From: Candidatus Latescibacterota bacterium
Lineage (GTDB): Bacteria > Latescibacterota > UBA2968 > GCA-2709665
Length of the DNA: 64,000 nucleotides
Assembly (NCBI GenBank): GCA_965219455.1
Contig: OZ244744.1
Coordinates: 5,536,001 to 5,600,000 of the forward strand
Direction: 5' to 3'
Positions 1 through 64,000 of this stretch are shown here, piece by piece (within the stretch, counting starts at the first letter, position 1; the number at the start of each line of letters is the position of its first letter). The translations under genes and the position numbers were made by a program. Under the pieces are notes generated by a model. That model ran no database searches, was not told the origin of the DNA, and worked only from the letters and a program-made list of their open reading frames with translations.

Positions 1-265
1 CGCGCGCCTCGCCGCTGTCGGGATAGACCAGGGTCGAGAGGATACGAATCAGTGTCGACTTTCCCGAGCCGTTCGGACCCAGAATACCGAAAATTTCCCC
101 GCGTTGCACTTCAAACCCAACCCGGTCAACCGCTAAAATCTCTCTGCGACGGCGCCTGAAGCGTCCCAGGAATCCTTTCGTCCTGCCCGTCTCGTTGTCG
201 GGCACCCGGAAGGCCTTGGTCAGATCCGTCGCCTGAACCGCAGGCGCGTCATAATCGATATCCAA
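1..265 (-). CDS. ABC transporter ATP-binding protein (5' part; runs off window start)
   Basis: Manual translation from TTG at 265 gives ...LAVDRVGFEVQRGEIFGILGPNGSGKSTLIRILSTL, containing Walker A GPNGSGKST. Confidence 0.85.
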   Translation of the reverse strand, partial: MDIDYDAPAVQATDLTKAFRVPDNETGRTKGFLGRFRRRRREILAVDRVGFEVQRGEIFGILGPNGSGKSTLIRILSTLVYPDSGEAR

Positions 266-628
266 CGCGGCTAGCCCTTTCCCAGCAGCGGCCGGAGCCC
301 ACACCCCAATTCTCCAACGCCGAACGGAGTCTGAATCGGATTTCTCCGGTCTCTACGGTGTCGACAGATGAGGAACAATGCAGCCGCCGTGAATTTAAGG
401 TTGGAAACAAATAAGGATGCGCCTTCGCGCATCCTGGTAAGTACCGGCGTTACGTCATCCGTAACATCCGAACCGCTCCATGTACGCCCTCAGAATCCCA
501 TTTTTTTGTTGGCATCGCCTTCCCCGGCGGGGAACGCCAATTGCGCCCGGTCGACGACGCGCGGCGGACACACCGATACGCAGGTGATACACCCATCCGG
601 ACGCCGACCCGAAAACGCACTTGCGCGC

Positions 629-1066
629 TCAGCGTCCTTTCTGCCCATCGTAGGAATTCTGTCCCGTGACTTCCGTTGATACCGGCAATCCCGAATCTCG
701 CCATCCGGAAATCTCCACCATCCCTGTTCCGGGATTAACCTTACCCCCGAAGCCTCCGACAACATTTACAACATTCGTGTACCCGGCCTTATCCAGCATC
801 TCAGCCGCGTATTGTGAACGGATACCCGACTGGCAGCCACAGTAGATTCTTGTCTCCCTGTTCAGCACGCGTTCCACCACGGCCTGAAAATCCGGGTTGG
901 GCATCATGCCGCCGGCCGGACTTTGAAAAGCCACCGGAATATTGATTGCGCCCTCGGGGTGCCCATGGGCGAATTCCGACTCCGTCCGCACATCGAGATA
1001 AACCGCATCTGCGTCGCCGTCCATTCCCGCGTGCGCATCTGCGGGCAATAGCTGCTCAATTTGCAT
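629..1066 (-). CDS. Rhodanese-like domain protein
   Basis: YLDVRTESEFAHGHPEGAINIP and CQSGIRS active-site loop. Confidence 0.9.
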   Translation of the reverse strand: MQIEQLLPADAHAGMDGDADAVYLDVRTESEFAHGHPEGAINIPVAFQSPAGGMMPNPDFQAVVERVLNRETRIYCGCQSGIRSQYAAEMLDKAGYTNVVNVVGGFGGKVNPGTGMVEISGWRDSGLPVSTEVTGQNSYDGQKGR

Positions 1067-1214
1067 ATATGAACCCTCCTTTAATCCTCGTCCAGGGCCG
1101 CACCAGGGCGCCCGATCGAAGCCGTCGTGGCGCTCGGACGCGCCTCACGATCCTGTGGGTTTCGGCTACGTCAAATATAGGCCGTTCTACCCCGTACCGC
1201 AAGTATCTCCAGCC

Positions 1215-3125
1215 TTAACCGTCGAAATCCCGGAGGTCCACCTGGCAGACCTCGAATCCGGCGGCATAATACAGCGTGCGGTCCACGATGCGTAAGTATT
1301 CTCCCTCACCCTCGATCAATGGCGTGAATTCAACCTCGTGATCGAACACCTGTATCCGACCGATCTTTCCCCCGGCCGACGTCCACAGTGAACCCGTGGC
1401 CCTATCCAGCGCCACCTCCCGGCATCCGGACGGCGCCGGCCCCAGGGCGCGCAATACCCCCTCGCTGGCTTTCCAGGCGTAGAGCGTATTGCGTTGAACG
1501 GCAAGTACCTCTTCCGACGGCAGGACGGCCATTACCCTGGCGGCGCCTTCGCCTTCGTCAATGGCCTGGGTACGGATGACTTCCAGCCTGTCCATATCGA
1601 ATGCCACCAACTGGCCGGTCGTCTGAGTGGGCGGCGCGGAATTCGCATCGGCATAGATTTCCGTTGAACAGTAGACACGGCGGCGGTTCGAATCGACCAG
1701 CACGGAATTTACCTTCTGGTCCCGCACTAAATGCCGCCAGATCCGGATCTCGCCGGTCTGCGGATCGATCCGGCTGAGCGCGCCGCCGAGATGTCCGTAC
1801 TCCGGACTGGTGGACATCCAGACGTACCGCCCGTCGTGCACGAGGCCCGTGGGTCTCATCTGGCCTTCCTGTTGCGCGCTGGCCAGTACACGCGGGTTGC
1901 GGGGCCAGTCCAAAGGCGCCCCGGGATCGAACCCGGTTACCGACGACGTCGTATAGCTGCTCTGCAGAACGCGCTGCGTGATTGGCTCCCAGATGATCTG
2001 GTTGATCTGCCCCCCGCCCGGCGCCGCGCGTCCGCAGTCCATTCCTTCTCCCGTTTCCATGTCGATCATCCAGAACCGCTGGTTGATGAACGGAGCACCA
2101 AAGATCATCTTCCTGTCAGGTACGGGACACAGCGCGTGCGCGGCCATGGGACCGGTGGATTCCAGATCGATACGGTCGGTCCGCCCCGTCCGTGTGTCGT
2201 ATCGGAGCGCAATGCCGGACAGCGTCACGCCGGCCACCGCGGTTTCGGCCCACGGATGTAATGTTGTTGGTCCGCCCTCCGACCAACCCTCCGCAGCAAC
2301 CTCCCATTTTTCCGCCTCGCGGTCCAGGGCATAAAGCGTGCCGTCCGCAGCGCTGTACGCATAAAGACGGCCGTCCACGACACAGGCCTTTCCACCCAGC
2401 CCCCCGTGCTCGGGACGCTCGATCCTCTGTTTCAATTCAAAACCCGGATACGCCATGAAATGGAGTTCGCCCCGAACAAATGCCGCAAGGGTCCAGTCGT
2501 CCCAGAAAAAAGCGTCGGACGTGGAACCCACGCCCTGGATGTTTTCAGGGGTGTGGGATTCCGCGGACATGGTTTCCAGGTTCAGCAATACCAGCCGCGC
2601 CTGCGGTACGTCGATGGCGAGCAGGACCCGGCCGTCCGGCGCCTCCACGACGTTGTGGCCGTAGAGCGCGGTCGGATGTTCCGTATCGATGGGCCGAAAG
2701 ACCTTCACCAGCCGCGACTCCCGCCAGTCGTACACGCCCACGTGCCCGGGCGATGCCTCCCAGACTGCATACCGGTCGGTCACGCAGCCGCCCCACGTTA
2801 TGGACGTCAATTCGCCGGTTACCAGATTCTCAAAACTATCCGAAACCGGATCGTACCGGATCAGGTCCCCATTCCCGCAGCCCAGATAGAGGCGGCCGTC
2901 GGCAGCGGTTCTCACCATATAAGCACCGGGTATACCTCCCGGGAGTTCCCGCATCCCCCTGGATCCGGTGTCGGGATTCCAGAAATAGATCCGTCCGCCC
3001 GAACTCCCTCCCCAGATGCTGCTCACCAGATGGACGTCTCCGCGAAACTGAACTTTTGCCACCTCGGCGTTTATAAATGGCATGCGGCTGTGGGGAATAG
3101 CATAGCGTTTAATGGAAGCCATCAC
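1215..3125 (-). CDS. Beta-propeller repeat protein, function unknown
   Basis: 636 aa with repeated blades such as GRIYFWNPDTG, GDLIRYDPVSD, GALSRIDPQTG. Confidence 0.65.
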   Translation of the reverse strand: MMASIKRYAIPHSRMPFINAEVAKVQFRGDVHLVSSIWGGSSGGRIYFWNPDTGSRGMRELPGGIPGAYMVRTAADGRLYLGCGNGDLIRYDPVSDSFENLVTGELTSITWGGCVTDRYAVWEASPGHVGVYDWRESRLVKVFRPIDTEHPTALYGHNVVEAPDGRVLLAIDVPQARLVLLNLETMSAESHTPENIQGVGSTSDAFFWDDWTLAAFVRGELHFMAYPGFELKQRIERPEHGGLGGKACVVDGRLYAYSAADGTLYALDREAEKWEVAAEGWSEGGPTTLHPWAETAVAGVTLSGIALRYDTRTGRTDRIDLESTGPMAAHALCPVPDRKMIFGAPFINQRFWMIDMETGEGMDCGRAAPGGGQINQIIWEPITQRVLQSSYTTSSVTGFDPGAPLDWPRNPRVLASAQQEGQMRPTGLVHDGRYVWMSTSPEYGHLGGALSRIDPQTGEIRIWRHLVRDQKVNSVLVDSNRRRVYCSTEIYADANSAPPTQTTGQLVAFDMDRLEVIRTQAIDEGEGAARVMAVLPSEEVLAVQRNTLYAWKASEGVLRALGPAPSGCREVALDRATGSLWTSAGGKIGRIQVFDHEVEFTPLIEGEGEYLRIVDRTLYYAAGFEVCQVDLRDFDG

Positions 3126-3250
3126 CCCTCCGATAAATCATAAGGGTTTGGTTGTAGCCTGCGGAAAATATCCGGAGATACGAACAAAAAAAAGAGTTCG
3201 ATATCTGTAACTGACTGTGGCGTACGCTTCTAAAGGTTTTCTTTCTTGTG

Positions 3251-3868
3251 CTACTCGATATGCCTTCGCACTTCGATGACCTTTCCCAGGATGGAAAACG
3301 GCTCTCCATCCTCGCTGGGGATGATGGATTCGAAGGCTTCGTTCTCCGGGCGCAGTTCGATGCGACCGGCTTGCTCCCGGTATCTTTTAACCGTTGCTTC
3401 CTCGCCAACCATGGCGACGACAATGTCTCCCGATCTGGCAGCCTGCTGTCGACGAACAATTACGATATCGCCGTGCAGGATGCCCGCCCTGCGCATACTG
3501 TCCCCCTGTACCGTGAGGGCGAAGAGTTCGCTGCCTTCATAGCGGGATTGCTGCACGGGAAGATAGTCTTCCGGACTCTGAATGGCCGCAGTCAGGTCTC
3601 CCGCCTGGACCCGCCCCAACACGGGGATCAGATGGGAGGAACGCCCCCTCCCCATCTTCGGCAGCCGGTGTGACCTGGCCTTACCGGAATCCTTGACCAG
3701 TTTGCCCTCCAGAACCAGTGCCTCCAGATGCTGGCGAGCCGACTGAACCGCCCGGAATCCGAACGCTTTCTGCACCTCCCGCGTGCTGGGCGGGGTTCCG
3801 TTGAGAATCCTCTCCCTGACGAACTTATAGATTTTTTCCCGCGTCTGTCCGGGCGGCGTGTAAGCCAT
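3251..3868 (-). CDS. lexA: LexA repressor
   Basis: N-terminal wHTH (PPSTREVQKAFGF), cleavage site VQAG, catalytic GDSM and EATVKR; ATG at 3868 chosen as start. Confidence 0.9.
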   Translation of the reverse strand: MAYTPPGQTREKIYKFVRERILNGTPPSTREVQKAFGFRAVQSARQHLEALVLEGKLVKDSGKARSHRLPKMGRGRSSHLIPVLGRVQAGDLTAAIQSPEDYLPVQQSRYEGSELFALTVQGDSMRRAGILHGDIVIVRRQQAARSGDIVVAMVGEEATVKRYREQAGRIELRPENEAFESIIPSEDGEPFSILGKVIEVRRHIE

Positions 3869-3931
3869 GGTGCACTCTTCGAATCGGTGGACTATTGGGA
3901 AACGGGGAACAAATAAGGACCAGCAAAAAAC

Positions 3932-3947
3932 AGACAAATATCTGTCT
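3932..3947. promoter_or_regulatory. Candidate LexA autoregulatory operator (AGACA-N6-TGTCT)
   Basis: Palindrome about 65 bp upstream of the lexA start; function is inferred only. Confidence 0.3.
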
Positions 3948-4046
3948 TGTCAAGGGTTTTTTCGCAAATTGGACTTTCCGAAAGGCATTGAATTCACATG
4001 GATAGGATGAACAGGATTCAGGGTTTTGGGGTCGTATGTGGGAAGG

Positions 4047-4157
4047 TGGGGCAGACATTCCTGTCTGCCCTTCTCATCGACCTTCTGCCGGAATGCAGAC
4101 GGAAGAAAGGATTGCGCCGCCTTTATCGCGTAGGGGCGACCGGCCGGTCGCCCCTAC
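4047..4157. repeat. REP-like palindromes (gggcagacattcctgtctgccc; gtaggggcgaccggccggtcgcccctac)
   Basis: Perfect inverted repeats, repeated near 21373-21399, 21588-21610 and 21671-21697. Confidence 0.75.
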
Positions 4158-4349
4158 AACCACCGCGATTCGATCATATCAACCCCGGCACAGGATTCTG
4201 AGGTTTCGGTTTCATGGATGTGAGCAGACAGGAATGTCCGCTCCACCATCTCAAGCCTCTTCTTGATGGTTCGCTTGAGCGCATCAATAGCCGCTCCGTG
4301 TTCCGATTCCACGGGTGACCCCTGTGCGCCAACCGGTGGTGCGCCTCGT

Positions 4350-5381
4350 TCATTTCGTTTCCGATGATTCGGTCGCGTTGTCTGAGGCTGTTGTTGGTGC
4401 GGTGGGGGCGTCCCCCTTCTCTCCCGTTGGCGATTCTTCGCTTATGCTGCCCGTGTCCACAGGCTCTGATTGCGGGGCACGTAATCGAGTGAGCTTTTCC
4501 TTAAGCGCCGACCAGAGCCCGGACAGGCCAACCTGCTGTCGCGATGCCGGGGTCTCTTCGTCCTGATCGTCTCCCTCCACATCGGTATCTTCGGTAATCG
4601 CCTCCTCGCTGCAATCGGCCTCCGGGGCGTAGAGCAACACGGTGGTATTGTCCTGGTAGGGACGTTCCGCGGCTTCCACGGCATGGATCAGCGCGCCTGC
4701 GACGTCGTCGAGTGACGCGTCGCCTTGATCGTCAAGAATTCGCTCGATCTCCTCATCCCCGAGGGTCATCAGGCCGTCGCTTGCCAGCAGGAGTCGATCT
4801 GTTTTCCGGACCGCAACCGGCTGGGACGAGACGTCAACCAGGTGGATCTCCTCGCCCATCACCGCGGACCGCAGCGCATGCCGGTTGGAATCCGTGGCCG
4901 CCTGCTCAGCGGTCATGCGACCGGCCGCCACCAGGCTGGCCAGTACCGGCGCCATGGAATGATCGGCATTGAGGCGGCGCAACCGGCCGTCTCGGAACAG
5001 CCACAGCGGGGAATCCCCCACGCTGATCCAGTCGATTCCATCGCGCGAAATCACCGCCACGACCACCGTGGACCCCATCCCCTTCATTTCGGGGTTTTCG
5101 CTCGTCGCGTCGGCGAGGGCGTCGTTGGCGGCGGCAAGGCAGGCGCGCAGACGATCCGGGATCGGTCCATCCGTGGCGGGATAGGTTTCCACGAACGTCT
5201 TGACAACGGTCCTGCTGGCCGTGTCGCCGCTCACGTGCCCCCCCATCCCGTCGGCGAGCACCAGCACCTCGCCGCCGTCCGCGTCGGATTCATCCCGCTC
5301 GATCAGGCCGTAATCGTCCTCCTGGTATTCCCGGCCGCCGGGAATCTGCCGCGCGGCGAATCGTCCTTCCAATCGGTTCAT
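4350..5381 (-). CDS. PP2C-family Ser/Thr protein phosphatase (copy 1)
   Basis: GGREYQED, LADGMGGH, GMGSTVV, SVGDSP, LASDGL, QDNTT motifs. Confidence 0.93.
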   Translation of the reverse strand: MNRLEGRFAARQIPGGREYQEDDYGLIERDESDADGGEVLVLADGMGGHVSGDTASRTVVKTFVETYPATDGPIPDRLRACLAAANDALADATSENPEMKGMGSTVVVAVISRDGIDWISVGDSPLWLFRDGRLRRLNADHSMAPVLASLVAAGRMTAEQAATDSNRHALRSAVMGEEIHLVDVSSQPVAVRKTDRLLLASDGLMTLGDEEIERILDDQGDASLDDVAGALIHAVEAAERPYQDNTTVLLYAPEADCSEEAITEDTDVEGDDQDEETPASRQQVGLSGLWSALKEKLTRLRAPQSEPVDTGSISEESPTGEKGDAPTAPTTASDNATESSETK

Positions 5382-5960
5382 GGTATTCCTCCATGCAAGC
5401 GAAATACGACGGGCATCTCATCGAGCATATCCTGTCAATATGGTGCAATGCGGTATCCGTCTTCTTGATGCTCTAGGATCTGCTCCATTTTTCTATCCAC
5501 TACCCTTTAATGCAACTCCACTACAACTTCCAGGGCCTATCACGGACGATCGAAATTTGTGCGGAAGACCAATTTGGACGGTCAGCCGAATTCTCAGGTT
5601 TCGTTCTGTAGGGGAAAAGGTTTTAAGTTTTTAGTTAAGTATTAGGCATTGTTCGGTAAAATTCATGCGTTGAATGAGCCATTTGGATGGTATGGTCCAA
5701 ATGGTGGATGTGCCATTATTCTCGTCCTGCGGACGTTGTAACACAACCAAAGTCTTGAAGCACCTCGTAAGTGTCAGCGAGGGGGTAGAGGACGTCCGCA
5801 CTATCATTGTCGCGGCAGGCTCTGCACGCAGGCTCCATATCTGGTGATCCTAACGTGTGTGGGCGGAATTGAAGGTTTTGGGGAATTATCCTGTCTACGC
5901 TGTTTATCCATTTCTATCGATTTTTCGTTGAAGTCCAGGATTTTTGGGTTTTGCACTTTG

Positions 5961-5998
5961 CTTCAAGCTGAATGCTGTAAGCTGTACGCTGACAGCTT
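5961..5998. repeat. Degenerate short tandem repeat (gctgNNN units) directly downstream of kinase-FGE genes
   Basis: cttcaagctgaatgctgtaagctgtacgctgacagc; related copies at about 8941, 28912, 34729, 39965 and 42403. Confidence 0.6.
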
Positions 5999-6001
5999 TT
6001 T

Positions 6002-8626
6002 TTATGGCGTAAGCGTCCGGGCAATACGGAAACCGACGTTGTGGAGCCGCCCCCCGGTGTAGCTCCTGAAGCGATACGCGGCGCGGAGGATCCCGGGATC
6101 GACGTTGTACCACGAGCCGCCGCGCAATACCCGCTTCGCACAATCGCCCCCCTCCCAGGCTGACCCATCCGCAGGGGCGCCCGTATAGCTGTTGTTCCAG
6201 CAATCCTCAACCCACTCCCATACGTTCCCATGCACGTCATGCAGTCCCCACGCATTGGCCCAAAACGAACCCGCAGGCGCCGTCTTTTCATCGTCCCAGC
6301 GGCTACCGCAACCGTCGCAGTTGGCACGGTTGTGTCCAATCTCATCGCCCCAGTGATATCGCGTCGTTGTCCCGGCACGCGCCACGTACTCCCATTCCGC
6401 CTCACTCAACAAGCGATACGTCTTGTCCGTCCGTCGTGACAACCACCGCACATACGACTGCGCGTCATCCCAACTCACGTTGATCACGGGGCGGTTCCCG
6501 CGGCCCCATCCACTATCGTCCGGGACGTACCCGCCGCAACCTCCGGCATTCGCGCAAGCGTCCCATTCCGCAAACGTAACCTCGTACACACCCACCGCAA
6601 ACCGATAATCGATCCTTACGCGATGACGGGGTCGCTCGTCATCGAACCCCTCGCCACTATGGGACCCCATCATGAACGAGCCCGACGGCACCACCACCAT
6701 CTCCGGGCATTCTGCACAGACCATGAATTTTCCGCCTACTGTCCCGCTCAGCCGCTGGGCCTTACGCGCTGCCGACAGACGTCTTTCGAATCCGGACAAC
6801 ACTGAATCATCCACGTTAACCGCGCGTAGAGAATCCACGTAGCCATCTGCCTTGTCAAACGCCTCTTCTTCCAGGGTTTTCTCAAACATCCCTTTATACC
6901 GCTCAATCTTAGCCTGACGAAGGCGTTCCGCCTCCTCGGCGGCCAGACGCGCCCGTTCCACTTTCAGTCTTCGTGCCTCCACCTCACGCGCCGCCAACAA
7001 GCGATCTTCCAACCCCAACAACACGGGCGCAGATGCATTGACGGAACGCAGCGATTCCACGTACCTGACCGCTGTATCGAAATCCTTCCGGTCGAGCGAT
7101 TCCTCGAATTTTCGTTTGAAATCCACCACTTTGGCCAGGCGACGACGTTCCGCCTCCTCGGCGGCCAGCCGCGCATCTTGCTCCGCCTGCCGACGACGCT
7201 GTTCCGCCAGACGCGACGCCGATACGCGATCTTGCAACCCTGGCAATACGGGCGCATCTGCCCACACACCCCGTACCCGGGACACGTACTCATCCGCCTT
7301 GTCGAACTGCTTGGCGCGCAACGACGCATCAAACTTCGTCACGTAACGGCCGATTACGCTGTCCAGACCCGCGCTCGCTTCCTTATGGCCCGGCGCCAGG
7401 GCCAATACCGCCTGATACTTCTCCCACGCGTTGTTCCCCGCGGGACTCGTCAGCCGGTCCCGCGCCAGGTCTTCACCAGCGCCCGACAACAAAGCCGACA
7501 TCTGTTTAGCAGCTTCTCCTTCCAGCGCCAGGCGGAGCTGCTCCGGGCGATGGATGTTTTCATAGTAATAATAGCCCCCTCCCATCAGAAGCGCCAACAC
7601 GCACGCCACGGCGGCGAAAACCGGCCACTTGCGTTTCCCGGCCTGCCTCACGCGTGAACCATCAACCGTTGTGCGCTGCCGTGACCTCGGTGGGCGACCC
7701 TTTTCGGGCCTGACGACCGGCCGCGGTTTCTTCGCGCTGTCCGGCGTCTTTCCGGAAAGCGCAGTACGCCACGCGGCCACGCTCTGCGGGCGGTCCCCCT
7801 CATCCACCTTCAACGCCAGATCTATCGCCACAAGAAAACCGGCGCTCGCCTGACCCGCGCAACGCTCGGCCACCGGATCCAGCGGATCATTGCGCACCCG
7901 ATCCGTTGCATCGTCAGGGACGTGACCCGTCAATGCGTGGTAGCACACTGCGCCCAGCGCATAGATATCCGTCCAGGGTCCCTGGTCGCCGCGACTGGAA
8001 TACTGCTCGATGGGCGCGTAACCCGGCGTGATGATCGACGTGACAGACCGGCTGCGCGCCCCGATCGCCTGACGCGCCGCGCCGAAGTCCAGCAGCACCG
8101 GCGACCTGTCCTCGTCACGGATGATGATATTGCCAGGCTTGACGTCGCGGTGCAGAAAATTGGCCTCGTGGACCTCCTCCAGACCGTCCAGAATCGGAAA
8201 CAGAATGGCCTTAAGATCGGCTTCGCCCAACGTCTTACTGCGTTTGAGGAATTCCGACAGGGTCTCCCCCTCGGCGTATTCCATAACGATATACGCCGTG
8301 CCGTGCGCCTTAAAAAAACGAAACACTTTGATGATATGCCGGTGATCGAACCGGGCAAGGGTGCGCGCTTCGTCCAGGAATCGTTCCAGGCCCCACTCGA
8401 AGTCACCCAGAAACTGGCTCGCCTTCGGGACCACGCTGTTGTCGTCCGTGCGCGCGGCAATGTCGTCCGGCAGGAATTCCTTCACCGCGACCCCTTTGTC
8501 CAGGTTGTGGTCAAAACCCAGATACGTCATGCCGAAACCGCCGAAGCCCAGCACTCTCATCAGTTCGTATTCCTGCAGCCGATAACCCTGCGGCAGCGCG
8601 TTGAGCGGGTGTTGAGCGTCGTTCAA
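6002..8626 (-). CDS. Receptor Ser/Thr kinase - TM - stalk - FGE-sulfatase (CLec) protein, paralog 1
   Basis: GFGGFG, VAVKE, HRDVKPGN, DFG, TPGYAPIEQ; TM WPVFAAVACVLALLMGGGYYYY; FGE motifs MVVVPSGSFMMGS, RLLSEAEWEY, GNVWEW, RGGSW...GFRIAR; TTG start. Confidence 0.93.
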   Translation of the reverse strand: MNDAQHPLNALPQGYRLQEYELMRVLGFGGFGMTYLGFDHNLDKGVAVKEFLPDDIAARTDDNSVVPKASQFLGDFEWGLERFLDEARTLARFDHRHIIKVFRFFKAHGTAYIVMEYAEGETLSEFLKRSKTLGEADLKAILFPILDGLEEVHEANFLHRDVKPGNIIIRDEDRSPVLLDFGAARQAIGARSRSVTSIITPGYAPIEQYSSRGDQGPWTDIYALGAVCYHALTGHVPDDATDRVRNDPLDPVAERCAGQASAGFLVAIDLALKVDEGDRPQSVAAWRTALSGKTPDSAKKPRPVVRPEKGRPPRSRQRTTVDGSRVRQAGKRKWPVFAAVACVLALLMGGGYYYYENIHRPEQLRLALEGEAAKQMSALLSGAGEDLARDRLTSPAGNNAWEKYQAVLALAPGHKEASAGLDSVIGRYVTKFDASLRAKQFDKADEYVSRVRGVWADAPVLPGLQDRVSASRLAEQRRRQAEQDARLAAEEAERRRLAKVVDFKRKFEESLDRKDFDTAVRYVESLRSVNASAPVLLGLEDRLLAAREVEARRLKVERARLAAEEAERLRQAKIERYKGMFEKTLEEEAFDKADGYVDSLRAVNVDDSVLSGFERRLSAARKAQRLSGTVGGKFMVCAECPEMVVVPSGSFMMGSHSGEGFDDERPRHRVRIDYRFAVGVYEVTFAEWDACANAGGCGGYVPDDSGWGRGNRPVINVSWDDAQSYVRWLSRRTDKTYRLLSEAEWEYVARAGTTTRYHWGDEIGHNRANCDGCGSRWDDEKTAPAGSFWANAWGLHDVHGNVWEWVEDCWNNSYTGAPADGSAWEGGDCAKRVLRGGSWYNVDPGILRAAYRFRSYTGGRLHNVGFRIARTLTP
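6012..6135 (-). repeat. DGR variable-region-like segment VR1 (non-cognate to the local TR; one extra codon)
   Basis: Aligns to TR 22925-23045 with many changes at TR adenines, several non-A differences and a 3-nt insertion. Confidence 0.65.
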
Positions 8627-8738
8627 GGTGGTAACCTCAATGCGTGGTCAATTGCAAAACCAATCCAGGGAGGGCAAGAGTGTCCGCCTGCATTCTTTAA
8701 CGATAGCTACAGCCACAGTTGCAACGGAAGCCGCGGGA

Positions 8739-8765
8739 GATTCTTCGACTCCGCTCAGAATGACA
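8739..8765. repeat. REP-like repeat gattcttcgactccgctcagaatgaca
   Basis: Near-identical copies at about 27605, 32048, 38566 and 51869, often paired with tgtcatgctgaggaagcc. Confidence 0.75.
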
Positions 8766-8982
8766 TGCTTTGCAGTAACCATTGGTGAACTGTGTCCGTC
8801 ACGTGTCGGCACAAACTGTCAGGCTGAGGAAGCCTGCAGGGGGGAGAAATCGGGTGCGAAGGCGCTTTCTCGCGGGGTTCTCCAAGAGCGCCACAGACGC
8901 GCGGGTTTATTCGCTTTTCGGTTTTGCCGTTCGCTCTTTGCTTCAAGCTGTCTGCTGACGGCTGAACGCTGACAGCTTGTTT

Positions 8983-11607
8983 TTACGGTGTAAACGTCCG
9001 GGCAACACGAAATCCGATGATGCTGTCCCGAGTGCCGGCGGTATTCCTGTTGCGGTCCGCCGAACGCAGGAACCTCGGAGTGCTGAGCCACGAGCCGCCG
9101 CGCAACACGCGATTCGCGCAGGCGCCCCGCCCCCACGCCGATCCGTCCGCAGGCGCCCCCGCATAGCTGTCGTTCCAGCAATCTTGTGTCCACTCCCAAA
9201 CATTGCCCAACACGTCATGTAACCCAAATGCATTTGGCTCATAGTTGCCGGCTGGTGAAGTCCTGTAGTATCCATCGTCGCACGGCGCGACAGTCCAGCC
9301 ACTTTCGTGACGTCTTGCAGTCTCATCCGCTCCATTGCCATAATGACACTGTTCCCTTGACGATTCTCCCCAATAACGGGCTGCCGTCGTACCCGCACGC
9401 GACACGTACTCCCATTCCGACTCGCTCAGCAAACGATACCTTTCTCTCGTCCTTTCCGACAACCACCGCACATACCCCTGCGCGTCATTCCAACTCACGT
9501 TCATCACCGGACGGTTACCCCGGCCCCAGCCCCTATCATCCGGCCGATATCCCCCGCAACCCCCAGCGGACGCGCACGCGTCCCACTCCCCAAACGTCAC
9601 TTCATACACCCCAACCGCAAACCGATAACCGATCCGCACGCGATGCCGCGGACCCTCGTTATCATAACGCCCCGACTCCCCACCCGGAGACCCCATCATG
9701 AACGATCCCGACGGTACCACCACCATCTCCGGACAGTTCGCACAATCCCTGAATCTCCCGCCTACTGTGTGTTTACGCGCTTTTGATAATCTTACCTTCA
9801 ATTCTGACAACACTGACTCACCGACATTAAATACATTTAGAGAATCCACATACACTCCCGCCTTGTCCAAAGCCTCTTCTTCCATCGTTTCCTCAAACTT
9901 CCTCATATACAACTCGATCTTAGCCTGACGAAGGCGTTCCGCTTCCTGTTGACGCCGCGCCGCCTCTCGCGCTCCGGACAATCGACCTTCCAACTGCGAC
10001 AACACGGGAGCAGATGCATTGACGGAACGCAGCGATTCCACGTACCTGACCGCTGTATCGAAATCCTTCCGGTCGAGCGATTCCTCGAATTTTCGTTTGA
10101 AATCCACGACTTTGGCCAAGCGACGACGTTCCGCCTCCTCGGCGGCCAGCCGCTCCCTGCGCTCTTCCACCCGCCGACGCTGCTCCGCCCCGCGCGCCGT
10201 AGTAAGGCGCTCTTCCAGGCTCGACAACACCGGCGCATCGACCCACGCGCCACGTATCAGGGACACGTACTCATCCGCCTTATCGAACTCCTTGTCCACC
10301 AACGACGCATCAAACTTCGTCACGTAACGGCCGATTACGCTGTCCAGACCCGCGCTCGCTTCCTTATGGCCCGGCGCCAGGGCCAATACCGCCTGATACT
10401 TCTCCCACGCGTTGTTCCCCGCGGGACTCGTCAGCCGGTCCCGCGCCAGGTCTTCACCAGCGCCCGACAACAAAGCCGACATCTGTTTAGCAGCTTCTCC
10501 TTCCAGCGCCAGGCGGAGCTGCTCCGGGCGATGGATGTTTTCATAGTAATAATAGCCCCCTCCCATCAGAAGCGCCAACACGCACGCCACGGCGGCGAAA
10601 ACCGGCCACTTGCGTTTCCCGGCCTGCCTCACGGGTGGACCATCAACCGTTGTGCGCTGCCGTGACCTCGGTGGGCGACCCTTTTCGGGCCTGACGACGG
10701 GCCGCGGTTTCTTCGCGCTGTCCGGCGTCTTTCCGGAAAGCGCAGTACGCCACGCGGCCACGCTCTGCGGGCGGTCCCCCTCATCCACCTTCAACGCCAA
10801 ATCTATCGCCGCCAGAAATCCTCCGCTCGCCTGACCGGCGCAACGCTCGGCCACCGGAACCAGCGGATCGTTCCGCACCCGGTCCGTTGCATCGGCCGGG
10901 ACGTCGCCCGTCAACGCGTGGTAGCACACGGCGCCCAGCGCATATATATCCGTCCAAGGTCCCTGGTCGCCGCGACTGGAATACTGCTCGATGGGCGCGT
11001 AACCCGGCGTGATGATCGACGTGACAGACCGGCTGCGCGCACCGATCGCCTGACGCGCCGCGCCGAAGTCCAGCAGCACCGGCGACCTGTCCTCGTCGCG
11101 GATGATGATATTGCCAGGCTTGACGTCACGGTGCAGAAAATTGGCCTCGTGGACCTCCTCCAGACCGTCCAGAATCGGAAACAGAATGGCCTTAAGATCC
11201 GCTTCGCCCAACGTCTTTCTGCGTTTGAGGAATTCCGACAGGGTCTCCCCCTCGGCGTATTCCATCACGATATACGCCGTGCCGTGCGCCTTAAAAAAGC
11301 GAAACACTCTGATGATATGCCGGTGATCGAACCGGGCAAGGGTGCGCGCTTCGTCCAGGAATCGTTCCAGGCCCCACTCGAATTCACCCAGAAACTGGCT
11401 CGCCTTCGGGACCACGCTGTTGTCGTCCGTGCGCGCGGCAATGTCGTCCGGCAGGAATTCCTTGACCGCGACCCCTTTGTCCAGGTTGTGGTCAAAACCC
11501 AGATACGTCATGCCGAAACCGCCGAAGCCCAGCACTCTCATCAGTTCGTATTCCTGCAGCCGATAACCCTGCGGAAGCGCATTCAGCGGGTGTTGAGCAT
11601 GATTCAT
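8983..11607 (-). CDS. Receptor Ser/Thr kinase - TM - stalk - FGE-sulfatase protein, paralog 2 (remote DGR target)
   Basis: Same domain motifs as paralog 1; first ~430 aa nearly identical to paralog 1; C-terminus matches the TR. Confidence 0.93.
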   Translation of the reverse strand: MNHAQHPLNALPQGYRLQEYELMRVLGFGGFGMTYLGFDHNLDKGVAVKEFLPDDIAARTDDNSVVPKASQFLGEFEWGLERFLDEARTLARFDHRHIIRVFRFFKAHGTAYIVMEYAEGETLSEFLKRRKTLGEADLKAILFPILDGLEEVHEANFLHRDVKPGNIIIRDEDRSPVLLDFGAARQAIGARSRSVTSIITPGYAPIEQYSSRGDQGPWTDIYALGAVCYHALTGDVPADATDRVRNDPLVPVAERCAGQASGGFLAAIDLALKVDEGDRPQSVAAWRTALSGKTPDSAKKPRPVVRPEKGRPPRSRQRTTVDGPPVRQAGKRKWPVFAAVACVLALLMGGGYYYYENIHRPEQLRLALEGEAAKQMSALLSGAGEDLARDRLTSPAGNNAWEKYQAVLALAPGHKEASAGLDSVIGRYVTKFDASLVDKEFDKADEYVSLIRGAWVDAPVLSSLEERLTTARGAEQRRRVEERRERLAAEEAERRRLAKVVDFKRKFEESLDRKDFDTAVRYVESLRSVNASAPVLSQLEGRLSGAREAARRQQEAERLRQAKIELYMRKFEETMEEEALDKAGVYVDSLNVFNVGESVLSELKVRLSKARKHTVGGRFRDCANCPEMVVVPSGSFMMGSPGGESGRYDNEGPRHRVRIGYRFAVGVYEVTFGEWDACASAGGCGGYRPDDRGWGRGNRPVMNVSWNDAQGYVRWLSERTRERYRLLSESEWEYVSRAGTTAARYWGESSREQCHYGNGADETARRHESGWTVAPCDDGYYRTSPAGNYEPNAFGLHDVLGNVWEWTQDCWNDSYAGAPADGSAWGRGACANRVLRGGSWLSTPRFLRSADRNRNTAGTRDSIIGFRVARTFTP
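8993..9113 (-). repeat. DGR variable region VR2
   Basis: Versus TR (RVLRGGSW to ART): 16 mismatches at TR adenines and 3 at non-adenine positions. Confidence 0.85.
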
Positions 11608-11836
11608 GGCGTAATCTTCAAAGGGTGTTCAATTGCAAAACCAGCAAGTCGAGGGAAGGGACCTGCCTGCCGAGCAGAACTCGGCGCAGGCAGGTGCCCA
11701 CGGTCCCGGGAGGCAGCGGTCAGAATGACAGATGTCCTGAAATCATCAGCGAATCGTGCCCGTTACACGCACGCCCGTACTGACATGCTGAGGAGGCCGC
11801 CCCTGGGTTTTATCTTGCCTATCCTGTTCATCCATG

Positions 11837-13815
<1,979 letters not shown>

Positions 13816-13833
13816 TTTCCCGGTTTCGCGCCT

Positions 13834-14577
13834 TTACGTATCCTGCCAGTCAAACGCGTCGCCGCACAGGGGTACGAATCGCAGAACCGTATCCCCGACG
13901 CCGATATGGCTATGCGCAGGTAATTCAGTTGGAACCAGTACGGGCTGATCCCCCAGGTAGGTCAAATTGGCGCCAACGCCGTGCTGCACGGTAAACTTCC
14001 TGCCGCGGGGATCGTAGTTCACGATGGCATGTCCCCCCCGGGATACCTGACTATCGCCGAAATCGAGGTTCACGCGAGCGGTCTCTCCCCGGCCAATGGT
14101 ATTTTGCCCGTAACCCAGCTGAAGGGCTTTTCCCTTACCGGGTCCCTCGACAATCGCCAACCACCCCACAACCGGATTATTCATGCCGTCGGCTTCGACG
14201 GCGGGCTTCCGCTTTTCACCCGGCGTCGGGCGCCCACCGATGTTGATGACTGTGCGTTCCTCCTCCTTTCCCGGTCCGGGCGTTGAGGCGCGCTTTTTCT
14301 TACGTCGTCCGACGGGGAAGTCGGTTGCCGGTTCCGTCTGTCCAAGCAGTTTTGTGGGCTCATCCAGGCGGCCCCCGCCAGCGACGTCGCCACCCCGCTC
14401 CGGCGCGGGTTGCCGCCCCGGCTTAGTGGGTTCATTCGAACCTCCCGCGGTCTCACGGCCACCCGGATGGGCCGGCGGCGCCAGATCTTCAATCCGATCA
14501 GTCGGCACGGTTCCGTCGTCCGTCTTTTTACTTTTCTCCTCCACGATCTTGCCATCGGGTCCGCGGTAAACGGGCAT
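13834..14577 (-). CDS. FHA domain protein with disordered N-terminus (copy A)
   Basis: VVGWLAIVEGPGKG, NTIGR, DSQVSRGGH, NLTYL FHA motifs; N-terminus carries repeated EPTK/ERTV Thr motifs. Confidence 0.85.
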   Translation of the reverse strand: MPVYRGPDGKIVEEKSKKTDDGTVPTDRIEDLAPPAHPGGRETAGGSNEPTKPGRQPAPERGGDVAGGGRLDEPTKLLGQTEPATDFPVGRRKKKRASTPGPGKEEERTVINIGGRPTPGEKRKPAVEADGMNNPVVGWLAIVEGPGKGKALQLGYGQNTIGRGETARVNLDFGDSQVSRGGHAIVNYDPRGRKFTVQHGVGANLTYLGDQPVLVPTELPAHSHIGVGDTVLRFVPLCGDAFDWQDT

Positions 14578-14724
14578 AACGACGTCCTCCTAAAGCGGTG
14601 AGCGGAAAGAGGTGAGATTCCTGTAACAAGACTTTGCACAAATCAGTGCCTGTTTATCTACGCTGTTTGCGTCGGGTGCGGGGTTGGCATCCCCCCACCG
14701 CATCAGCCGTCGCCGGCCCTTCGA

Positions 14725-14800
14725 CCCTTCGACAAGCTCAGGGACCGCAGGCTCAGGGAACCGGCTCGGCTTCTGCGACTCCGCCTCAAGGGGGGAGTGA
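14725..14800. repeat. REP-like repeats cccttcgacaagctcaggg / ctccgcctcaaggggggagtga
   Basis: Related copies at about 34569, 46266-46372 and 51944-52030. Confidence 0.7.
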
Positions 14801-14919
14801 TGAAAACGAAGCGCTTGATCGGTCTGCCTGTGCGGTCAGTGTCCTTTGGTTTGTTGATGAGACGCGAGGTCTTGTGGACGCGGGGTGGTCCTCTCCCGTC
14901 TAACGTCTCACCGCTCCTG

Positions 14920-15693
14920 TCATTTTTCATACAGCCTGTTAATCAGATTATCCAGACAGTACTGGCCCGACCGGTTCAACGCCATTTCCTCTTTCTGCTG
15001 CACGACATGCAGGGCAAAGACAAGCAACGCCGATTGGAGCAGGGCAAGCAGAGTCGTGTAGAACGCAACGCCCAGCCGCCCGGTGATCTCCGGCAGCAGA
15101 TTCGGATCCTGTGGATTTTCATTGCTTCCGGCGTAATCCAGCGCCAGGGCGATCCCCACAACCGTGCCGATAAAACCCAGCGTGGGAATCAACCAGACCA
15201 GGTACCGCAGCATGTTGTATTTGAGTTCAAGCTCGTGTTGAAACAGTTCAAGGGAAGAATTCAAGAGAGAATTCGCCTGGTTGACGGATCCGCTGCCCTG
15301 GAATTGCAGGATGCAGCGCAAGGTCAGACGCTGCAGAAAATACGTCGGCTCCCCGTCCGCCGGGCGCAACCTGTTATAGAGAGGGCCCAGGTCCTGCGAT
15401 CGCAACATGCTCGTGTCGTCTTCCGGTAGATATCGCATCGAGAGTTGCGCTGTCTCCAGGTTGGATTGGTTGAACCGCCGCCACAACTCGCCGCAACTGA
15501 TGAAAAACATAATCCACATGGTATTCTGGATGGAAAACGGATAGGAATTCGCCTGCCGATCGAGCAGGAAGTCGCCAGCCATGGAATCGCCGCTCTTGAA
15601 AATGAAGCTCATTACGGCAATGAATACAACGCCGGTGACCACGCTCACGCCGAATGCGATCAGCCGTAGATTCGTCTCGGAATTCCGTTCCAT
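14920..15693 (-). CDS. MotA/TolQ/ExbB proton-channel family protein (copy A)
   Basis: IPTLGFIGTVVGI and LGVAFYTTLLAL signature TM helices; start taken at ATG 15693 (MERNSET), just after the FHA gene. Confidence 0.88.
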   Translation of the reverse strand: MERNSETNLRLIAFGVSVVTGVVFIAVMSFIFKSGDSMAGDFLLDRQANSYPFSIQNTMWIMFFISCGELWRRFNQSNLETAQLSMRYLPEDDTSMLRSQDLGPLYNRLRPADGEPTYFLQRLTLRCILQFQGSGSVNQANSLLNSSLELFQHELELKYNMLRYLVWLIPTLGFIGTVVGIALALDYAGSNENPQDPNLLPEITGRLGVAFYTTLLALLQSALLVFALHVVQQKEEMALNRSGQYCLDNLINRLYEK

Positions 15694-15694
15694 A

Positions 15695-16081
15695 TCAGCC
15701 CTCGTCTGGAATGATTTCACCTGTATCGGGATTGCGGCGTACGTTGCCCCCGGGAAGGGCGTCCGCCTGTTTCGGGTCGGCAGCCGGGCGCCCCGGGTCC
15801 TGATCACCCCTCGCTCCGAGTTTCTGCAGTAGTCCGAGCGCAGTTGTCTGGTGACGACCGAGGAGAATTGCATCCTCTGGGGATATGAATTCCTGCCTGA
15901 TGCGGATCCACTCGCCATTCCGCGCCACGTAACTGCCGTTCCTGCTCGCACAGTCGGTCAGATAGTACGACCCTTTCGCGGTTACGACCAACTCGGCGTG
16001 GATACGTGAGACCGTGGCGTCGTCAATGCGAATATCCGCGTCCGTACCGCGACCGATTCTATACGTCGAAAAGCCGGACAT
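15695..16081 (-). CDS. Small FHA domain protein (copy A)
   Basis: YRIGR, DATVSRIHA, SRNGSYV. Confidence 0.9.
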   Translation of the reverse strand: MSGFSTYRIGRGTDADIRIDDATVSRIHAELVVTAKGSYYLTDCASRNGSYVARNGEWIRIRQEFISPEDAILLGRHQTTALGLLQKLGARGDQDPGRPAADPKQADALPGGNVRRNPDTGEIIPDEG

Positions 16082-16092
16082 TACGAGATCCT

Positions 16093-16857
16093 CTAATGGT
16101 GTGTGACGCGCATATTACCTTCGGCATCGACGGTTACCGTCGCCACCAGTTCCTTGTCACCTTCTCTTCTTAGCCGTATCTGCCGCAAAGGCGTCTGGCC
16201 GTCCGGCGTCAATACACCTCCCCGCACAAGCACACTCTCTCCCTTGTCGGTATTGAAATATTTGTAGTACACCCGATAAGTCCCTGCCTCTGCCAACGGA
16301 TGCAGCCAGATTTCATTACCTGGCCCCCTTGTATTGTCCTCTTCCAGCTTTGCCCGAGAACCCGAAAACGAACGGTTCCTGTAATAGAACTCGCGTCCGG
16401 CGGGGTCGAGAACGTGCAGGTCGATATCGTCGCCTGTATTCCAACTCATGATGATCAAGAGGAATTTCTTCCGCGCCTGCGCCTGACACGACGATAGGTC
16501 CGCCTCGAGATCCCGGTTGCGGCTTTCGCACTCGCCCAGAGCGTTCCTGGACACGGACCCCTGCTGCTGCTCTTCACACGCCGCAAGCTGTCCTTCAAGC
16601 TGCCGGTTAAGTTCCTCACAGGCGGCCAGGCCATCCGGGGATACCGACGCCTGCTGTTGGTCTTCACACGCGGCCAGGGCCGCCTGGACCTGCTCAAGCT
16701 GCGCCCTCACTTCCGCCACCCGCTCCGCAGAATCGCCGGTGTTCGGGAAGTACGGAAACAGGACAAAAGCAATGAGTATGAATGCGCCCATCGCCGAGGC
16801 GAACAGGTCCAGTGCCGACATACTGAAGATATTGAGTTCCCTGCTGCGGGATTTCAT
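16093..16857 (-). CDS. Single-TM MotB/ExbD-like protein with coiled coil and YfaP/DUF2135-like domain (copy A)
   Basis: N-terminal SALDLFASAMGAF TM with Asp; LAACEE repeats; C-terminal SWNTGDDIDLHVLDPAG...EDNTRGPGNE. Confidence 0.7.
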   Translation of the reverse strand: MKSRSRELNIFSMSALDLFASAMGAFILIAFVLFPYFPNTGDSAERVAEVRAQLEQVQAALAACEDQQQASVSPDGLAACEELNRQLEGQLAACEEQQQGSVSRNALGECESRNRDLEADLSSCQAQARKKFLLIIMSWNTGDDIDLHVLDPAGREFYYRNRSFSGSRAKLEEDNTRGPGNEIWLHPLAEAGTYRVYYKYFNTDKGESVLVRGGVLTPDGQTPLRQIRLRREGDKELVATVTVDAEGNMRVTHH

Positions 16858-16872
16858 GACGCGGCACTCCTG

Positions 16873-18489
16873 TCAGGATTTGGAAACCATCAACTCCACG
16901 TCGCCCAGCGCAACAGTGGCGCCATAGTCCAGACGCTCCGGACGAAAGGGAGGCAGGCGACGGCGATTCAGCAACGTCACGTTGCTCGAGTTCAGATCTT
17001 CGATACGAAATCCATTGTCAGCAGCGCTGATTCTGACGTGACGCCTGGATACATTGTCGTCGTGGATGACTTCATCCACAAGGTCCGGATGCCTGCCCAG
17101 CGAAAGTCCCAGCCGTTGTCCCACGAATTTTTCCGGCGATAGCGCGATGCGAACGCGGTTGCCCCGCCCGTCGAACCCGGCCAGCACCAGACCGTGTCCC
17201 GGGCGCTGCCCTTCCGGTGGTCCTTCAACCGCCCCGTCGTGCGCTCTTCGTCTGATGGGCCGGCTCAGCTGTTCGGCAACGTGGATGATCTGCTGCCGTG
17301 GTTTCTTCAGGCCGAGCAGCAGGGCCGCGAATGTCAGGATACCAAGAAACGTCCCACCTATAAGAAAACGCCGTCGCGACGCTTCAGCATGCAGACGAGT
17401 TTCTTCAACTTCCCGCATCGCTTCTTCCACCTGGCGCGCGGCCTCACCTGCCTGGCGCTTCGCATCCTCCGCCTCCTGGCGCGTCCGTCCCGCTTCCCGG
17501 GTCGCTTCCTCCGCTCGCCGGGTCGCTTCTTCGGCCTCCTGGCGCGTCCGTCCTGCTTCCCGGGTCGCTTCCCCCGCTCGCCGGCTCGCTTCTTCGGCCT
17601 TCCGACGCGTTTTTTCTGTTTCCCGGCTTGCTTCTTCCGCCAGGCGCCTGGCCTCCCCCGCCTGGCGCCTGGCCTCCCCCGCCTGGCGCGTCGCTTCTTC
17701 CGCTTCGCGGCGTGCCTTTTCCGCCTCCTCGTATCCACCGGCGCCACCTGCCGGCGCGCACGGACTGGTTTCCGGTGTTTGGAAAGGGATTCGGTGATCG
17801 CGAAGCAGCGTTACCAATTCCTCCACGTGTGAAGACCAGTATATTCCCGCCGCGTGGGGCACGCGGGTGACTCCCTCGGATTGGCTTTCGATGACAACGA
17901 GAGACGCCTGCGTATTCACGCCAATCACCCTCCCGCAATCATCCAACAGTGGTCCCCCGCTGTTACCGGGATTCGTAGGGGCGTTGTGTTGAATAATTCT
18001 GAACGTCTGCGTGTGCCAGGCACCGGAAAAGAGCCTGCCGATGACGCCGTCCTGCACCGTCGCATCATCGGCGAAACTCTCTCTATCTGCCTCTCCAGGA
18101 TAGCCGATGGCCCACACCTTCTGTCCAGCCTTCAGTTCAGCGAGGGAAAGCCGCACGGGCGGGAGATCGAGTCTTCGCGCGTGGAGGATTGCCAGATCCA
18201 GTTCGGTGGATACGGCAATCACCTTGACGTTGTACAGGGAATTGGACTTTGCAGGGCGAACCCTGATCCGGCCGCCGCTGTCAATCACATGGAGGTTTGT
18301 GGCGACAAATCCTCGATCATTGATCACAAACCCTGTACCTGTGCCGATCCCCTGGTTCGTCTCAGTCAGAATCCGAACAACACTCCTCTTCAGCCTGTTG
18401 AAATCCGGCGTGGCCAACACGTCGTGCCCGTGTAAGAGAAACGCGATCAGGAGACAGACGGCACGCAACGATCTGACAGCTTTCCGCAT
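16873..18489 (-). CDS. Trypsin-like serine protease - coiled coil - TM - FHA protein, intact triad (copy A)
   Basis: Signal peptide; TNLHV, DLAIL, PGNSGGPL; AEEA/AGEA heptad repeats; TM; LGR...VSRRH...DLNSSN. Confidence 0.9.
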   Translation of the reverse strand: MRKAVRSLRAVCLLIAFLLHGHDVLATPDFNRLKRSVVRILTETNQGIGTGTGFVINDRGFVATNLHVIDSGGRIRVRPAKSNSLYNVKVIAVSTELDLAILHARRLDLPPVRLSLAELKAGQKVWAIGYPGEADRESFADDATVQDGVIGRLFSGAWHTQTFRIIQHNAPTNPGNSGGPLLDDCGRVIGVNTQASLVVIESQSEGVTRVPHAAGIYWSSHVEELVTLLRDHRIPFQTPETSPCAPAGGAGGYEEAEKARREAEEATRQAGEARRQAGEARRLAEEASRETEKTRRKAEEASRRAGEATREAGRTRQEAEEATRRAEEATREAGRTRQEAEDAKRQAGEAARQVEEAMREVEETRLHAEASRRRFLIGGTFLGILTFAALLLGLKKPRQQIIHVAEQLSRPIRRRAHDGAVEGPPEGQRPGHGLVLAGFDGRGNRVRIALSPEKFVGQRLGLSLGRHPDLVDEVIHDDNVSRRHVRISAADNGFRIEDLNSSNVTLLNRRRLPPFRPERLDYGATVALGDVELMVSKS

Positions 18490-18492
18490 GAC

Positions 18493-20070
18493 TCACTCCG
18501 GGATCAGACGCACCTGAAACACCACGGGCCCCATCTCCAACCGATCGTTGTCCCGCAATTCCTCCGGTTCATTGGCGTTGAGCGTGCGGCCGTTTACCCT
18601 GGTTCCGTTCGTGGAGTTCAGGTCCTCCGCGTAGAGGCGTCCGCCGGCATACGAGAACCTGACGTGTTCGCGTGAGACGGCTTCGTGGGCGATGATAAAT
18701 TCCGAGTTGGCGGGGCTTCTTCCCAGCGCAACGCCGGAGGGCAGCGCCAGCGCCGGGACGCTCAACACAAAGGGCCGCCCCACGTCGTCCTGGCCTTCCA
18801 GCAGACACCTGAACGGCGCGGGTTGGGGCGCGCGCGCCGCGGCCTGCCGCGCGGCTTCTGCCTGCCGTTCCGCCTCTTTGGCGCGGGATGAACTGCTGTG
18901 CAACTGTGCTCTTTTCGCGCGTGCGAATAGCAACCAGCCGAGAAGCAATAGAACGACGACGGCAGCCCCAGCGAGAACGGTCCATTGAAACCGTTCGGAC
19001 GTCTCTTCGCGCTCCTGGTTCTGAACCGCGGCCAGGCTATCCCGTGTTGTCCGGAGTCGATCTGCCGCCGACATTCTTATGGAATCCGCACGCGTGCGGG
19101 CCAGGGAATCCGCCCATGCATGCGCCCGTGTCAAACTGTCTTCCCGCGCCTGTTTCAAGGAATCGGTCCGGGCCTGCGCGCGTTCGAGGCGTCTTCTTTC
19201 TGCCCTCAGGCGTTCGTCCGCCGCCGACTTTATGGAGTCCTCCCGCGTCTGCCGCAGGGAATCTGTCCTTGCCCGTTCCCGTCTCAGACTGTCTTCCCGT
19301 GCCCGGGTCAGGGAATCTTTCCGCGCCTGCGCCCGTCTCAAGCTGTCTTCCCGCGCCTCCGCGCGTTCAATAGCAGTCAGGCATGCGTCGTCAACGAAGG
19401 TATGGGCAATTTCCGCATCATTGAGCACGTTCACGATATCGCCGCTGCGCAACGCGAAGACGGTTCCCCTGGGATCCTTGTCGTTCCGGAACGGCCAGCG
19501 CCCGCTCTCCGGGTCGGGCAGGTTGATGCCAACCACGTCCCCACATTCATTGAACACGGGCATACCGAACGCCCTTGACGTCACAATGGCGTTGTGCTGC
19601 AGCAGATGTACGACGGAATCGGCAGGGGTCCTGCCCGGGACGTCCTGGTGGGCGCCGATGGTACCGCGGGCAACCCGGACGCTGTCACCAGCGGCGAACG
19701 TGAGGGTCTCCACCACCCGCCCCACGCCGGCCCCCTGCTCCGACAGGCTCAGGGGCGGGGATCCCAGGCCCTGCACGCGCAACAGAGCGAGGTTCATCTC
19801 CCTGCTGGCGAATACCTCCCGGGATAAAATCTCCGCACCAGTCTTCAGGGACAACACGGTCACCCGGTCCGCATTCGCCAGGAGGTGCGCGTTGGTCAGC
19901 ACGTCTCCGTTTCCATTCACGACAAAGCCGCACCCTTCGGCCGCGACCCTGTTATATCTGTGCGCACGCACCCGGACGATGCTCTCCGATACGACGTCGA
20001 CGTCGATTTGCCCGAACGCCGGGCCGGCCAACGAGAACACAGCGATCTGCACAAGCAACGAGACTCGCAT
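18493..20070 (-). CDS. Degenerate trypsin-like domain - REDSL repeats - TM - FHA protein (copy A)
   Basis: GCGFVV, TNAHL retained, but NLALL and AFGMP replace DLA and NSGGP; FHA LGRS...VSREH...NSTNGT; start ATG 20070. Confidence 0.85.
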   Translation of the reverse strand: MRVSLLVQIAVFSLAGPAFGQIDVDVVSESIVRVRAHRYNRVAAEGCGFVVNGNGDVLTNAHLLANADRVTVLSLKTGAEILSREVFASREMNLALLRVQGLGSPPLSLSEQGAGVGRVVETLTFAAGDSVRVARGTIGAHQDVPGRTPADSVVHLLQHNAIVTSRAFGMPVFNECGDVVGINLPDPESGRWPFRNDKDPRGTVFALRSGDIVNVLNDAEIAHTFVDDACLTAIERAEAREDSLRRAQARKDSLTRAREDSLRRERARTDSLRQTREDSIKSAADERLRAERRRLERAQARTDSLKQAREDSLTRAHAWADSLARTRADSIRMSAADRLRTTRDSLAAVQNQEREETSERFQWTVLAGAAVVVLLLLGWLLFARAKRAQLHSSSSRAKEAERQAEAARQAAARAPQPAPFRCLLEGQDDVGRPFVLSVPALALPSGVALGRSPANSEFIIAHEAVSREHVRFSYAGGRLYAEDLNSTNGTRVNGRTLNANEPEELRDNDRLEMGPVVFQVRLIPE

Positions 20071-20554
20071 AAAGAGACTCTCCTGGAGGAAAGTGAAAGG
20101 TCTCACAGTATGGACAGGATTCCGGTCTTTGGTTTTATCCTGTTCATCCATGTTCCTCGATTTCGTGAATTGAAGCCATACTCGCCACGTGTTGCGAAAC
20201 GCAACAGATGGCGCATATTGCGACAGTCTGGCGCGCACGATGCCGGACACGTCCGACGTTTCAGTCCGGTCTCTTCTCTTTCGAGTATTGCCCGGACAAC
20301 GCATTGCGCGGAACATCCGCCAACCTGAATCGTTACCGAACCGACAATATATAGTCTACTATTCTTAATGCAACCATTAGATATTTTACGTATTTATATA
20401 TACTTTACATTTTTATATACACGTTCGGTACTATTTTCCGCGAGTTTACCCATCGTCGTGGCTGATTGTTCTCATCGGCGTTGACTTTAGACGCATTTAA
20501 ACGTGCGCCACGGATACAGGCCGGGCGCGACCGCGGAATACAGGTAAACAGGGA

Positions 20555-20596
20555 CAGAACAAAACAAGGGGCTACGTCGGCGGACGTAGCCCCTTG
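20555..20596 (-). terminator. Intrinsic terminator-like hairpin
   Basis: 14-bp perfect stem caaggggctacgtc/gacgtagccccttg followed by TTTTGTTCT on the minus strand. Confidence 0.7.
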
Positions 20597-20607
20597 CATT
20601 CAAATAT

Positions 20608-20648
20608 TCGCGGGCGCCCGGATTAGAACCGGGGCCCCGTTCGCAAAA
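20608..20648 (-). other. Degenerate 3' half of tRNA-Pro(CGG) (att-like fragment)
   Basis: ggccccggttctaatccgggcgccc versus tRNA ggcccccggttcgaatccgggcgcccc at 57550-57626. Confidence 0.6.
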
Positions 20649-21704
20649 CCACAACACAAACTTACAGTTTGTGTAACGATTGTACGGTAGTCTGACAGTT
20701 TGTGTTACGACCGTACTGCAATCTGCCGGTTGTGTAGCGGCCCCTATACCGGTTGTATAGCGTCCCCTGTTCTGGTTATGCAAGGGGCGACGGAGACACG
20801 TTCACCGATGGACGGATCCCCTTATACAAAGAGGCATATGGCGATAAACACCGAAAAAAAACTCCAAATACTAACGATTCTGTTTGATCCGGTGTCATGA
20901 ATCACCACTCTTGTGCGACATCCCAGATTTTCTTGGTCGACTCCCAGCTGCCATAATTCCTGACCGATTTTAGAACGGCGTCACAATTCCGAATAACCCA
21001 GCCGTACGCGACTTTAGCCCACGCCCAATCTAAAGCTAACCTCAATTCGAAAAAACAGCAACGCGGCGCCGCGACGAAAACTTCCGAAACGGGGCATAAA
21101 GGTCGTCCAAAAGGATGTTTTTTCCGTTCACGTCCAGTGACCCTATGTATCCTGGAAATCCGACGTCAAATCGCCTTTGTTCTTCTGTGTATATTCGACT
21201 TAAGGTCCCCAAAAAACGACGAATCAAGGTTAACAGTTGTAATGCAAAACACTGCCCTCTTCCAGGAAGCCTCCCGGTCTCCGTGCAAAATCGGCCGCCA
21301 CGTGCGACGATCGGCGCGCCACCGACGTGGCGTTCGCCCGGGTCGCAAGGCCGGAAAGGTTGCAGCCAGCCGCAGGGGCGACCGGCCGGTCGCCCCTACA
21401 AATAACGCGAATCGATCATCTCCACTCCGACACGGGACTCTGAGGTCTCGGTTTCATGGACGTGAGCAGACAGGAATGTCCGCTCCACCCTCTCAAGCCT
21501 CTTCTCGATGTTCGCTCGAGCGCATCAACCATCATCTCCACGCCCGTACAATGGCTTGTCGAGCCCGTGAAGAATCGCGTGTGAAGGTGGGGCAGACATT
21601 CCTGTCTGCCTTTTTCAGTGTTCTTCTGCCGGAATGCAGATAGAAGAAAGGCGCCCACGGCCTTCTTATCGCAGGGCGACCAGCCGGTCGCCCCTACAAA
21701 TACC

Positions 21705-22736
21705 TCATCTCGTTTCCCCGGACTCGGTGGCGCTGTCCGCGGCTGCCGAGGGCCTCTCGGGGGTGTCCCCCTTCTCTTCCACTGTCGAATCCTGGATTTT
21801 GCTGCAGGTGTCCTTTTGCTCCGATTGCGGGGCAGGCAATCGAGTGAGCTTTTCCTTAAGCGCCGACCAGAGCCCTGACAGGCCACCCTCCTGTCGCGAT
21901 GCCGGGATCTCTTCGTCCTGATCGGCGTTTTGCGCGGCGCTGTCTTCGGAAATCGTCTCCTCGCCGCAATCAGCCTCCGGCGAGTAGAGCAACACGGTCG
22001 TGTTGTCCTGGTAGGGACGTTCCGCGGCTTCCACGGCATGGATCAGCGCGCCGGCGTCGTCGTCGAGTGACGCGTCGCGATTATCGCAAAGGATTCGCTC
22101 GATCTCCTCATCCTCGAGGGTCAACAGGCCGTCGCTTGCCAGCAAAAGTCGATCTGTTTTCCGGACCGCAACCGGCTGGGACGAGACGTCAACCAGGTGG
22201 ATCTCATCGCCCATCACCGCGGAGCGCAGCGCGTGCCGCTTGGAATCCGTGGCCGCCTGTTCTGCGGTCATGCGCCCGGCCGCTACCAGGCTGGCGAGTA
22301 CCGGCGCCATGGAGTGATCCGCATTCAGGCGGCGCAACCGGCCGTCGCGGAACAGCCAGAGCGGGGAATCCCCCACGCTGATCCAGTCGATTCCGTCGCG
22401 CGAAATCACCGCAGCGACCACCGTGGACCCCATGCCCTTCATTTGGGGATTTTCGCTCGTCGCGTCGGCAAGCGCATCGTTGGCGGCGGCAAGGCAGGCG
22501 CGCAGACGGTCGGTGATCGGACCGTCGGTGCCGGGATAGGTCTCCACGAACGTCTTGACAACCGCCCTGCTGGCCGTATCGCCGCTCACGTGCCCCCCCA
22601 TCCCGTCGGCCAGCACCAGCACCTCGCCGCCGTCCTCGTCGGCGTCACCCCGCTCGATCAGGCCGTAATCGTCCTCCTGGTATTCCCGGCCGCCGGGAAT
22701 CTGCCCCGCGGCGAATCGTCCTTCCAATCGGTTCAT
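21705..22736 (-). CDS. PP2C-family Ser/Thr protein phosphatase (copy 2)
   Basis: Same motifs as 4350-5381 and near-identical catalytic domain. Confidence 0.93.
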   Translation of the reverse strand: MNRLEGRFAAGQIPGGREYQEDDYGLIERGDADEDGGEVLVLADGMGGHVSGDTASRAVVKTFVETYPGTDGPITDRLRACLAAANDALADATSENPQMKGMGSTVVAAVISRDGIDWISVGDSPLWLFRDGRLRRLNADHSMAPVLASLVAAGRMTAEQAATDSKRHALRSAVMGDEIHLVDVSSQPVAVRKTDRLLLASDGLLTLEDEEIERILCDNRDASLDDDAGALIHAVEAAERPYQDNTTVLLYSPEADCGEETISEDSAAQNADQDEEIPASRQEGGLSGLWSALKEKLTRLPAPQSEQKDTCSKIQDSTVEEKGDTPERPSAAADSATESGETR

Positions 22737-22790
22737 GGCATTCCTCCATTACGGCGCAGGACCGATGCCGTCCCATCAGTCTTGCATTCC

Positions 22791-22924
22791 ATCACGGATC
22801 GTTGCGGCGCCCCTCCCCCACGTTCGCGGGGCAAGAGGGACACCGCACCCACCTCATCATGACCGTCCCTGGACGCTCCGTTGCATACCCGGCACCCCCT
22901 TGGGGACACCGGCTCCAGCCGTCG
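22791..22924 (-). ncRNA. Putative structured DGR RNA spacer 3' of the TR
   Basis: Non-coding, directly follows the TR; stem ggtgtccctc/gaggggcgcc (G-U pairs on minus strand); 88-bp homolog at 32605-32692. Confidence 0.55.
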
Positions 22925-23045
22925 AGCGTGCGGGCAATACGAAACCCGTTGTTGTTGTTCCGTTTGCCGGTGGTATTCCTGTTGCGGTTCGCCGAGCGCA
23001 GGTTCCTCGGTTTGTTGTTCCACGAGCCGCCGCGCAACACGCGCT
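22925..23045 (-). repeat. DGR template repeat (TR)
   Basis: 121 bp reading cgcgtgttgcgcggcggctcgtggAACAACAAAccgAggAACctg...cggAACAACAACAACgggtttcgtattgcccgcacgct; AAC-rich copy of the 3' end of the FGE genes. Confidence 0.96.
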
Positions 23046-24130
23046 CAGGAGGGACGATCAGGCTTCCAAAGCGGATCGAACCACCCGCCTCGAAAGATCG
23101 CATGGCGCAAACGCCATGTATTGGCATGCTCTGCATGCGCGATCCACGCGTGCACCCGCGCGTCCACTTCCTCGCGTGTGATATGTGCATGACGCCAGCG
23201 GTCGCGCATACTCCGCAACCGGTTGCGAAAGCGGCGCACATTGGCTTCAGGCAACCGCCGGTATCCGCCCGGCAGGAGCACAAAACCCAAGAAAGTGGTC
23301 GGTGCTAATGTCTCGTCAATCATCGTTTTTTCCGGGTGCAGAGACAGCCGGCGGCGCTGCAAAAAATCCGCGATGCCATCCCGCCAGGCAGCGAGTTGTT
23401 CCGGGTCGTCGTGAAAAAGCGCAAAGTCGTCGACGTAGCGGACGTAGCCGCTGGCTCGCAACATTTCCTTGCAGAAGTGATCCAGGCCGTCCAGGTATAA
23501 ATTGGCGAAAAACTGGCTGGTCAGATTGCCAATGGGTAACCCGCGCCGGCGTTCGATAGGCGTGAACAGATCGTCCCCAGGATAGTAAATATTCACCGGC
23601 TCCTGCGGATTGGAACCATCAATGATGCGGTCGGCCAGCGCCAGCGTGCGCTCACAGGCGATTCGACGGCGTAGATCCGCCTTGAGAATCTCGTGATCGA
23701 TGGCTGGAAAGTAACGGTAAAGGTCGCACCTCAACACGTGGCGAAAACGGTCGCGGAACCGTTCGTAACGCACGATCGCCCGGTGGGTTCCCTTGCCCTG
23801 ACGATTCGCATAGCTGTCGAAAATGAAACCGCGCTCGAAGAGCGGCTCAACGACACCGCAAAAGGCGTGATGGACGACACGGTCCCGAAACGGCGCCGCG
23901 GACACGGTGCGTCGTTTGGGTTCGCGGATCTCGATCGTCTTGTAACGGCCCGGACGATAGCGCCCGCTTTGGAGTTCCCGCTCAAGGCGCAGGACCTTGG
24001 GCTCCAGGTTCGCCAGGAACCCAGCCGCGACGGGTTTGGACCGTTTTCCCCGTGCCGCTTTTCGGGCCGCCACCATCAGGGCCGGGAAGGAAACGATCTC
24101 TCCGAAAATATCACGTGCTCTTGTGGGCAC
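23045..24130 (-). CDS. DGR reverse transcriptase
   Basis: APFRDRVVHHA, YANRQGKGTH, GLPIGNLTSQFFANLYL (DGR-type SQ motif), YVRYVDDF; probable GTG start 24130 overlapping the end of avd. Confidence 0.95.
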   Translation of the reverse strand: MPTRARDIFGEIVSFPALMVAARKAARGKRSKPVAAGFLANLEPKVLRLERELQSGRYRPGRYKTIEIREPKRRTVSAAPFRDRVVHHAFCGVVEPLFERGFIFDSYANRQGKGTHRAIVRYERFRDRFRHVLRCDLYRYFPAIDHEILKADLRRRIACERTLALADRIIDGSNPQEPVNIYYPGDDLFTPIERRRGLPIGNLTSQFFANLYLDGLDHFCKEMLRASGYVRYVDDFALFHDDPEQLAAWRDGIADFLQRRRLSLHPEKTMIDETLAPTTFLGFVLLPGGYRRLPEANVRRFRNRLRSMRDRWRHAHITREEVDARVHAWIAHAEHANTWRLRHAIFRGGWFDPLWKPDRPS

Positions 24131-24509
24131 GATGCACCTTTTGCCAGCCGCCGACAAGGCGTCCGGTTTCGTCGAGGGTCCTGGCGGCATGTTCGTAGCG
24201 ACGGAGATCAAGATAATGCAAATCACGGGCGAGCCGGCACAGAAATCTTAGCTTCTCGATGCCCAGGTTGGCGAGCGCAAGCGCATCACCCCGGCGCCTG
24301 GTGTAAGTCGCCTCGATCAGACGCTCCAGAACGTCCAATGCCGACGTCTGAATCCTATCTCCCAGAAGAAACTTCTGGCTGCGCGGGAAACGCTCGACGG
24401 TGGGGACCAACCAGACCAGAAAACGAAAGTGGGACTCCAGCGCCGGGCCAATCTCGCGCGAGCGGTCACCCCGGCCAGGAACTGGCTGTTGGCCGTCCCT
24501 TGCGTTCAA
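24111..24509 (-). CDS. avd: DGR accessory variability determinant (Avd, four-helix bundle)
   Basis: FPRSQKFLLGDRI...LEKLRF-like...ETGRLVGGW pattern; basic ~130 aa protein directly upstream of the RT. Confidence 0.9.
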   Translation of the reverse strand: MNARDGQQPVPGRGDRSREIGPALESHFRFLVWLVPTVERFPRSQKFLLGDRIQTSALDVLERLIEATYTRRRGDALALANLGIEKLRFLCRLARDLHYLDLRRYEHAARTLDETGRLVGGWQKVHRAHKST

Positions 24510-24635
24510 AACCGCCCTCCATTTTTCAGTATGTCGACATGCCTTGGCATACGTGCCTTTCCACCAGAGCCGGTCCTACCAAGATCGCACCTACTGGCAA
24601 CGACCGGGTCTTTAGCATGCCCAGACCGAAAATTC

Positions 24636-24658
24636 CCAGGGGGGCTGTGCCCCCCTGG
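24636..24658. promoter_or_regulatory. DGR target-recognition hairpin downstream of VR3
   Basis: ccaggggggc-tgt-gcccccctgg, 10-bp stem and 3-nt loop, about 30 bp after the stop codon. Confidence 0.85.
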
Positions 24659-24688
24659 ACCCCCCATAAGACGTAAAGAGGTAAAGAT

Positions 24689-27334
24689 TCAAGGCGTAAG
24701 CGTCCGGGCAATACGAAACCCGATGACGATGACCCGTCTGCCGGCGGTATTCCTGAAGCGGAACGCCGAGCGCAGGAACCCCGGTATGATGCCCCACGAG
24801 CCGCCGCGCAACACGCGCTGCGCGCAGGCACCCCGCCCCCACGCCGTTCCGTCCGCAGGCGCTCCTGTATAGCTGTCGTTCCAGCAATCCCCAACCCACT
24901 CCCATACGTTGCCGTGCACGTCATACAAACCCCACGCATTGGCGCTGAAACTTCCCACAGATACCGTCTTTTCCCTATTCCGACCCTTCCGACCACTGCC
25001 ATACGTATAATTCCCGTTGTAATTCGCCTGGGCCGTCGTAATCGTCGATCCAAAATGAAATGGCGTCGTCGTACCCGCACGAGCCACGTACTCCCATTCC
25101 GACTCGCTCAACAATCGATACCTTTCACCAGTCCTTCGCGACAACCACCGCACGTACGACTGCGCGTCATCCCAACTCACATTCATCACCGGGCGGTTCC
25201 CACGGCCCCAGCCCCTGTCGTTGGGACGATATCCACCGCAACCTCCGGCATTCGCGCACGCGTCCCATTCCGCAAACGTGACTTCATATACACCCACCGC
25301 GAACCGATAATCGATACTCACGCGATGGCGCGGACCCTCATCGTCATCACGTCCCGACTCCCCACCGGGAGACCCCATCATAAACTAGCCCGACGGCACC
25401 ACCACCATCTCCGGACATTCTGCACAGTCCCTGAATTTTCCGCCTACCGTCCTGCGCAGCCGCTGGGTTTCTCGCGCTGCCGACAGACGGCCTTCCTTCC
25501 CGGACAACGTTGACGTTTCCGCATCGACTGCGCGTAATGAATCCACATACCCTCCCGCCTTGTCAAACGCCTCTTCTTCCAGGGTTTTCTCAAACATCCC
25601 TTTATACCGCTCGATTTTGGCTTGGCGAAGACGTTCTGTTTCCTCTGCAGCAATCCGTGCACTCTCGGCTTCCTGGCGACTTCGCTCCGCCTCGCGCGCA
25701 GACGACAGACGACCTCCCAACTCTGACAACAAGCGAGCAGATGCGTTTACAGCACGCAATGAATCCACGTAACTGCCCGCACGATCGAACGCCTTCCCGC
25801 CCAGGGATTCCTCGAACTTCCGCTTATGTTCCGCGATTTTAGCCTGACGAAGACGTTCTGCCTCCTCCGCTGCCAAACGCTCCCTGCGCTCCTCCTGGCG
25901 ACGACGCTGTTGCACCGCGCGCGCCGCAGACAGGCGCTCTTTCAGACTCGACAACACCGGCGCATCGGCCCAGACACCCCGTATCCGGGACATATTCTTA
26001 TCCGCCTTATCGAAATCCTTGTCCTCCAAAGCTCCGTCAAATTTGGATACGTAACGACCGATCACGCTATCCAGACCGGCGCTCGCTTCCTTATGGCCCG
26101 GCGCCAGAACCAATACCGCCTGATATTTCTCCCAGGCGTTGTTCCCCGCGGGACTCGTCAGCCGGTCCCGCGCCAGGTCTTCCACAGCACCGCCCAATAA
26201 TGCGGAGACCTGCGCATCCTGTTCCGCTTCCATCGCACGGCGAAGCTGATCCGGGCGATGGATGTGTTCATAGTAATAGTAGCCCCCTCCGATCAGAAGC
26301 GCCAACACACATACGAGCATGGCGAACAACGGTCCTTTGCGCTTCCCGGGCTGCCTGACGGGTGGATCATCGACGGTCTCGCGCTGCCGTGATCTCGGTG
26401 GGCGACCCTTCGCGGGCTTGACGACCGGCCGCGGTTTCTTCGCGGTGCCCGGCGTCTCCCCGGAAAGCGCAGTACGCCACGCGGCCACGCTCTGCGGGCG
26501 GTCGCCCTCATCCACCTTCAACGCCAAATCTATCGCCGCCAGAAATCCTCCGCTCGCCTGCCCGACGCTACGCTCGGCCACCGGCGTCAATGGATCGTTC
26601 CGCACCCTATCCGTGGCATCGTCAGGCACTCCACCCGTCAACGCGTGGTAGCACACGGCGCCCAGCGCATACACGTCCGTCCAGGGACCCTGGTCGCCGC
26701 GACTGGAATACTGCTCGATGGGCGCGTAACCCGGCGTGATGATCGACGTAACCGAGCGGCTGCGCGCCCCGATCGCCTGCCGAGCAGCCCCGAAGTCCAG
26801 CAACACCGGCGAATCGTCCGCGTCACGGATGATGATATTTCTCGGCTTGATGTCACGGTGCAGAAAGTCAGCCCCGTGAACCACCTCAAGACCGTCCAGG
26901 ATCGGATATAGGATCGCCTTCAGTTCCGCTTCGTCCAACGTCTTTCTGCGTTTGAGGAATTCCGACAGCGTGTCCCCCTCGGCATATTCCATCACGATAT
27001 ACGCCGTGCCGTGCGCCTCAAAAAAGCGAAACACTTTGATGATATGCCGGTGGTCGAAGCGGGCGAGGGTGCGCGCTTCGTCCAGGAATCGTTCCAGGCC
27101 CCACTCGAAGTCGCCGCGAAAGTGACTCGCCTGCGGCGCCACGCTATTATCGGCCGTACGGGTGGCGATATCGGCGGGAAGGTATTCCTTGACCGCGACC
27201 CCTTTGTCCAGGTTGTGGTCAAAGCCCAGATACGTCATCCCGAAGCCGCCGAAGCCCAGCACTCTCACCAGTTCGTACTCCTGCAGCCGATGCCCCTGGG
27301 GCAGGGCGTTGAGCGGGTGTTGCGCGTCGTTCAT
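24689..27334 (-). pseudogene. Receptor kinase - FGE paralog 3 (cognate DGR target) split by an in-frame TAG into 649-aa and 230-aa ORFs
   Basis: VVVPSG*FMMGS; TAG at 25385-25387 where paralogs have Ser (TCG/TCA); both halves are in the same frame. Confidence 0.85.
24699..24819 (-). repeat. DGR variable region VR3 (cognate)
   Basis: 19 mismatches to the TR, all at TR adenines; the only non-A difference is in the terminal IMH/IMH* (cgg versus cgc). Confidence 0.96.
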
Positions 27335-28134
27335 GGTGGTAACCTCACAGTTTGTGCAACTCCCCGCAAACTATCAGTTTGCGGTACGGATTGAGTTCAC
27401 AAGACGTATTTTGCTACAGTTTTAGTTGCGCGGCGCACATGCTTCGGTTCAGAATGACAGGTCGGTCGATCACCATTGGCGAATCGTGTCCCACACACCT
27501 GCGCCCTAACTGTCATGCTGAGGAAGCCGCCAGGCTGACGATGCGTCCGCGTCAATGTTCGTCGATCAACAGCACGCGCTCATGGGTCAATCGCACGTAC
27601 GGGAGATTCTTCGACTCCGCTCAGAATGACATGCTTTGCAGTAACCATTGGTGAACTGTGTCCGTCACGTGTCGGCCCTAACTGTCATGCTGAGGAAGCC
27701 TACAAGGCCGACGAAGCATCTACTGCGGCATGGGATCATGCCCGGGCGTCTGGCATTCGATCCGAACTAAAATGCGGCACAACCGCTCCCGCTTCGACTC
27801 CGCGCAGAATGACAGATGCCCTGAAATCATCAGCGAAACGTGTCCGTCACACGCACGCCAGCTTATCCGGCCGGCACGGCGGAAGCTGGGCGGAGCATCG
27901 CGAAGCCGCGTCAGGTTTTCATCACATTCATACTGCCCATTCTGACAGCCCTGATCATCCTGTCCATCCTGTTTATCCATGTTTCTCATTTCTGCATCCT
28001 CATCTCACGTGGCCTCATAGCGCTGCCACATGATTCCGTTTGTGTCGAAGCAACTCTTGACGTTGGAGATGAAACGGGCTATTATTTGATGTGGGCATTG
28101 TAGTAAGTCCCCTGCAAATGTGAAGGAAACAAAA

Positions 28135-28519
28135 GTGCCGGACGACACCAGGCCAATCTCAGGGTACAAGGGGATTCTGGGACAGGTCAACACACCGCTG
28201 GTGTTTTTTGCGCTGGCACTTTTGGTCATTGAAGGTATCATTGGATTTACTCTCGTCAATTCCAGACTCGACGCTGTACAACAATTCAACGTGATCTTGA
28301 TCAAGGCCGCGTTGTTTATGGCCGTTATCCTTAGTTGTTGCGTATATTACGGTGAAATATCCCCTGAATTTAATGGATAAAGTGAACGAGAGCCTGGGAC
28401 GCAATGAACTAATGGAAAAATACCTTGAAAGTGACGCGTTTAGAGACACTGTCGCAGATATCGTAGATGACATAGTCAAAAGGTCGCAGCCCGCGGAGGA
28501 GAAAAATGGATCTGAATGA
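28135..28519 (+). pseudogene. Small 2-TM membrane protein, frameshifted (copy 1)
   Basis: Extra A near 28334 relative to the copy at 38798-39180. Confidence 0.6.
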
Positions 28520-28775
28520 ACGGGAGACAATAAAGGAAATCGTCAGAGTCATCTATCACTCGAACGGTGACTGGCGCACACCCGGGGGTATAGCGCGAGA
28601 CCTTGGAATCTCGTCTGAAACGGTGACCCACGTTGTCAAAAGCCATCCCGATTTCTTCATTATGGCGAGTGACGGACGGGTGAAATATGCGCTTCGACCC
28701 GCTGGTCTCGATCCGGTATCGCTTACTGAAAGCGCACGAAGACAATATACCCAGGGGATGACGCCGACCTGCTGA
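28506..28775 (+). CDS. Small putative winged-HTH protein (copy 1)
   Basis: WRTPGGIARDLGISSETVTHVV; three copies in the window. Confidence 0.6.
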   Translation: MDLNERETIKEIVRVIYHSNGDWRTPGGIARDLGISSETVTHVVKSHPDFFIMASDGRVKYALRPAGLDPVSLTESARRQYTQGMTPTC

Positions 28776-29078
28776 CGATAGACGCTGAATTCCTCCCACT
28801 CCCCGGTGTATTCTTGCCATTTCTCGCTCTTCACGTCCACCCTTCGCCTATTGCTGTTTTTGCGAGTACGTGTTGGATTATTAAATTTCGGATTTTGCTG
28901 TTCGCTCTTTGCTTCAAGCTGAATGCTGTACGCTGACAGCTTCTTTTATGGCGTAAACGTCCGGGCGGCATCCAGGATATCCGTCGGTTTGGCCTCGGGA
29001 AGGGATCTGAACCATGTCTATCGAGTTCGTTTACACCCGAACGAGACACGTAGTCAACCGGTCGATCCCGGAAAAATC

Positions 29079-29103
29079 TCCAGGGGGGCGCAGCCCCCCT
29101 GGA
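29079..29103. promoter_or_regulatory. DGR target-recognition hairpin downstream of VR4
   Basis: tccaggggggc-gca-gcccccctgga, 11-bp stem. Confidence 0.85.
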
Positions 29104-29131
29104 CCCCCATAAGACGTAAAGAGGTAAAGAT

Positions 29132-31777
29132 TCAAGGGGTAAGCGTCCGGGCAATACGGAAACCGATGACGTCGTTCCGTTTGCCGGCGGTGTTCCCGTC
29201 GCGGTCCGCGGCGCGGAGGTTCCCCGGGTAGACGTACCACGAGCCGCCGCGCAACACGCGCTTCGAACAATCGCCCCGCTCCCACGCTGATCCTTCCGCA
29301 GGCGCACCCGTATAGCTGTCGTTCCCGCAATCCTCAACCCACTCCCATACGTTCCCGTGCACGTCATACAAGCCCCACCCATTGGCGCTGAAACTGCCCA
29401 CAGATACCGTCTTTTCCCGATACAAACCCTTGCGACCGCCGCCGTACGTATGTTTGCCATTATAATTCGCCTGATCCGTCGATATTGTCGATCCAAAATG
29501 AAACGGGGTCGTTGTTTCCGCACGAGCAACGTACTCCCATTCCGACTCACTCAACAAGCGATACCTTGCACCCGTCTTTTCCGACAACCACTGAACGTAC
29601 AACTGCGCGTCATCCCAACTCACGTTGATCACCGGGCGATTCCCGCGCCCCCAGCCCCTGTCGCTGGGACGATATCCCCCGCAACCCCCAGCGGACGCGC
29701 ACGCGTCCCACTGTGCAAACGTCACTTCATACACTCCAACCGCAAACCGATAACCGATCACCACGCGATGGCGCGGACCCTCGTTATCGTAACGTCCCTC
29801 CTCGCCGCCGGGAGACCCCATCATGAATGAGCCCGACGGTACCACCACCATCTCCGGACAATCCGCGCAGTCCCTGAATTTTCCGCCTACAGTCCCACGC
29901 AGCCGCTGGGCCTCACGCCCTGCCGACAGACCACGCACCAATCCGGACAACGTTGACGCTTCCGCATCGACTGCGCGTAATGAATCCACATAGCCATCGG
30001 CCCTGTCAAATGCCTCATCTTCCAGGGCTTCCTCAAACTTGCCCTTATACCGCTCGATCTTAGCCTGGCGAAGACGTTCTGCTTCCTCTGCAGCCCTGCG
30101 TGCACGCTCGGCTTCCTGACGACTTCGCTCCGCCGCGCGTGCAGACGACAGACGATCTCCCAACTGTGACAACAAGCGAGCAGATGCATTGACAGAGCGC
30201 AGCGATTCCACGTACCTGCCCGCTGCATCGAAATCCTTTCGGCCGAGCGATTCCTCGAATTTTCGTTTGAAATCCGCCACTTTGGCCTGATGAAGGCGTT
30301 CCGCCTCTTCCGCTGCCAGCCGCTCCCTTCGCGCTTCCCGCTGACGACGCTGTTCCGCACCGCGCGCAGCAGACAGACGGTCTGTCAGGCTCGACAATAC
30401 GGGCGCATCGACCCACGCGCCCCGTATGCGAGACACATATTCTTCCGCCTTGTCGAACTCCTTGGTACGCAATGACGCATCAAACTTCGTCACGTAGCGG
30501 CCGATTACGCTGTCCAGTCCCGCGCTCGCCTCCTTCTGACCGGGCGCCAGGGCCAATACCTCCTGGTATTTCTCCCAGGCATTATTGCCCGCGGGACTCG
30601 TCAGCCGGTCCCGCGCCAGGTCTTCCGCAGCACCGGACAATAGCGCGGAGATCTTCGCTGTTTGTTCCCCTTCCTGCGCCTGCCGGCGCTGCGCCGGCAG
30701 ATGGATGTTCTCATAGTAGTAATAGCCCCCGCCGATCAGAAGCGCCAACACACATACGAGAACGGCGGCGAACAACGGTCCTTTGCGCTTCCCGGGCTGC
30801 CTGACGGGTGAATCATTGACGATCTCGCGCTGCCGTGATCTCGGTGGGCGACCCTTTGCGGGCTTGACGACCGGCCGCGGTTTCTTCGCGGTGCCCGGCG
30901 TCTTTCCGGAAAGCGTAGTACGCCACGCGCCCACGCTCTGCGGGCGGTCCCTTTCATCCACCTTTAATGCCCAATCTATCGCCGCCAGAAATCCGGCGCT
31001 CGCCTGACCCGCGCAACGCTCGGCCACCGGCGTCAGCGGATCATTGCGTACCCGATCGGTCGCATCGTCCGGGACGTCACCCGTCAGCGCGTGGTAGCAG
31101 ACAGCGCCCAGCGCATACACGTCCGTCCAGGGCCCCTGGTCGCCGCGACTGGAATACTGCTCGATGGGCGCGTAACCCGGTGTGATGATCGACGTAACCG
31201 AGCGGCTGCGCGCCCCGATCGCCTGCCGCGCCGCGCCGAAGTCCAGCAGTACCGGCGAATTGTCCTCGTCACGGATGATGATATTGCCGGGTTTGACGTC
31301 ACGGTGCAGAAAATCAGCCCCGTGAACCACTTCCAGACCATCCAGGATCGGATATAGGATCGCCTTCAGTTCCTCTTCGTCCAACGTCTTTCTGCTTCTC
31401 AGGACCTGGGAAAGCGTCTCCCCCTCGGCGTATTCCATCACGATATATGCCGTGCTGTGCGCTTCGAAAAAGTGATGCACGCGCACGATATTGGCATGCT
31501 GGAAACGCGCCAGTATCCGCGCTTCATCCAGGAACCGGTCCAGGCCCCATTTGAAATCCGCGGACGCTTCCGACGACTGCGGGACCACCGACATGTCGTT
31601 TTCCCGCGTCGCGAGATCGGATGGCAGATACTCTTTGATCGCCACGGGGATATCCAGCGCGATATTCCACCCCAGATAGGTGATCCCGAATCCGCCCTGG
31701 CCCAATACACGGTGAAACTCGAAGTCCTGTATTCGCGTGCCCTGTGGAAGCGCCAACCGGTGGTGCGCGTCGTTCAT
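29132..31777 (-). CDS. Receptor Ser/Thr kinase - TM - stalk - FGE-sulfatase protein, paralog 4
   Basis: Full kinase and FGE motifs; distinct kinase N-lobe (MNDAHHRLALPQGTRIQDFEF). Confidence 0.93.
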   Translation of the reverse strand: MNDAHHRLALPQGTRIQDFEFHRVLGQGGFGITYLGWNIALDIPVAIKEYLPSDLATRENDMSVVPQSSEASADFKWGLDRFLDEARILARFQHANIVRVHHFFEAHSTAYIVMEYAEGETLSQVLRSRKTLDEEELKAILYPILDGLEVVHGADFLHRDVKPGNIIIRDEDNSPVLLDFGAARQAIGARSRSVTSIITPGYAPIEQYSSRGDQGPWTDVYALGAVCYHALTGDVPDDATDRVRNDPLTPVAERCAGQASAGFLAAIDWALKVDERDRPQSVGAWRTTLSGKTPGTAKKPRPVVKPAKGRPPRSRQREIVNDSPVRQPGKRKGPLFAAVLVCVLALLIGGGYYYYENIHLPAQRRQAQEGEQTAKISALLSGAAEDLARDRLTSPAGNNAWEKYQEVLALAPGQKEASAGLDSVIGRYVTKFDASLRTKEFDKAEEYVSRIRGAWVDAPVLSSLTDRLSAARGAEQRRQREARRERLAAEEAERLHQAKVADFKRKFEESLGRKDFDAAGRYVESLRSVNASARLLSQLGDRLSSARAAERSRQEAERARRAAEEAERLRQAKIERYKGKFEEALEDEAFDRADGYVDSLRAVDAEASTLSGLVRGLSAGREAQRLRGTVGGKFRDCADCPEMVVVPSGSFMMGSPGGEEGRYDNEGPRHRVVIGYRFAVGVYEVTFAQWDACASAGGCGGYRPSDRGWGRGNRPVINVSWDDAQLYVQWLSEKTGARYRLLSESEWEYVARAETTTPFHFGSTISTDQANYNGKHTYGGGRKGLYREKTVSVGSFSANGWGLYDVHGNVWEWVEDCGNDSYTGAPAEGSAWERGDCSKRVLRGGSWYVYPGNLRAADRDGNTAGKRNDVIGFRIARTLTP
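29142..29262 (-). repeat. DGR variable region VR4 (second template family)
   Basis: Colinear with the TR; variation at TR adenines plus fixed non-A differences (ctc cgc gcc, aac, ggt ttc) shared with VR8. Confidence 0.8.
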
Positions 31778-32214
31778 GGTGATATCCTCACGGTTTGTGC
31801 AACTCCCCGCAAACTACGAGTTTGCGGCACGCATTGAGTTCACGTGGCGCTTTTTGCTACAGTTTTAGTTGCGCGGCGCCCGCGCTTCGGTTCAGAATGA
31901 CAGGCCGGTCGATCACCATCCGCGTATCGTGTGCCACACACCTGCGCCCGGATTGCCATGCTGAGGAAGCCTACAAGGCCGACGATGCGTCCGCGTCAAT
32001 GTTCGTCGATCAAGGGCACGCGCTCATGGGTCAATCGCACGTACGGGAGATTCTTCGACTCCGCTCAGAATGACATGCTTTGCAGTAACCATTGGCGAAT
32101 CGTGTCGGTCACACGTTGACCAAGACTGTCATGCTGAGGAGGCCGTCAGGCCGACGAAGCATCTCCTGCGGCGTCGGATCATGCATACGCGTCTGTTTCT
32201 GGGATCTCCTTGAC

Positions 32215-32550
32215 GCGCAGCACCGCCGCGACCACGGTCGACCCCATCCCCTTCATTGCGGGGTTTTCGCTCGTCGCGTCGACGAGGGCGTCATTGGCAG
32301 CGTCGAGACAGACGCGCAGGCGATCCGGAATCGGTCCTTCCGTGCAGGGGTAGGTTTCCACGAAGGTCTTGACAACGATTCTGCTCGCCGTATCCCCGCT
32401 GACGTGCCCCCCATCCCGTCGGCAAGCACCAGCACTTCGCCGCCGCCCACCTCGACATCACCGCCCTCGATCAGGCCGTAATCGTCCTCCTGGTTTTCCC
32501 GCCCCCCGGGAATCTGCCGCGCGGCGAATCGTCCTTCCAAATTGGTTCAT
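32215..32550 (-). pseudogene. PP2C phosphatase pseudogene (two frameshifts, truncated after GSTVVAAV)
   Basis: Homologous to the 5' third of the intact PP2C genes. Confidence 0.85.
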
Positions 32551-32604
32551 GGCGTTCCTCCAGTGCAACGCAAGACCGCAGCTTTTTCATGTATAGTGTC
32601 GTCA

Positions 32605-32692
32605 ATCACGGTACGTTGCGGTGTCCCTCGCCCACGGGCGCGGGGCAAGAGGGACACCACCCCCACCTCATCATGACCGTCCCAGGACGCTC
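32605..32692 (-). other. Remnant of DGR TR-downstream spacer (second, lost cassette)
   Basis: 78/88 identity to 22791-22878 and the same position upstream of a PP2C gene. Confidence 0.8.
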
Positions 32693-32984
32693 ATTTAGGT
32701 GTGTTTCCACGCTCCAAATTATTTATAAGGCGACTGATTCGATTTTCCATCCCTGCTAGGTTTGTCTCTGCGTTGTCCACCCGCGACTTTAAATTGTCCT
32801 CTGCGTTGTCCACCCGCGACTTTAAATTGTCCTCTGTATGGCCAATTCGTTTCATCAGGCGACGTTCTACGTTGTCGATATGCTCGGCAAGTCGATCCTC
32901 TGTACGGGCTTGCATGGTCCAGATGAAAACCATAATGGTAAGTCCTAAAGAAACCAGACTGGTAATTGTTCCGACCCGACCCAT
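32691..32984 (-). CDS. Small TM plus coiled-coil hypothetical protein
   Basis: N-terminal hydrophobic helix; 33-bp tandem duplication encoding EDNLKSRVDNA. Confidence 0.6.
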   Translation of the reverse strand: MGRVGTITSLVSLGLTIMVFIWTMQARTEDRLAEHIDNVERRLMKRIGHTEDNLKSRVDNAEDNLKSRVDNAETNLAGMENRISRLINNLERGNTPK

Positions 32985-33120
32985 AGTGACTTCCTTTCAC
33001 TTAACGTGTGAGAACAAGCCGCGGAGGACGGTAACGCACGGCCGTTCGTTGAGTAATAGCGATCTTCAAACATTCGCAGAGAGATATTGTCGAACAATTC
33101 ACCGGACGTACTAAGGTTTG

Positions 33121-33290
33121 GGGCTGTCAGGATTTTTGTGTAAGTAGTGTTGGTGGATTAATGAAAAGGCACGCAATCTTCGTACACGATGGCGAAGCGA
33201 TTCAGTGCGACTTTCGAGCTGGTTATGGGTTTGGTCCATTGTTTGCCGACGTTGTGAAGGGCCAGAAACAGTAGCTCGATGGCGGTTCCA
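33121..33290 (-). mobile_element. IS256-family remnant (transposase C-terminus and right end)
   Basis: Minus-strand translation LFLALHNVGKQWTKPITSSKVALNRFAIVYED followed by acttacacaaaaatcctgacagccc, a typical IS256 terminal repeat. Confidence 0.75.
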
Positions 33291-33323
33291 TCGGACCTGG
33301 CTCCCTTACTTTTCCACATCGCT

Positions 33324-33944
33324 TCAGGCTTCGTTGTCGGTTTCCGTTACGCTGAACTTGATCTTATACCTTCCTTCTTTTTCCTCACCTGAGATACAGA
33401 GTTCCTCTTGGTCCGTATGTTTGAATTTGTGCGATCCTCTGAACAGGACTTTATCACTCCCTGCAATCTTTCTCAGGAGCAGAGCGTGCACATCGTCTGC
33501 AGCACCTCCCAAAGGTAGGGATAGGCCCGAATCACCTGGGATATGGCCCTTTATCTTTCCGATTACAGCTCCTACAAACCCCTTGGTGAGTTTCTCAAAC
33601 CTTTCCCAAGTACCTTTCCTGTCGACATCGAACACCGTGAACTGAATAGAGTGAAGACTTTTTCCATTAACCCTTTGGATATGCTGATCCCATTCGCCGA
33701 CCCTAACCATATCGAATTGAACGTATCTTTCCGTGTCATCACCACGAACATAGTTCGGCTCGCCGTATTTATCATTGGCGCACTCCCAAAACGCATGCAG
33801 GCTCGGCATAACCCGACTTTTTTCGTCGAGCTGGTTGTCTTCGTTGACGAACCTCAAGTCCACAACAAACCGAAAGTTGGCGGATTTGTCGGACAACTCT
33901 TTGGGAAATAGAAACTTTTTGAGAGTGAGTTCAAACGTTTTCAT
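33324..33944 (-). CDS. Hypothetical protein
   Basis: Lower-GC ORF with AAGGAGG RBS before ATG 33944; no motif recognised. Confidence 0.7.
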   Translation of the reverse strand: MKTFELTLKKFLFPKELSDKSANFRFVVDLRFVNEDNQLDEKSRVMPSLHAFWECANDKYGEPNYVRGDDTERYVQFDMVRVGEWDQHIQRVNGKSLHSIQFTVFDVDRKGTWERFEKLTKGFVGAVIGKIKGHIPGDSGLSLPLGGAADDVHALLLRKIAGSDKVLFRGSHKFKHTDQEELCISGEEKEGRYKIKFSVTETDNEA

Positions 33945-34034
33945 GTGAGATCCCTCCTTAGACCGCGAAACGGCAGTGAATTTTGCGAACCGCGTCATTG
34001 ATGACCTGCGGCGGTGATCGATCCTACCACAGTC

Positions 34035-34268
34035 CTATTTCTCCGCGAATTTTTGTACTGCTTTAGGCGCAAAGGCAGCCACTAAGAAATACAGAACAAG
34101 CTCTGTCTTGCCTGCACTCGATCCCAATTCAAATATCTCCACTGCTGCCAATCCGCCTGCAATTAACAACGCCAACATGGACATTAGCCGCATAGACGAC
34201 GGGTTCCCGTCACCATCCGACAAATATCTTTTGCATTTGGTGGGATTGCTTGTCTGAATGTCGCACAT
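34035..34268 (-). CDS. Small 2-TM membrane protein (holin-like)
   Basis: AGGAGG RBS; DGNPSSMRLM...two hydrophobic helices...KAVQKFAEK. Confidence 0.55.
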   Translation of the reverse strand: MCDIQTSNPTKCKRYLSDGDGNPSSMRLMSMLALLIAGGLAAVEIFELGSSAGKTELVLYFLVAAFAPKAVQKFAEK

Positions 34269-34769
34269 ATTGAATCCTCCTGACGATTTTAGAGACAACT
34301 CACCAAGTGAAGACACTTACGTTACTACCAAAGCATGCCGAATTTGAGGCACGTTTACGGTTACACTGAATTGCATTATTACGTCTAAATTGCACTCCTT
34401 TCCGAACTAGAGGCCAGAGGTCCGCCCGCCTTGAAATTGCCTCTTATTACCTGGAGCAGTAAATAGTTGACATCTATTGCGCCTGCTACGGTGGAGAGGA
34501 ACTTGCCCAAACGGGGACGCTGAGCTTGTCGAAGCGCCCGCGTTTCGGCACGTTTTTTCCTTCGCCGACCCTTCGACAAGCTCAGGGAGCGGCCCAGGGT
34601 GCCGGGTCAATGTTGTTGACAAAAGGTAAACTATCGGGTGCTCCCCGTGATATCTCACCTCCCGCTTCTCGTTTCGTCTGCACCGTCACACAGTTCATTG
34701 ATTTTCCGGTCTTGCTGTTCGCCTTTTGCTTCAAGCTGAATGCTGACGGCTGTACGCTGACGGCTTGTT

Positions 34770-37460
34770 TTACGGTGTAAGCGTCCGGGCAACTCGGAAG
34801 CCATTAATGATGATCCGCCACCGGTTAGGTTTCTCGAGGCCAAGCGCCCATTGGAACAGGTTTGAGCCCTCGAGCTTGCCACGAGCCGCCGAACGGAGAC
34901 CCCCGGGTCCGTGCAACCACGAACCGCCGCGAAACACGCGCCTTGAACAGTTACCGTGTTCCCACGCCGTTCCATCTGCAGGCGCTCCTGTATAACTGTC
35001 GTTCCAGCAGTCCTCCACCCACTCCGACACGTTCCCGTGAACGTCATATAGACCCCACGCATTGACGTTGAAACTACCTACAGATACCGTCTTTTCCCGA
35101 TACATGCCCTTGCGACCACCGCCATAGGTGTAGTCGCCATCGTAATTCGCTTGAGATGTCGAAATCGTCGTACCAAAATGAAACGGGGTCGTTGTTCCCG
35201 CACGCGCCACGTACTCCCATTCCGACTCACTCAACAGGCGGTACTGTTTACCCGTCCTTTGCGACAGCCATCGCACGTACGACTGCGCGTCGTTCCAACT
35301 CACGTTAATCACCGGCCGATTCCCGCGACCCCATCGCTTATCTTTCGGACGATGTCCTCCACAACCCCCGGCAGACACGCACGCATCCCATTCCGCAAAC
35401 GTCACCTCATACACACCCACCGAGAACCGATAGTCGATCCGCACACGATGCCGTGGACCCTCATCATCGTCACGCCCCGCCTCACTTCCGGGAGATCCCA
35501 TCATGAACGATCCCGATGGTACCACCACGATCTGGGGACATTCCGCACAGTCCCTGAATACCCTGCCTACTGCGTATTCACGCGCTTTTAATAATCGTCC
35601 CGTCAACTCCGACATCACTGACTCATCCATGTCAATTGCCCGCAGCGAATCCAAATACGCTCCCGCCTTATCCAATGCCTCTTCTTCCAGCGCTTCCTCA
35701 AACTTCCTCTTATATTCCGCAATTTTGTCCTGACGTAGACGTTCTGCCTCCTCTTCAGCCAGCCTTGCCATTTCCGCTTCCTGACGCCGCCGTTCGGCTT
35801 CCTGATGACGCTGTTCCGCCTCACGCGCCGCAGACAGGCGACCTGCCAACTCTGACAATAGGGGAGCAGATGCATTCACAGCACGTAGCGAATCCACGTA
35901 ACGACCAGCGGTATCGAAATCCTTCCGGCCCAGTGACTGATTATATTTTCCCTTGTATTCCGCCAATTTATCCTGGCGTAGACGTTCCGCCTTCTCGGCG
36001 GCCAACAGTGCGCGTTGCTTCTCCTGACGCCGTTGTTCCGCTACACGCGCCGCGGACAGGCGATCTTCCACGCCCGCCAATGCCGGCGCGTCGGCCCACA
36101 CACCCCATATCCGCGACACGTACTCATCCGCCTTATCGAAATCCTTCTCCCGCACCGACGCCTCGAACTTCGCCACGTAACGCCCGATCACGCTATCCAG
36201 ACCGGCGCTCGCTTGCTTGTGGCCGGGGTCCAATGCCAACACGGCCTGGTATTTCTCCCACGCATTGTTGCCCGCAGGACTCGTCAGACGATCCTGCACC
36301 AAGTCTTCAACAGCACCGGACATTAACGCGGATATCTTCGCATCCTGTTCCGCTTCTTGCGCCGGCCGACGCCGATCCGGACGATGGATGTTCTCATAGT
36401 AGTAATAGCCACCTCCGATCAGAAGCGCGAACACGCACAAGACCGCAGCGAACACCGCCCCGGTGCGTTTCCTTTTCCGCCTGACGGGTGGTATAACCGC
36501 CCGTCCGCTCCGCCTTGGTGCCACGGGGCGACCCTTAGCGGGCTCTGCGGCTGGACGCGGTTTCTTCGCGGTGCCCGGCGTCTTTCCGGAAAGCGCACTA
36601 CGCCACGCGCCCACGCTCTGCGGGCGGTCCCCCTCATCCACCTTCAACGCCCAATCTACCGCCGCCAGAAATCCTGCGCTCGCCTGACCCACGCCACACT
36701 CGGCCACGGGCGTCAATGGATCATTGCGCACCCGATCCGTCGCATCGTCCGGGACGCGACCCGTCAGCGCGTGGTAGCACACCGCGCCCAGCGCGTAAAC
36801 GTCCGTCCAGGGTCCCTGGTCGCCGCGACTGGAATACTGCTCGATCGGCGCGTAGCCCGGCGTGATAATCGACGTGACAGATCGGCTGCGCGAACCGATC
36901 GCCTGCCGCGCCGCGCCGAAGTCCAGCAGCACCGGCGACCTGTCTTCGTCACGGATGATGATATTACCGGGCTTGACGTCGCGGTGCAGAAAGTCAGCCC
37001 CGTGCACCAGCTCCAGGCCGTCCAGGATCGGATAGAGGATGGCCTTAAGATCCTCTTCGTTCAACGTCTTTCTGCTTCTCAGGACCTGGGAAAGCGTCTC
37101 CCCCTCGGCGTATTCCATCACGATATACGCCGTGCCGTGCGCCTCGAAAAACCGATACACGCCTATAATGTTGGGATGGTGGAAGCGGGCAAGGGTGCGC
37201 GCCTCGTCCAGGAATCGTTCCAGGCCCCACTCGAAGTCACCCCGGAACTGGCTCGCTTTCGGGACCACGCTGTTGTCGCCCGTGCGCGCGGCGATATCGT
37301 CCGGGAGATATTCCTTGACCGCAACCCCTTTGTCCAGGTTGTGGTCAAAACCCAGATACGTCATCCCGAAGCCGCCGAAACCGAGAACCCGCACGAGTTC
37401 GTATTCCTGCAGCCGATAGCCCTGGGGCAGGGCGTTAAGAGGATGTTGCGCGTCGTTCAT
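34770..37460 (-). CDS. Receptor Ser/Thr kinase - TM - stalk - FGE-sulfatase protein, paralog 5
   Basis: Full motifs; VR-equivalent segment is diverged and carries an insertion of about 13 aa. Confidence 0.92.
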   Translation of the reverse strand: MNDAQHPLNALPQGYRLQEYELVRVLGFGGFGMTYLGFDHNLDKGVAVKEYLPDDIAARTGDNSVVPKASQFRGDFEWGLERFLDEARTLARFHHPNIIGVYRFFEAHGTAYIVMEYAEGETLSQVLRSRKTLNEEDLKAILYPILDGLELVHGADFLHRDVKPGNIIIRDEDRSPVLLDFGAARQAIGSRSRSVTSIITPGYAPIEQYSSRGDQGPWTDVYALGAVCYHALTGRVPDDATDRVRNDPLTPVAECGVGQASAGFLAAVDWALKVDEGDRPQSVGAWRSALSGKTPGTAKKPRPAAEPAKGRPVAPRRSGRAVIPPVRRKRKRTGAVFAAVLCVFALLIGGGYYYYENIHRPDRRRPAQEAEQDAKISALMSGAVEDLVQDRLTSPAGNNAWEKYQAVLALDPGHKQASAGLDSVIGRYVAKFEASVREKDFDKADEYVSRIWGVWADAPALAGVEDRLSAARVAEQRRQEKQRALLAAEKAERLRQDKLAEYKGKYNQSLGRKDFDTAGRYVDSLRAVNASAPLLSELAGRLSAAREAEQRHQEAERRRQEAEMARLAEEEAERLRQDKIAEYKRKFEEALEEEALDKAGAYLDSLRAIDMDESVMSELTGRLLKAREYAVGRVFRDCAECPQIVVVPSGSFMMGSPGSEAGRDDDEGPRHRVRIDYRFSVGVYEVTFAEWDACVSAGGCGGHRPKDKRWGRGNRPVINVSWNDAQSYVRWLSQRTGKQYRLLSESEWEYVARAGTTTPFHFGTTISTSQANYDGDYTYGGGRKGMYREKTVSVGSFNVNAWGLYDVHGNVSEWVEDCWNDSYTGAPADGTAWEHGNCSRRVFRGGSWLHGPGGLRSAARGKLEGSNLFQWALGLEKPNRWRIIINGFRVARTLTP

Positions 37461-37550
37461 GGTGGTAACCTCACGGTTTGTTCAATTGCGAAACCAATCC
37501 GGGGAGGGCAAGATGCCCTCGGTCCCGGGTAGAAGCGGTCAGCGATCAGC

Positions 37551-38307
<757 letters not shown>

Positions 38308-38797
38308 AGGAAGCAGACAGCTACAACCGGTTAACGATGCGGACATGCAAATTCGATCAGCGACGTCTGCGCCAACACGTGGGCAACCACAAGGGTTGCC
38401 CCTACAGCTTCAAAGACGGCGCTACGAGGGCAGGGATGCCCTCGATCCCGGGGGAACCTCGCGGGCAGAAACTCTCGCCCATATATCTCAGCGGCTACCG
38501 TCGATGCGTCCGCGCACAGGTTCGAATACTATGGTTTGTGGTAGAGGTACTATCGCGGAAACGGGAGATTCTTCGACTTCGCTCAGAATGACATGTCTAT
38601 TAACAACCATCGGCCAGATGCATTGGCCATTCGTTGGCTCGGACTTCCATGCCTGAGGAAGCTTGCAGGCTGACGAAGCATCTCCTGATACATATCAACT
38701 ACAATCCCGCTGTGACAACGCTTTACCCGAAAGGCTGATTCGGGTATTATTATCCGTAAATTCGCTTTGAATTTGCTACGAATTGAAAGACATAATC

Positions 38798-39180
38798 GTG
38801 CCGGCAGACACCAATCCAACCACGCGATACAGAGGGATTCCGGGACAGGTCAACACACCCCTGGTATTCTTTCCCTGGCGCTTCTGGTCATTGAAGGTAT
38901 CATTGGATTTACTCTCGTCAATTCCAGACTCGACGCTGTACAACAATTCAACGTGATCTTGATCATGGCCGCCTTGTTTATGGCCGTTATCCTTGTTGTT
39001 GCGTATATTACGGTGAAATATCCGCTGAACTTAATGGATAAAGTGAACGAGAGCCTGGGACGCAATGAACTAATGGAAAAATACCTTGAAAGTGACGCGT
39101 TTAGAGACACTGTCGCAGATATCGTAGATGACATAGTCAAGAGGTCGCAGCCCGCGGAGGAGAAAAATGGATCTGAATGA
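38798..39180 (+). pseudogene. Small 2-TM membrane protein, frameshifted (copy 2)
   Basis: 1-nt deletion near 38872 relative to copy 1; downstream part intact. Confidence 0.6.
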
Positions 39181-39436
39181 ACGGGAGACAATAAAGGATA
39201 TCGTCAGAGTCATCTATCACTCGAACGGTGACTGGCGCACACCCGGGGGTATAGCGCGAGACCTTGGAATCTCGTCTGAAACGGTGACCCACGTTGTCAA
39301 AAGCCATCCCGATTTCTTCATTATGGCGAGTGACGGACGGGTGAAATATGCGCTTCGACCCGCTGGTCTCGATCCGGTATCGCTTACTGAAAGCGCGCGA
39401 AGACAATATACCCAGGGGATGGCGCCGACTTCCTGA
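39167..39436 (+). CDS. Small putative winged-HTH protein (copy 2)
   Basis: Near-identical to 28506-28775. Confidence 0.6.
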   Translation: MDLNERETIKDIVRVIYHSNGDWRTPGGIARDLGISSETVTHVVKSHPDFFIMASDGRVKYALRPAGLDPVSLTESARRQYTQGMAPTS

Positions 39437-39557
39437 CGATAGACGCTGAGGCCATCCTTCCCGTCTCGCGCGATCGGTCGCATCGACCATAAAGTGGCTG
39501 TAGACTTTCTGCTGATTGCTGATCTTGCGCGGACGACCCGTTCGAAACAGGTAGAAA

Positions 39558-39827
39558 ATGGATCCAGGTAAGCGAGAAGCCATAAAGGATATCGTCAGCG
39601 TTATCTTTCACTCGAACGGTGACTGGCGTACGCCCGGGGGCATTGCGAGAGATCTCGGAATCTCGTCTGAAACGGTGACCCACGTCGTCAAAAGCCATCC
39701 CGATTTCTTCATTCTGGCGAGCGACGGACGGGTGAAATATGCTATCCGTCTCGGCGGTTACGACGGCGTGTCGCTAACCGAGCGTGCGCCTGACCTGTAC
39801 CGCAGTGAGTTGACGCTGAGTTCCTGA
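39558..39827 (+). CDS. Small putative winged-HTH protein (copy 3)
   Basis: Tandem paralog of 39167-39436. Confidence 0.6.
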   Translation: MDPGKREAIKDIVSVIFHSNGDWRTPGGIARDLGISSETVTHVVKSHPDFFILASDGRVKYAIRLGGYDGVSLTERAPDLYRSELTLSS

Positions 39828-39996
39828 CCCCTCGACGCTGATTCTCACCCACGTCCCGGTGTATACTTGCCGTTTCTCGCTTTTCGCGTCCACCATCTCG
39901 GTTATCGCTGTTTCTGCGCCGCCTGTGGGCCTGTTGATTTTCGGGTTTCGCTGTTCGCCTTATGCTTCAAGCTGAATGCTGAAGGCTGTACGCTGA

Positions 39997-42231
39997 CTAC
40001 TGCTTTTCGATCGTCCGGGCAACACGGAATCCGAGGTCTTTATAGCGGCTATTGGACCCCAACCTCAGGCGCTCCGCCGAGCGAAGGCTTCCTGGTTCGA
40101 CGTGACAAGAACCGCCACGAAAGACGCGCATCTCGCAGTTACCAGATTCCCACGCAGAACCGTCCGCAGGGGCGCCCGTATAGCTGTCGTTCCAGCAGTC
40201 TTGAACCCACTCCCATACGTTTCCGTACACGTCATACAGACCCCACGCATTGGCCGAAAAGGAACCCGCAGGCGCCGTCTTTTCATCGTCCCATCGACTG
40301 CCGCAGCCATCGCAATTCGCGCGGTTGTGCCCAATCTCATTCCCCCAGTTATACCTCGTCGTCGTTCCCGCACGCGCCACGTACTCCCACTCCGATTCGC
40401 TCAGCAAGCGATACCTTTCTCCCGTCCTCTGTGACAACCACCGTACGTACGACTGCACGTGCCCCCAATTCACGTGCATCACCGGGCGATTACCGCGGCC
40501 CCAGCCTTCATCATCCGGTCGATATTCCGCGCAACCACCGGCATTCGCGCATGCGTCCCACTCGGCAAACGTGACTTCATTTACACCCACTGCGAACCGA
40601 TAACCGAACACCACGCGATGCCGTGGACTCTCGTCATCGTCACGTCCCGACTCCCCATCCGGAGACCCCATCAAGAACGAGCCCGACGGTACCACCACCA
40701 TCTCCGGACATTCTGCGCAGTCCCTGAATTTCCTGCCGACTCGCCGCCGTTCCTTGCGCAGCCTCTCCGCCTCCTCCGCTGCCAGCCGCGTCTTGTCCGC
40801 TTTGCGCGCCTCCGACAGCCGATCTAACAAGCTCGATAACACCGGCGCATCGGCCCACACACCCCGGATCTGGTATACGTATTCATCAGCCTTATCAAAC
40901 TCCTTCTTCTTTAGCGATTTGGCAAACTTCGTCACATAGCGGCCAATTACGCTGTCCAGACCGGCACTCGCTTCTCGGTGACCCGGCGCCAGGGCCAATA
41001 CCGCATGGTATTTCTCCCAGGCATTGTTGCCTGCCGGACTCGTCAGCCGGTCCCGCGCCAGGTCTTCGCCCGCGCCTGACAATAGCTCGAAGACCCTCGC
41101 TTCACGTTCACGATCGGGTTCGTAGATGTATTTGTAATAGCTATAGGCGCCAGCCATTACAAGACAAGACAGGCACACAATCCCGACAATCTTCCTATGC
41201 ATTCCCTTCCGGCGAGCTTCCCGCTGCTTGCCGCCACCCTCACCCTCCGCAGGTTTACAAACCTCGTCTCCGATCCGGTCGCTTTGCCGGTGCTCCACAC
41301 CATTCCCGGTCTCCTCCGGCTCAACCGGCGATTTCCTCTCGCTGTCCGGCGTCTTTCCGGAAAGCGCGGCGCGCCAGGCGGCCACGCTCTGCGGGCGGTC
41401 CCCCTCATCCACCTTCAACGCCCAATCTATCGCCGCCAGAAATCCTGCGCTTGCCTGGCCCACGCATCGCTCGGCCACCGGCGTCAATGGATCGTTCCGC
41501 ACCCTGTCCGACGCATCGTCCGGGACGCGACCGGTCAACGCGTGGTAGCACACGGCGCCCAGCGCGTAAACGTCCGTCCAGGGTCCCTGGTCGCCGCGAC
41601 TGGAATACTGCTCGATGGGCGCGTAGCCCGGCGTGATGATCGACGTGACCGAGCGGCTGCGCGACCCGATCGCCTGACGCGCCGCGCCGAAGTCCAGCAG
41701 CACCGGCAACGTGTCTTCGGCACGGATGATGATATTTCCCGGTTTGACGTCACGGTGCAGAAAGTCAGCCCCGTGCACCAGCTCCAGACCGTCCAGGATC
41801 GGATACAGGATCGCCCTGAGTTCACCCTCCTTTAAAGTGTGTTTGCGTGCCAGGTACGCCGAAAGGGTCTCCCCCTCGGCGTATTCCATCACGATATACG
41901 CCGTGCCGTGCGCCTCGAAAAACCGATACACTTTAACAATGTTGCGATGGTCGAATCTGGCAACGACGCGCGCCTCATCCAGGAATCGTTCCAGGCCCCA
42001 CGCGAAGTCACCCCGAAACTGGCTCGCTTTCGGGACCACGCTGTTATCGCCCGTGCGCGCGGCGATATCGTCCGGGAGATATTCCTTGACCGCAACCCCT
42101 TTGTCCAGGTTGTGGTCAAAACCCAGATACGTCATCCCGAAACCGCCGAAACCGAGAACCCGCACCAGTTCGTATTCCTGCAGCCGATACCCCTGGGGCA
42201 GGGCGTTCAAGGGGTGTTGCGATTCGTTCAT
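39997..42231 (-). CDS. Receptor Ser/Thr kinase - TM - short stalk - FGE-sulfatase protein, paralog 6
   Basis: Full motifs; shortest stalk; C-terminus diverged from the TR. Confidence 0.92.
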   Translation of the reverse strand: MNESQHPLNALPQGYRLQEYELVRVLGFGGFGMTYLGFDHNLDKGVAVKEYLPDDIAARTGDNSVVPKASQFRGDFAWGLERFLDEARVVARFDHRNIVKVYRFFEAHGTAYIVMEYAEGETLSAYLARKHTLKEGELRAILYPILDGLELVHGADFLHRDVKPGNIIIRAEDTLPVLLDFGAARQAIGSRSRSVTSIITPGYAPIEQYSSRGDQGPWTDVYALGAVCYHALTGRVPDDASDRVRNDPLTPVAERCVGQASAGFLAAIDWALKVDEGDRPQSVAAWRAALSGKTPDSERKSPVEPEETGNGVEHRQSDRIGDEVCKPAEGEGGGKQREARRKGMHRKIVGIVCLSCLVMAGAYSYYKYIYEPDREREARVFELLSGAGEDLARDRLTSPAGNNAWEKYHAVLALAPGHREASAGLDSVIGRYVTKFAKSLKKKEFDKADEYVYQIRGVWADAPVLSSLLDRLSEARKADKTRLAAEEAERLRKERRRVGRKFRDCAECPEMVVVPSGSFLMGSPDGESGRDDDESPRHRVVFGYRFAVGVNEVTFAEWDACANAGGCAEYRPDDEGWGRGNRPVMHVNWGHVQSYVRWLSQRTGERYRLLSESEWEYVARAGTTTRYNWGNEIGHNRANCDGCGSRWDDEKTAPAGSFSANAWGLYDVYGNVWEWVQDCWNDSYTGAPADGSAWESGNCEMRVFRGGSCHVEPGSLRSAERLRLGSNSRYKDLGFRVARTIEKQ

Positions 42232-42445
42232 GGTGATATCCTCAAAGCGTCTCCAACTCCCTGATCAGCCCTACGCTGGCAATGACATCCGCCAACCGAC
42301 CGCACCTACGGAAATGCTAGCAGCTGTCCGCAAATCCAGAGTTTTATCGGGATTCCCCCGGTTTTACCTCGGACATTACGTCCGCGTGCGGGCGTATTTA
42401 ATGCTTCAAGCTTTTTGCTAAGCGCTTACAGCTTGTTTGCCAGTT

Positions 42446-45178
42446 TCAAGGTTTGAGAGTCCGCGCAACTCGAAAGCCCCTTACCTGGCTCCGGCTTTCG
42501 GCGGTAACCCAAACGCGATCTGCCGACCGCAGAGAAATCGGTTTAGTGTCCCACGCGCCACCTCTCAACACACGCTTAGTGCAGTCGCCACGTTCCGATG
42601 GCGAACCGTCAGAAGGTGAGCGAAAATAACTGTCTTTCCAACAGTCCCGCACCCACTCCCATACGTTGCCGTGTATGTCGTGAAGACCCCACGCGTTGGC
42701 AGAGAACGACCCCACTGGCGCCGTCTTTTTTTTGTCCCACCGACTGCCACATCCATGGCAATTTGCACGACTGTGGCCGACCGTGTTCCCCCAACTATAT
42801 GCGGTAACAGAACCCGCTCTTGCAACATACTCCCATTCCGACTCACTCAACAAACGATATGACTCGCCCGTCACGTCCGTCAACCACGCAACATAGGACT
42901 GTGCGTCATCCCAACTCACGTTTATCACTGGTCGATTCCCCCGCCCCCAACCCATATCACCCGGAGCATATCCCATACACCGTCCGGATACGGCGCACAC
43001 ATCCCACTCACGAAACGTGACCTCACTAATACCCACTGCAAATCTGTAATCTATCCTCACGCGATGCCGAGGGCCCTCATCGTCATCGCGACCAGCCTCA
43101 CTTCGCGGTGAACCCATACTAAACGAACCCGATGGCACGACGATCATTTTGGGACAATAGCCGCAATCCTTAAAAGTCCTTCCAATTTCCCTGTTACGGG
43201 CTACCGACAAACGACCCTTCAAATCGGACACCACTGCCGCGTCAACGTTAACCGAACCCAACGAATCCACGTACCCGCTCGCAGCGTCGAGATCCTCTGC
43301 TCGCAACGCCGACTCAAACTTCCTACTATACAACTCGATTTGAGCCAGACGAAGCCGCTCCGCTTCCTCAACAGCTTGTCGTCTCGCTCGTTCGGCGGCC
43401 AAATCCTTGCGACTCGTTTCGGCCTCACGGGCACGCCTGAGTCTGTCATTAAATCGTGACAACTCCTGAATATTCGCGCCGACCACTCGTAGCGAATCCA
43501 TATACCAACTTGCTACATCGAAATCCTTCTCATCCAACGCCGACTCAAACTTCCTACTATACGACTCGATTTGAGCCAGACGACGAATCTCAGCTTCCTT
43601 GGCGGCTTGCTGTCTCGCTCGTTCGGCGTACTGCTCCTTTCGACTCGCTTGCGCTTTGCGGGCCGCTATTATCCGACTTTCCAAACCCGTCAACACCGGT
43701 GCATCTGACCAGACTTCGCGAATTCGGGATACAAACCCATCCGCCGTTTGGAAGTCCTTCCGGCGCAAAGCAGACTCGAACATTGTCGTATAACGCCCGA
43801 TGATATTATCAACACCGGCAATCGCTAGTTTGTGGCCGGGCTCTATCTTCAATACTTGCTGATACTTCTGCCACGCATTCGCGTCGGGAGGGCTCGTCAG
43901 ACGGTTACTCGCCAAGTCCTCTTCAGCGGCCGACAACAACACGGATATTTTGTCCAATCGTTGACGCGCCACTTCCGCCTCAGCCAGTTGTCTTGTTCTA
44001 TCAGCGTCATGTGTGCCGCGACGCTGTTCCGGGAGATGGATGTACTCATAATAATAGTATCCGCCTCCCATCAGAAGAGCACACACGCACGCGAGGGCAG
44101 CGAACACCCTACCCTTGCGCCGTCTCGGACGTCGTAGTCGGATATCCGTGTCCTGATGCACTGCGGAAGCATGGACTTTATGGCCGTCCTGTTGTTGCGA
44201 TGGAGGAACGGTAGGTGTTCCCGTCGACTGGACAGTCACGCTTGTTCGTTCCTCTCGAGGCTTTGCGACCAGCGGCGAAACCGCCATGTTGTCTCGCGTT
44301 TCTCCAGATAATGCAGTGCGCCATCCGGCCACGCTTTGTGGGCGGTCCGCCTCATCCACCTTCAACGCCCAATCTATCGCCGCAAGAAAGCCGGCGTCTG
44401 CTTGCCCCGCACATCGCTCAGCCACGGGAATCAGTGGGTCATTGCGCACCCGGTCTGTCGCATCTTCCGGTACCAGACCAGTCAACGCATGGTAACATAC
44501 CCCTCCCAATGCGTAAATGTCCGTCCAGGGGCCCTGGTCGCCACGACTCGAATACTGCTCGATAGGGGCATAACCCGGTGTGATGATTGAGGTCACCGAT
44601 CGACTTCGTGCGCCAATCTCCTGGCGCGCCGCTCCGAAGTCAAGCAAGACAGGTGAATTGTCCTCGTCACGGATGATTATGTTGGCCGGCTTGATGTCCC
44701 GGTGCAGAAATTCAGCCCCATGGACCACCTCCAGGCCATCCAGAATCGGATATAGAATCGATTGCAGTTCCGCTTCTCTCAGCCTCCATTTACGTTTGAA
44801 ATACGCCGATAGAGTCTCCCCCTCCGCGTATTCCATTACGATATACGCCGTGCCATGTGCCTCAAAGAAGCGATACACTTTAATTACGTGCCGATGGTCG
44901 AAGCGGGCTAATATGCGCGCTTCATCCAGGAAACGATCGAGACCCCACTCGAAATCACCGCGAAACTGGCTAGCTTTTGCGGCAACGCTGTTATCGCCCG
45001 TGCGCGCGGCGATATCGTCGGGGAGAAATTCCTTGACCGCGACCCCCTTGTCCAGGTTGTGGTCAAAACCCAGATACGTCATCCCGAATCCTCCGAAGCC
45101 CAGTACTCTCACCAATTCGTATTCCTGCAGGCGATGCCCCTGTGGCAGGGCGTTTAGGGGGTGTTGCTCATCGTTCAT
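42446..45178 (-). CDS. Receptor Ser/Thr kinase - TM - stalk - FGE-sulfatase protein, paralog 7 (most divergent)
   Basis: Start ATG 45178 (MNDEQHPLNALP) by homology; full motifs; C-terminus not TR-like at DNA level. Confidence 0.92.
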   Translation of the reverse strand: MNDEQHPLNALPQGHRLQEYELVRVLGFGGFGMTYLGFDHNLDKGVAVKEFLPDDIAARTGDNSVAAKASQFRGDFEWGLDRFLDEARILARFDHRHVIKVYRFFEAHGTAYIVMEYAEGETLSAYFKRKWRLREAELQSILYPILDGLEVVHGAEFLHRDIKPANIIIRDEDNSPVLLDFGAARQEIGARSRSVTSIITPGYAPIEQYSSRGDQGPWTDIYALGGVCYHALTGLVPEDATDRVRNDPLIPVAERCAGQADAGFLAAIDWALKVDEADRPQSVAGWRTALSGETRDNMAVSPLVAKPREERTSVTVQSTGTPTVPPSQQQDGHKVHASAVHQDTDIRLRRPRRRKGRVFAALACVCALLMGGGYYYYEYIHLPEQRRGTHDADRTRQLAEAEVARQRLDKISVLLSAAEEDLASNRLTSPPDANAWQKYQQVLKIEPGHKLAIAGVDNIIGRYTTMFESALRRKDFQTADGFVSRIREVWSDAPVLTGLESRIIAARKAQASRKEQYAERARQQAAKEAEIRRLAQIESYSRKFESALDEKDFDVASWYMDSLRVVGANIQELSRFNDRLRRAREAETSRKDLAAERARRQAVEEAERLRLAQIELYSRKFESALRAEDLDAASGYVDSLGSVNVDAAVVSDLKGRLSVARNREIGRTFKDCGYCPKMIVVPSGSFSMGSPRSEAGRDDDEGPRHRVRIDYRFAVGISEVTFREWDVCAVSGRCMGYAPGDMGWGRGNRPVINVSWDDAQSYVAWLTDVTGESYRLLSESEWEYVARAGSVTAYSWGNTVGHSRANCHGCGSRWDKKKTAPVGSFSANAWGLHDIHGNVWEWVRDCWKDSYFRSPSDGSPSERGDCTKRVLRGGAWDTKPISLRSADRVWVTAESRSQVRGFRVARTLKP

Positions 45179-45293
45179 AGCGCTTTCCTCAGAATTTATC
45201 CTACTGTGTTTCCAACTATACGCGGACCGATACGTGCCTACCGGTTCTACACAGGCAGGCGTCCACGCAGCCAGTCTATCGTTGTGACAGGGA

Positions 45294-46034
45294 TTATTCT
45301 CTCGATCTCTCTTCCACGTCCTGCCAGTCGAACGCGTCGCCGCAGAGGGGCACGAAACGGAGAACCGTCGAACCAATATGAATGTGGCTATGCGCGGGTA
45401 GTTCAGTTGGAACCAGTACGGGCTGATCCCCCAGGTAGGTCAGGTTCTTGCCCCCGCCGTGCTGCACGAAAAACTTCCTGCCGCGGGGATCGTAGGTCAC
45501 AACGGCGTGACCGCCGCGGGAAATCTGATTATCGCCGAAGTCCAGGCTGACGCGGGCGGTTCTCCCGCGCCCGATCGGATTGGAACCATTACCCAGCTGA
45601 AGGGCCTTTCCTTTTCCCGGCCCCTCGACGATCGCCAGCCACCCCACAACCGGGTCATTCATGCCGTCGGCTTCCACGGCGGGCTCCCGCCTGTCACCCG
45701 GCCTGGGGCCCGCGCCCACGTTGATAACGGTGCGTTCCTCCTCTTTTCCCGATCCGGGCGACGCGACGCGCTCCTTCTTACGTCGTCCAACGGGGAAGTC
45801 GGTTGCCGATTCCGTTTGTCCCATCGGTTTTGTGGGCTCATCCAGACGACCCGCACCGGCGACGTCACCTCCCCGCTCCGGTACAGGTTGCCGCCCCGGC
45901 TTTGTGGGTTCATCCGAACCTCCCCCGGTTTGACGGCCACCCTGAGGCGCCGGCGGCAACGGTTTCTCTTTGAAGTCTGTCGGCTTGCTTTTTTCTTCGA
46001 TGATATTGCCATCGGCATCACGGTAAACGGGCAT
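45294..46034 (-). CDS. FHA domain protein with disordered N-terminus (copy B)
   Basis: Paralog of 13834-14577; start ATG 46034. Confidence 0.85.
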   Translation of the reverse strand: MPVYRDADGNIIEEKSKPTDFKEKPLPPAPQGGRQTGGGSDEPTKPGRQPVPERGGDVAGAGRLDEPTKPMGQTESATDFPVGRRKKERVASPGSGKEEERTVINVGAGPRPGDRREPAVEADGMNDPVVGWLAIVEGPGKGKALQLGNGSNPIGRGRTARVSLDFGDNQISRGGHAVVTYDPRGRKFFVQHGGGKNLTYLGDQPVLVPTELPAHSHIHIGSTVLRFVPLCGDAFDWQDVEERSRE

Positions 46035-46526
46035 AACAAAGTCCTCCAAGAGCGGTGAGAGGTAAGAGGTGAGAAGTGAGATGGAGGTCCCGCATCTCTG
46101 GTCTCCCTTAGTCAGGGTCTCGTAATTCTCCTTCCGATACGCGGAGAGAGGCGGGAGTCTTGTGTTTTGTAGTAAGACCTTTAAGCAAAATACATTCGCC
46201 CAGACTCGTGCTGTTTCCTTCGGGTGAGGGGTTGGCATCCCCCCACCGCATCAGCCGTCGCCGGTCCCTTCGACACGCTCAGGGCAGCGCCTTCGACAAT
46301 CCTTCGACAGGCTCAGGACAGGGCTCAGGGAACCGGCTCGGCTTCTGCGACTCCCCCTCAAGGGGGGAGTGATGGCGAGTTCAGGACGCGATGCTCCGTG
46401 CGAAGAAAGAGCGATACAACGGAGTACGCGCGGGTCGTCTTGCCTCTCCCGTCCTGTGCCGTGGGTGAGAAGGTTTCGGCGAGGCGGCGGGGTGGTCCTC
46501 TCCCGTCTAACGTCTCCCCGATTCTG

Positions 46527-47300
46527 CTATTTTTCATACAGCCGGTTAATCAGATTATCCAGACAGTACTGCCCCGACCGGTTCAGTGCCATTTCCTCTT
46601 TCTGCTGCACGACATGCAGGGCAAACACGAGCAACGCCGATTGGACGAGGGCAAGAAGGGTCGTGTAGAACGCCACGCCCAGCCGCCCGGTGATCTCCGG
46701 CAGCAGATTCGGATCCTGTGGATTTTCATTGCTTCCGGCATAATCCAGCGCCAGGGCGATCCCCACAACCGTGCCGATAAAACCCAGCGTGGGGACCAGC
46801 CAGACGAGGTACCGCAGCATGTTGTATTTGAGTTCAAGCTCGTGTTGAAATAATTCAAGGGAAGAATTCATGAGGGAATTGGCCTGGTTGACGGACCCGC
46901 TGCCCTGAAACTGCAGGATGCAGCGCATGATCAGACGCTGCAGAAAGTACGTCGGCTCCCCTTCCGCCGGCCGCAACCGGTTATAGAGGGGGCCCAGGTC
47001 CTGTGATCGCAGCATGCTCGAATCGTCTTCCGGGAGATATCGCATCGTGAGTTGCGTCGTCTCCATGTTGGATTGGTTGAACCGCCGCCACAACTCCCCG
47101 CAACCGATGAAAAACATAATCCACATGGTATTCTGGATGGTAAACGGATAGGTATTCGCCTGGCGATCGAGCAGGAAATCGCCCGCCATAGAATCGCCGC
47201 TTGTGAAAAGGAAGCTCATTACCGCAATGAAAACAACGCCGATGACCACGCTCACGCCGAATGCGATCAGCCGTAGATTCGTCTCGGAATTCCGTTCCAT
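46527..47300 (-). CDS. MotA/TolQ/ExbB family protein (copy B)
   Basis: Paralog of 14920-15693; VPTLGFIGTVVGI. Confidence 0.88.
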   Translation of the reverse strand: MERNSETNLRLIAFGVSVVIGVVFIAVMSFLFTSGDSMAGDFLLDRQANTYPFTIQNTMWIMFFIGCGELWRRFNQSNMETTQLTMRYLPEDDSSMLRSQDLGPLYNRLRPAEGEPTYFLQRLIMRCILQFQGSGSVNQANSLMNSSLELFQHELELKYNMLRYLVWLVPTLGFIGTVVGIALALDYAGSNENPQDPNLLPEITGRLGVAFYTTLLALVQSALLVFALHVVQQKEEMALNRSGQYCLDNLINRLYEK

Positions 47301-47301
47301 A

Positions 47302-47688
47302 TCAGCCCTCGTCTGGAATGATTTCACCTGTGTCCGGATTGCGGCGAACGTTGCCCTCCGGAAGGGCGTCCGCCGGCTTTGGGCCTGCAGCCGGGCGCCC
47401 CGGGTCAGGATCGCCCCTCGATTCGAGTCCCTGCAGCAGTCCGAGCGCGCTTGTCTGGTGACGACCGAGGAGAATCGCATCCGCGGGGGAAACGAATTCC
47501 TGCCTGATGCGTATCCACTCGCCGTTCCGCGCCACGTAACTGCCGTTCCTGCTCGCACAATCGGTCAGATAGTACGACCCCTTCGCGGTCACGACCAACT
47601 CGGCGTGGACACGTGAGACCGTGGCGTCGTCTACTTGAATTTCCACGTCCGTACCGCGACCGATTCTATACGTCGAAAAGCCGGACAT
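47302..47688 (-). CDS. Small FHA domain protein (copy B)
   Basis: Paralog of 15695-16081. Confidence 0.9.
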   Translation of the reverse strand: MSGFSTYRIGRGTDVEIQVDDATVSRVHAELVVTAKGSYYLTDCASRNGSYVARNGEWIRIRQEFVSPADAILLGRHQTSALGLLQGLESRGDPDPGRPAAGPKPADALPEGNVRRNPDTGEIIPDEG

Positions 47689-47699
47689 TGCGGGATCCT

Positions 47700-48527
47700 C
47701 TACCGGTGTGTGACGCGCATATTGCCTTCGGCATCCACGGTGATCGTCGCAACCAGCACCTTGTCACCTACTCTTCTGAGCCGTATCTGCCGCAAAGGCG
47801 TCTGGCCGTCCGGCGTCAAAACACCACCCCGTACAAGCACACTTTCTTCGGTGGCGGAGTTGAAGTATTTGTAGTAGACCTGGTAGGTCCCTGCCTCTGC
47901 CAACGGATGCAGCCAGATTTCATTGCCTGGGCCCCTTGTATTGTCCTCTTCCAGGTTTGCCCGAGAACCGGAAAACGAACGGTTCCCGTAATAGAACTCC
48001 CGCCCAGCGGGATCGAGTACGTGCAGGTCGATATCGTCACCTGTATTCCAACTCATGATGATCAAGAGGAATTTCTTCCGCGCCTGCGCCTGACACGACG
48101 ACAGGTCCGCCTCGAGTTCCCGGTTACGGCTCTCGCAAGCCCCCAGGGCGTTACGCGGTACGGAGCCCTGCTGCTGCGCCTCACACGCCGCAAGCTGTCC
48201 TTCAAGCTGCCGGTTAAGTTCTTCGCAGGCGGCCAGGGCATCCGGGGATACCGACGCCTGCTGTTGTTCTTCACACGCTGCCAGGGCCGCCTGGACCTGC
48301 TGGTTGCGGCTTTCGCACGCGTTCAGTTCCCCTCTCGCTGCCTGTAACTCATTCTGGACGCTCTCAAGGCGCGCCATGACTTCCGCCACCCGCTCGGCTG
48401 CATCGCCGGTGTTCGGGAAGTACGGAAACAGGACGAAGGCAATGAGAATAAATGCTCCCATCGCCGAGGCGAACAGGTCAAGCGCCGACATACTGAAGAT
48501 ATTGAGTTCCCTGCTGCGGGATTTCAT
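47700..48527 (-). CDS. Single-TM MotB/ExbD-like, coiled coil, YfaP-like protein (copy B)
   Basis: Paralog of 16093-16857 with 21 extra coiled-coil residues. Confidence 0.7.
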   Translation of the reverse strand: MKSRSRELNIFSMSALDLFASAMGAFILIAFVLFPYFPNTGDAAERVAEVMARLESVQNELQAARGELNACESRNQQVQAALAACEEQQQASVSPDALAACEELNRQLEGQLAACEAQQQGSVPRNALGACESRNRELEADLSSCQAQARKKFLLIIMSWNTGDDIDLHVLDPAGREFYYGNRSFSGSRANLEEDNTRGPGNEIWLHPLAEAGTYQVYYKYFNSATEESVLVRGGVLTPDGQTPLRQIRLRRVGDKVLVATITVDAEGNMRVTHR

Positions 48528-48542
48528 GGCGCGGCACTCCTC

Positions 48543-50075
48543 TCAGGATTTGGAAACCATCAACTCCACGCCACCGGGCGCAACGGTGGCGCCATAATCC
48601 AGACGCTCCGGACGAAAGGGAGGCAGGCGACGGCGATTCAGAAACGTCCCGTTGCTCGAGTTCAGATCTTCGATACGAAATCCATTGTCAACAGCGCGGA
48701 TTCTCACGTGACGCCTGGATACATTGTCATCGTGGATGACTTCATCCACAAGATCCGGATGCCTGCCCAGCGAAAGTCCCAGCCGTTGTCCCTCTAATTT
48801 TTCGGGCGATAGCGCGATGCGAACGCGGTTGCCCCCGCCGTCGAACCCGGCCAGCACCAGACCGTGTCCCGTGCGCTGCCCTTCCGGTGTTCCTTCAACC
48901 GCCCCGTCGTGAGTTCTTCTCCTGATCGGCCGGCTCAACTGTTCCGCGACGTGGATGATCTGCTGCCGTGGTTTCTTCAGGCCAAGCAGCAGGGCCGCCA
49001 GGGTCAAGGCGCCAAGCAATGTCCCACCGATGAGAAACCGCCGGCTCGCCTCTTCCGCCTGGAGGCGCGTCGTTTCTATTTCCCGGCTTGCTTCTTCCGC
49101 CTGTCGCGCGGCCTCACCCGCCTGTTGTTTCGCTTCCTCCGCCTCCTGGCGCGTGCGTCCTGCTTCCCGGGTCGCTTCATCCGCGCGCCGCGTCGCTTCT
49201 TCGGCCTTACGCCGCGTCCTTGCTGTTTCCCGGGTTGCTTCTTCCGCCTTTCGCCGGGCCTCGCCCGCCTGTCGTTTCGCTTCTTCCGCCTCACGGCGGG
49301 CATTTTCCGCCTCCTCGGATCCTCCGGCTCCACCCGCCGGCAAACACGGACTGGTTTCCGGTGGTTGGAAAGAGATTCGGTGATCGCGCAGCAGCCTTGC
49401 CAATTCCTCAATGTGGGAAGACCAGTATATTCCCGCCGCGTGGGGCACACGGGTGACTCCCTCGGACCGGCTTTCGATCACAACCAGAGACGCCTGCGTA
49501 TTCACGCCGATGACCCTCCCGCAGTCATCCACGAGGGGACCGCCGCTGTTGCCGGGGTTCGTAGGCGCGTTGTGTTGAATGATCCTGAATCTCTGCGTGT
49601 GCCACGCCCCGGAGAATATCCTGCCGATAACGCCATCCTGCACAGTTGCATCATCGGCGAGACCCTCTCTGTCGGCGCCTCCCGGATAGCCGATTGCCCA
49701 TACTTTCTGTCCTGTCTTTAATTCCGCGAGCGAAAGCTGCATCGGTGGAAGATTGATCCCACGCGACTGAATGATTGCCAGATCGCGTTCAGAGGACACG
49801 GCAACCACCCTGGCGTCGTACAGGGTATTGGACTTTGCCGGTCGTACTCTGATCCGGCCGCCGCCGTCAATAACATGGACGTTTGTGGCGATGTAACCGC
49901 GTTCGTTGATCACAAATCCTGTACCGGTACTGGTCCCCCGACGCGTCTCGTTCAGAATCCGCACAACACTCTTCTTGAGTGCATCCAGGTCCGGACTGGC
50001 AACGGCATGATGCCCGTGAAAGAGCAACGCCAGAAGGAGATAGACAGGACTTATCGATCTGATCATGTTCTGCAT
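48543..50075 (-). CDS. Trypsin-like protease - coiled coil - TM - FHA, intact triad (copy B)
   Basis: TNVHV, DLAII, PGNSGGPL; C-terminal FHA. Confidence 0.9.
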   Translation of the reverse strand: MQNMIRSISPVYLLLALLFHGHHAVASPDLDALKKSVVRILNETRRGTSTGTGFVINERGYIATNVHVIDGGGRIRVRPAKSNTLYDARVVAVSSERDLAIIQSRGINLPPMQLSLAELKTGQKVWAIGYPGGADREGLADDATVQDGVIGRIFSGAWHTQRFRIIQHNAPTNPGNSGGPLVDDCGRVIGVNTQASLVVIESRSEGVTRVPHAAGIYWSSHIEELARLLRDHRISFQPPETSPCLPAGGAGGSEEAENARREAEEAKRQAGEARRKAEEATRETARTRRKAEEATRRADEATREAGRTRQEAEEAKQQAGEAARQAEEASREIETTRLQAEEASRRFLIGGTLLGALTLAALLLGLKKPRQQIIHVAEQLSRPIRRRTHDGAVEGTPEGQRTGHGLVLAGFDGGGNRVRIALSPEKLEGQRLGLSLGRHPDLVDEVIHDDNVSRRHVRIRAVDNGFRIEDLNSSNGTFLNRRRLPPFRPERLDYGATVAPGGVELMVSKS

Positions 50076-50078
50076 ATT

Positions 50079-51656
50079 TCACTCCGGCATCAGACGCACC
50101 CGAAAAACGACGGGGCCCATCCCGAGTTCATCATTGTTGTCCAGGACAACATGTTCACCGGGAGATATCAGACGCCCATTGATCGTCGTACCGTTCGTGG
50201 AGTTCAGATCCTCCGCGTAGAGGCGCCCGCCGGTATAGATGAGCCTGACGTGTTCGCGGGAGACGGCTTCGTGGTCGATTATGAATTCCGAGTTGGCGGG
50301 ACTTCTCCCCAGCGCGACTCCGGACGGCAGCGCCAGCGCCGGAATGCTCAACACAAACGGCCGCCCGGTGTCGTCCTGGCCCTCCAGTAAACACCTGAAC
50401 GGCGCGGGGTGAGGCGCGCGCGCCGCGGCCTGCCGCGCGGCTTCGGCCTCCCGTTCCGCCTCGCTGGCACGGGATGAACTGCTCTGCACCTGCGCCTTCT
50501 TCGAGCGGGCGAACAGGAACCAGCCCAGAAGCAACAGAATGACGAAGGCAGCCCCTGCAACTACGGTCCATCGAAACCGTTCGGACGCCTCTTCCTGGCC
50601 CTTCCTGTTGACCTCTGCCAGGCTATCCCGAGTTGCTTCGAGTCGATCTGCCGCCGCCCTTCTTATGGAATCCGCACGCGCGCGGGCCAGGGAATCCGCC
50701 CTTGCGTGCGCCCGTGTCAAACTGTCTTCCCGCGCATGTTTCAAGGAATCGCCCCGGGCCTGCGCGCGTTCGAGGCGTCCTCTTTCTGCCCTCAGGCGTT
50801 CCTCCGCCGCCGCCTTAATGGAGTCCTCCCGCGCCTGATTCAGGGAATCGGTCTTTGCCCGTTCCCGTCTCAGACTGTCTTCACGTGCCTGTGTCAGGGA
50901 ATCTGTTCGTGCCTGCGCCCGTCTCAAGCTGTCTTCCCTCGCTTCCGCCCGTTCAATGGCAGTCAGGCACGCGTCGTCAACCACGGTATGGGCGATTTCC
51001 CGTTCCCTGAGCGCGGCAATGACGTCGCCGCTGCGCAGGGCGAAGACGGTTCCCCTGGGATCCTTGACGTTCCGGAACGGCCAGCGCCCGCTATCCGGGT
51101 CCGGCAGGTTGATTCCGATTACCTTCCCACATTCATTAAACACGGGCATACCGAACGCCCTGGACTTCACGATGGCGTTGTGCTGCAGCAGATGTACGAG
51201 GGAATCGGCGGCGGTTCTGCCGAGTATGTCCTGGTGGGCGCCGATGGTACCGCGCGCAATCCGGACACTGTCACCAGCGGTGAATGTGAGGGTCTCCACC
51301 ACCCGTCCCACGTCCGACCCCTGCACAGACAGACTCAGGGGCGGGGATCCCAGGCCCTGCACGCGCAACAGAGCGAGGTTCATCTCGCGGCTGGCAAACA
51401 CCTCCTGCGCCACGATCTCCGCACCCGTCTTCAGGGACAATACCGTTACCCGGTCCGCATTCGCCAGGAGATGCGCGTTGGTCAGCACGTCCCCGTTTCC
51501 ATTCACGACAAAGCCGCTCCCTTCCGCCGCGACCTTGTTATATCTGTACGCACGCACCCGGACAACGCTCTCGGATACGACGTCGACGTCGGTCTGCCCG
51601 AACGCCGGGCCGGCCAGTGCGAACACAGCGATTTGCACAAGCAACGAGACACGCAT
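50079..51656 (-). CDS. Degenerate trypsin-like - TM - FHA protein (copy B)
   Basis: Paralog of 18493-20070; same NLALL and AFGMP substitutions; start ATG 51656. Confidence 0.85.
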   Translation of the reverse strand: MRVSLLVQIAVFALAGPAFGQTDVDVVSESVVRVRAYRYNKVAAEGSGFVVNGNGDVLTNAHLLANADRVTVLSLKTGAEIVAQEVFASREMNLALLRVQGLGSPPLSLSVQGSDVGRVVETLTFTAGDSVRIARGTIGAHQDILGRTAADSLVHLLQHNAIVKSRAFGMPVFNECGKVIGINLPDPDSGRWPFRNVKDPRGTVFALRSGDVIAALREREIAHTVVDDACLTAIERAEAREDSLRRAQARTDSLTQAREDSLRRERAKTDSLNQAREDSIKAAAEERLRAERGRLERAQARGDSLKHAREDSLTRAHARADSLARARADSIRRAAADRLEATRDSLAEVNRKGQEEASERFRWTVVAGAAFVILLLLGWFLFARSKKAQVQSSSSRASEAEREAEAARQAAARAPHPAPFRCLLEGQDDTGRPFVLSIPALALPSGVALGRSPANSEFIIDHEAVSREHVRLIYTGGRLYAEDLNSTNGTTINGRLISPGEHVVLDNNDELGMGPVVFRVRLMPE

Positions 51657-52161
51657 AAACAGACTCTCCTGAAGAAAGTGATAGGTATCACGTGTACGGA
51701 CGGGACGGACGATTTTGAGGTTTTGTCCTGTCCATATATCCCAATTTTGCGCATTCAAATCTTGCGGGCGAGGACGCCCGCGTTCCCAGGGGGTACCCTG
51801 AGGGCGAGTGCGTCCGCCCGAGTTTGTTGACGATAGCTTCAGCCCCAGTTGCAGCGGAAGCCGCGGAAGATTCTTCGACTCCGCTCAGAATGACAGGGCG
51901 ACGAATGACGTTGACGTCCCCCCACCGCATCAGCCTTTGCCTGCCCTTCGACAAGCTCAGGGGACCGGCTCGGCTTCTGCCTGCCTGTCCTGCGGACGCA
52001 GGCAGGCGACTCCCCCTCAAAGGGGGAGCGATGCGGTGTGAAGGCGCTTTCTCAATGGGTTCGCCAACAGCGCAATCGACGCGCGGGTTATTTGGTTATC
52101 GGGTTCCGTTGTTTACACCCGAGCGAGACACGCAGTCAGCCGGTCGATCCCGGAAAAATCG

Positions 52162-52184
52162 CCAGGGGGGCGCAGCCCCCCTGG
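52162..52184. promoter_or_regulatory. DGR target-recognition hairpin downstream of VR8
   Basis: ccaggggggc-gca-gcccccctgg. Confidence 0.85.
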
Positions 52185-52213
52185 ACCCCCGTAAGGCGTA
52201 AAGAGGTAAAGAC

Positions 52214-54661
52214 TTAAGGGTTAAGCGTCCGGGCAATACGGAAACCGTTGTCGTAGTACCGTTCGCCGGAGGAGTCCCTGTCGCGGTCCGCGGCGCGGAG
52301 GTACCTTGGGTTGCTGTCCCACGAGCCGCCGCGCAACACGCGACGCGCGCAATCACCGCGCTCCCACACCGATCCGTCAGAAGGGGCGCCCGTATAGCTG
52401 TTGTTCCTGCAATCTCCCACCCACTCCCATACGTTCCCGTGCACGTCGTACATTCCCCACGCGTTCGCCGAAAACGAACCCACAGGCGCCGTCTTCTCAT
52501 TGTCCCACCGACTACCGCACCCGTTGCAATTCGCTCTGTTGTGACCGATCTCATTCCCCCAGTTGTACCTCGTCGTCGTTCCCGCTCGCGCCACGTACTC
52601 CCACTCCGACTCGCTCAGCAGACGATACCTTCCTCCCGTCCTTTCCGACAACCACCGAACGTACAACTGCGCGTCATCCCAACTCACCCCCATCACCGGG
52701 CGGTTCCCACGGCCCCAGCCGCTGTCATTCGGACGATGTCCTCCACAACCCCCAGCAGATACGCACGCGTCCCACTGTGCAAACGTCACTTCATACACCC
52801 CAACCGCGAACCGATAGCCGATCCGCACGCGATGACGCGGACCCTCGTTCTCATAACGCCCCGTCTCCCCGCGCGGAGACCCCATCATGAACGATCCCGA
52901 CGGCACCACCACCATCTCCGGACATTCTGCACAGTCCCTGAATTTTCCGCCTACCGTCCTGCGCAGCCGCTGGGTTTCTCGCGCTGCCGACAGACGGCCT
53001 TCCTTCCCGGACAACACGCCCGCAGATGCATTGACAGAACGCAGCGATTCCACGTACCTGCCCGCGGCATCGAAATCATTCCGACCGAGCGATTCCTCGA
53101 ACTTCCGCTTATATTCCGCGATTTTAGCCTGACGAAGACGTTCTGCCTCCTGTGCGGCCAGCCGCGCCTTCTGCGCCCCCCGCGCCTCCGAAAGGCGACG
53201 CTCCAATCCCGGCAACACCGGCGCGTCGGCCCACACCCCGCGGATCCGCGAGACGTACCCTCCCGCCTTTTCGAAATTCCTGCCTCGCAACGCCGTCCCG
53301 AACTTCATCACGTAACGAGCTACAATGGTGTCCAGGCCCGCCGTCGCCTTTCGATGACCCGGCAACAGTTCCAACACCGCCTGATATTTCTCCCACGCAT
53401 TCGCGCCCGCGGGGCTTGTCAGTCGATCCCGCTCCAGGTCTTCGGCAGCGCCGCGCAACAATTCGGATATTTTTTCATCTCGCTGACGCTTCACCACATC
53501 CTCTGCCGCGGTTTGTCTCGCTATCACGGTTTCCTGCGCGCGGCGACGCTGGTCGGGGACATAGATATATTTATAGTAAGCGTAGCACCCTCCGATCAGA
53601 AGAGCCAACACGCACACGACCACGGCGGCGAACACCGGTCCTTTGCGCTTTTTGGGAGTCGCCGGACGGTCATCGGTGGCCCGATGGCCTGGCGCCGCGG
53701 CCGGCGCTCCCGCCCCTCTGACGCCCCCGCTCGACCGTTCCCCAGTACGTGCAGGCGCCGGCGAAGGCACGTCGTCCGACGTCGCTCCGGATAGCGCAGC
53801 ACGCCAGGCGGCCACGCTCTGCGGCCGGTCCGCCTTATCGACCTTGATCGCCCAATCGATCGCCGCAAGAAGGTCGGCGCCCGCCCGGCCCGCGCATCTC
53901 TCGGACACCGGAATCACCGCATCACCTATCACTCGTTCCGTGGCATCGGCCGGCGCCTCACCGGTCAACGCGCGATAGCACAGAGCGCCCAACGCGTACA
54001 GGTCCGTCCAGGGGCCCTGGTCGCCCTGGGTCGAATACTGCTCGATGGGCGCGTAGCCCGGCGTGATGATCGACGTGACCGATTTGCTCCGCGCGCCGAT
54101 CGCCTGCCGCGCCGCGCCGAAGTCCAGCAACACCGGCGAATTGTCCTCGTCACGGATGATGATATTGCCCGGTTTGATGTCGCGGTGCAGGAAGTCGGCC
54201 CCATGCACTACCTCGAGGCCGTCCAGGATCGGATTCAGGATGGCCTTGAGTTCTTCTTCTTTCAACGTCCATTTACGATCGAGATACGCCGAGAGGGTCT
54301 CCCCCTCGGCGTATTCCATCACGATATACGCCGTGCCGTGCGCCTCGAAGAAACGATGGACTTTGATGATGTGCCGATGGTCGAAGCGGGCCAGCGTGCG
54401 CGCCTCATCCAGGAATCTTTCCAGGCCCCACTCGAAGTCACCCCGGAACTGGCTCGCCTTCGGGGCCACGCTGTTATCGGCCGTGCGCGCAGCGATGTCG
54501 TCCGGGAGGTACTCCTTCACGGCCACGCCCTTGTCCAGGTTATGGTCAAAGCCCAAATACGTCATCCCGAAGCCGCCGAAACCCAGCACCCTCACCAGTT
54601 CGTACTCCTGGAGGCGGTGCCCCTGCGGCAGGGCGTTCAGAGGATGTTCCGCGTCGTTCAT
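52214..54661 (-). CDS. Receptor Ser/Thr kinase - TM - stalk - FGE-sulfatase protein, paralog 8
   Basis: Full kinase and FGE motifs. Confidence 0.93.
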   Translation of the reverse strand: MNDAEHPLNALPQGHRLQEYELVRVLGFGGFGMTYLGFDHNLDKGVAVKEYLPDDIAARTADNSVAPKASQFRGDFEWGLERFLDEARTLARFDHRHIIKVHRFFEAHGTAYIVMEYAEGETLSAYLDRKWTLKEEELKAILNPILDGLEVVHGADFLHRDIKPGNIIIRDEDNSPVLLDFGAARQAIGARSKSVTSIITPGYAPIEQYSTQGDQGPWTDLYALGALCYRALTGEAPADATERVIGDAVIPVSERCAGRAGADLLAAIDWAIKVDKADRPQSVAAWRAALSGATSDDVPSPAPARTGERSSGGVRGAGAPAAAPGHRATDDRPATPKKRKGPVFAAVVVCVLALLIGGCYAYYKYIYVPDQRRRAQETVIARQTAAEDVVKRQRDEKISELLRGAAEDLERDRLTSPAGANAWEKYQAVLELLPGHRKATAGLDTIVARYVMKFGTALRGRNFEKAGGYVSRIRGVWADAPVLPGLERRLSEARGAQKARLAAQEAERLRQAKIAEYKRKFEESLGRNDFDAAGRYVESLRSVNASAGVLSGKEGRLSAARETQRLRRTVGGKFRDCAECPEMVVVPSGSFMMGSPRGETGRYENEGPRHRVRIGYRFAVGVYEVTFAQWDACVSAGGCGGHRPNDSGWGRGNRPVMGVSWDDAQLYVRWLSERTGGRYRLLSESEWEYVARAGTTTRYNWGNEIGHNRANCNGCGSRWDNEKTAPVGSFSANAWGMYDVHGNVWEWVGDCRNNSYTGAPSDGSVWERGDCARRVLRGGSWDSNPRYLRAADRDRDSSGERYYDNGFRIARTLNP
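52224..52344 (-). repeat. DGR variable region VR8 (second template family)
   Basis: Colinear with the TR; shares fixed non-A differences with VR4. Confidence 0.8.
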
Positions 54662-55303
54662 GGTGTTTTCCTCACGTCGTTTTCAATTGCAAAACCCAAC
54701 GAGGGCAGGGATGCCCTCGGTCCCGGGGAGCAGCGGTCAGCGATCAGCAGGAAGCAGACAGCTACAACCGGTTAACGATACGGACATGCGATTTCGTTCA
54801 GCGACGTCTGCGCCAACACGTGGGCAACCACAAGGGTTGCCCCTACAACTACAGAAACGGCGCCACGAGGGCAAGATGCCCTCGGTCCCAGGGGAAACCC
54901 ACGCGGTCCGGGAGATGTTGCAAAACGCAACAGATGGCGCAATTTGCGACAGTATGGCGCGCACGATGCCGACCATGCCCAACGTTGGCCGGTCAGGGAA
55001 CCGACGGTCTCTTTTTCCTGTCGCGTTTTGTCAGGATGACAACCATACGGCACACTCGCCAGCCTGAGAAGACACGTGATTTGCAATATAAGTATTAATT
55101 TCCATTGATGCAACTATAAGATTTATACGTATTTATCTACTTTTTACGTTTTTATATACTGCCCGACAGGTTTTCCCACGAGATTAGCCATCGTTGTGGC
55201 TGATTGATCTCATCGGCGTTGACTTCAGAGGCATTCAAATGTGTGCTGCGGATACCGGCTGGACGCTATCGTGGAACACAGTGAAAACAGGGTCAGAACG
55301 CAA

Positions 55304-55335
55304 CAAGGGGCTATGTCAACGGACATAACCCCTTG
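55304..55335 (-). terminator. Terminator-like hairpin (homolog of 20565-20596)
   Basis: Stem kept through one compensatory pair change and one G-U pair on the minus strand; U-tract weak. Confidence 0.6.
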
Positions 55336-55346
55336 CGTGCAGATAT

Positions 55347-55387
55347 TCGCGGGCGCCCGGATTAGAACCGGTGCCCCGTTCCCGAAA
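55347..55387 (-). other. Degenerate 3' half of tRNA-Pro(CGG) (att-like fragment)
   Basis: ttcggga anticodon loop through ccggttctaatccgggcgccc. Confidence 0.65.
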
Positions 55388-55545
55388 CCCCAACACAAAC
55401 TTACAGTTTGTGTTACGACCGTACTGCAATCTGACGGTTGTGTAGCGGCCCCTGTACCGTTTGTATAGCGGCCCCTGTTCTGGTTATGTAGCGGGAGCCG
55501 CTGCGGCAGCAGTGACGTTCCGGTTCCACGGCGGCTCAATCGACG

Positions 55546-57411
55546 CTATTCGAAAATCCACGTGCCGAAGTTCTCGAACTCGACGCCCCGGTTGTAGCGG
55601 GTCTCCGTCCACGTGCTGAACTCGAGCACACGGGTCGTGTTTCGCCGGTGGGTCCATCTGTGCAGGTTGCCCTTGAGCCGTTCGCCAGGTCCGGGCGAAG
55701 CAATCTCCAGCGTCTCCCACGGAATGGCGATTTCAGCCGACCAGGAATCGTCTCCCTTACGCGTAGCGGTCTGATATTCCCCTTTCCAGGTGGAATCCCG
55801 CCCGTAGATCTCCCTCCCGGTGGCGATATCGCTTCCATGTTCCCTCCGTCCCGTGTCGGTCCGCGAGTCCCAGCGCACATTCGCGATATCCAGACGGATA
55901 TGATAGTAGGCCGTTGTCCCCTCGTCGGCGGCGATGACGACCTCCACCTGATCCGCCCTGCCGCCCAGATCGGTAAACAGCGCGGGGTGGGTCTTTTCCA
56001 TCTCGGGTTCATCACAGCAGAATGCCATGTAAAGCGCCGTGTCATCGTAAGTTATAAGCGCCTCGGTAACCGTCTCCAGTTCTTTCACCCGTGCCGCGAC
56101 GTAGTTGACGAAGGGCCCCGACGACCGTGCCTCTTTCCACGCCTCGTCCGTCAGATCCCCATCGATGTCCGGCGGAGAGGTGCGAAGTCGCGAAATCTGC
56201 AACGTCTTTGGCTGAATCGGCCGCTTCTCGGCCCTGATCTTCCCCAGGTGGCCCTTCCTGGCAATCTCGTCCACGTTGAAACCCAGCGGCCTTCCCTGCG
56301 CGACCTTCTCCTTTGCAGACCTGAGGGCGCCTTCCAGATAGCCGGGCAGGTTCCGTCCGGTCCACCAGTCCATGCGCTCGCTGTAGAACCAGACGTACCG
56401 GTCGCTGCTCACGAGCGACCAGTAGGCATTGTGTTCCACCCACAGCGCCCGTTCCTCGGGCGTGACGTAGGTCGCTTCGGTGTGGTTGGCCATGGTGCCG
56501 CACAGATAGTCTGCGTAAACGGCGCGCCCGACCTGGACCTGCCGGCGGTACTTGCCGCGAAGCTCTTCGGGAATCAACGCCTGTCCCGTCTGGCGAATGC
56601 CGTGGTAGGTCCTGAAATAGTGTAGTTCGTTGTTGTAGTAATAGGAGTGCTCGTCCCCGTCCACAATAACGGTCCCGGGACCGGCGGCCTCGAGGATACC
56701 GTTCATAAACGCGGGCAGGAGGCCATAGTAGTCCGACTTGAGAATGGCTTCCCGCCGGATTGGGTCGGTCTCCAGCGCGGCCTCCTGGAACCGGGGCATC
56801 GACGTCCAGAAGAGGGTGAGAATGACCGGATTTGGAAATTCCTCCTCGATCCGGTCCATATACTGCGCGCCCCGTTTCCGCACGATCCGCTCGTACTCGG
56901 CAAAGCTCTTCTCCTCCCGGTGCTTCTGCCACTCATATTTCCACGCGCAATACGGCCGCCCCCAGTAGACGAATTCCGGATCGAAGGCGAGTCCCACGCA
57001 GCCGCCCACCCGCGCGGCCTTCGCGCACCAGCCGATATTGCGCAAAAAGGGGCTGTTCTCACCCCAAAGGGCATCGTCGAACCAGTCCACATTGTCGTCG
57101 CAGTGGAAGTAGATGAAGTTGTCCGTAAACTTCCGCCACTCGATCTTTCCCATCGCTTCGATTTCGGCTTCGGCGTCCGCTTCGGCGAGATCCGCCATGT
57201 AAAACGTATGGCCGAAAGTCGGACGGATCAGGATGCCGTCGAAAGGGCGTTTCTCCATCTCCCGGATATGCTCCGCCACGTAGCTCGGCGGCTTCAGATC
57301 CCACCCCAGCTTGACCAGTTTCTTGGGCACCGTCCGGCCGTATGCCTTTAGCGGCAGGCCGACCAGTACCAGGAACATCAGCGACCATCCGATGACCATC
57401 CACGGTATCAT
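55546..57411 (-). CDS. Secreted/membrane-anchored protein with C-terminal CBM9-like sugar-binding domain
   Basis: N-terminal hydrophobic segment; PPDIDGDLTDEAW...YDDTALYMAF...WSAEIAIPW; N-terminal domain not identified. Confidence 0.65.
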   Translation of the reverse strand: MIPWMVIGWSLMFLVLVGLPLKAYGRTVPKKLVKLGWDLKPPSYVAEHIREMEKRPFDGILIRPTFGHTFYMADLAEADAEAEIEAMGKIEWRKFTDNFIYFHCDDNVDWFDDALWGENSPFLRNIGWCAKAARVGGCVGLAFDPEFVYWGRPYCAWKYEWQKHREEKSFAEYERIVRKRGAQYMDRIEEEFPNPVILTLFWTSMPRFQEAALETDPIRREAILKSDYYGLLPAFMNGILEAAGPGTVIVDGDEHSYYYNNELHYFRTYHGIRQTGQALIPEELRGKYRRQVQVGRAVYADYLCGTMANHTEATYVTPEERALWVEHNAYWSLVSSDRYVWFYSERMDWWTGRNLPGYLEGALRSAKEKVAQGRPLGFNVDEIARKGHLGKIRAEKRPIQPKTLQISRLRTSPPDIDGDLTDEAWKEARSSGPFVNYVAARVKELETVTEALITYDDTALYMAFCCDEPEMEKTHPALFTDLGGRADQVEVVIAADEGTTAYYHIRLDIANVRWDSRTDTGRREHGSDIATGREIYGRDSTWKGEYQTATRKGDDSWSAEIAIPWETLEIASPGPGERLKGNLHRWTHRRNTTRVLEFSTWTETRYNRGVEFENFGTWIFE

Positions 57412-57549
57412 GTCTCGACCCCTTTTCAAAACGCCAACTGTCCGTATGGTGGCCCGGTATCACGCCGTTGCGGGAATCAAATCAAGATGTGGAAAGACAT
57501 TCACGCAACAAGGGTCTACGTCAAATCGACATAAACCCTTGTTTTTTAA

Positions 57550-57626
57550 TGGTCGGGGCGCCCGGATTCGAACCGGGGGCCTCCTGCTCCCGAAGCAGGC
57601 GCTCTACCGGACTGAGCCACGCCCCG
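57550..57626 (-). tRNA. tRNA-Pro(CGG)
   Basis: Cloverleaf, anticodon arm cctgc-ttCGGga-gcagg, GGTTCGAATCC, encoded CCA. Confidence 0.96.
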
Positions 57627-57776
57627 AATTCGACACCTAAAATACAAGAAACCGTTCCGGTGGCAAGGAAAATCTCCGAAATGCTCAGGCAACGTGCAGC
57701 GAAAAAATCGACGACCGCGCCACCACGAGGGCAAACACGAGGGTTGCCTGTCTGCCGGACGGCAGGCCCCTGCAAT

Positions 57777-58736
57777 TCATCGGCGGCACGCCGATAGCCG
57801 GTTCAGCACGAACACCACCGCGAAACCCATCACGGCCAGTCCGACGGCAGCGGCCAGTTCGCCGTCAATCGTCCGGGGCAGGACGTTCAGCTGTACCAGT
57901 GGTGCGTCCACGGCGAGCGCCGAAATGTTGGCCTTCCAGGGCCAGATCTTCCGCAAAGAACCGGCCATGAACCCTGTCAACGTTGCAACGGTCAGATCGT
58001 GGTGCCGCCTGAAAATCCAGGCCAGAACCCGGGCGACACTCAGAATCCCGATGGCAGCGCCCGCCGTGAACAAGACAATAGGGAAAAGGTCCCGGTTGTT
58101 CAACGCCGTCAGGAGATACTCGTATTTGCCAAGCAGAACCAGAATGAACGAACCTGAGATACCGGGCAGAATCATCGCCGATATGGCAATGACGCCACAG
58201 AGCAGGAGAAACCACGGCGAATCCGGCGTCTTCACCGGCACGAGGCCGACAACAACGTAGAATAGCAATCCCGCCGCGAATACAGCGATCCAGGTCGATC
58301 CGCGCCACGCGACGACCCGTTTCCGTACCACGAAGACGGACGCTACAACCAGTCCGAAGAAGAATGCCCAGATCAGCTCCGGCCTATGGTGGAGCATCCA
58401 CTGAATACCTCGCGCCAGGCTTACGACAGCCAGCAGAATGCCGACAAGCACCGGGCCCAGAAACCGCCACGGAACCCTGTTCAGCGCCTCCCGGAGCCTG
58501 AGAGCAAGCAGCAGGCGGACGAAGCGGCGATCAACGGAACGGATCGAATAGATCAACTCCTCGTAAATACCCGTAACGAAGGCGATCGTCCCACCTGAAA
58601 CGCCCGGAACCACGTCCGCCGCGCCCATACAGACCCCGCGCAGTCCGAGGCCCAAGTAGTACTTCCAGCCCCGCCGCGCGAATGTCGGTTCTGTACCTCC
58701 CACGGTTTCCAGACCTCCTGAATTTACTGAGTTCAA
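57777..58736 (-). CDS. DUF368 family membrane protein
   Basis: MGAADVVPGVSGGTIA and AMILPGISGS motifs; exact start uncertain. Confidence 0.9.
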   Translation of the reverse strand: MNSVNSGGLETVGGTEPTFARRGWKYYLGLGLRGVCMGAADVVPGVSGGTIAFVTGIYEELIYSIRSVDRRFVRLLLALRLREALNRVPWRFLGPVLVGILLAVVSLARGIQWMLHHRPELIWAFFFGLVVASVFVVRKRVVAWRGSTWIAVFAAGLLFYVVVGLVPVKTPDSPWFLLLCGVIAISAMILPGISGSFILVLLGKYEYLLTALNNRDLFPIVLFTAGAAIGILSVARVLAWIFRRHHDLTVATLTGFMAGSLRKIWPWKANISALAVDAPLVQLNVLPRTIDGELAAAVGLAVMGFAVVFVLNRLSACRR

Positions 58737-58860
58737 CTTTTATTACGTCCGACGGCTTCGAAAACGGGGTGGCCGGTTGCCCTTCAACGCCGGGTGTGAC
58801 ACGACGACTGCCACCTGAAAAACAGGGACTCACGATCCACGTCGTAAGTCCCTGTCTGTA

Positions 58861-58937
58861 TGGTCGGAGCGACTGGATTTGAACCAGCGACCCCTATCAC
58901 CCCAAGATAGTGCGCTACCGGGCTGCGCCACGCTCCG
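58861..58937 (-). tRNA. tRNA-Pro(GGG)
   Basis: Cloverleaf, anticodon arm ctatc-ttGGGgt-gatag, GGTTCAAATCC, encoded CCA. Confidence 0.96.
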
Positions 58938-59085
58938 ATCTCAACTCGATTCCTGCCGGGGCGAAAATCTAAAGGGTCTTGCCATCGTCGTCAAGGGAAA
59001 TGTTGTACGTGAAGGCCGGGCGGTCCGATCCACCGTGCCGTCCGGATCACGACAAACCTGAAACGCAACGCCATACGAGCGCCTC

Positions 59086-60396
59086 TTATTCAGTCTTATA
59101 ATACAATGAACTATAGTATCGTTCGGCAATGACCTTGCACAGGATATTGACGACGGCCGCGGAGGGTATCGCGATGAGCATTCCGATGAATCCCCAGAAA
59201 TGGGCGCCGACAACCAGCGCAATCATCACCCAGACAGGATGCAGCCCGACGCGTTGCCCCACCACGCGAGGGGACAGGAAATTGCCTTCGATGCCCTGCA
59301 CAACGGCGAATATACCGATAACCTTTATCAGGTTGCCGCCGGGATCCGTGTCGAGTACTGCCACGAGACACGCCAGGCTGAACGCTACCGCCATTCCGAT
59401 GTAGGGAATCAGGTTGAAGAGCCCCGCCATGAGGCCCAGCAAGACGGCGTAGCGGATACCGAATACAAGAAGGCCGGCGGAGGTCAGCAGCGCGATAAAA
59501 CTGCTGACAAGCATCTGCCCGCGCAGGTATTGGCCCAGAACCTCGTCGACTTGCATCAGTAGTTCGCCGACGGGTGCGGCGTGCCGGCGGGGAAGAATCC
59601 GCGCGAGGATCTGTTTGATGCGCTCGTAGTCCTTAATCACATAAAACGTTACAAAAGGGATCATCAGAAAATTCAGAAGGGTGGCCAGTCCAGAACTCAA
59701 CCCATGGAGGGCCGCGGTGGTCTGCACGGCGAAAAGCTCGCCCAGCTTTGGCAATCGTTCCAGGAACAGCTGTTGGATCTCGCCCTTGCGAAGTGTTATC
59801 CCCAGCGACTGCAGCCACAAAAAGAACCGATCGTAGAGATCCTTGAGCGCGGCCGTATAGTTGGGAACCTGACGGCCGAAATCAAGGAGTTCATGGGTCA
59901 CCAACGGAATGACCACAATGCCGATGCCGGACAATGCCCCCAGTATGACGACCACCATCAGGGCGATGGCAATCGTGCGGGACATCCAGCGCTCCATAAG
60001 ACCAACAAGCGGAGACAGCAAGTAGGCCAGCACGAACGAGGTTACGAACGGCCAGAATAACCCTGCCATGTCGCCCATCAGCCAGGCGCCAAACAGCAGA
60101 ACCACCACCACCGCCACTCCCGCTTCAAACCTTACCCCCTTTCGCACCATTATCAGTATGGCGAGCAGCAGGAGACCGATCAGAAACGGAGAAAGATCCT
60201 GGTGAATGACGTAGAGGAAACCTACAAGAAACAAGAGTATCGCCATGCGAAAGAAAGGCCTGTCGCCAGACAAGAAGCCGGACGCGCGATCTTCCGATGC
60301 GGGAGACTGACTTTCCTCATTGCGGTTCAATTCGCCCTCTTTTGACCCCTGTTCGGCCTGTGATTCCGTTCGCATATCGTTGCCCGTAAAGGTCAC
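59086..60396 (-). CDS. AI-2E family transporter (PerM-like)
   Basis: LAYLLSPLV, YLRGQ, NLIPYIG, EGNFLSPRVVG, GLHPVWV. Confidence 0.9.
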   Translation of the reverse strand: MTFTGNDMRTESQAEQGSKEGELNRNEESQSPASEDRASGFLSGDRPFFRMAILLFLVGFLYVIHQDLSPFLIGLLLLAILIMVRKGVRFEAGVAVVVVLLFGAWLMGDMAGLFWPFVTSFVLAYLLSPLVGLMERWMSRTIAIALMVVVILGALSGIGIVVIPLVTHELLDFGRQVPNYTAALKDLYDRFFLWLQSLGITLRKGEIQQLFLERLPKLGELFAVQTTAALHGLSSGLATLLNFLMIPFVTFYVIKDYERIKQILARILPRRHAAPVGELLMQVDEVLGQYLRGQMLVSSFIALLTSAGLLVFGIRYAVLLGLMAGLFNLIPYIGMAVAFSLACLVAVLDTDPGGNLIKVIGIFAVVQGIEGNFLSPRVVGQRVGLHPVWVMIALVVGAHFWGFIGMLIAIPSAAVVNILCKVIAERYYSSLYYKTE

Positions 60397-61244
60397 TATT
60401 CCGCTTCGATCTGCTTTTCATCCTTCGGCAGAACCAGAAACGTCTCTGACTGGCTGTCTACGTTGAATATGCGAAGGTAGCGGGTGTGGCGAAGTCCGTC
60501 CACTTCCCCGATCAACTCCAGGACACCATCGCCGTCTATATCCAGATAGCCCAGACGGTCTCCAAATCCGTCGGCAAAGTACCACTCCATGATCAATGTG
60601 TCGAGGTCCACGACCACACCCGTATTCAATACAACCTCCAGGCCGTAGTCGTCGTCGAAATCCGCGATCACCATGCTCTGGGCGTGAATCGATTCTTTCG
60701 GGATCGCGTCGCTGATACCCTGCTCGTACAGCTCCAGACAGTCGTAAACGTGGATGTACATCTCGCTATGGCCCAAACTCTTGACCAGATAGACGAGTTC
60801 CAGTTGAGGATCATCGTCCACATTCGCAATTTCGACCTGGGTGATATCCTCCTGGATCTGCCATATAAAACTGTAGTCTTCCGCACTGTATAGAACCACA
60901 TGCGTGAACGTGTAGGCGACAATCTCGAATTCTCCGTCCGCATCGACGTCTTTCACAAAAACCCCAAGGATTGCCGATCCCAACGGCTCGCTTTTCCACT
61001 CCTCGAATCCGCGTCCATCGACGTACCTTACAACATGCAGGCTACCCCGCTCGTCTCCGTACACGACCCGCAGGATTGCCTCGTCACCCGACGGCAGGAC
61101 ACGAACCTGAGGCATTTCATCTATACTTCCACCCCAGTGGAAATGCCGGTTGTCGCGTAAAGCGTACCAGTCCGTGTTCCCGGCCTGGGCCGGCATCTGT
61201 GCCGTCAACCAGAACAGCGCGGCTATCCAGAAGTGGCATTGCAT
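60396..61244 (-). CDS. Secreted FG-GAP/VCBS-repeat protein
   Basis: Signal peptide; DVDADGEFEI, NVDDDPQLEL, DIDGDGVLEL repeats. Confidence 0.75.
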   Translation of the reverse strand: MQCHFWIAALFWLTAQMPAQAGNTDWYALRDNRHFHWGGSIDEMPQVRVLPSGDEAILRVVYGDERGSLHVVRYVDGRGFEEWKSEPLGSAILGVFVKDVDADGEFEIVAYTFTHVVLYSAEDYSFIWQIQEDITQVEIANVDDDPQLELVYLVKSLGHSEMYIHVYDCLELYEQGISDAIPKESIHAQSMVIADFDDDYGLEVVLNTGVVVDLDTLIMEWYFADGFGDRLGYLDIDGDGVLELIGEVDGLRHTRYLRIFNVDSQSETFLVLPKDEKQIEAE

Positions 61245-61246
61245 GC

Positions 61247-62434
61247 CTATCGGTCCTTTAACTCGGACAGAATCGAAAAGATCTCACTGTTCGCCCGGAT
61301 CGCTTGTTCTCCTTCCGGAACGGTACGCTGGTGACACACCAGGCACACCTCCCGGAGTTCCGGTTTATGACAGTTCGTACATTCGTTCACATTGCCGTAC
61401 GGCGCAAAAAACGGCGCCTCGCGTAGATGAAAGGCCTCCGCATCGATGCGTCCCCCCGGGTTCTGGTGAGCAACGGTGCTGGTTACACCTTCTCTTTCGT
61501 GGCAATCCTGGCAGAACGCCCTGAGTTTGTGGCAGGAAGCGCAGTCTGCAATTCTACCGGAGACATCCTCTCCGTGGTTTCCTCGAAAATCCGAGGTGAT
61601 CGAAATGACCTTAATGTATCGCTCGGGCCGTAAACTCTTGTATTCTCCTATCAGATCCGGCGTGCCGTCGTAATTCACGTCCATGTAACCCATGCGGTCG
61701 CATCCGCCGAAGTGCCATTCGAAGTTCAGGGATCTTGCATCGATCACGACGCCGGTATTGATGGCGATTTCGAGGTCAGCGTCTTCGTCCAGGTTCGCGA
61801 TGACCATGCTTTCGCCAATGAGAGTCTGTTCGCCCCTTCTCTCCTCCGCAAGATGTCTGCCGTCGTAGACGAACAATCGGGAGTCCCGCTCTCCGGAAGC
61901 GTCCCCCGCTTCTCCAAGGAAGACCAACTCCAGCTGCGGGTCGCCATCCAGATTTTCGATCGCCATCGTCGAGATCGTCGCATACTCGTCGTCTTTGCTG
62001 CGCCAGATCAACTCATACGTATCCGCATTATAAATCACGATGTCGCCCCAATGCGAATACGCGACAATCTCAAGGATACCGTCTGCATTGACGTCCGCTA
62101 CAAATACCTGTGCCACAGATGATTTGAGGGATTGGCTAACCCAAATCTCCCGGGATCTTCCCTCCGCGAACTCAAGCACGTGCAACAGGCCCTGGCGGTC
62201 TCCGTAGACCATACGCCTGGCGGTGTCGGCTGGATCGGGAATAATCCGAACGGTACGCATTTCAGAAAGGGCACCGCCGAAGGAAACATCCTTGCTCTTC
62301 GCCCATCGGAACCATTCCAGGTCTCCTGCGTGCGCCAGCGTCAGTCCGGCGAACAAACAGGCCAACACCCAGAAACCATTTCGAACGAACAAGCCCCTCA
62401 CGCCGAACCTCCGCTCAGAACAGACTGAGATCAA
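61247..62434 (-). CDS. FG-GAP-repeat protein with C-terminal tetraheme cytochrome c domain
   Basis: DVNADGILEI-type repeats; CASCH, CQDCH, CTNCH, CLVCH. Confidence 0.75.
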   Translation of the reverse strand: MISVCSERRFGVRGLFVRNGFWVLACLFAGLTLAHAGDLEWFRWAKSKDVSFGGALSEMRTVRIIPDPADTARRMVYGDRQGLLHVLEFAEGRSREIWVSQSLKSSVAQVFVADVNADGILEIVAYSHWGDIVIYNADTYELIWRSKDDEYATISTMAIENLDGDPQLELVFLGEAGDASGERDSRLFVYDGRHLAEERRGEQTLIGESMVIANLDEDADLEIAINTGVVIDARSLNFEWHFGGCDRMGYMDVNYDGTPDLIGEYKSLRPERYIKVISITSDFRGNHGEDVSGRIADCASCHKLRAFCQDCHEREGVTSTVAHQNPGGRIDAEAFHLREAPFFAPYGNVNECTNCHKPELREVCLVCHQRTVPEGEQAIRANSEIFSILSELKDR

Positions 62435-63320
62435 CGTTGAGATAGCGTTTCGGGTCCTTTTTGATCCCTTCGATCAGGCTGTCCACCGAGGTCACGGTAC
62501 GCCGCAGATCCCGGTACAGCCGTTCGTCGTGAATCAGACGGCCCAGCGTCCCTTCACCTCGACGCAGTTTTCCGCTCACTTCGTTCAGATCGGACAGTGA
62601 GTTCCCGAGCGATTCCAATGCCGTCTCCATATTGCGCGCCACCCCATCCATCCTCTCGGTCGCACGACGAATATTCTCTACAACCTGGCGCACCTCGGGC
62701 CGGTTCTCGCCCAGCATGTTCCTTGCGTCGCGGGCGGCCACGGCCGCTGTATCCAGCACGGCGGCCAGGGTCTCGCGGTTCTCTGAAAGGGTCTGCTTCA
62801 GGTACGCGGCCGAACTATCCATATTCGCCAGCAAGGCCCCGACGTGGGTGAGATTCCTTTCTGCCAGCACCGCTTCCAGGCGCTCCGCCAGCGAACTGGC
62901 ATGGTCTGCCATCTCCTCAATGCCGCCTCCCGACGACCCCTGAAGCGTGTCGTGGTCGGCATAAACCCTTTCGGAGTCGGATCCCACCTGCACGTCGATC
63001 ATTTTGCCCCCCAATAATCCCTCGGACTGCAAAAAAACCCTAGAATACCGGGGAAGGTTTCGAAATTCCGCAAAGCCGATACTTACAAGGGGCAACCCTT
63101 GCGTCAGTTTGATTTCAAGAACCTTGCCAGCCCAAACACCCCGGATGAACACAGGGTCGCCGGGTTGCAACCCGGGTACGCTATCGAAAAAGACATGCAA
63201 CTGATAACCACCGGCCGCCCCTGCGTAATTCTCCGACAACCAGGCCGCTCCCAGGACCGCAATCGCAATCGCCAAAAAAATGACGGCACCCAGAACCATC
63301 TGTTTTTCTCGGCTGATCAT
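62415..63320 (-). CDS. mlaD: MCE/MlaD family protein
   Basis: N-terminal TM, FDSVPGLQPGDPV, GLLGGKMI, helical tail GEGTLGRLI. Confidence 0.88.
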   Translation of the reverse strand: MISREKQMVLGAVIFLAIAIAVLGAAWLSENYAGAAGGYQLHVFFDSVPGLQPGDPVFIRGVWAGKVLEIKLTQGLPLVSIGFAEFRNLPRYSRVFLQSEGLLGGKMIDVQVGSDSERVYADHDTLQGSSGGGIEEMADHASSLAERLEAVLAERNLTHVGALLANMDSSAAYLKQTLSENRETLAAVLDTAAVAARDARNMLGENRPEVRQVVENIRRATERMDGVARNMETALESLGNSLSDLNEVSGKLRRGEGTLGRLIHDERLYRDLRRTVTSVDSLIEGIKKDPKRYLNVDLSLF

Positions 63321-63332
63321 TCGCCACCTACT

Positions 63333-64000
63333 TCAGATTTTACCCTGAACGAACAGGTCATAGATATCGTTTCCGCTCCTCTCAATTTCCTCGGGAGTCC
63401 CTTGAGTGGCTGTTTTTCCATTGTAGAGCAGGGCAATCCTGTCCGAAATCCTGCGGGCAAGCGGGAGATCGTGGGTAACCACGACCGAGGTTACGTCCAG
63501 CTCATCTTGAAGTTTCAATATATAGTCGCCCACCACATTGGCGGTAGCGGGGTCCAGGCCCGTAGTCGGCTCGTCATAAAGGATGAAATCAGGTGACATT
63601 GCAATCGCCCTCGCCAGCGCCGCACGCTTCCGCATACCGCCCGATAGTTCGACGGGCATCGTCTGCTCCGCACCGGAGAGCCGAACGGCTTCAAGGCATA
63701 CCCTGACCCGTTCTCCAATCTCCTGCTCCGACATTCTGGTATGCATACGCAGCCCGAATGCCACGTTCTCCTTTACATTCATTGAATCGAACAGCGCCGC
63801 GGATTGAAACAGCACGCCGATCCGCTTTCGAAGTTCCTTCAGATCCTTCTTCCGGATGGTATTCATATCGTGGCCGTCCACCGTCACCCGTCCGTGGTCT
63901 GCCTGTTCGATGCCGATAATATGTTTGAGCGTCACACTCTTGCCGCATCCGCTGGGGCCCAGAATGGTGGTGACTTCCCCCCAACGGACGTCCAGATCCA
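63333..64000 (-). CDS. mlaF: MlaF/Mkl-type ABC ATPase (start outside window)
   Basis: GPSGCGKS, LFQSAALFDS, LSGGMRKR, YDEPTTGLDP, VVVTHD. Confidence 0.9.
   Translation of the reverse strand, partial: DLDVRWGEVTTILGPSGCGKSVTLKHIIGIEQADHGRVTVDGHDMNTIRKKDLKELRKRIGVLFQSAALFDSMNVKENVAFGLRMHTRMSEQEIGERVRVCLEAVRLSGAEQTMPVELSGGMRKRAALARAIAMSPDFILYDEPTTGLDPATANVVGDYILKLQDELDVTSVVVTHDLPLARRISDRIALLYNGKTATQGTPEEIERSGNDIYDLFVQGKI

Follow-up and report, generated by a model that had tools for sequence, protein, structure and literature searches.

DGR-linked receptor kinases and a conserved FHA-protease-channel cassette suggest a self-diversifying sensing circuit in a Latescibacterota genome

What connects eight receptor kinases, one DGR, PP2C genes and a duplicated six-gene module that lie together on the minus strand of a Candidatus Latescibacterota genome? 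We analyzed a stretch of 64,000 nucleotides, here called the window, in which these genes occupy positions 4350-54661 (~50 kb). All eight kinases of the family, both modules and the sole DGR RT and avd of the 5.84-Mb genome are located inside this window, a concentration beyond what chance would produce. Two group II introns break up the array, which contains the following features:

4350-5381, minus: PP2C a, 343 aa (PF13672 47.1 bits, cut-off 24; Stp1-type NCBIfam match 141.6 bits, under its cut-off of 230)
6002-8626, minus: K1, receptor kinase, 874 aa; VR-like stretch 6012-6140 with a 3-nt indel relative to the TR
8983-11607, minus: K2, receptor kinase, 874 aa; VR 8993-9113
13834-14577, minus: A gene 6, FHA protein, 247 aa (PF00498); disordered N-half, conserved N-terminal peptide MPVYRxPDGKI
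14920-15693, minus: A gene 5, ExbB/TolQ/MotA-like channel subunit, 257 aa, 3 TM (PF01618 39.2 bits, cut-off 22.9)
15695-16081, minus: A gene 4, small FHA protein, 128 aa (PF00498 54.8 bits); conserved C-terminal tail VRRNxxTGEII
16093-16857, minus: A gene 3, MotB/ExbD-like; N-terminal TM with Asp17, Cys-rich coiled coil, C-terminal beta-sandwich
16873-18489, minus: A gene 2, active HtrA-like trypsin, coiled coil, TM, FHA, 538 aa (PF13365 101.5 bits, PF00498)
18493-20070, minus: A gene 1, pseudo-trypsin, coiled coil, TM, FHA (PF13365 53.3 bits); ORF extends to 20316
21705-22736, minus: PP2C b, 343 aa, 92% identical to PP2C a
22925-23045, minus: TR, downstream of the RT; translation rich in Asn (AAC)
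23045-24226, minus: DGR reverse transcriptase (RVT_1); ORF 393 aa, start probably internal
24111-24509, minus: avd (NF033474 100.8 bits, cut-off 80)
24689-27334, minus: K3, receptor kinase, DGR-proximal target; VR 24690-24819
29132-31777, minus: K4, receptor kinase, 881 aa; VR 29142-29267
~32179-32540, minus: PP2C pseudogene, fragment of a third copy
34770-37460, minus: K5, receptor kinase, 896 aa; VR eroded, with an insertion
39997-42231, minus: K6, receptor kinase, 744 aa; short stalk, VR eroded
42446-45178, minus: K7, receptor kinase; ORF extends to 45376, VR eroded
45294-46034, minus: B gene 6, FHA protein; ORF extends to 46238
46527-47300, minus: B gene 5, ExbB-like subunit, 94% identical to the A copy
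47302-47688, minus: B gene 4, small FHA protein
47700-48527, minus: B gene 3, MotB/ExbD-like
48543-50075, minus: B gene 2, active trypsin-TM-FHA
50079-51617, minus: B gene 1, pseudo-trypsin-TM-FHA; ORF extends to 51758
52214-54661, minus: K8, receptor kinase, 815 aa; VR 52220-52342

An earlier note on this DNA had proposed this inventory, and every element it listed was recovered in place, all of them co-oriented on the minus strand: the three parts of a complete avd-RT-TR cassette, its PP2C genes, of which we find two plus a third, fragmentary copy, and both six-gene modules with their inactive and active trypsin-TM-FHA genes and the further genes. Its eight kinase-TM-stalk-FGE paralogs are likewise all present, except that K3 is split by one premature in-frame TAG (25385-25387) into a kinase part (25385-27334) and an FGE part (24689-25381).

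The kinase paralogs share an N-terminal Ser/Thr kinase, a TM segment, a helical stalk (modeled as helices with pLDDT 80-90) and a C-terminal FGE/CLec domain. Pfam detected Pkinase and, toward the C-terminus, an FGE-sulfatase match (E 1e-49 to 1e-55) in K1, K2 and K4-K8, and the Hanks-type catalytic motifs VAVKE, HRDVKPGN and DFG are intact in 8/8 kinases. Each protein contains a single hydrophobic segment, around residue 335-360. As an N-terminal kinase without signal peptide is followed by basic residues, one TM, the stalk and then the FGE domain, the latter is predicted to reside outside the cytoplasmic membrane. The kinases are thus predicted to be anchored N-in/C-out by one TM helix, with the kinase domain in the cytoplasm and stalk and FGE on the periplasmic side. 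This topology agrees with the earlier proposal of a hypervariable domain outside the membrane, the FGE domain not being predicted as cytoplasmic. 'Outside' most likely denotes the periplasm rather than the cell surface; no outer-membrane-crossing part was seen in the proteins of the window.

Both modules (A, 13834-20316; B, 45294-51758) encode, in this order, pseudo-trypsin-TM-FHA, trypsin-TM-FHA, MotB/ExbD-like, FHA, ExbB-like and FHA proteins. The active triad is present in A2 and B2 (H, D and GNSGGP motifs) and lost in A1 and B1, which have Asn in place of Asp and no longer show the Ser motif. That motif is kept in 27/28 active-type homologs and in 0/32 pseudo-trypsin homologs, and the pseudo-protease is a conserved partner of a catalytically intact HtrA-like protease. 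Signal-peptide-like N-termini precede the trypsin domain, which is followed by a TM and a C-terminal FHA domain, and the proteases are therefore predicted to be periplasmic with their FHA domains in the cytoplasm. Each module contains four FHA domains, two as tails of the HtrA-like proteins and two as small soluble proteins flanking the ExbB-like gene; all four, as well as the PP2C, are predicted to be cytoplasmic, and the C-terminal domain of the MotB-like protein periplasmic. A longer ExbB-like ORF (extending to 15951 in copy A) was rejected as over-called, with the true start near 15693 or, in copy B, 47300. Gene 3 matched no family in our Pfam search, and we take it to be MotB/ExbD-like from the likeness of its TM sequence and from its pairing with the ExbB-like gene; its Asp17 is invariant in 15/15 sequences. 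The label 'YfaP', given earlier to its C-terminal domain, has no Pfam match behind it and was dropped: the domain is modeled as a beta-sandwich that matches TerD-like folds only weakly (TM 0.5), and in many loci of other genomes a vWA domain takes its place. The ExbB/MotA-like 3-TM subunit probably pairs with this single-TM protein, which would project its coiled coil and beta-sandwich into the periplasm.

We compared the VRs with the TR. The VR of K3 differs from it at 19/34 adenines and 4/96 non-A positions (p 3e-10), and that of K2 at 16/33 and 5/88 (p 3e-7). The A-bias is weaker (p 1e-3 to 1e-4) in K4 (14/33 at A, 10/93 non-A), K8 (13/33 and 10/90) and K1 (18/33 and 16/93), and the remaining VRs show 18/32 and 23/76 (K5), 20/33 and 24/90 (K6), and 19/34 and 25/93 (K7). 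K3, K4 and K8 have a 3' GC hairpin in common. By these patterns, the DGR has introduced changes specific to adenines within the final ~120 nt of K3 and K2 at the least, and in more ancient times in the other paralogs. Because the VRs of K5-K7 are rich in non-A differences and K3 is stopped by a TAG, only part of the array would be addressable now. The DGR may even be a fossil, with the VR patterns recording past diversification and the array changing today by duplication, recombination and point mutation only. The broken cis target K3, the non-A mismatches (10-16 in K1, K4 and K8, 23-25 in K5-K7) and DGR remnants at two loci of other genomes (L027 and L088), which indicate that decay is common, all speak for such an end state. 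However, RT (whose translation shows IGNLTSQ and YVDD), avd and TR are all intact, K3 and K2 depart from the TR nearly only at adenines, and the VRs have kept their 3' ends and GC hairpins; we consider a fossil DGR a serious possibility, if the less probable one.

Is this gene combination particular to one genome? With the ExbB-like protein as bait we recovered 70 loci, and our counts use the 58 in other genomes with full 10-kb flanks, which were found by two peptide patterns of one family and are thus close relatives rather than independent cases. Their record titles name Latescibacterota, Gammaproteobacteria, Binatia and others. A kinase of this family is present at 57/58 of these loci, FHA-6 at 56/58, PP2C at 55/58, the MotB-like protein at 54/58 and trypsin at 49/58, in conserved order, and clustering of their ORFs yielded no further conserved sense-strand gene family. 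The module is a conserved cassette. An FGE-type domain occurs at 29/58 loci. Thirty of 96 complete module-linked kinases end in FGE; ten of the other 66 were sampled, of which seven carry ankyrin repeats, two Sel1 repeats and one no further Pfam family, the last having several hydrophobic segments in our scan and being read as polytopic. The kinase ectodomain is hence swappable between FGE, ankyrin, Sel1 or polytopic forms. A DGR was found within 10 kb at 5/58 loci, and in further genomes with FGE-type kinases avd occurs in 0/5 and 2/5, a DGR being absent from 8/10. Two loci have clean A-only VRs: at L072, where avd, RT and TR are all intact, 16/17, 19/20 and 18/18 of the mismatches in the three kinase-FGE VRs fall on adenines of the TR, and L117 has a module-adjacent RT 77% identical to that of the window and three VRs with 17/18, 10/11 and 20/21 at adenines. 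At L027 and L088 the DGR has decayed. The DGR is an accessory and not a core part of the cassette. The circuit put forward in the earlier note holds in part: its topology is supported and kinases clearly accompany the module elsewhere, at 57/58 loci, and two other genomes also have a DGR whose VRs vary only at A, but DGRs occur at a minority of loci.

Within the genus, two genomes (G002 and G008) carry a kinase-FGE and PP2C pair at the same LexA/CBM9 site without the module, indicating that the kinases do not need it; two others (G013 and G014) have empty sites, and the ExbB-like family was found in 0/14 same-genus genomes searched. Identities of ~55-85% across records titled as different phyla suggest transfer. 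With modest confidence, we favor a horizontally mobile envelope-signaling cassette that has been duplicated and amplified here and whose sensor genes are joined by a DGR. The variable lectin face would bind a periplasmic ligand and activate the kinase, and FHA domains may then read threonines that are phosphorylated in the juxtamembrane part of the kinase, in the FHA-6 linker or in both. This readout would assemble or release the protease/pseudo-protease pair and a proton-driven channel pair, giving a proteolytic or mechanical output in the periplasm that PP2C would reset.

It is very improbable that kinases and module are mere neighbors without functional coupling. The two congeners with a kinase-FGE and PP2C pair alone would agree with that, but kinase and PP2C accompany the module at 57/58 and 55/58 loci in a fixed order under several phylum titles, and no other kinase lies near the four FHA domains. 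Envelope homeostasis, that is a PknB/PstP/FhaA-FhaB-like or PpkA/PppA/Fha1-like housekeeping of wall growth or of a secretion apparatus with an incidental DGR, would account for the receptor kinase, PP2C and FHA adaptors, three parts that those systems also use, for the sub-threshold FhaB/FipA-like (A gene 6) and OdhI-like matches and for the HtrA-like proteases, classical envelope quality-control enzymes. Yet absence from 14/14 congeners and duplication in an island are unlike housekeeping, wall-synthesis and T6SS genes are not adjacent, and a DGR is linked to the cassette in three lineages or more; we judge this role quite improbable.

Defense, be it anti-phage conflict or kin discrimination, is a tentative and rather doubtful alternative, in which DGR-varied periplasmic receptors would detect invader proteins and the kinase signal would unleash the tethered protease and the MotAB-like channel, in a suicidal or blocking response like Zorya or abortive infection. 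It would fit the patchy, island-like spread with its empty sites and module-free congeners, the identity across phylum titles, the dynamic copy number with decay at the loci (pseudogenes, DGR remnants, introns), a weak ZorA match (22.3 bits) and the resemblance of the kinase domain to the defense kinases mad6 and PD-T4-6. For other bacteria, two reports (PMC10907252, PMC7159879) put forward, in their available text, 'antigen sensors' that have a DGR-diversified CLec and are combined with trypsin effectors. On the other hand, PADLOC and ORF clustering revealed no known defense gene, nuclease, TIR, STAND or MoxR partner in the cassette, the PADLOC matches are to generic domains only, and ankyrin and Sel1 ectodomains are atypical for invader sensors. 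These same ectodomains, protein-interaction repeats in the sampled non-FGE kinases (ankyrin 7/10, Sel1 2/10), instead point to sensing of a host or of the environment, as does vWA on the MotB-like protein in many loci. Host-associated bacteria are enriched in proteins with ankyrin and Sel1 repeats. Here, eukaryote-type or polysaccharide/protein ligands in the periplasm would elicit envelope remodeling by the module, and the DGR would tune the range to a changing host or substrate; regulatory tuning is also how cyanobacterial DGR kinase-CLec targets are interpreted in the part of PMC7517822 at hand. We regard this role as unlikely, since the cassette lacks a transcription factor or metabolic output and the need for a protease/pseudo-protease pair and a motor is left unexplained.

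The mobile envelope-signaling cassette that we favor resembles several known systems in part. PpkA-PppA-Fha1 of the Pseudomonas H1-T6SS and PknB-PstP-FhaA/FhaB of Actinobacteria co-encode a TM Hanks kinase, a PP2C eraser and FHA readers. The sensor domains of PpkA and PknB are periplasmic or extracellular, and PpkA also has a periplasmic vWA, which in our family sits on the MotB-like protein of other loci. Unlike these systems, ours comes without T6SS or cell-wall genes, has FHA fused to periplasmic proteases, and adds an ExbB/MotB-like pair, kinase arrays and a DGR. In magnetosomes, the active HtrA-like protease MamE and its paralog MamO, degenerate in the catalytic residues, stand side by side, and there are sub-threshold NCBIfam matches to this pair; the module proteases lack PDZ and magnetochrome domains, and instead both carry a coiled coil, a TM and a cytoplasmic FHA. 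Zorya (ZorAB) and the MotAB/ExbBD-type 5:2 motors share with the module a PF01618 subunit beside a single-TM partner with a conserved Asp, and there is the weak ZorA match, but ZorC/D, a long ZorA tail, a peptidoglycan-binding OmpA domain and TonB/TolA are absent here, and the partner ends in a beta-sandwich or vWA. Close on the receptor side are the kinase-CLec/FGE variable proteins of cyanobacterial DGRs (Vallota-Eastman 2020, PMC7517822) together with class b12 (Wu 2018, PMC5758913), which, in the sections available, share the N-terminal Ser/Thr kinase, the C-terminal FGE-type CLec with VR, adenine-specific changes relative to the TR, and several paralogous targets per DGR. Most of those targets are called cytosolic there, whereas the window kinases have one TM, a long stalk and a fixed cassette; partners of the FHA, PP2C, protease or MotA/ExbB kind go unmentioned in these sections, and 'FHA' is absent from that of PMC7517822. 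The conflict systems with DGR 'antigen sensors' in multicellular bacteria (Dore 2024, PMC10907252; Kaur 2020, PMC7159879) likewise combine, in the portions available, a DGR-varied CLec sensor with a trypsin-like effector, reach many targets per genome and include one Pkinase-bearing target class, as here. They signal via STAND NTPases or vWA-MoxR-VMAP with EAD adaptors, which are absent from our cassette; FHA and MotA do not figure in the corresponding text of PMC10907252, and the coupling here would be by phospho-threonine.

We found no published description of the full combination in the literature. Our findings together suggest a previously undescribed, self-diversifying sensing circuit, in which the DGR would re-draw the ligand specificity of several receptors feeding one output.

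Pfam and NCBIfam searches bore out, with corrections, the inventory of the earlier note, namely eight kinase-TM-stalk-FGE paralogs, an avd-RT-TR cassette, PP2C genes and two six-gene modules. The window (G000:C1:5536001-5600000) belongs to a genome that is a single contig of 5.84 Mb, and all eight kinases of this family in the whole genome fall inside it. Almost every gene in 4350-54661 is on the minus strand.

Receptor kinase genes (Pfam, Pkinase...FGE-sulfatase in each)
6002-8626, minus: K1
8983-11607, minus: K2
24689-27334, minus: K3, TAG-interrupted
29132-31777, minus: K4
34770-37460, minus: K5
39997-42231, minus: K6
42446-45178, minus: K7
52214-54661, minus: K8

The N-terminal Pkinase domains score 125-132 bits and the C-terminal FGE-sulfatase domains 168-190 bits. 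In 8/8 proteins the catalytic Lys and the HRD, DFG and APE-like motifs do not vary, and by these motifs the proteins are predicted to be catalytically competent Ser/Thr kinases. Each has a single hydrophobic helix at about residues 335-360 with basic residues ahead of it, and no signal peptide is evident in K1-K8. By the positive-inside rule, the basic flank of a transmembrane helix stays cytoplasmic. The kinase domain is thus predicted to be cytoplasmic and all C-terminal parts periplasmic, in line with the proposal that the FGE domains lie outside the membrane. The stalk between the TM helix and the FGE domain spans 150-290 residues and contains one to three repeated helical units. A full-length model of K2 (mean pLDDT 48) is confident in the stalk alone (helices, pLDDT 80-90), and we restricted its use to this part, the rest being too poor. 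Catalytic formylglycine-generating enzymes have an active-site cysteine pair near the C terminus. We saw no Cys in the VR stretch RGGSW...GFR of our kinases, as read directly from the protein sequences. The K3 reading frame is broken once, by a TAG codon at 25385-25387, where the paralogs have the Ser of PSGSFMMGS. It lies well upstream of the VR and was therefore not made by DGR mutagenesis; K3 could be a true pseudogene or a split gene, or the codon an assembly error. Repeated blocks with similar spurious plus-strand ORFs are found upstream of several kinase genes (27352-27654, 31795-32073 and 51808-52041), and probably arose by duplication of 5' regions or promoters.

An avd gene and an RT ORF are located directly 3' of K3, followed by the TR.

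DGR components
24111-24509, minus: avd (NF033474 100.8 bits, cut-off 80)
23045-24226, minus: DGR RT ORF (RVT_1 55.2 bits; YVDD and IGNLTSQ in the translation)
22925-23045, minus: TR, 121 nt, matching the 3'-terminal ~120 nt of the kinase genes

We take the SQ in IGNLTSQ to be a DGR-RT hallmark, and the RT is 77% identical to that of an A-only DGR in L117, a locus from another genome. The TR has many AAC codons in the VR frame, in which it codes for an Asn-rich peptide. The 3' ends of the VRs are conserved against the TR, and the mismatches are distributed as follows.

TR-VR mismatches at TR adenines versus other bases
K3: 19/34 versus 4/96, p 3e-10
K2: 16/33 versus 5/88, p 3e-7
K4: 14/33 versus 10/93, p 2e-4
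K8: 13/33 versus 10/90, p 8e-4
K1: 18/33 versus 16/93, p 7e-5
K5: 18/32 versus 23/76, p 0.01
K6: 20/33 versus 24/90, p 6e-4
K7: 19/34 versus 25/93, p 3e-3

By this pattern, K3 and K2 resemble current or recent DGR targets and K4, K8 and K1 older ones; the VRs of K5-K7 are eroded. With a YxDD RT, an Avd and TR/VR pairs that differ at TR adenines, the element qualifies by its sequence as a DGR, and no second RT or avd of this type was found in the genome. In K3, K4 and K8, but in no other kinase gene, a common 3' element includes a 10-bp GC hairpin ~35 nt past the stop codon. It may be a homing element or a terminator; T-runs follow it, and it may thus be a simple terminator.

The two modules share the same gene order and are accompanied by PP2C genes.

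Modules and phosphatases
13834-20316, minus: module A
45294-51758, minus: module B
4350-5381, minus: PP2C (PF13672 above cut-off)
21705-22736, minus: PP2C, 92% identical to the copy at 4350-5381
~32179-32540: PP2C fragment

Genes of each module
Gene 1: trypsin fold lacking the triad Asp and Ser, charged coiled coil, TM, C-terminal FHA
Gene 2: paralog of gene 1 with intact His, Asp and GNSGGP and the same coiled coil-TM-FHA tail
Gene 3: 254-275 aa; N-terminal TM with an invariant Asp, Cys-containing coiled coil, C-terminal beta-sandwich
Gene 4: FHA protein, 128 aa (FHA-4)
Gene 5: MotA/ExbB/TolQ-family protein, 257 aa, three TM helices
Gene 6: 247 aa, disordered N-half, C-terminal FHA (FHA-6)

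The 343-aa ORF listed for gene 5 is called too long: stop codons interrupt the extension in homologs, and the actual protein is 257 aa long. Its PF01618 score (39.2 bits, cut-off 22.9) and 3 TM helices match what is expected of a MotA_ExbB channel protein (3-4 TM), and this half of the MotA/B-like pair proposed earlier can be retained as predicted. Gene 3, the other half, has no MotB/ExbD HMM match, and indeed no family match in Pfam, NCBIfam or PADLOC. Asp17 in its N-terminal TM, a segment that we liken to the MotB/ExbD plug-TM region, is invariant in 15/15 proteins. With one TM, Asp17 and adjacency to gene 5, it is a putative MotB/ExbD/TolR-like partner. The label 'YfaP' for its C-domain was not reproduced: a fold search with a gene 3 model gave no more than weak matches to TerD/PLAT-like beta-sandwiches (best E 9e-4, TM 0.37/0.50), and an ESM Atlas search coiled-coil-like or unnamed clusters only.

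HtrA/DegP proteases combine a trypsin fold and a His-Asp-Ser triad with PDZ domain(s). Gene 2 has a Trypsin_2 domain with the triad, no PDZ domain, and NCBIfam equivalog scores that are all far below cut-offs. The Ser motif is kept in 0/32 pseudo-protease homologs versus 27/28 active-protease homologs, and the split between the two proteases is conserved. The FHA domains of both modules match PF00498 above cut-off. The four FHA domains per module, the kinase domains, PP2C and the ExbB-like loop are predicted to face the cytoplasm, and the FGE domains, both trypsin folds and the gene 3 C-domain the periplasm. A conserved R-x-x-D/T-G-E/K-I-I peptide is found at the start of FHA-6 and at the end of FHA-4; that the two dock on a common partner is speculation. 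In FHA-6 homologs, a Thr (in the motif ERTV) ~35 residues before the FHA domain is conserved in at least 90%. We rejected an EPTK motif as the FHA-6 phospho-site, as it is absent from 63/69 proteins.

We compared the cassette with other genomes. Both the gene 3 protein and the ExbB-like profile were found in 0/14 same-genus genomes, and the gene 3 protein is present in two more distant relatives (77-80% identity). In seven relatives' loci, the module adjoins this kinase family in 7/7 cases and PP2C in 6/7. Scanning an ExbB-like alignment against one genome per species yielded 70 loci, which are relatives picked via one bait and not independent samples. By record title they belong to Latescibacterota/Latescibacteria (38), Gammaproteobacteria (12), Ca. 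Azotimanducaceae/Azophilus (7), Pseudomonadales (3), Binatia (3), Gemmatimonadota/Gemmatimonadaceae (2) and, with one locus each, SAR86, Acidimicrobiaceae, Hyphomonadaceae, Mycobacteriaceae and Pseudomonadota; some of the single-locus titles, on short MAG contigs, may be mis-binned. We mapped the window proteins onto the 58/70 loci with full 10-kb flanks. A kinase is present in 57/58 and PP2C in 55/58, and the module thus keeps company with the kinase elsewhere, as the earlier note would have it. FHA-6 was found in 56/58 loci, gene 3 in 54/58, a trypsin gene in 49/58, FHA-4 in 46/58, an FGE domain in 29/58 and avd or RT in 5/58. Kinase, PP2C and FHA readers co-occur in 54/58 loci, consistent with a triad that is encoded together. 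The order of the module genes is largely fixed, and ORF clustering of the 70 loci revealed no further conserved sense-strand family, with antisense shadow ORFs only.

Among 96 complete module-linked kinases, 30 have an FGE end and 74 a hydrophobic segment at residues 280-480. Pfam searches on 10 of the 66 non-FGE kinases identified an ankyrin end in 7, a Sel1 end in 2 and no further family in 1, which has several hydrophobic segments and which we read as polytopic. The gene 3 C terminus likewise is either a beta-sandwich or vWA (PF00092 25.9 and 27.1 bits, cut-off 23.8). Periplasmic binding modules that vary while the cytoplasmic core stays constant are what a receptor system would be expected to have. 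In this cassette the sensor is swappable (lectin, ankyrin or Sel1) and the output constant.

The DGR recurs in some of these loci. L072, titled Gammaproteobacteria, has the order target-avd-RT-TR as in the window, and the mismatches in its three kinase-FGE VRs fall at TR adenines in 16/17, 19/20 and 18/18 cases. In L117, from the same genome as locus L079, avd (72% identical to the window's) and RT adjoin the module, and mismatches in three VRs are at A in 17/18, 10/11 and 20/21 cases. There, at 7982-14776, the VRs belong to three free-standing FGE ORFs of ~300 aa, and the adjacent 1004-aa kinase-FGE gene is not a target; the three ORFs may be soluble co-receptors. Locus L027 has kept TR and VR (17/21 at A) with avd and RT remnants only, and the RT is truncated in L088. 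Ten more genomes with FGE-type kinases have no DGR in the flanks; avd is found in 0/5 and 2/5 of them, both copies adjoining the locus and one being degenerate. Given this recurrence with frequent absence or decay, the DGR is a recurrent but dispensable add-on.

In the window, LexA-like and CBM9-domain genes (3251-3937 and 55546-57429) flank a variable site, which we compared in congeners (loci L112-L116). In two of them (G013 and G014) the LexA and CBM9-domain genes are adjacent and the site is empty, with a 28-aa PP2C remnant in G014. As a smaller insert, G002 and G008 carry a single kinase-stalk-FGE gene with PP2C, and G009 carries PP2C plus a stalk-FGE remnant with no kinase. The site is thus variable, and the window's 50 kb represent an expansion of it that is specific to this lineage. 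The kinase-FGE+PP2C pair is clearly able to occur without the module, which is the chief argument against an obligatory coupling. The earlier reading of all parts as one circuit is partly supported: it gains from the topology and the co-occurrence and is weakened by these congeners and by the dispensable DGR.

tRNA-Pro genes are located at 57550 and 58861. Two group II introns have invaded intergenic parts of the kinase array, and the RT/maturase ORF has at least 7 near-identical copies in the genome.

Introns and orphan ORFs
11863-13815, plus: group II intron 1 (Rfam D1-D4, D5/6), RT/maturase ORF 12288-13658
37551-38281, minus: group II intron 2 (Rfam D1-D4, D5/6), no RT/maturase ORF
33324-33998, minus: orphan ORF, 224 aa
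32691-32984, minus: orphan ORF
34035-34316, minus: orphan ORF

The three orphan ORFs, which match no family and lack homologs both in the genome and among the fetched loci, share a gap of lower GC (0.52; 31777-34770) with the PP2C fragment. An 89-aa ORF occurs in three plus-strand copies between kinase genes (28506-28775, 39167-39436 and 39558-39827); it has weak HTH-like matches only, is found at 63% identity beside kinase-FGE genes in L012/L028 and L088, and may be a small regulator of the system. Beyond the island (60396-63935), FG-GAP-like repeat proteins, an MlaD-domain protein and an ABC ATPase are ordinary neighbours outside the finding.

Kinase-CLec proteins are known DGR targets (Wu 2018, class b12, PMC5758913; Vallota-Eastman 2020, PMC7517822). 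Other work (Dore 2024, PMC10907252; Kaur 2020, PMC7159879; Kaur 2021) has put forward DGR 'antigen sensors' that are coupled to trypsin effectors and signal by STAND or vWA-MoxR parts. The window is without those parts: no MoxR ATPase, VMAP or STAND NTPase was found in the scanned window ORFs or conserved neighbour families. In the available text of PMC7517822 and PMC10907252 'FHA' occurs 0 times, as does 'MotA' in that of PMC10907252. Zorya differs as well, with a ZorA match (22.3 bits) on the channel domain alone and no other Zor match. We found no description of an FHA domain fused across the membrane to a periplasmic protease, and none of the full combination in the openly accessible full-text literature; similar loci may be contained in the supplementary material of Wu 2018 (Table S1), Dore 2024 and Roux 2020/21. 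The system is best placed with two known kinds, the DGR-diversified receptor kinases and the kinase/PP2C/FHA circuits, which are joined here to an undescribed conserved protease-motor module.

The working scheme that we propose starts from the established parts, their conserved linkage, the adenine-specific divergence of the VRs and the topology. The kinase would become active once a ligand binds to the variable lectin face, and FHA domains would read the resulting phospho-threonines, for which the Thr/Ser-rich juxtamembrane segment of the kinase and the conserved Thr of FHA-6 are candidate sites. This readout would bring the protease/pseudo-protease and ExbB-like/MotB-like pairs to the receptor, or free them from it, and PP2C would reset the system. 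The stalk, together with a probable diderm envelope, suggests that sensing occurs in the periplasm and not at the cell surface. We regard as tentative, and on balance unlikely, the more far-reaching reading of a receptor repertoire for invader or non-self recognition, in which kinases with DGR-varied periplasmic lectin domains feed one effector (protease, pseudo-protease as its regulator, proton-driven MotAB-like machine) via phospho-threonine/FHA docking and the cassette moves between phyla as a unit. If true, it would represent an antigen-receptor-to-kinase-to-protease logic in bacteria.

DGR-diversified cellular proteins are widespread, and for few of them is it known what they signal to. 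The variable receptors described here are unambiguously transmembrane kinases, accompanied by a small, conserved and fixed set of candidate downstream parts, and this set of 8 gene families in 70 loci makes it testable which threonines, which FHA domain and which protease substrate are involved. A defensive output would make the cassette a new class of surveillance system, whereas a role in host sensing would make it a new route for uncultured symbiont-like lineages to read their surroundings.

Follow-up and report, generated by a model that had tools for sequence, protein, structure and literature searches.

In the usual view, a DGR alters no more than a few dozen codons of its target, and the scaffold around them stays fixed. 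The window analysed here, a stretch of 64,000 nucleotides from a Latescibacterota genome (contig OZ244744.1, positions 5,536,001 to 5,600,000), contains eight same-strand paralogs (P1 to P8) composed of a Ser/Thr kinase, a TM helix, a repeat stalk and an FGE/C-type-lectin (CLec) domain, which together span 49 kb. This array raises the question of whether the scaffold of a DGR-target family can itself be assembled from exchangeable parts, as an earlier note drawn from the letters of this DNA alone had proposed when it described a shuffling of segments on top of hypermutation. The analysis presented below indicates that the scaffold of P1 to P8 is indeed built of exchangeable blocks, one of which lies, in structure models, where solved DGR proteins have the insert that supports their variable region (VR). 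Among open-access papers and bioRxiv, no paper was found on mosaicism inside DGR target genes or on DGRs in Latescibacterota.

The receptor array and its single DGR

All eight genes lie on the minus strand and form the full set of this genome, no such genes being present elsewhere in its 5.84 Mb. An N-terminal Pkinase domain and a C-terminal FGE-type CLec domain with the VR were recognised by Pfam in eight of eight paralogs (in P3 as two pieces). Every copy is full-length, with a start codon and a kinase domain, none is a silent cassette, and protein sizes range from 744 to 910 aa. Long stretches of 85-100% identity are common to the eight copies. P1 (6002..8626, 874 aa; Pkinase 5.4e-36, FGE-sulfatase 4.9e-54) comprises kinase, TM helix, stalk units r1+r2+r3 and FGE domain, and P2 (8983..11607, 874 aa) has the same layout. 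The other members are P3 (24689..27334, 881 codons), P4 (29132..31777, 881 aa), P5 (34770..37460, 896 aa), P6 (39997..42231, 744 aa), P7 (42446..45178, 910 aa if counted from MNDEQ, with an ORF that extends to 45376), which is the most divergent of the eight, and P8 (52214..54661, 815 aa). P3 carries an in-frame TAG at 25385-25387, where the other seven encode Ser, P4 by TCA and the remaining six by TCG. Genomes of the same genus contain one full-length homolog each where any was found, as compared to eight here, and among the genomes searched there was no other array of this type at such a size.

The genome holds one DGR, which lies within the array on the same strand and consists of a bAvd-like accessory gene (24111..24509, 132 aa; Pfam PF22296 bAvd, E 4.9e-17), a reverse transcriptase (23045..24226; Pfam RVT_1 1e-14) and a single-copy template repeat (TR) of 121 nt with 33 adenines (22925..23045). 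The reverse transcriptase contains IGNLTSQ, which we take to fit the DGR hallmark [LIV]GxxxSQ, and is unique in the genome; the other genome-wide tblastn matches are group II intron reverse transcriptases of 26-29% identity. The best match to the TR is the VR of P3 (24699-24819), in which 19 of 20 differences fall on TR adenines and only one does not, followed by that of P2 (8995-9111), with 16 A-site and 5 non-A differences among 21. The corresponding ratios are 14/21 for P4, 14/23 for P8 and 20/33 for P1, whose VR region (about 6005-6135) has a 3-nt insertion relative to the TR. The VRs of P5, P6 and P7 show 19-22 A-site differences but also differ from the TR at 23-24 of its 88 non-adenine positions, at which VR frameworks were compared, and thus do not display adenine targeting; the VR of P5 is strongly diverged and includes a 14-aa insertion. 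The proposed hypermutation is therefore clear for P2 and P3, less clean for P1, P4 and P8, and does not hold for P5 to P7.

The VRs of P4 and P8 had been said to share a template. They do share a framework, with 2 non-A differences between them, but the genome has only one TR, from which this framework departs at 7 (P4) and 9 (P8) non-A sites. A second TR or reverse transcriptase behind the VR framework of P1, P4 and P8 was not found in the 5.84-Mb genome. A lost second unit is hinted at near a 5' relic of a PP2C phosphatase gene (32221-32692), but the homology ends before the expected position of the TR. Mosaicism of the target genes would explain why VRs unmatched by the TR persist beside TR-matching ones.

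Neighbouring genes are duplicated as well. An accessory module encoding an FHA protein, a MotA/ExbB-like protein, a 254-aa unknown protein and two trypsin-TM-FHA proteins (Pfam) is located on the minus strand at 13841..20705, and its second copy lies between P7 and P8 (45294..51758, minus strand). In a self-BLAST, the first copy is matched at 45319-51705 plus 54916-55443 with 77-91% DNA identity. In addition to the relic, which is the third copy, there are two PP2C phosphatase genes, one at 4350-5381 and one downstream of the TR (21705..22736, minus strand), which are 89% identical in DNA. Group II introns and short repeats present in many copies are found at the locus as well. Contigs of two sequencing runs join position 8765 to 21581, their shorter side being no more than 29-30 letters long; since both ends lie in multicopy short repeats, this joint was not taken as a deletion variant.

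Mosaic ancestry of the eight paralogs

Recombination among the eight paralogs is strongly supported, and their ancestry is mosaic. With the VR excluded, the PHI test on the whole gene (541 informative sites) gave z -18.1, a value reached by 0 of 2000 permutations, and third codon positions alone gave z -8.5 (0/2000). The signal was significant in all partitions tested, namely the kinase (z -4.9), the stalk-proximal part (z -5.0) and the FGE domain before the VR (z -11.7). The earlier note had named congruent trees along the whole gene as the outcome that would speak against its proposal; instead, the ML trees of seven partitions disagree, and of the 42 AU tests made across partitions, 35 reject (p<0.05) and 7 do not, the partitions having been picked after inspection of the alignment. 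Only two of six partitions reject the whole-gene tree (p 0.0007 and 0.003); p was 0.059-0.39 in the remaining four, which include the middle block of the FGE domain (p-AU 0.39).

Sister groups shift along the alignment accordingly. In sliding NJ bootstraps, P1 and P2 group at 100% up to column 500 and lose this grouping thereafter. P3 and P4 group at 97-98% in columns 301-400 and 601-700, P2 and P5 at 89% in columns 601-700, P2, P4 and P8 at 84% in columns 701-800, and P3, P4 and P5 at 99-100% in columns 751-900. A grouping of P7 with P8 may reflect attraction between two long branches. The observation that P1 and P2 are nearly identical and then diverge was borne out: they share 97.5% of their DNA over columns 12-485 as compared to 87.4% overall, with 100% identity over columns 271-480, including the least conserved linker, then 67-83%, interrupted by an island of 98% at columns 541-570. 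Altogether, 38 identity tracts out of up to 112 tested reached a permutation p<=0.01 (34 of them 0/500); these p values carry no correction for the number of pairs, and runs may be longer where a region is conserved.

The stalk and the kinase contribute separate modules to this pattern. As previously noted for this family, stalk copy number varies, from one to three homologous units of about 74-75 aa each. P1 to P5 and P7 have r1+r2+r3, the shortened stalk of P6 consists of r1 and the first 11 aa of r2, and that of P8 of r1 and one hybrid r2/r3 unit, the 5' part of which is 91-93% identical to r2 of P3 and P4 and the last 45 nt of which are 100% identical to r3 of P3. The kinase N-lobe of P4 (the first ~120 aa, lineage K2) shares 68% identity with its best paralog in the same genome and 91% with L010, a gene of another genome. 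With two kinase-lobe lineages and three middle forms, five of the six combinations are present among the genes examined.

The three interchangeable middle segments of the FGE domain were recovered at protein-alignment columns of about 816-875 and cannot be aligned with one another. Form A, RY(H/N)WG.EIGHNRANC.GCGSRWD, is found in P1 (6260-6364), P6 (40255-40359) and P8 (52469-52573) and, in a diverged version, in P7 (42701-42805). Form B, TPFHFG.TI.T.QANY..(..)TYG.GRKG, occurs in P3 (24944-25066), P4 (29387-29509) and P5 (35067-35189), and P2 is the sole copy with form C, AARYWGESSREQCHYGNGADE... (9238-9384). The forms assort independently of the VR framework, as had been suggested: P4 and P8 differ at 2 of the 88 non-A TR sites yet have forms B and A, and P2 and P3 differ at 4 of 88 yet have forms C and B. 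The middle block is flanked on either side by perfectly matching runs of 20-31 nt, which join copies of different form (e.g. 31/30 nt for P1-P4 and 31/29 nt for P4-P8). The DNA identity within a form is 81-92%, not above that of the flanks. The middle segment was also considered as a second VR; this was rejected, as the TR matches the 3' ends of the genes only, and the forms differ by indels and in all four bases.

In AlphaFold models, the middle block is placed between α2 (residues 112-120) and β2 (173-180) of the CLec fold, which corresponds in these models to the position of the CLec 'insert 2'. The fold and the topological place of the block are clear, but the block itself is poorly modelled, with a block-mean pLDDT of 53-69 for form A and below 50 for form C. 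In Mtd, TvpA and AvpA, as described in the available text of PMC5006420 and PMC6328139, insert 2 hydrogen-bonds to or bolsters the VR. By analogy to these solved proteins, the middle block may contact the variable region in P1 to P8 as well.

Each of the three middle forms is also found outside this genome. Alignments with relatives were evaluated by FastTree and by treekit quick trees with AU tests. In the middle-block tree, 30 rows sort into the three forms across genomes, a grouping that is partly circular because the form labels derive from this very block, and a constraint holding P2, P3, P4, P6 and P8 together is rejected (p-AU 3.5e-11). In the N-terminal half of the FGE domain, these same five paralogs form one clade with a moderate SH-aLRT of 86 and with P1, P5 and P7 outside, and trees that keep form B or form C as a clade are rejected there (p 0.026 and 0.015, respectively). 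Thus, the forms group across genomes and the flanks group five of the eight paralogs of one genome, which argues for gene conversion around three old cassettes. A similar mosaic pattern was observed in a second cluster of five genes in another genome (PHI z -14.5, 0/2000).

Probable gene conversion and its alternatives

Taken together, P1 to P8 are mosaics that probably arose via repeated gene conversion around three old middle forms, in an array expanded by segmental duplication. Segmental duplication would have multiplied the DGR-target receptor kinases, and repeated non-reciprocal homologous recombination between same-strand copies, presumably gene conversion of the RecA type, would then have produced the mosaics. 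Recombination in register between stalk repeat units would account for the stalk variants, and conversion that repeatedly overwrote the sequence on either side of the middle block would have left its three forms in place. As a result, the combination of kinase lobe and stalk length with insert-2 form, VR framework and 3' flank varies between copies.

Could the pattern have arisen with no recombination at all, i.e. by duplication of three anciently diverged genes whose likeness elsewhere is due to purifying selection on kinase and fold? The four partitions that do not reject the whole-gene tree, and the middle forms that follow it, would fit such a history. We regard it as scarcely credible, given the PHI signal at third codon positions, the 100% DNA identity of P1 and P2 over a poorly conserved linker, the grouping of P2, P4 and P8 across forms C, B and A, and the rejections in the AU cross-tests. 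A chimera made by a metagenome assembler from similar paralogs or strain variants is likewise very improbable. The genome is metagenome-derived, its relatives being MAGs, and the extended identity among the eight copies would favour such fusions, but it was assembled as one 5.84-Mb contig, and six runs from three studies contain 73-82% of the sampled words of 6002-11700, although one public run may be the source sample, so that not all runs are independent. Furthermore, public contigs span both edges of the form-C block of P2: contig sequence from X1 covers 8781-9439 with 0 differences, from X2 8756-9439 with 1 and from X5 8930-9432 with 1. Further public contig pieces match inside P1, P2 and P3; the contigs among the matches listed are at most about 1.3 kb long and confirm local junctions only. 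The similar mosaic in the five-gene cluster of a second genome also argues against an artefact.

An import of the odd blocks, i.e. form C of P2 and the K2 lobe of P4, from bacteria of the same community, rather than their descent from old resident paralogs, is suggested by the high identity of the P4 lobe to L010 and by the middle block of P2, which has no partner in its own genome and finds its best match in L002 (71%). Homologs of 52-71% identity in MAGs labelled Gammaproteobacteria and Gemmatimonadota and the group II introns and multicopy short repeats at the locus point in the same direction. Protein identities of 91% and 71% are, however, below the level of recent transfer, and retained old paralog lineages explain the odd blocks equally well; import appears improbable to us and would in any case add a source of pieces, with recombination remaining the step that joins them. 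Finally, the exchange may be adaptive and ongoing, the population reshuffling a library of modules and thereby varying the insert-2 form behind the DGR-mutated surface and the distance from the membrane at which the stalk presents this surface. Five layers (kinase lobe, stalk units, middle form, VR framework and 3' flank class) assort separately, the middle block lies at the insert-2 position that bonds to or bolsters the VR elsewhere, the three forms are retained across genomes, and the copy number far exceeds the single homologs of the genus. Nevertheless, contigs of four runs from three studies differ at 0-3 positions per match listed, with no mosaic variation seen between samples, the within-form identity does not point to a cassette having moved recently, the ORFs scanned include no gene for a recombinase or invertase, and no copy is a silent cassette. 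As gene conversion among clustered paralogs also gives an identical pattern without selection, we consider ongoing adaptive shuffling unlikely. The data fit a homogenising conversion that spares three old cassettes and a diversifying shuffle equally well, and a tuning of binding scaffold and reach, as put forward in the earlier note, would be a possible benefit to the cell.

Also unlikely is a two-tier diversification of receptors in a bacterial symbiont, in which sensor kinases would be assembled by ongoing gene conversion from a cross-species pool of modules (two kinase-lobe lineages, one to three stalk units, three insert-2 forms and several VR frameworks) and then be subjected to adenine mutagenesis by the DGR, a logic that resembles vertebrate antibody-gene conversion followed by somatic hypermutation. 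If the exchange is selected for, two processes, each working on its own scale, would determine which ligands these sensors can reach, and such arrays in host-associated bacteria would offer a natural system for the building of a recognition repertoire. If gene conversion among P1 to P8 amounts to concerted evolution only, one tree per gene would still be wrong for this family, which matters for the annotation and phylogeny of DGR targets.

Relation to known systems

Concerted evolution in clustered bacterial gene families is marked by same-orientation repeats, patchwork identity, a likeness among the copies of one genome that exceeds their likeness to counterparts elsewhere, and islands that escape homogenisation. 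P1 to P8 share these features, but here the family is under templated hypermutation, and the escaping island is, by analogy, the insert that would support the hypervariable surface. In Neisseria pilE/pilS and Borrelia vlsE, segmental gene conversion creates mosaic surface proteins. The array described here works somewhat alike without being a member of this group: its products are full-length sensors, not antigens, and a single expression site with silent partial cassettes is lacking. Programmed cassette recombination was not recognised either, the genes being complete and on one strand and the 41 ORFs scanned containing no recombinase family.

Closest in architecture are the Ser/Thr-kinase-CLec variable proteins of cyanobacterial DGRs, which also have paralogs (Vallota-Eastman et al. 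2020, PMC7517822). According to the available text of that paper, they share the N-terminal Hanks-type kinase, the C-terminal FGE-type CLec domain and the 3'-terminal VR, and occur as several paralogs per genome, some of which retain only remnant TR-VR homology. The present family differs in that all eight paralogs lie in one array and that the proteins have a TM helix and a stalk of repeats. The terms 'recombination', 'gene conversion' and 'mosaic' have 0 occurrences in that available text, against which fine-scale mosaicism inside the genes is the new point. For the DGR loci of Thiohalocapsa PB-PSB1 (Doré et al. 2024, PMC10907252), the available text describes intragenomic duplication and recombination, the presence of mobile elements and MITE-like repeats, and targets read as sensors in signalling or conflict, all in common with our locus. 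In that case, whole N-terminal domains are shuffled onto duplicated CLec ends across several DGRs, whereas here sub-domain blocks (kinase lobe, stalk units, insert 2 and VR framework) are exchanged within one architecture served by one DGR.

The CLec domain of the paralogs matches PvdO, FGE and TvpA in fold. The FGE-subtype CLec protein PvdO of Pseudomonas aeruginosa (PDB 5hha; sequence E 1.5e-54, TM 0.84) is a soluble periplasmic pyoverdine-maturation protein without VR, kinase or stalk, and TvpA of Treponema denticola (2y3c; sequence E 5e-15, TM 0.75), of the same subtype, is a single-domain lipoprotein without kinase or stalk.

The kinase-FGE array and its middle block

The source genome consists of one contig of 5,844,228 bases, and its closest public relatives are MAGs labelled Candidatus Latescibacterota. 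Eight long ORFs, numbered P1 to P8 by rising coordinate, lie on the minus strand between 6002 and 54661. Each encodes an N-terminal Pkinase domain (Pfam E 1e-36 to 1e-38), one hydrophobic helix, a repeat-containing stalk and a C-terminal FGE-sulfatase domain (Pfam E 1e-49 to 1e-55). By tblastn against the whole genome, no ninth close copy of the kinase or FGE parts was found, and the other FGE domains reach at most 36% identity over comparable lengths. The copies are direct repeats inside 49 kb, and nested segmental duplications are evident in the array. P3 with its flanks is 83.7% identical to P4 with its flanks over 3.1 kb, an accessory module of FHA, MotA/ExbB-like and trypsin-TM-FHA genes (13841-20705) recurs at 45319-51705, and there are two copies of the PP2C gene.

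Within the FGE domain the paralogs carry a middle block in three forms, distributed in the alignment of the eight proteins exactly as the earlier note had listed: form A in P1, P6, P8 and, diverged, P7; form B in P3, P4 and P5; form C in P2. The divergent DNA block begins right after the codons for ARAGTTT and stops right before those for GNVWEW, and between alignment columns 816 and 875 there are 35 (A), 41 (B) or 49 (C) residues. As read directly off the protein alignment, the cysteines of form A are arranged as C-x2-C, form B has no cysteine, and form C has two, 22 residues apart. Exact runs of 20-31 nt, common to copies of different form, flank the block on both sides.

Evidence for recombination among the paralogs

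For the PHI test, the variable repeat (VR) at the 3' end of each gene, the target of a diversity-generating retroelement (DGR), was left out to bar homoplasy from DGR mutagenesis. The statistic lay far under its permutation distribution, with z -18.1 for the whole gene (541 informative sites), -4.9 for the kinase, -5.0 for the stalk-proximal part, -11.7 for the FGE domain before the VR and -8.5 for third codon positions only (0/2000 permutations as low in each case), and z -2.9 for the FGE N-half alone (6/2000). ML trees of seven partitions differ in topology; when each partition was confronted with the trees of the six others, 35 of the 42 comparisons ended in rejection at p-AU<0.05 and 7 did not. 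In a more conservative test, two partitions, the kinase N part (p 0.0007) and the FGE N-half (p 0.003), rejected a single whole-gene tree and the remaining four did not (p 0.059-0.39), a weaker result than that of the cross-partition tests; the summed loss of this tree over the partitions is 86.4 log-likelihood units. Along the gene, the groups with at least 70% NJ bootstrap in 300-nt windows change: P1+P2 is held at 100% as far as column 500 and lost beyond, P3+P4 appears at 97-98% (columns 301-400 and 601-700), P2+P5 at 89% (601-700), P3+P8 at 78% (651-750), P2+P4+P8 at 84% (701-800) and P3+P4+P5 at 99-100% (751-900). At permutation p<=0.01, a GENECONV-style scan (up to 112 segments; p per pair, uncorrected) gave 38 tracts specific to one pair, of which 34 stood at 0/500. 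Thus, PHI, partition trees, sliding windows and tracts did not yield the congruent trees along the gene that the earlier note had named as the refuting outcome. The segment shuffling observed there is confirmed, and comparison of the sequences supports the reading that recombination produced it.

P1 and P2 had been described as nearly identical and then diverging, which is borne out at the DNA level. Their similarity begins 36 nt before the start codon; identity is 97-99% in columns 31-210, 88-91% in columns 211-270 and 100% in columns 271-480, and drops afterwards to 67-83%, with an island of 98% in columns 541-570. The stalk is built of homologous units (r1 to r3) at a spacing of 74-75 residues, and its copy number does vary: P1-P5 and P7 have three units, P6 and P8 fewer. 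P6 retains r1 and 11 residues of r2. P8 retains r1 and one hybrid unit, which matches r2 of P3/P4 at 91-93% identity over nt 45-135 and r3 of P3 at 100% over its final 45 nt. In-register recombination between r2 and r3 would yield exactly this hybrid, and such exchange between units would alter their number; gene conversion tracts bounded by the shared 20-31 nt runs could move or spare the middle block. Runs of this size are about the length needed by RecA-type recombination. Two classes of 3' flank are seen: P3, P4 and P8 have a GC hairpin of 10 bp with a T run behind it, and P1, P2, P5, P6 and, diverged, P7 have a CAGC-rich repeat. Since these classes do not track the VR frameworks, they point to a further breakpoint at the gene end.

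A homolog scan with one genome per species returned 61 loci; Latescibacterota MAGs account for most of them, and MAGs labelled Gammaproteobacteria, Gemmatimonadota and others for some. L020, L030, L031, L038, L040 and L047 hold close homologs (52-71% identity) in MAGs labelled Gammaproteobacteria and Gemmatimonadota, reflecting either cross-phylum transfer within one community type or binning errors. From the scan, 24 FGE domains were taken; two rows, one truncated and one with an unclassifiable middle block, were left out of the trees. Forms A, B and C all occur in other genomes. The middle-block tree splits its 30 rows by form into three groups (branch support 89, 86 and 98), a grouping that is partly circular because the labels came from the block itself; as an independent test, P2+P3+P4+P6+P8 together (p-AU 3.5e-11) and all eight paralogs together (p-AU 2.5e-71) were rejected. 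In the FGE N-half, directly upstream, P2, P3, P4, P6 and P8 (forms C, B, B, A and A) form a clade (SH-aLRT 86; P2+P4+P8, 92), and form B together (p 0.026) and form C together (p 0.015) were rejected. The two trees indicate that the flanks were homogenised within the source genome and that the middle forms are older than it.

When nearest neighbours were sought for each segment, two blocks had their best relatives outside the source genome. The first 125 residues of P4 are 91% identical to the homologous locus L010 versus 68% to its best own paralog, and the middle block of P2 has no partner in its own genome (best match L002, 71%). Two kinase-lobe lineages and three middle forms allow six combinations, and five of these are present among the genes examined. 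In a five-gene cluster of another Latescibacterota genome the nearest neighbour likewise changes along the genes (PHI z -14.5, 0/2000). A P8 search of 31 genomes gave a single full-length match in each of five same-genus genomes (62-63% identity) and in one genome of another genus (71%); the source genome has eight full-length genes of this type. Another Latescibacterota genome encodes a 936-aa protein with one kinase and then two tandem form-B FGE domains (L035:4204-7012).

Selection without recombination, as the cause of the resemblance, is contradicted by the PHI signal at third positions (z -8.5) and by the least conserved linker, over which P1 and P2 are 100% identical. It is unlikely that an assembly chimera made the mosaic genes: the genome is one contig, 73-82% of sampled P1-P2 words are present in six runs from three studies, and the form-C block of P2 is spanned across its two edges by contigs of three runs, which show 0-1 differences, although these contigs are short and the source sample may be among the runs. 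Some of the blocks may have been imported from other bacteria, but joining them would still require recombination. Recombination among the paralogs need not be beneficial, and an adaptive role of the shuffling seems rather improbable to us: no difference in mosaic structure between samples was seen in short contigs, no recombinase gene was found among the scanned ORFs of the window, and identity within a middle form is not above that of the flanks.

The retroelement, its targets and the FGE fold

Downstream of P3 lie a bAvd-like gene (24111-24509; PF22296, E 4.9e-17), a reverse transcriptase (RT; RVT_1, 23045-24226) and a 121-nt template repeat (TR, 22925-23045); neither a second RT of this kind nor a second TR was found in the genome. 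The order in this DGR (22925-24509) is target, bAvd, RT, TR, PP2C, with the TR behind the RT; in relatives it is target, RT or RT remnant where present, PP2C. Examples of what is left of the RT are a tail of 28 aa (L001) and a piece of 114 aa (L024).

Differences between VR and TR were counted over the 33 A sites and 88 non-A sites of the TR. P3, the target adjoining the RT, has the cleanest match (19 A-site differences, 1 non-A), followed by P2 (16 and 5), P4 (14 and 7), P8 (14 and 9), P1 (20 and 13, plus a 3-nt insertion) and P5, P6 and P7 (19-22 and 23-24). Thus, the claim of mosaicism on top of hypermutation holds clearly for two copies and plausibly for three more, and falls for the remaining three. 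The VRs of P4 and P8 differ at just 2 non-A sites, and that of P1 differs from them at 6 and 7; therefore these three share a framework that is not that of the present TR. All eight VRs carry GCCCGGACG (in P7 the variant GCGCGGACT) versus GCCCGCACG in the TR. Between P5 and P4, a 5' relic of a third PP2C gene with its upstream spacer is found (32221-32692), whose homology stops about 47 nt before the expected TR position. It may be what remains of a second DGR unit that was lost, and such a unit could explain the P1/P4/P8 framework. P3 is split into two ORFs solely because of an in-frame TAG (25385-25387), where the other seven paralogs have a Ser codon (six times TCG; TCA in P4). Apart from this TAG it is intact; P3 could be a recent pseudogene, or the TAG could be a variant of the strain or a wrong base.

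By sequence, the closest solved relative of the FGE domain is PvdO (5hha, E 1.5e-54); TvpA matches with E 5e-15. An AlphaFold model of the P8 domain from a 29-sequence alignment (mean pLDDT 84.3, pTM 0.87) gives TM 0.84 to PvdO, 0.74 to FGEs and 0.75 to TvpA. In this model the middle block follows the second long helix (112-120, the EWEY helix) and precedes the next long strand (173-180); in that of P2 it sits between 112-119 and 187-193. In topology this is where DGR CLec proteins have insert 2, although the block's own conformation is modelled at low confidence (block-mean pLDDT 53-69 for form A, below 50 for form C). According to PMC5006420 and PMC6328139, insert 2 of Mtd, TvpA and AvpA is placed between α2 and β2 and contributes to bolstering the VR, with TaqVP as an exception. 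By analogy, the middle block may contact the VR in P1-P8.

For cyanobacteria, PMC7517822 reports DGR targets of the kinase-CLec type that have paralogs; for Thiohalocapsa, PMC10907252 reports target duplication with whole-domain shuffling; and PMC7159879 links FGE-domain DGRs to conflict systems. In the accessible parts of these accounts, sub-domain mosaicism among target paralogs as in P1-P8 is absent. A full-text search of open-access papers and bioRxiv found no report of such mosaicism and none joining DGRs with Latescibacterota. DGR kinase-lectin sensors and gene families shaped by conversion are both known already, and P1-P8 would be a variant of the two.

Neighbouring genes and repeats

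A conserved companion operon (13834-20316 and 45294-51758) encodes two trypsin-TM-FHA proteins, an unknown protein of 254/275 aa, a MotA/ExbB-like protein and an FHA protein; a kinase-FGE gene and then PP2C follow downstream. It recurs next to kinase-FGE homologs in many relatives and resembles a module for phospho-signalling whose outputs are proteases.

Between P2 and the FHA gene lies a complete group II intron with a maturase/RT on the plus strand (11806-13819; Rfam D1-D4 and D5/6 matches), which has many genomic copies that are 98-100% identical; a short ORF-less derivative is found on the minus strand between P5 and P6 (37551-38281). Short multicopy repeats (8722-8841, 14680-14801, 21034-21237, 27441-27748 and 51907-52036), with tens of copies genome-wide at 75-95% identity, occupy the intergenic spaces of the array. 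They show very high word depth in public contigs, with variable-length joints near 14714-14762. In contigs of two runs, 8765 is joined to 21581, skipping 12.8 kb including P2 and the first accessory module; both ends of this joint are inside multicopy repeats, and the match on its shorter side is just 29-30 letters. At the array's low-coordinate end, a LexA-type repressor gene (3251-3937; Peptidase_S24 and LexA DNA-binding domain) lies just past PP2C copy 1.

Follow-up and report, generated by a model that had tools for sequence, protein, structure and literature searches.

A probably quiet chromosomal diversity-generating retroelement whose template repeat begins on the stop codon of its reverse transcriptase

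In the window, the 64-kb stretch of DNA analysed here as a whole, a reverse transcriptase (RT) gene ends on the first base of a 121-nt repeat, and a second copy of this repeat, differing from it mostly at adenines, lies at the end of a neighbouring gene. The locus raises the question of whether a diversity-generating retroelement (DGR) wrote the variable repeat (VR) from the present template repeat (TR), whether it is still at work, and how a template would function when RT rather than avd sequence precedes it. On the minus strand the order is target with VR, GC-rich hairpin (24658-24636), avd, RT and TR, and the core (avd 24509-24111, RT 24130-23045, TR 23045-22925) holds no other accessory gene. 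The features of the locus are:

25385-27334, minus strand: 5′ part of the target, with a Ser/Thr kinase domain (Pfam Pkinase, 1.4e-36), one hydrophobic transmembrane-like segment and a repeat-rich linker
24689-25381, minus strand: 3′ part of the target, a VR-bearing FGE-sulfatase (C-type-lectin fold) domain in the same frame as the kinase part
24699-24819, minus strand: VR, very probably written from the present TR; 20 of 121 positions mismatch the TR, 19 of them at TR adenines
24704, minus strand: VR base G opposite TR C (22930), the sole non-adenine TR/VR difference; IMH/IMH*-type marker
24636-24658, minus strand: GC-rich hairpin with a 10-bp stem and a 3-nt loop, beginning 40 nt past the VR
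24111-24509, minus strand: avd accessory gene, given as its longest ORF, with a true start that may be further in; recognised by NCBIfam, Pfam and PHROG
23045-24130, minus strand: DGR reverse transcriptase of 361 aa (GTG start at 24130, TGA at 23047-23045), overlapping the avd 3′ end
22925-23045, minus strand: TR, its position 1 being the final base of the RT TGA
21705-22736, minus strand: PP2C Ser/Thr phosphatase gene (Pfam PP2C_2), directly downstream of the DGR RNA

The first-pass annotation had proposed this order, with TR homology beginning at the last base of the RT TGA and RT coding sequence forming the RNA 5′ of the TR, unlike the avd-TR-RT order of BPP-1; coordinates and profile matches bear out all three points. 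The layout is already catalogued and is not new. It corresponds to architecture B2 in the available part of Wu et al. 2018 (PMC5758913), and groups 2 and 3 in the available part of DiGReF (PMC3521204) comprise the DGRs whose TR lies past the RT or overlaps its 3′ end. As far as these parts go, the avd, RT, TR order is common to all, without difference in kind, the detail peculiar to this locus being that the last base of the RT stop codon is TR position 1.

The TR and the VR (minus strand, 23045-22925 against 24819-24699) aligned without gaps over 121 nt with 20 mismatches. Nineteen of these fell on TR adenines (12 A>T and 7 A>G), which make up 33 of the 121 nucleotides of the TR (at least 19 of 20 mismatches on A: binomial P = 2.8e-10, hypergeometric P = 2e-12). 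The remaining one was C>G at TR position 116, near the 3′ end. Pairwise alignment, which the first-pass annotation had named as a possible refutation, thus confirmed its count of 19 adenine substitutions plus one C/G difference. Its estimate of the coding potential was likewise reproduced on the codon alignment: the TR has 30 adenines between its Trp (TGG) and Gly (GGG) codons, in nine AAC, one AAT, two AAA, two AGG and two ACC codons, of which only the two AAA codons can become stops, and 4^30 corresponds to about 1.15e18 DNA variants. Immediately 5′ of TR position 1, at bases -1 and -2, the two sequences are unlike. The 5.84-Mb genome holds one TR copy, and all VR-like copies lie inside the window.

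We compared the locus with related loci, of which 79 were fetched and 78 evaluated (L079 was left out, its ORF having no stop within the locus). A TR-like copy was present at most 700 nt downstream of the RT in 65 of the 78, and 42 TR/VR pairs had at least 80% of their mismatches at A. A non-A mismatch recurred at TR position 116 in 38 of these 42 pairs, and all seven VR-like copies of the window carry G at the marker site. Certain TR adenines were rarely changed in the relatives (position 108 in 0 of 10, 114 in 0 of 15 and 117 in 4 of 40), which fits a cDNA start upstream of them and equally fits purifying selection on the conserved GFR-AR motif. In the 113 nt 5′ of the marker, TR and VR24699 show no non-A difference at all, so the last write of this VR postdates every TR substitution.

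The proteins point to the same class of element. The closest solved structure to the RT was the reverse transcriptase of 8ub7 (E = 4.9e-42), which we take to be the BPP-1 enzyme bRT, while the best group II RT reached only 5.2e-20. The RT also matched PHROG_1423 (reverse transcriptase, 9e-105), and the motifs IGNLTSQ and YVDD can be read in its translation; the SQ signature is a hallmark of DGR RTs. It could be aligned with its relatives from residue 1, end to end, at up to 80% identity, the most similar one being in a Latescibacteria MAG. Avd exceeded the NCBIfam cut-off (DivGenRetAVD, 100.8 bits against 80) and was found by Pfam (bAvd, 4.9e-17) and PHROG ('Avd protein of DGR', 5.8e-21). The FGE-sulfatase match of the target (Pfam, 6e-49) covers profile positions 15-255 of 255, and the VR spans its final 40 or so codons. 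The earlier assignment of the locus to the DGRs is therefore sustained by a bRT-like RT, an Avd, a C-type-lectin-type target tip and adenine-specific TR/VR differences. Since the VR differs from the template only at adenines and at one marker, mutagenic retrohoming from the present template is its most likely origin, and we hold with high confidence that target, avd, RT and TR form a chromosomal DGR. The PP2C gene (NCBIfam Stp1_PP2C, 9e-41, under the cut-off) is part of the kinase locus and lies outside the DGR; a paralogue at 4350-5381 sits behind another kinase gene.

The RNA around the TR was analysed in an alignment of 59 sequences, the window and 58 relatives. Its elements in the window are:

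23050-23060, minus strand: last RT codons, 5′ strand of the long-range duplex (helix 1); 8 of 11 pairs with compensatory changes
22924-22931, minus strand: TR 3′ end, 5′ strand of helix P1 and predicted template strand; TR C22930 is unpaired
22889-22912, minus strand: hairpin P2, predicted Avd-binding stem-loop, beginning 13 nt past the TR
22871-22878, minus strand: 3′ strand of P1 and predicted primer strand; the 3′ strand of the long-range duplex (22860-22870) adjoins directly
22854-22859, minus strand: conserved TGATGA, unused by the RT in the window
22806-22844, minus strand: terminal hairpin P3 of the conserved RNA behind the TR; pairs at columns 142-195, many of them compensatory

The consensus fold comprised 33 pairs, 28 of them with compensatory changes. 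In the named three-helix structure 93.2% of the cells were paired, against 34-45% when the partners were slid, and none of 500 shuffles reached the observed values. Helix 1 joins columns 43-53 to columns 269-279; ten of its 11 pairs were standard in at least 56 of the 59 sequences, and its terminal pair in only two. Pairing reached 96.4% of the cells in helix 2 (P1; 4 of 7 pairs compensatory) and 94.7% in helix 3 (P2; 9 of 11). All three helices are intact in the window sequence.

Counterparts of these helices are described in the available part of bioRxiv 10.1101/2023.10.23.563531: a template:primer duplex, an avd:Sp stop duplex (cPRT Stop) and an Avd-binding stem-loop in BPP-1, with such stem-loops reported just downstream of the TR in 207 of 278 Avd-DGRs. 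We set our helices against the BPP-1 elements by position and order only. By this analogy the duplex of the last RT codons with RNA past the TR is predicted to match the role of the BPP-1 avd 3′ end, and both cis-priming and Avd binding of the stem-loop are predictions carried over from the BPP-1 RNA. In the operon transcript, or in an RNA processed from it, the last RT codons would pair with the segment 3′ of the TR, and cDNA synthesis would stop at this duplex. The template:primer duplex would form between the TR 3′ end and the adjacent segment, and the hairpin just past the TR would bind Avd. RT and Avd would then copy the TR backwards from about position 114, misreading adenines; in a gene with a matching 3′ end and a GC-rich hairpin, the VR would be exchanged for this cDNA. 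Being located 3′ of the predicted cDNA start, the C/G marker would never be copied. On this model, the position held in BPP-1 by the avd 3′ end is occupied here by the RT 3′ end, and this is why the TR directly adjoins the RT stop.

The hairpin at 24636-24658 is a candidate DGR target-recognition element, which may double as a terminator. A similar hairpin follows 32 of the 42 adenine-biased VRs of relatives at offsets of 33-67 nt, mostly 33-45; within the window it was found only behind VR24699, VR29142 and VR52224. We infer that the marker base and the hairpin serve as target recognition elements.

Eight kinase-lectin paralogous genes are present in the window. The seven beyond the target are intact fusions and bear older or decayed VR copies, including:

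29142-29262, minus strand: older VR, carried by an intact kinase-lectin paralogue of 881 aa (29132-31777); 21 mismatches to the TR, 14 at A; hairpin present
52224-52344, minus strand: older VR, carried by an intact paralogue of 815 aa (52214-54661); 23 mismatches to the TR, 14 of them at A; hairpin present
8993-9113, minus strand: VR-like copy, carried by a paralogue of 874 aa (8983-11607); 21 mismatches to the TR, 16 of them at A; no downstream hairpin

VR29142 and VR52224 share their non-A states and differ from each other at 18 sites, 16 of which are TR-A sites. The TR has changed at 5-9 non-A sites since three other VRs were last rewritten.

The target itself is broken. Its kinase and lectin parts share one frame and are separated by a TAG (25385-25387), so that the translation across the break reads ...VVVPSG*FMMGS. 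This stop precedes the VR by 563 nt (its last base is 25385; the VR starts at 24819) and falls at a site where seven of seven paralogues encode Ser (TCG in six, TCA in one). It was seen in four of four runs (X1-X4), in which zero-difference contigs span 25097-25418. TAG ends 9 of the 35 ORFs of the window, so the target product is probably no working receptor. The nearest target is a pseudogene or a split gene at present, and a functional receptor made from it is unlikely. The first-pass annotation had mentioned neither the in-frame TAG nor the sameness of the VR across runs, nor the seven kinase paralogues with VR copies.

Contigs of five runs from two studies (X1, X2, X3, X4 and X5) carried the identical VR, and in X2 the contig depth at the VR (11.4) was equal to that in the flanks (11.9 and 11.2). 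We found no direct sign of ongoing diversification in the zero-difference contigs through the VR in X1-X5; contigs drop rare variants, so low-level activity remains compatible with these data. With the target a pseudogene or split gene and no VR variation among the sampled populations, the element probably has little or no activity today; it is an ordinary and probably quiet member of the known DGR class. The same observations, namely the TAG in every one of the four runs, the frozen VR and the three VRs left behind by the changing TR, would also suit a relic that wrote the VR in the past, no longer works and sits in a decaying locus. We consider this a real possibility, albeit a doubtful one: the RT, avd, the TR and the flanking RNA are all without lesion, the RT retains its end-to-end alignment with relatives, the three helices are intact, and the last write is younger than every substitution in the TR.

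It is hardly credible that no retrohoming took place and that the TR is the decayed tail of a paralogue, its adenine bias stemming from codon-level selection; the eight paralogues do have tips that differ mostly at the same codons, but the bias is directional, the 19 sites all being A in the TR and in no other copy, the TR is not part of any lectin ORF and sits directly behind a DGR RT with Avd, and the RT-TR unit with adenine-biased VRs recurs in relatives. The TR as a decayed gene fragment is in practice refuted by the directionality (19 of 20) and the conserved RT-TR unit. Equally implausible is an RT of a group II intron or other non-DGR retroelement merely beside a repeat, since the NCBIfam group II RT/maturase score (124.9 bits) is far under the model cut-off of 300 and the best solved match is bRT, even though the window does contain two real group II introns at other places; no intron RNA domains were found at 22700-24500, and Pfam detected no maturase (GIIM) domain in the RT.

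The reading that we retain, a chromosomal DGR that most likely wrote its VR by retrohoming, resembles the BPP-1 DGR (mtd-avd-TR-brt) in its adenine-specific TR-to-VR transfer, its Avd and bRT-nearest RT, its VR at the C-terminal tip of a C-type-lectin-fold domain and the GC-rich hairpin after the VR. At the level of the RNA, what is available on BPP-1 shows the same duplex at the TR 3′ end, hairpin just past the TR and duplex of upstream sequence with a downstream segment. The order differs, being avd-RT-TR here, and the upstream strand of the long-range duplex is consequently RT coding sequence and not avd. Here IMH and IMH* differ by one base, whereas in BPP-1 they reportedly differ at several. 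The element is furthermore chromosomal and not of a phage, and it targets a membrane kinase instead of a tail-fibre protein.

For the target, a close parallel is cyanobacterial. Vallota-Eastman et al. 2020 (PMC7517822) described DGR variable proteins with an N-terminal Ser/Thr kinase and a C-terminal CLec domain and with remote paralogues. Both systems fuse a Hanks-type kinase to a DGR-diversified CLec/FGE domain (in the window the target is split by the TAG and the seven paralogues are intact), and both have several paralogues per genome, some remote from the RT. The kinases described here differ in having a hydrophobic segment between kinase and lectin, which would place the lectin tip outside the cytoplasm; most of the cyanobacterial examples are predicted to be cytosolic (PMC7517822). 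The available part of Dore et al. 2024 (PMC10907252) treats DGR-diversified putative sensors of conflict systems in multicellular bacteria, likewise with FGE/CLec tips fused to signalling domains and with genes for trypsin-like peptidases in the neighbourhood. The cluster of kinase-lectin genes in the window includes FHA-trypsin genes; the window showed no partner of the STAND NTPase, MoxR or vWA type. The targets of the relatives have caspase, TIR, ankyrin or kinase N-termini.

Of the 65 relatives that have a TR-like copy downstream, 46 have an RT ORF that reads through the whole TR, and in 19 of these 46 the ORF stops at the first TGA of TGATGA, 188 nt after the TR start. One may speculate that this cross-phylum DGR clade has its RT gene and its DGR RNA joined in a single physical unit, the nascent RT capturing its own RNA with a cis-preference like that of LINE-1 ORF2p, and that the Latescibacteria stop on TR position 1 is a natural mutant uncoupling translation from template folding. 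We regard this proposal as improbable. If it were true, ribosomes would in most members continue translating the RT across TR, Avd hairpin and primer strand as far as the conserved TGATGA, and the RT's own last codons would be the stop duplex.

The finding leaves what is known about DGRs unchanged and adds a well-resolved DGR from a little-studied phylum. The eight-paralogue family, with its VRs of different 'ages', provides a small natural record of targets rewritten while the template drifted. The BPP-1 RNA architecture, that is, a template:primer duplex, a stop duplex and an Avd hairpin as predicted by analogy, appears to be kept when the RT and not avd precedes the template; these elements support the generality of a BPP-1-type mechanism and would explain why the template abuts the RT stop codon.

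All relevant genes of the DGR locus lie on the minus strand, and the coordinates of genes and elements bear out the order VR-hairpin-avd-RT-TR proposed in the first-pass annotation:

27334-24689, minus: receptor-kinase gene ending in an FGE-sulfatase domain, the kinase-lectin target
24658-24636, minus: GC-rich hairpin after the VR
24509-24111, minus: avd
24130-23045, minus: RT
23045-22925, minus: TR
directly after the TR, minus: conserved non-coding RNA of about 140 nt
22736-21705, minus: PP2C phosphatase gene

The TR (23045-22925) and the VR of the target (24819-24699, VR24699) were aligned over 121 nt without gaps. As in the earlier reading, the pairwise alignment revealed 20 differences, 19 of them at TR adenines (12 A>T and 7 A>G); the remaining one, at TR position 116, is C>G. 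Given 33 A in the 121-nt TR, the probability that at least 19 of 20 differences fall on A is 2.8e-10. Between the Trp and Gly codons the same 30 adenines were counted; stops can arise only at the two AAA codons for which this risk had been pointed out. Furthermore, the A of the RT TGA is TR position 1, which places the TR start at the last base of the RT stop codon. The initial observation is correct, and its interpretation is correct in substance.

The avd-RT-TR element is a DGR. The best solved relative of the RT is the reverse transcriptase of PDB 8ub7 (E 4.9e-42, versus 5.2e-20 for the best group II RT), which we take to be the BPP-1 bRT complex. PHROGs matched the RT to 'Reverse transcriptase' (9e-105) and Avd to 'Avd protein of DGR' (5.8e-21), and Avd scored 100.8 bits against NCBIfam DivGenRetAVD, above the cut-off of 80. 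A group II RT was rejected: the NCBIfam model gave 124.9 bits, far under its cut-off of 300, and no intron RNA was found around avd-RT-TR (22700-24500). The gene order is already catalogued in the literature, avd-RT-TR being architecture B2 of Wu et al. 2018 (PMC5758913). In Schillinger et al. 2012 (PMC3521204), group 2 DGRs carry the TR downstream of the RT, and in group 3 the TR overlaps the 3′ end of the RT ORF given in the annotation.

A search using one genome per species yielded 79 related loci with RTs 47-80% identical to that of the window, from MAGs labelled as more than 10 phyla or classes. One locus (L079) was left out because its ORF had no stop inside the locus. A TR-like copy was present downstream of the RT, at most 700 nt away, in 65 of the remaining 78 loci and absent in 13; in most of the 65 it starts 1-7 nt past the last RT-homologous codon. 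Of these 65 loci, 46 have an RT ORF that extends through the entire TR and 4 have one that stops inside it; in two, L004 and L064, the ORF overlaps the TR start, and in the other 13 it ends before the TR. The closest relative, L004 (80%, a Latescibacteria MAG), has the same stop placement as the window, on TR position 1, with TAA instead of TGA.

The RNA around the TR was then compared in 59 sequences, the window and 58 relatives with the TR start at most 30 nt from the RT end and a locus long enough, after removal of duplicates. RNAalifold predicted 33 pairs in the region after the TR, 28 of them with compensatory changes. Extending the alignment by 45 nt upstream of the TR defined three helices:

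23060-23050 (last RT codons) with 22870-22860, minus: helix 1, 8 of 11 pairs compensatory
22931-22924 (TR 3′ end) with 22878-22871, minus: helix 2
22912-22889, minus: helix 3, a hairpin

In this structure 93.2% of cells pair, versus 34-45% when partners were slid by 1-3 columns, and none of 500 shuffles reached any of the observed measures. No Rfam family matched in the TR region at gathering thresholds. The first-pass annotation had recognized that the RNA 5′ of the TR is RT coding sequence, and it is indeed the last RT codons that form one strand of helix 1. For 207 of 278 Avd-type DGRs, RNA elements of the BPP-1 type have been reported (bioRxiv 10.1101/2023.10.23.563531). Mapped by order and position only, the three helices are inferred to correspond to the BPP-1 elements (template:primer duplex, avd:Sp stop duplex and Avd-binding stem-loop). 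The upstream strand of the stop duplex would come from the RT 3′ end in the window, whereas it comes from the avd 3′ end in BPP-1; the role of the avd 3′ end would be taken over by the RT 3′ end. Such a substitution would explain the tight RT-TR junction and would make the changed gene order mechanistically conservative.

The unpaired base of helix 2, TR C22930, is the site of the sole non-adenine difference between TR and VR and sits 3′ of the predicted cDNA start. A non-A mismatch occurs at the equivalent position in 38 of 42 TR/VR pairs of the relatives, the usual state being C or T in the TR versus G or A in the VR, and G stands opposite C22930 in all seven VR-like copies of the window. 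From this pattern the base appears to act like the IMH/IMH* marker that had been suspected at this C/G site. The footprint of adenine changes was rejected as a locator of the cDNA start because it cannot be told apart from the effect of selection acting on that conserved 3′ motif.

A GC-rich hairpin of at least 7 bp follows 32 of 42 adenine-biased VRs of the relatives, at an offset of 33-67 nt, most often 33-45 nt. Within the window such a hairpin is present after VR24699 and after two further VR-like copies, VR29142 and VR52224, and absent after the four others. Taken alone, the fold of the window's hairpin is no better than that of shuffles (z = -0.64); conservation among relatives is what supports it. 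A short T run comes after it, and the hairpin may therefore also serve as a terminator.

In 19 of the 46 loci with a through-running RT ORF (for instance L002:7084-7272), the ORF closes at the first TGA in a conserved TGATGA, 188 nt from where the TR starts and directly past the putative stop-duplex strand; this would give the RT a predicted 60-aa tail. RTs 62-80% identical, with TR DNA 70-93% identical, occur in MAGs labelled Acidobacteriota, Latescibacteria, Alpha- and Gammaproteobacteria, Dehalococcoidia, Nitrospirales, Spirochaetia, Binatia and others, several bearing sponge-associated family names. This likeness of RT and TR across many phyla or classes points to a probable horizontal spread of the avd-RT-TR unit. 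A full-text literature search on DGRs in sponge symbionts found no paper on the subject.

By blastn, the TR is single-copy in the 5.84-Mb genome, every similar copy lies inside the window, and no second TR was found that could be the source of older VRs. The window holds eight kinase-lectin genes, whose further VR-like copies are as follows:

VR-like copies in kinase-lectin paralogues, compared with the TR
29142-29262, minus: VR29142, 21 mismatches, 14 at A
52224-52344, minus: VR52224, 23 mismatches, 14 at A
8993-9113, minus: VR8993, 21 mismatches, 16 at A, without hairpin
6012, 40010 and 42456: far diverged, 42-45 mismatches
34780-34941: partial blastn matches only

VR29142 and VR52224 have non-A states in common; of the 18 sites at which the two differ, 16 are TR adenines. 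An earlier template version evidently gave rise to both. Their non-A states, lost from the present TR, agree with the majority of the relatives' TRs. The VRs fall into age layers: VR29142 and VR52224 are older, VR8993 stands nearer the present TR, and VR24699 is fully current. This layering suggests that the TR drifted while ever fewer targets were rewritten.

In the target itself, a TAG (...VVVPSG*FMMGS) separates the kinase part (27334-25385) from the lectin part (25381-24689), which is in the same frame. All seven paralogues have Ser at the equivalent position (TCG in six, TCA in one). TAG as a sense codon is ruled out, since it ends 9 of 35 long ORFs of the window. Contigs with no difference cover 25097-25418 in all four public sequencing runs X1-X4; with TAG an ordinary stop, the interruption therefore appears to be real. 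As part of the kinase, the lectin domain cannot get to the other side of the membrane.

VR variants were sought in Logan contigs of public runs. VR24699 was recovered in error-free contigs identical to the window in X1, X2, X3, X4 and X5, five runs from two studies; the assembly itself may derive from one of the two. The VR contig in X2 was as deep (11.4) as its flanks (11.9 and 11.2). In two other runs, X6 and X7, the flank 24560-24694 is present with 2-3 differences, but no contig of 90% likeness or more covers the VR core (24740-24769); both are uninformative. Since contigs hide rare variants, the identical VRs argue only against high present activity.

The FGE-sulfatase is at the C-terminal end in all 26 tested targets of the relatives; their N-termini are diverse (kinase, caspase, ankyrin, TIR and others). 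Cyanobacteria have kinase-CLec variable proteins with remote paralogues (PMC7517822), which the intact kinase-lectin paralogues of the window resemble, and in multicellular bacteria FGE/CLec sensors are described beside trypsin-like peptidases (PMC10907252). The eight paralogous membrane Ser/Thr kinase-FGE/lectin genes lie in a 50-kb cluster (4350-54661) with duplicated accessory sets:

4350-5381 and 21705-22736: PP2C
16873-20316 and 48543-51758: FHA-trypsin protease gene pairs
14920-15951 and 46527-47558: MotA/ExbB-like genes
13834-14577 and 45294-46238: FHA proteins

The whole appears to be a phospho-signalling module that was segmentally duplicated. In-frame tandem repeats, grouped as families D1, D4, D7 and D8, include units of 63 and 21 nt within an FHA-trypsin gene (17369-17734) and units of about 222 nt in the kinases' extracytoplasmic linker (25461-25955 and 29904-30398). 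The stretches 21375-21405, 21466-21609 and 21673-21702, downstream of the PP2C gene, hold a 33-nt inverted repeat pair (I1) and two copies of a GC-rich palindrome followed by ...CTACAAATA. Rfam detected two group II introns, one at 11863-13815 (plus) containing an RT/maturase ORF (12288-13658), the other at 37551-38281 (minus) with RNA domains but no RT ORF among the listed ORFs.

This system adds a member to the already known DGR class. Distinctive are its broken cis target and frozen VR, and the clear comparative case that it offers of an RT 3′ end that would substitute for the avd 3′ end.
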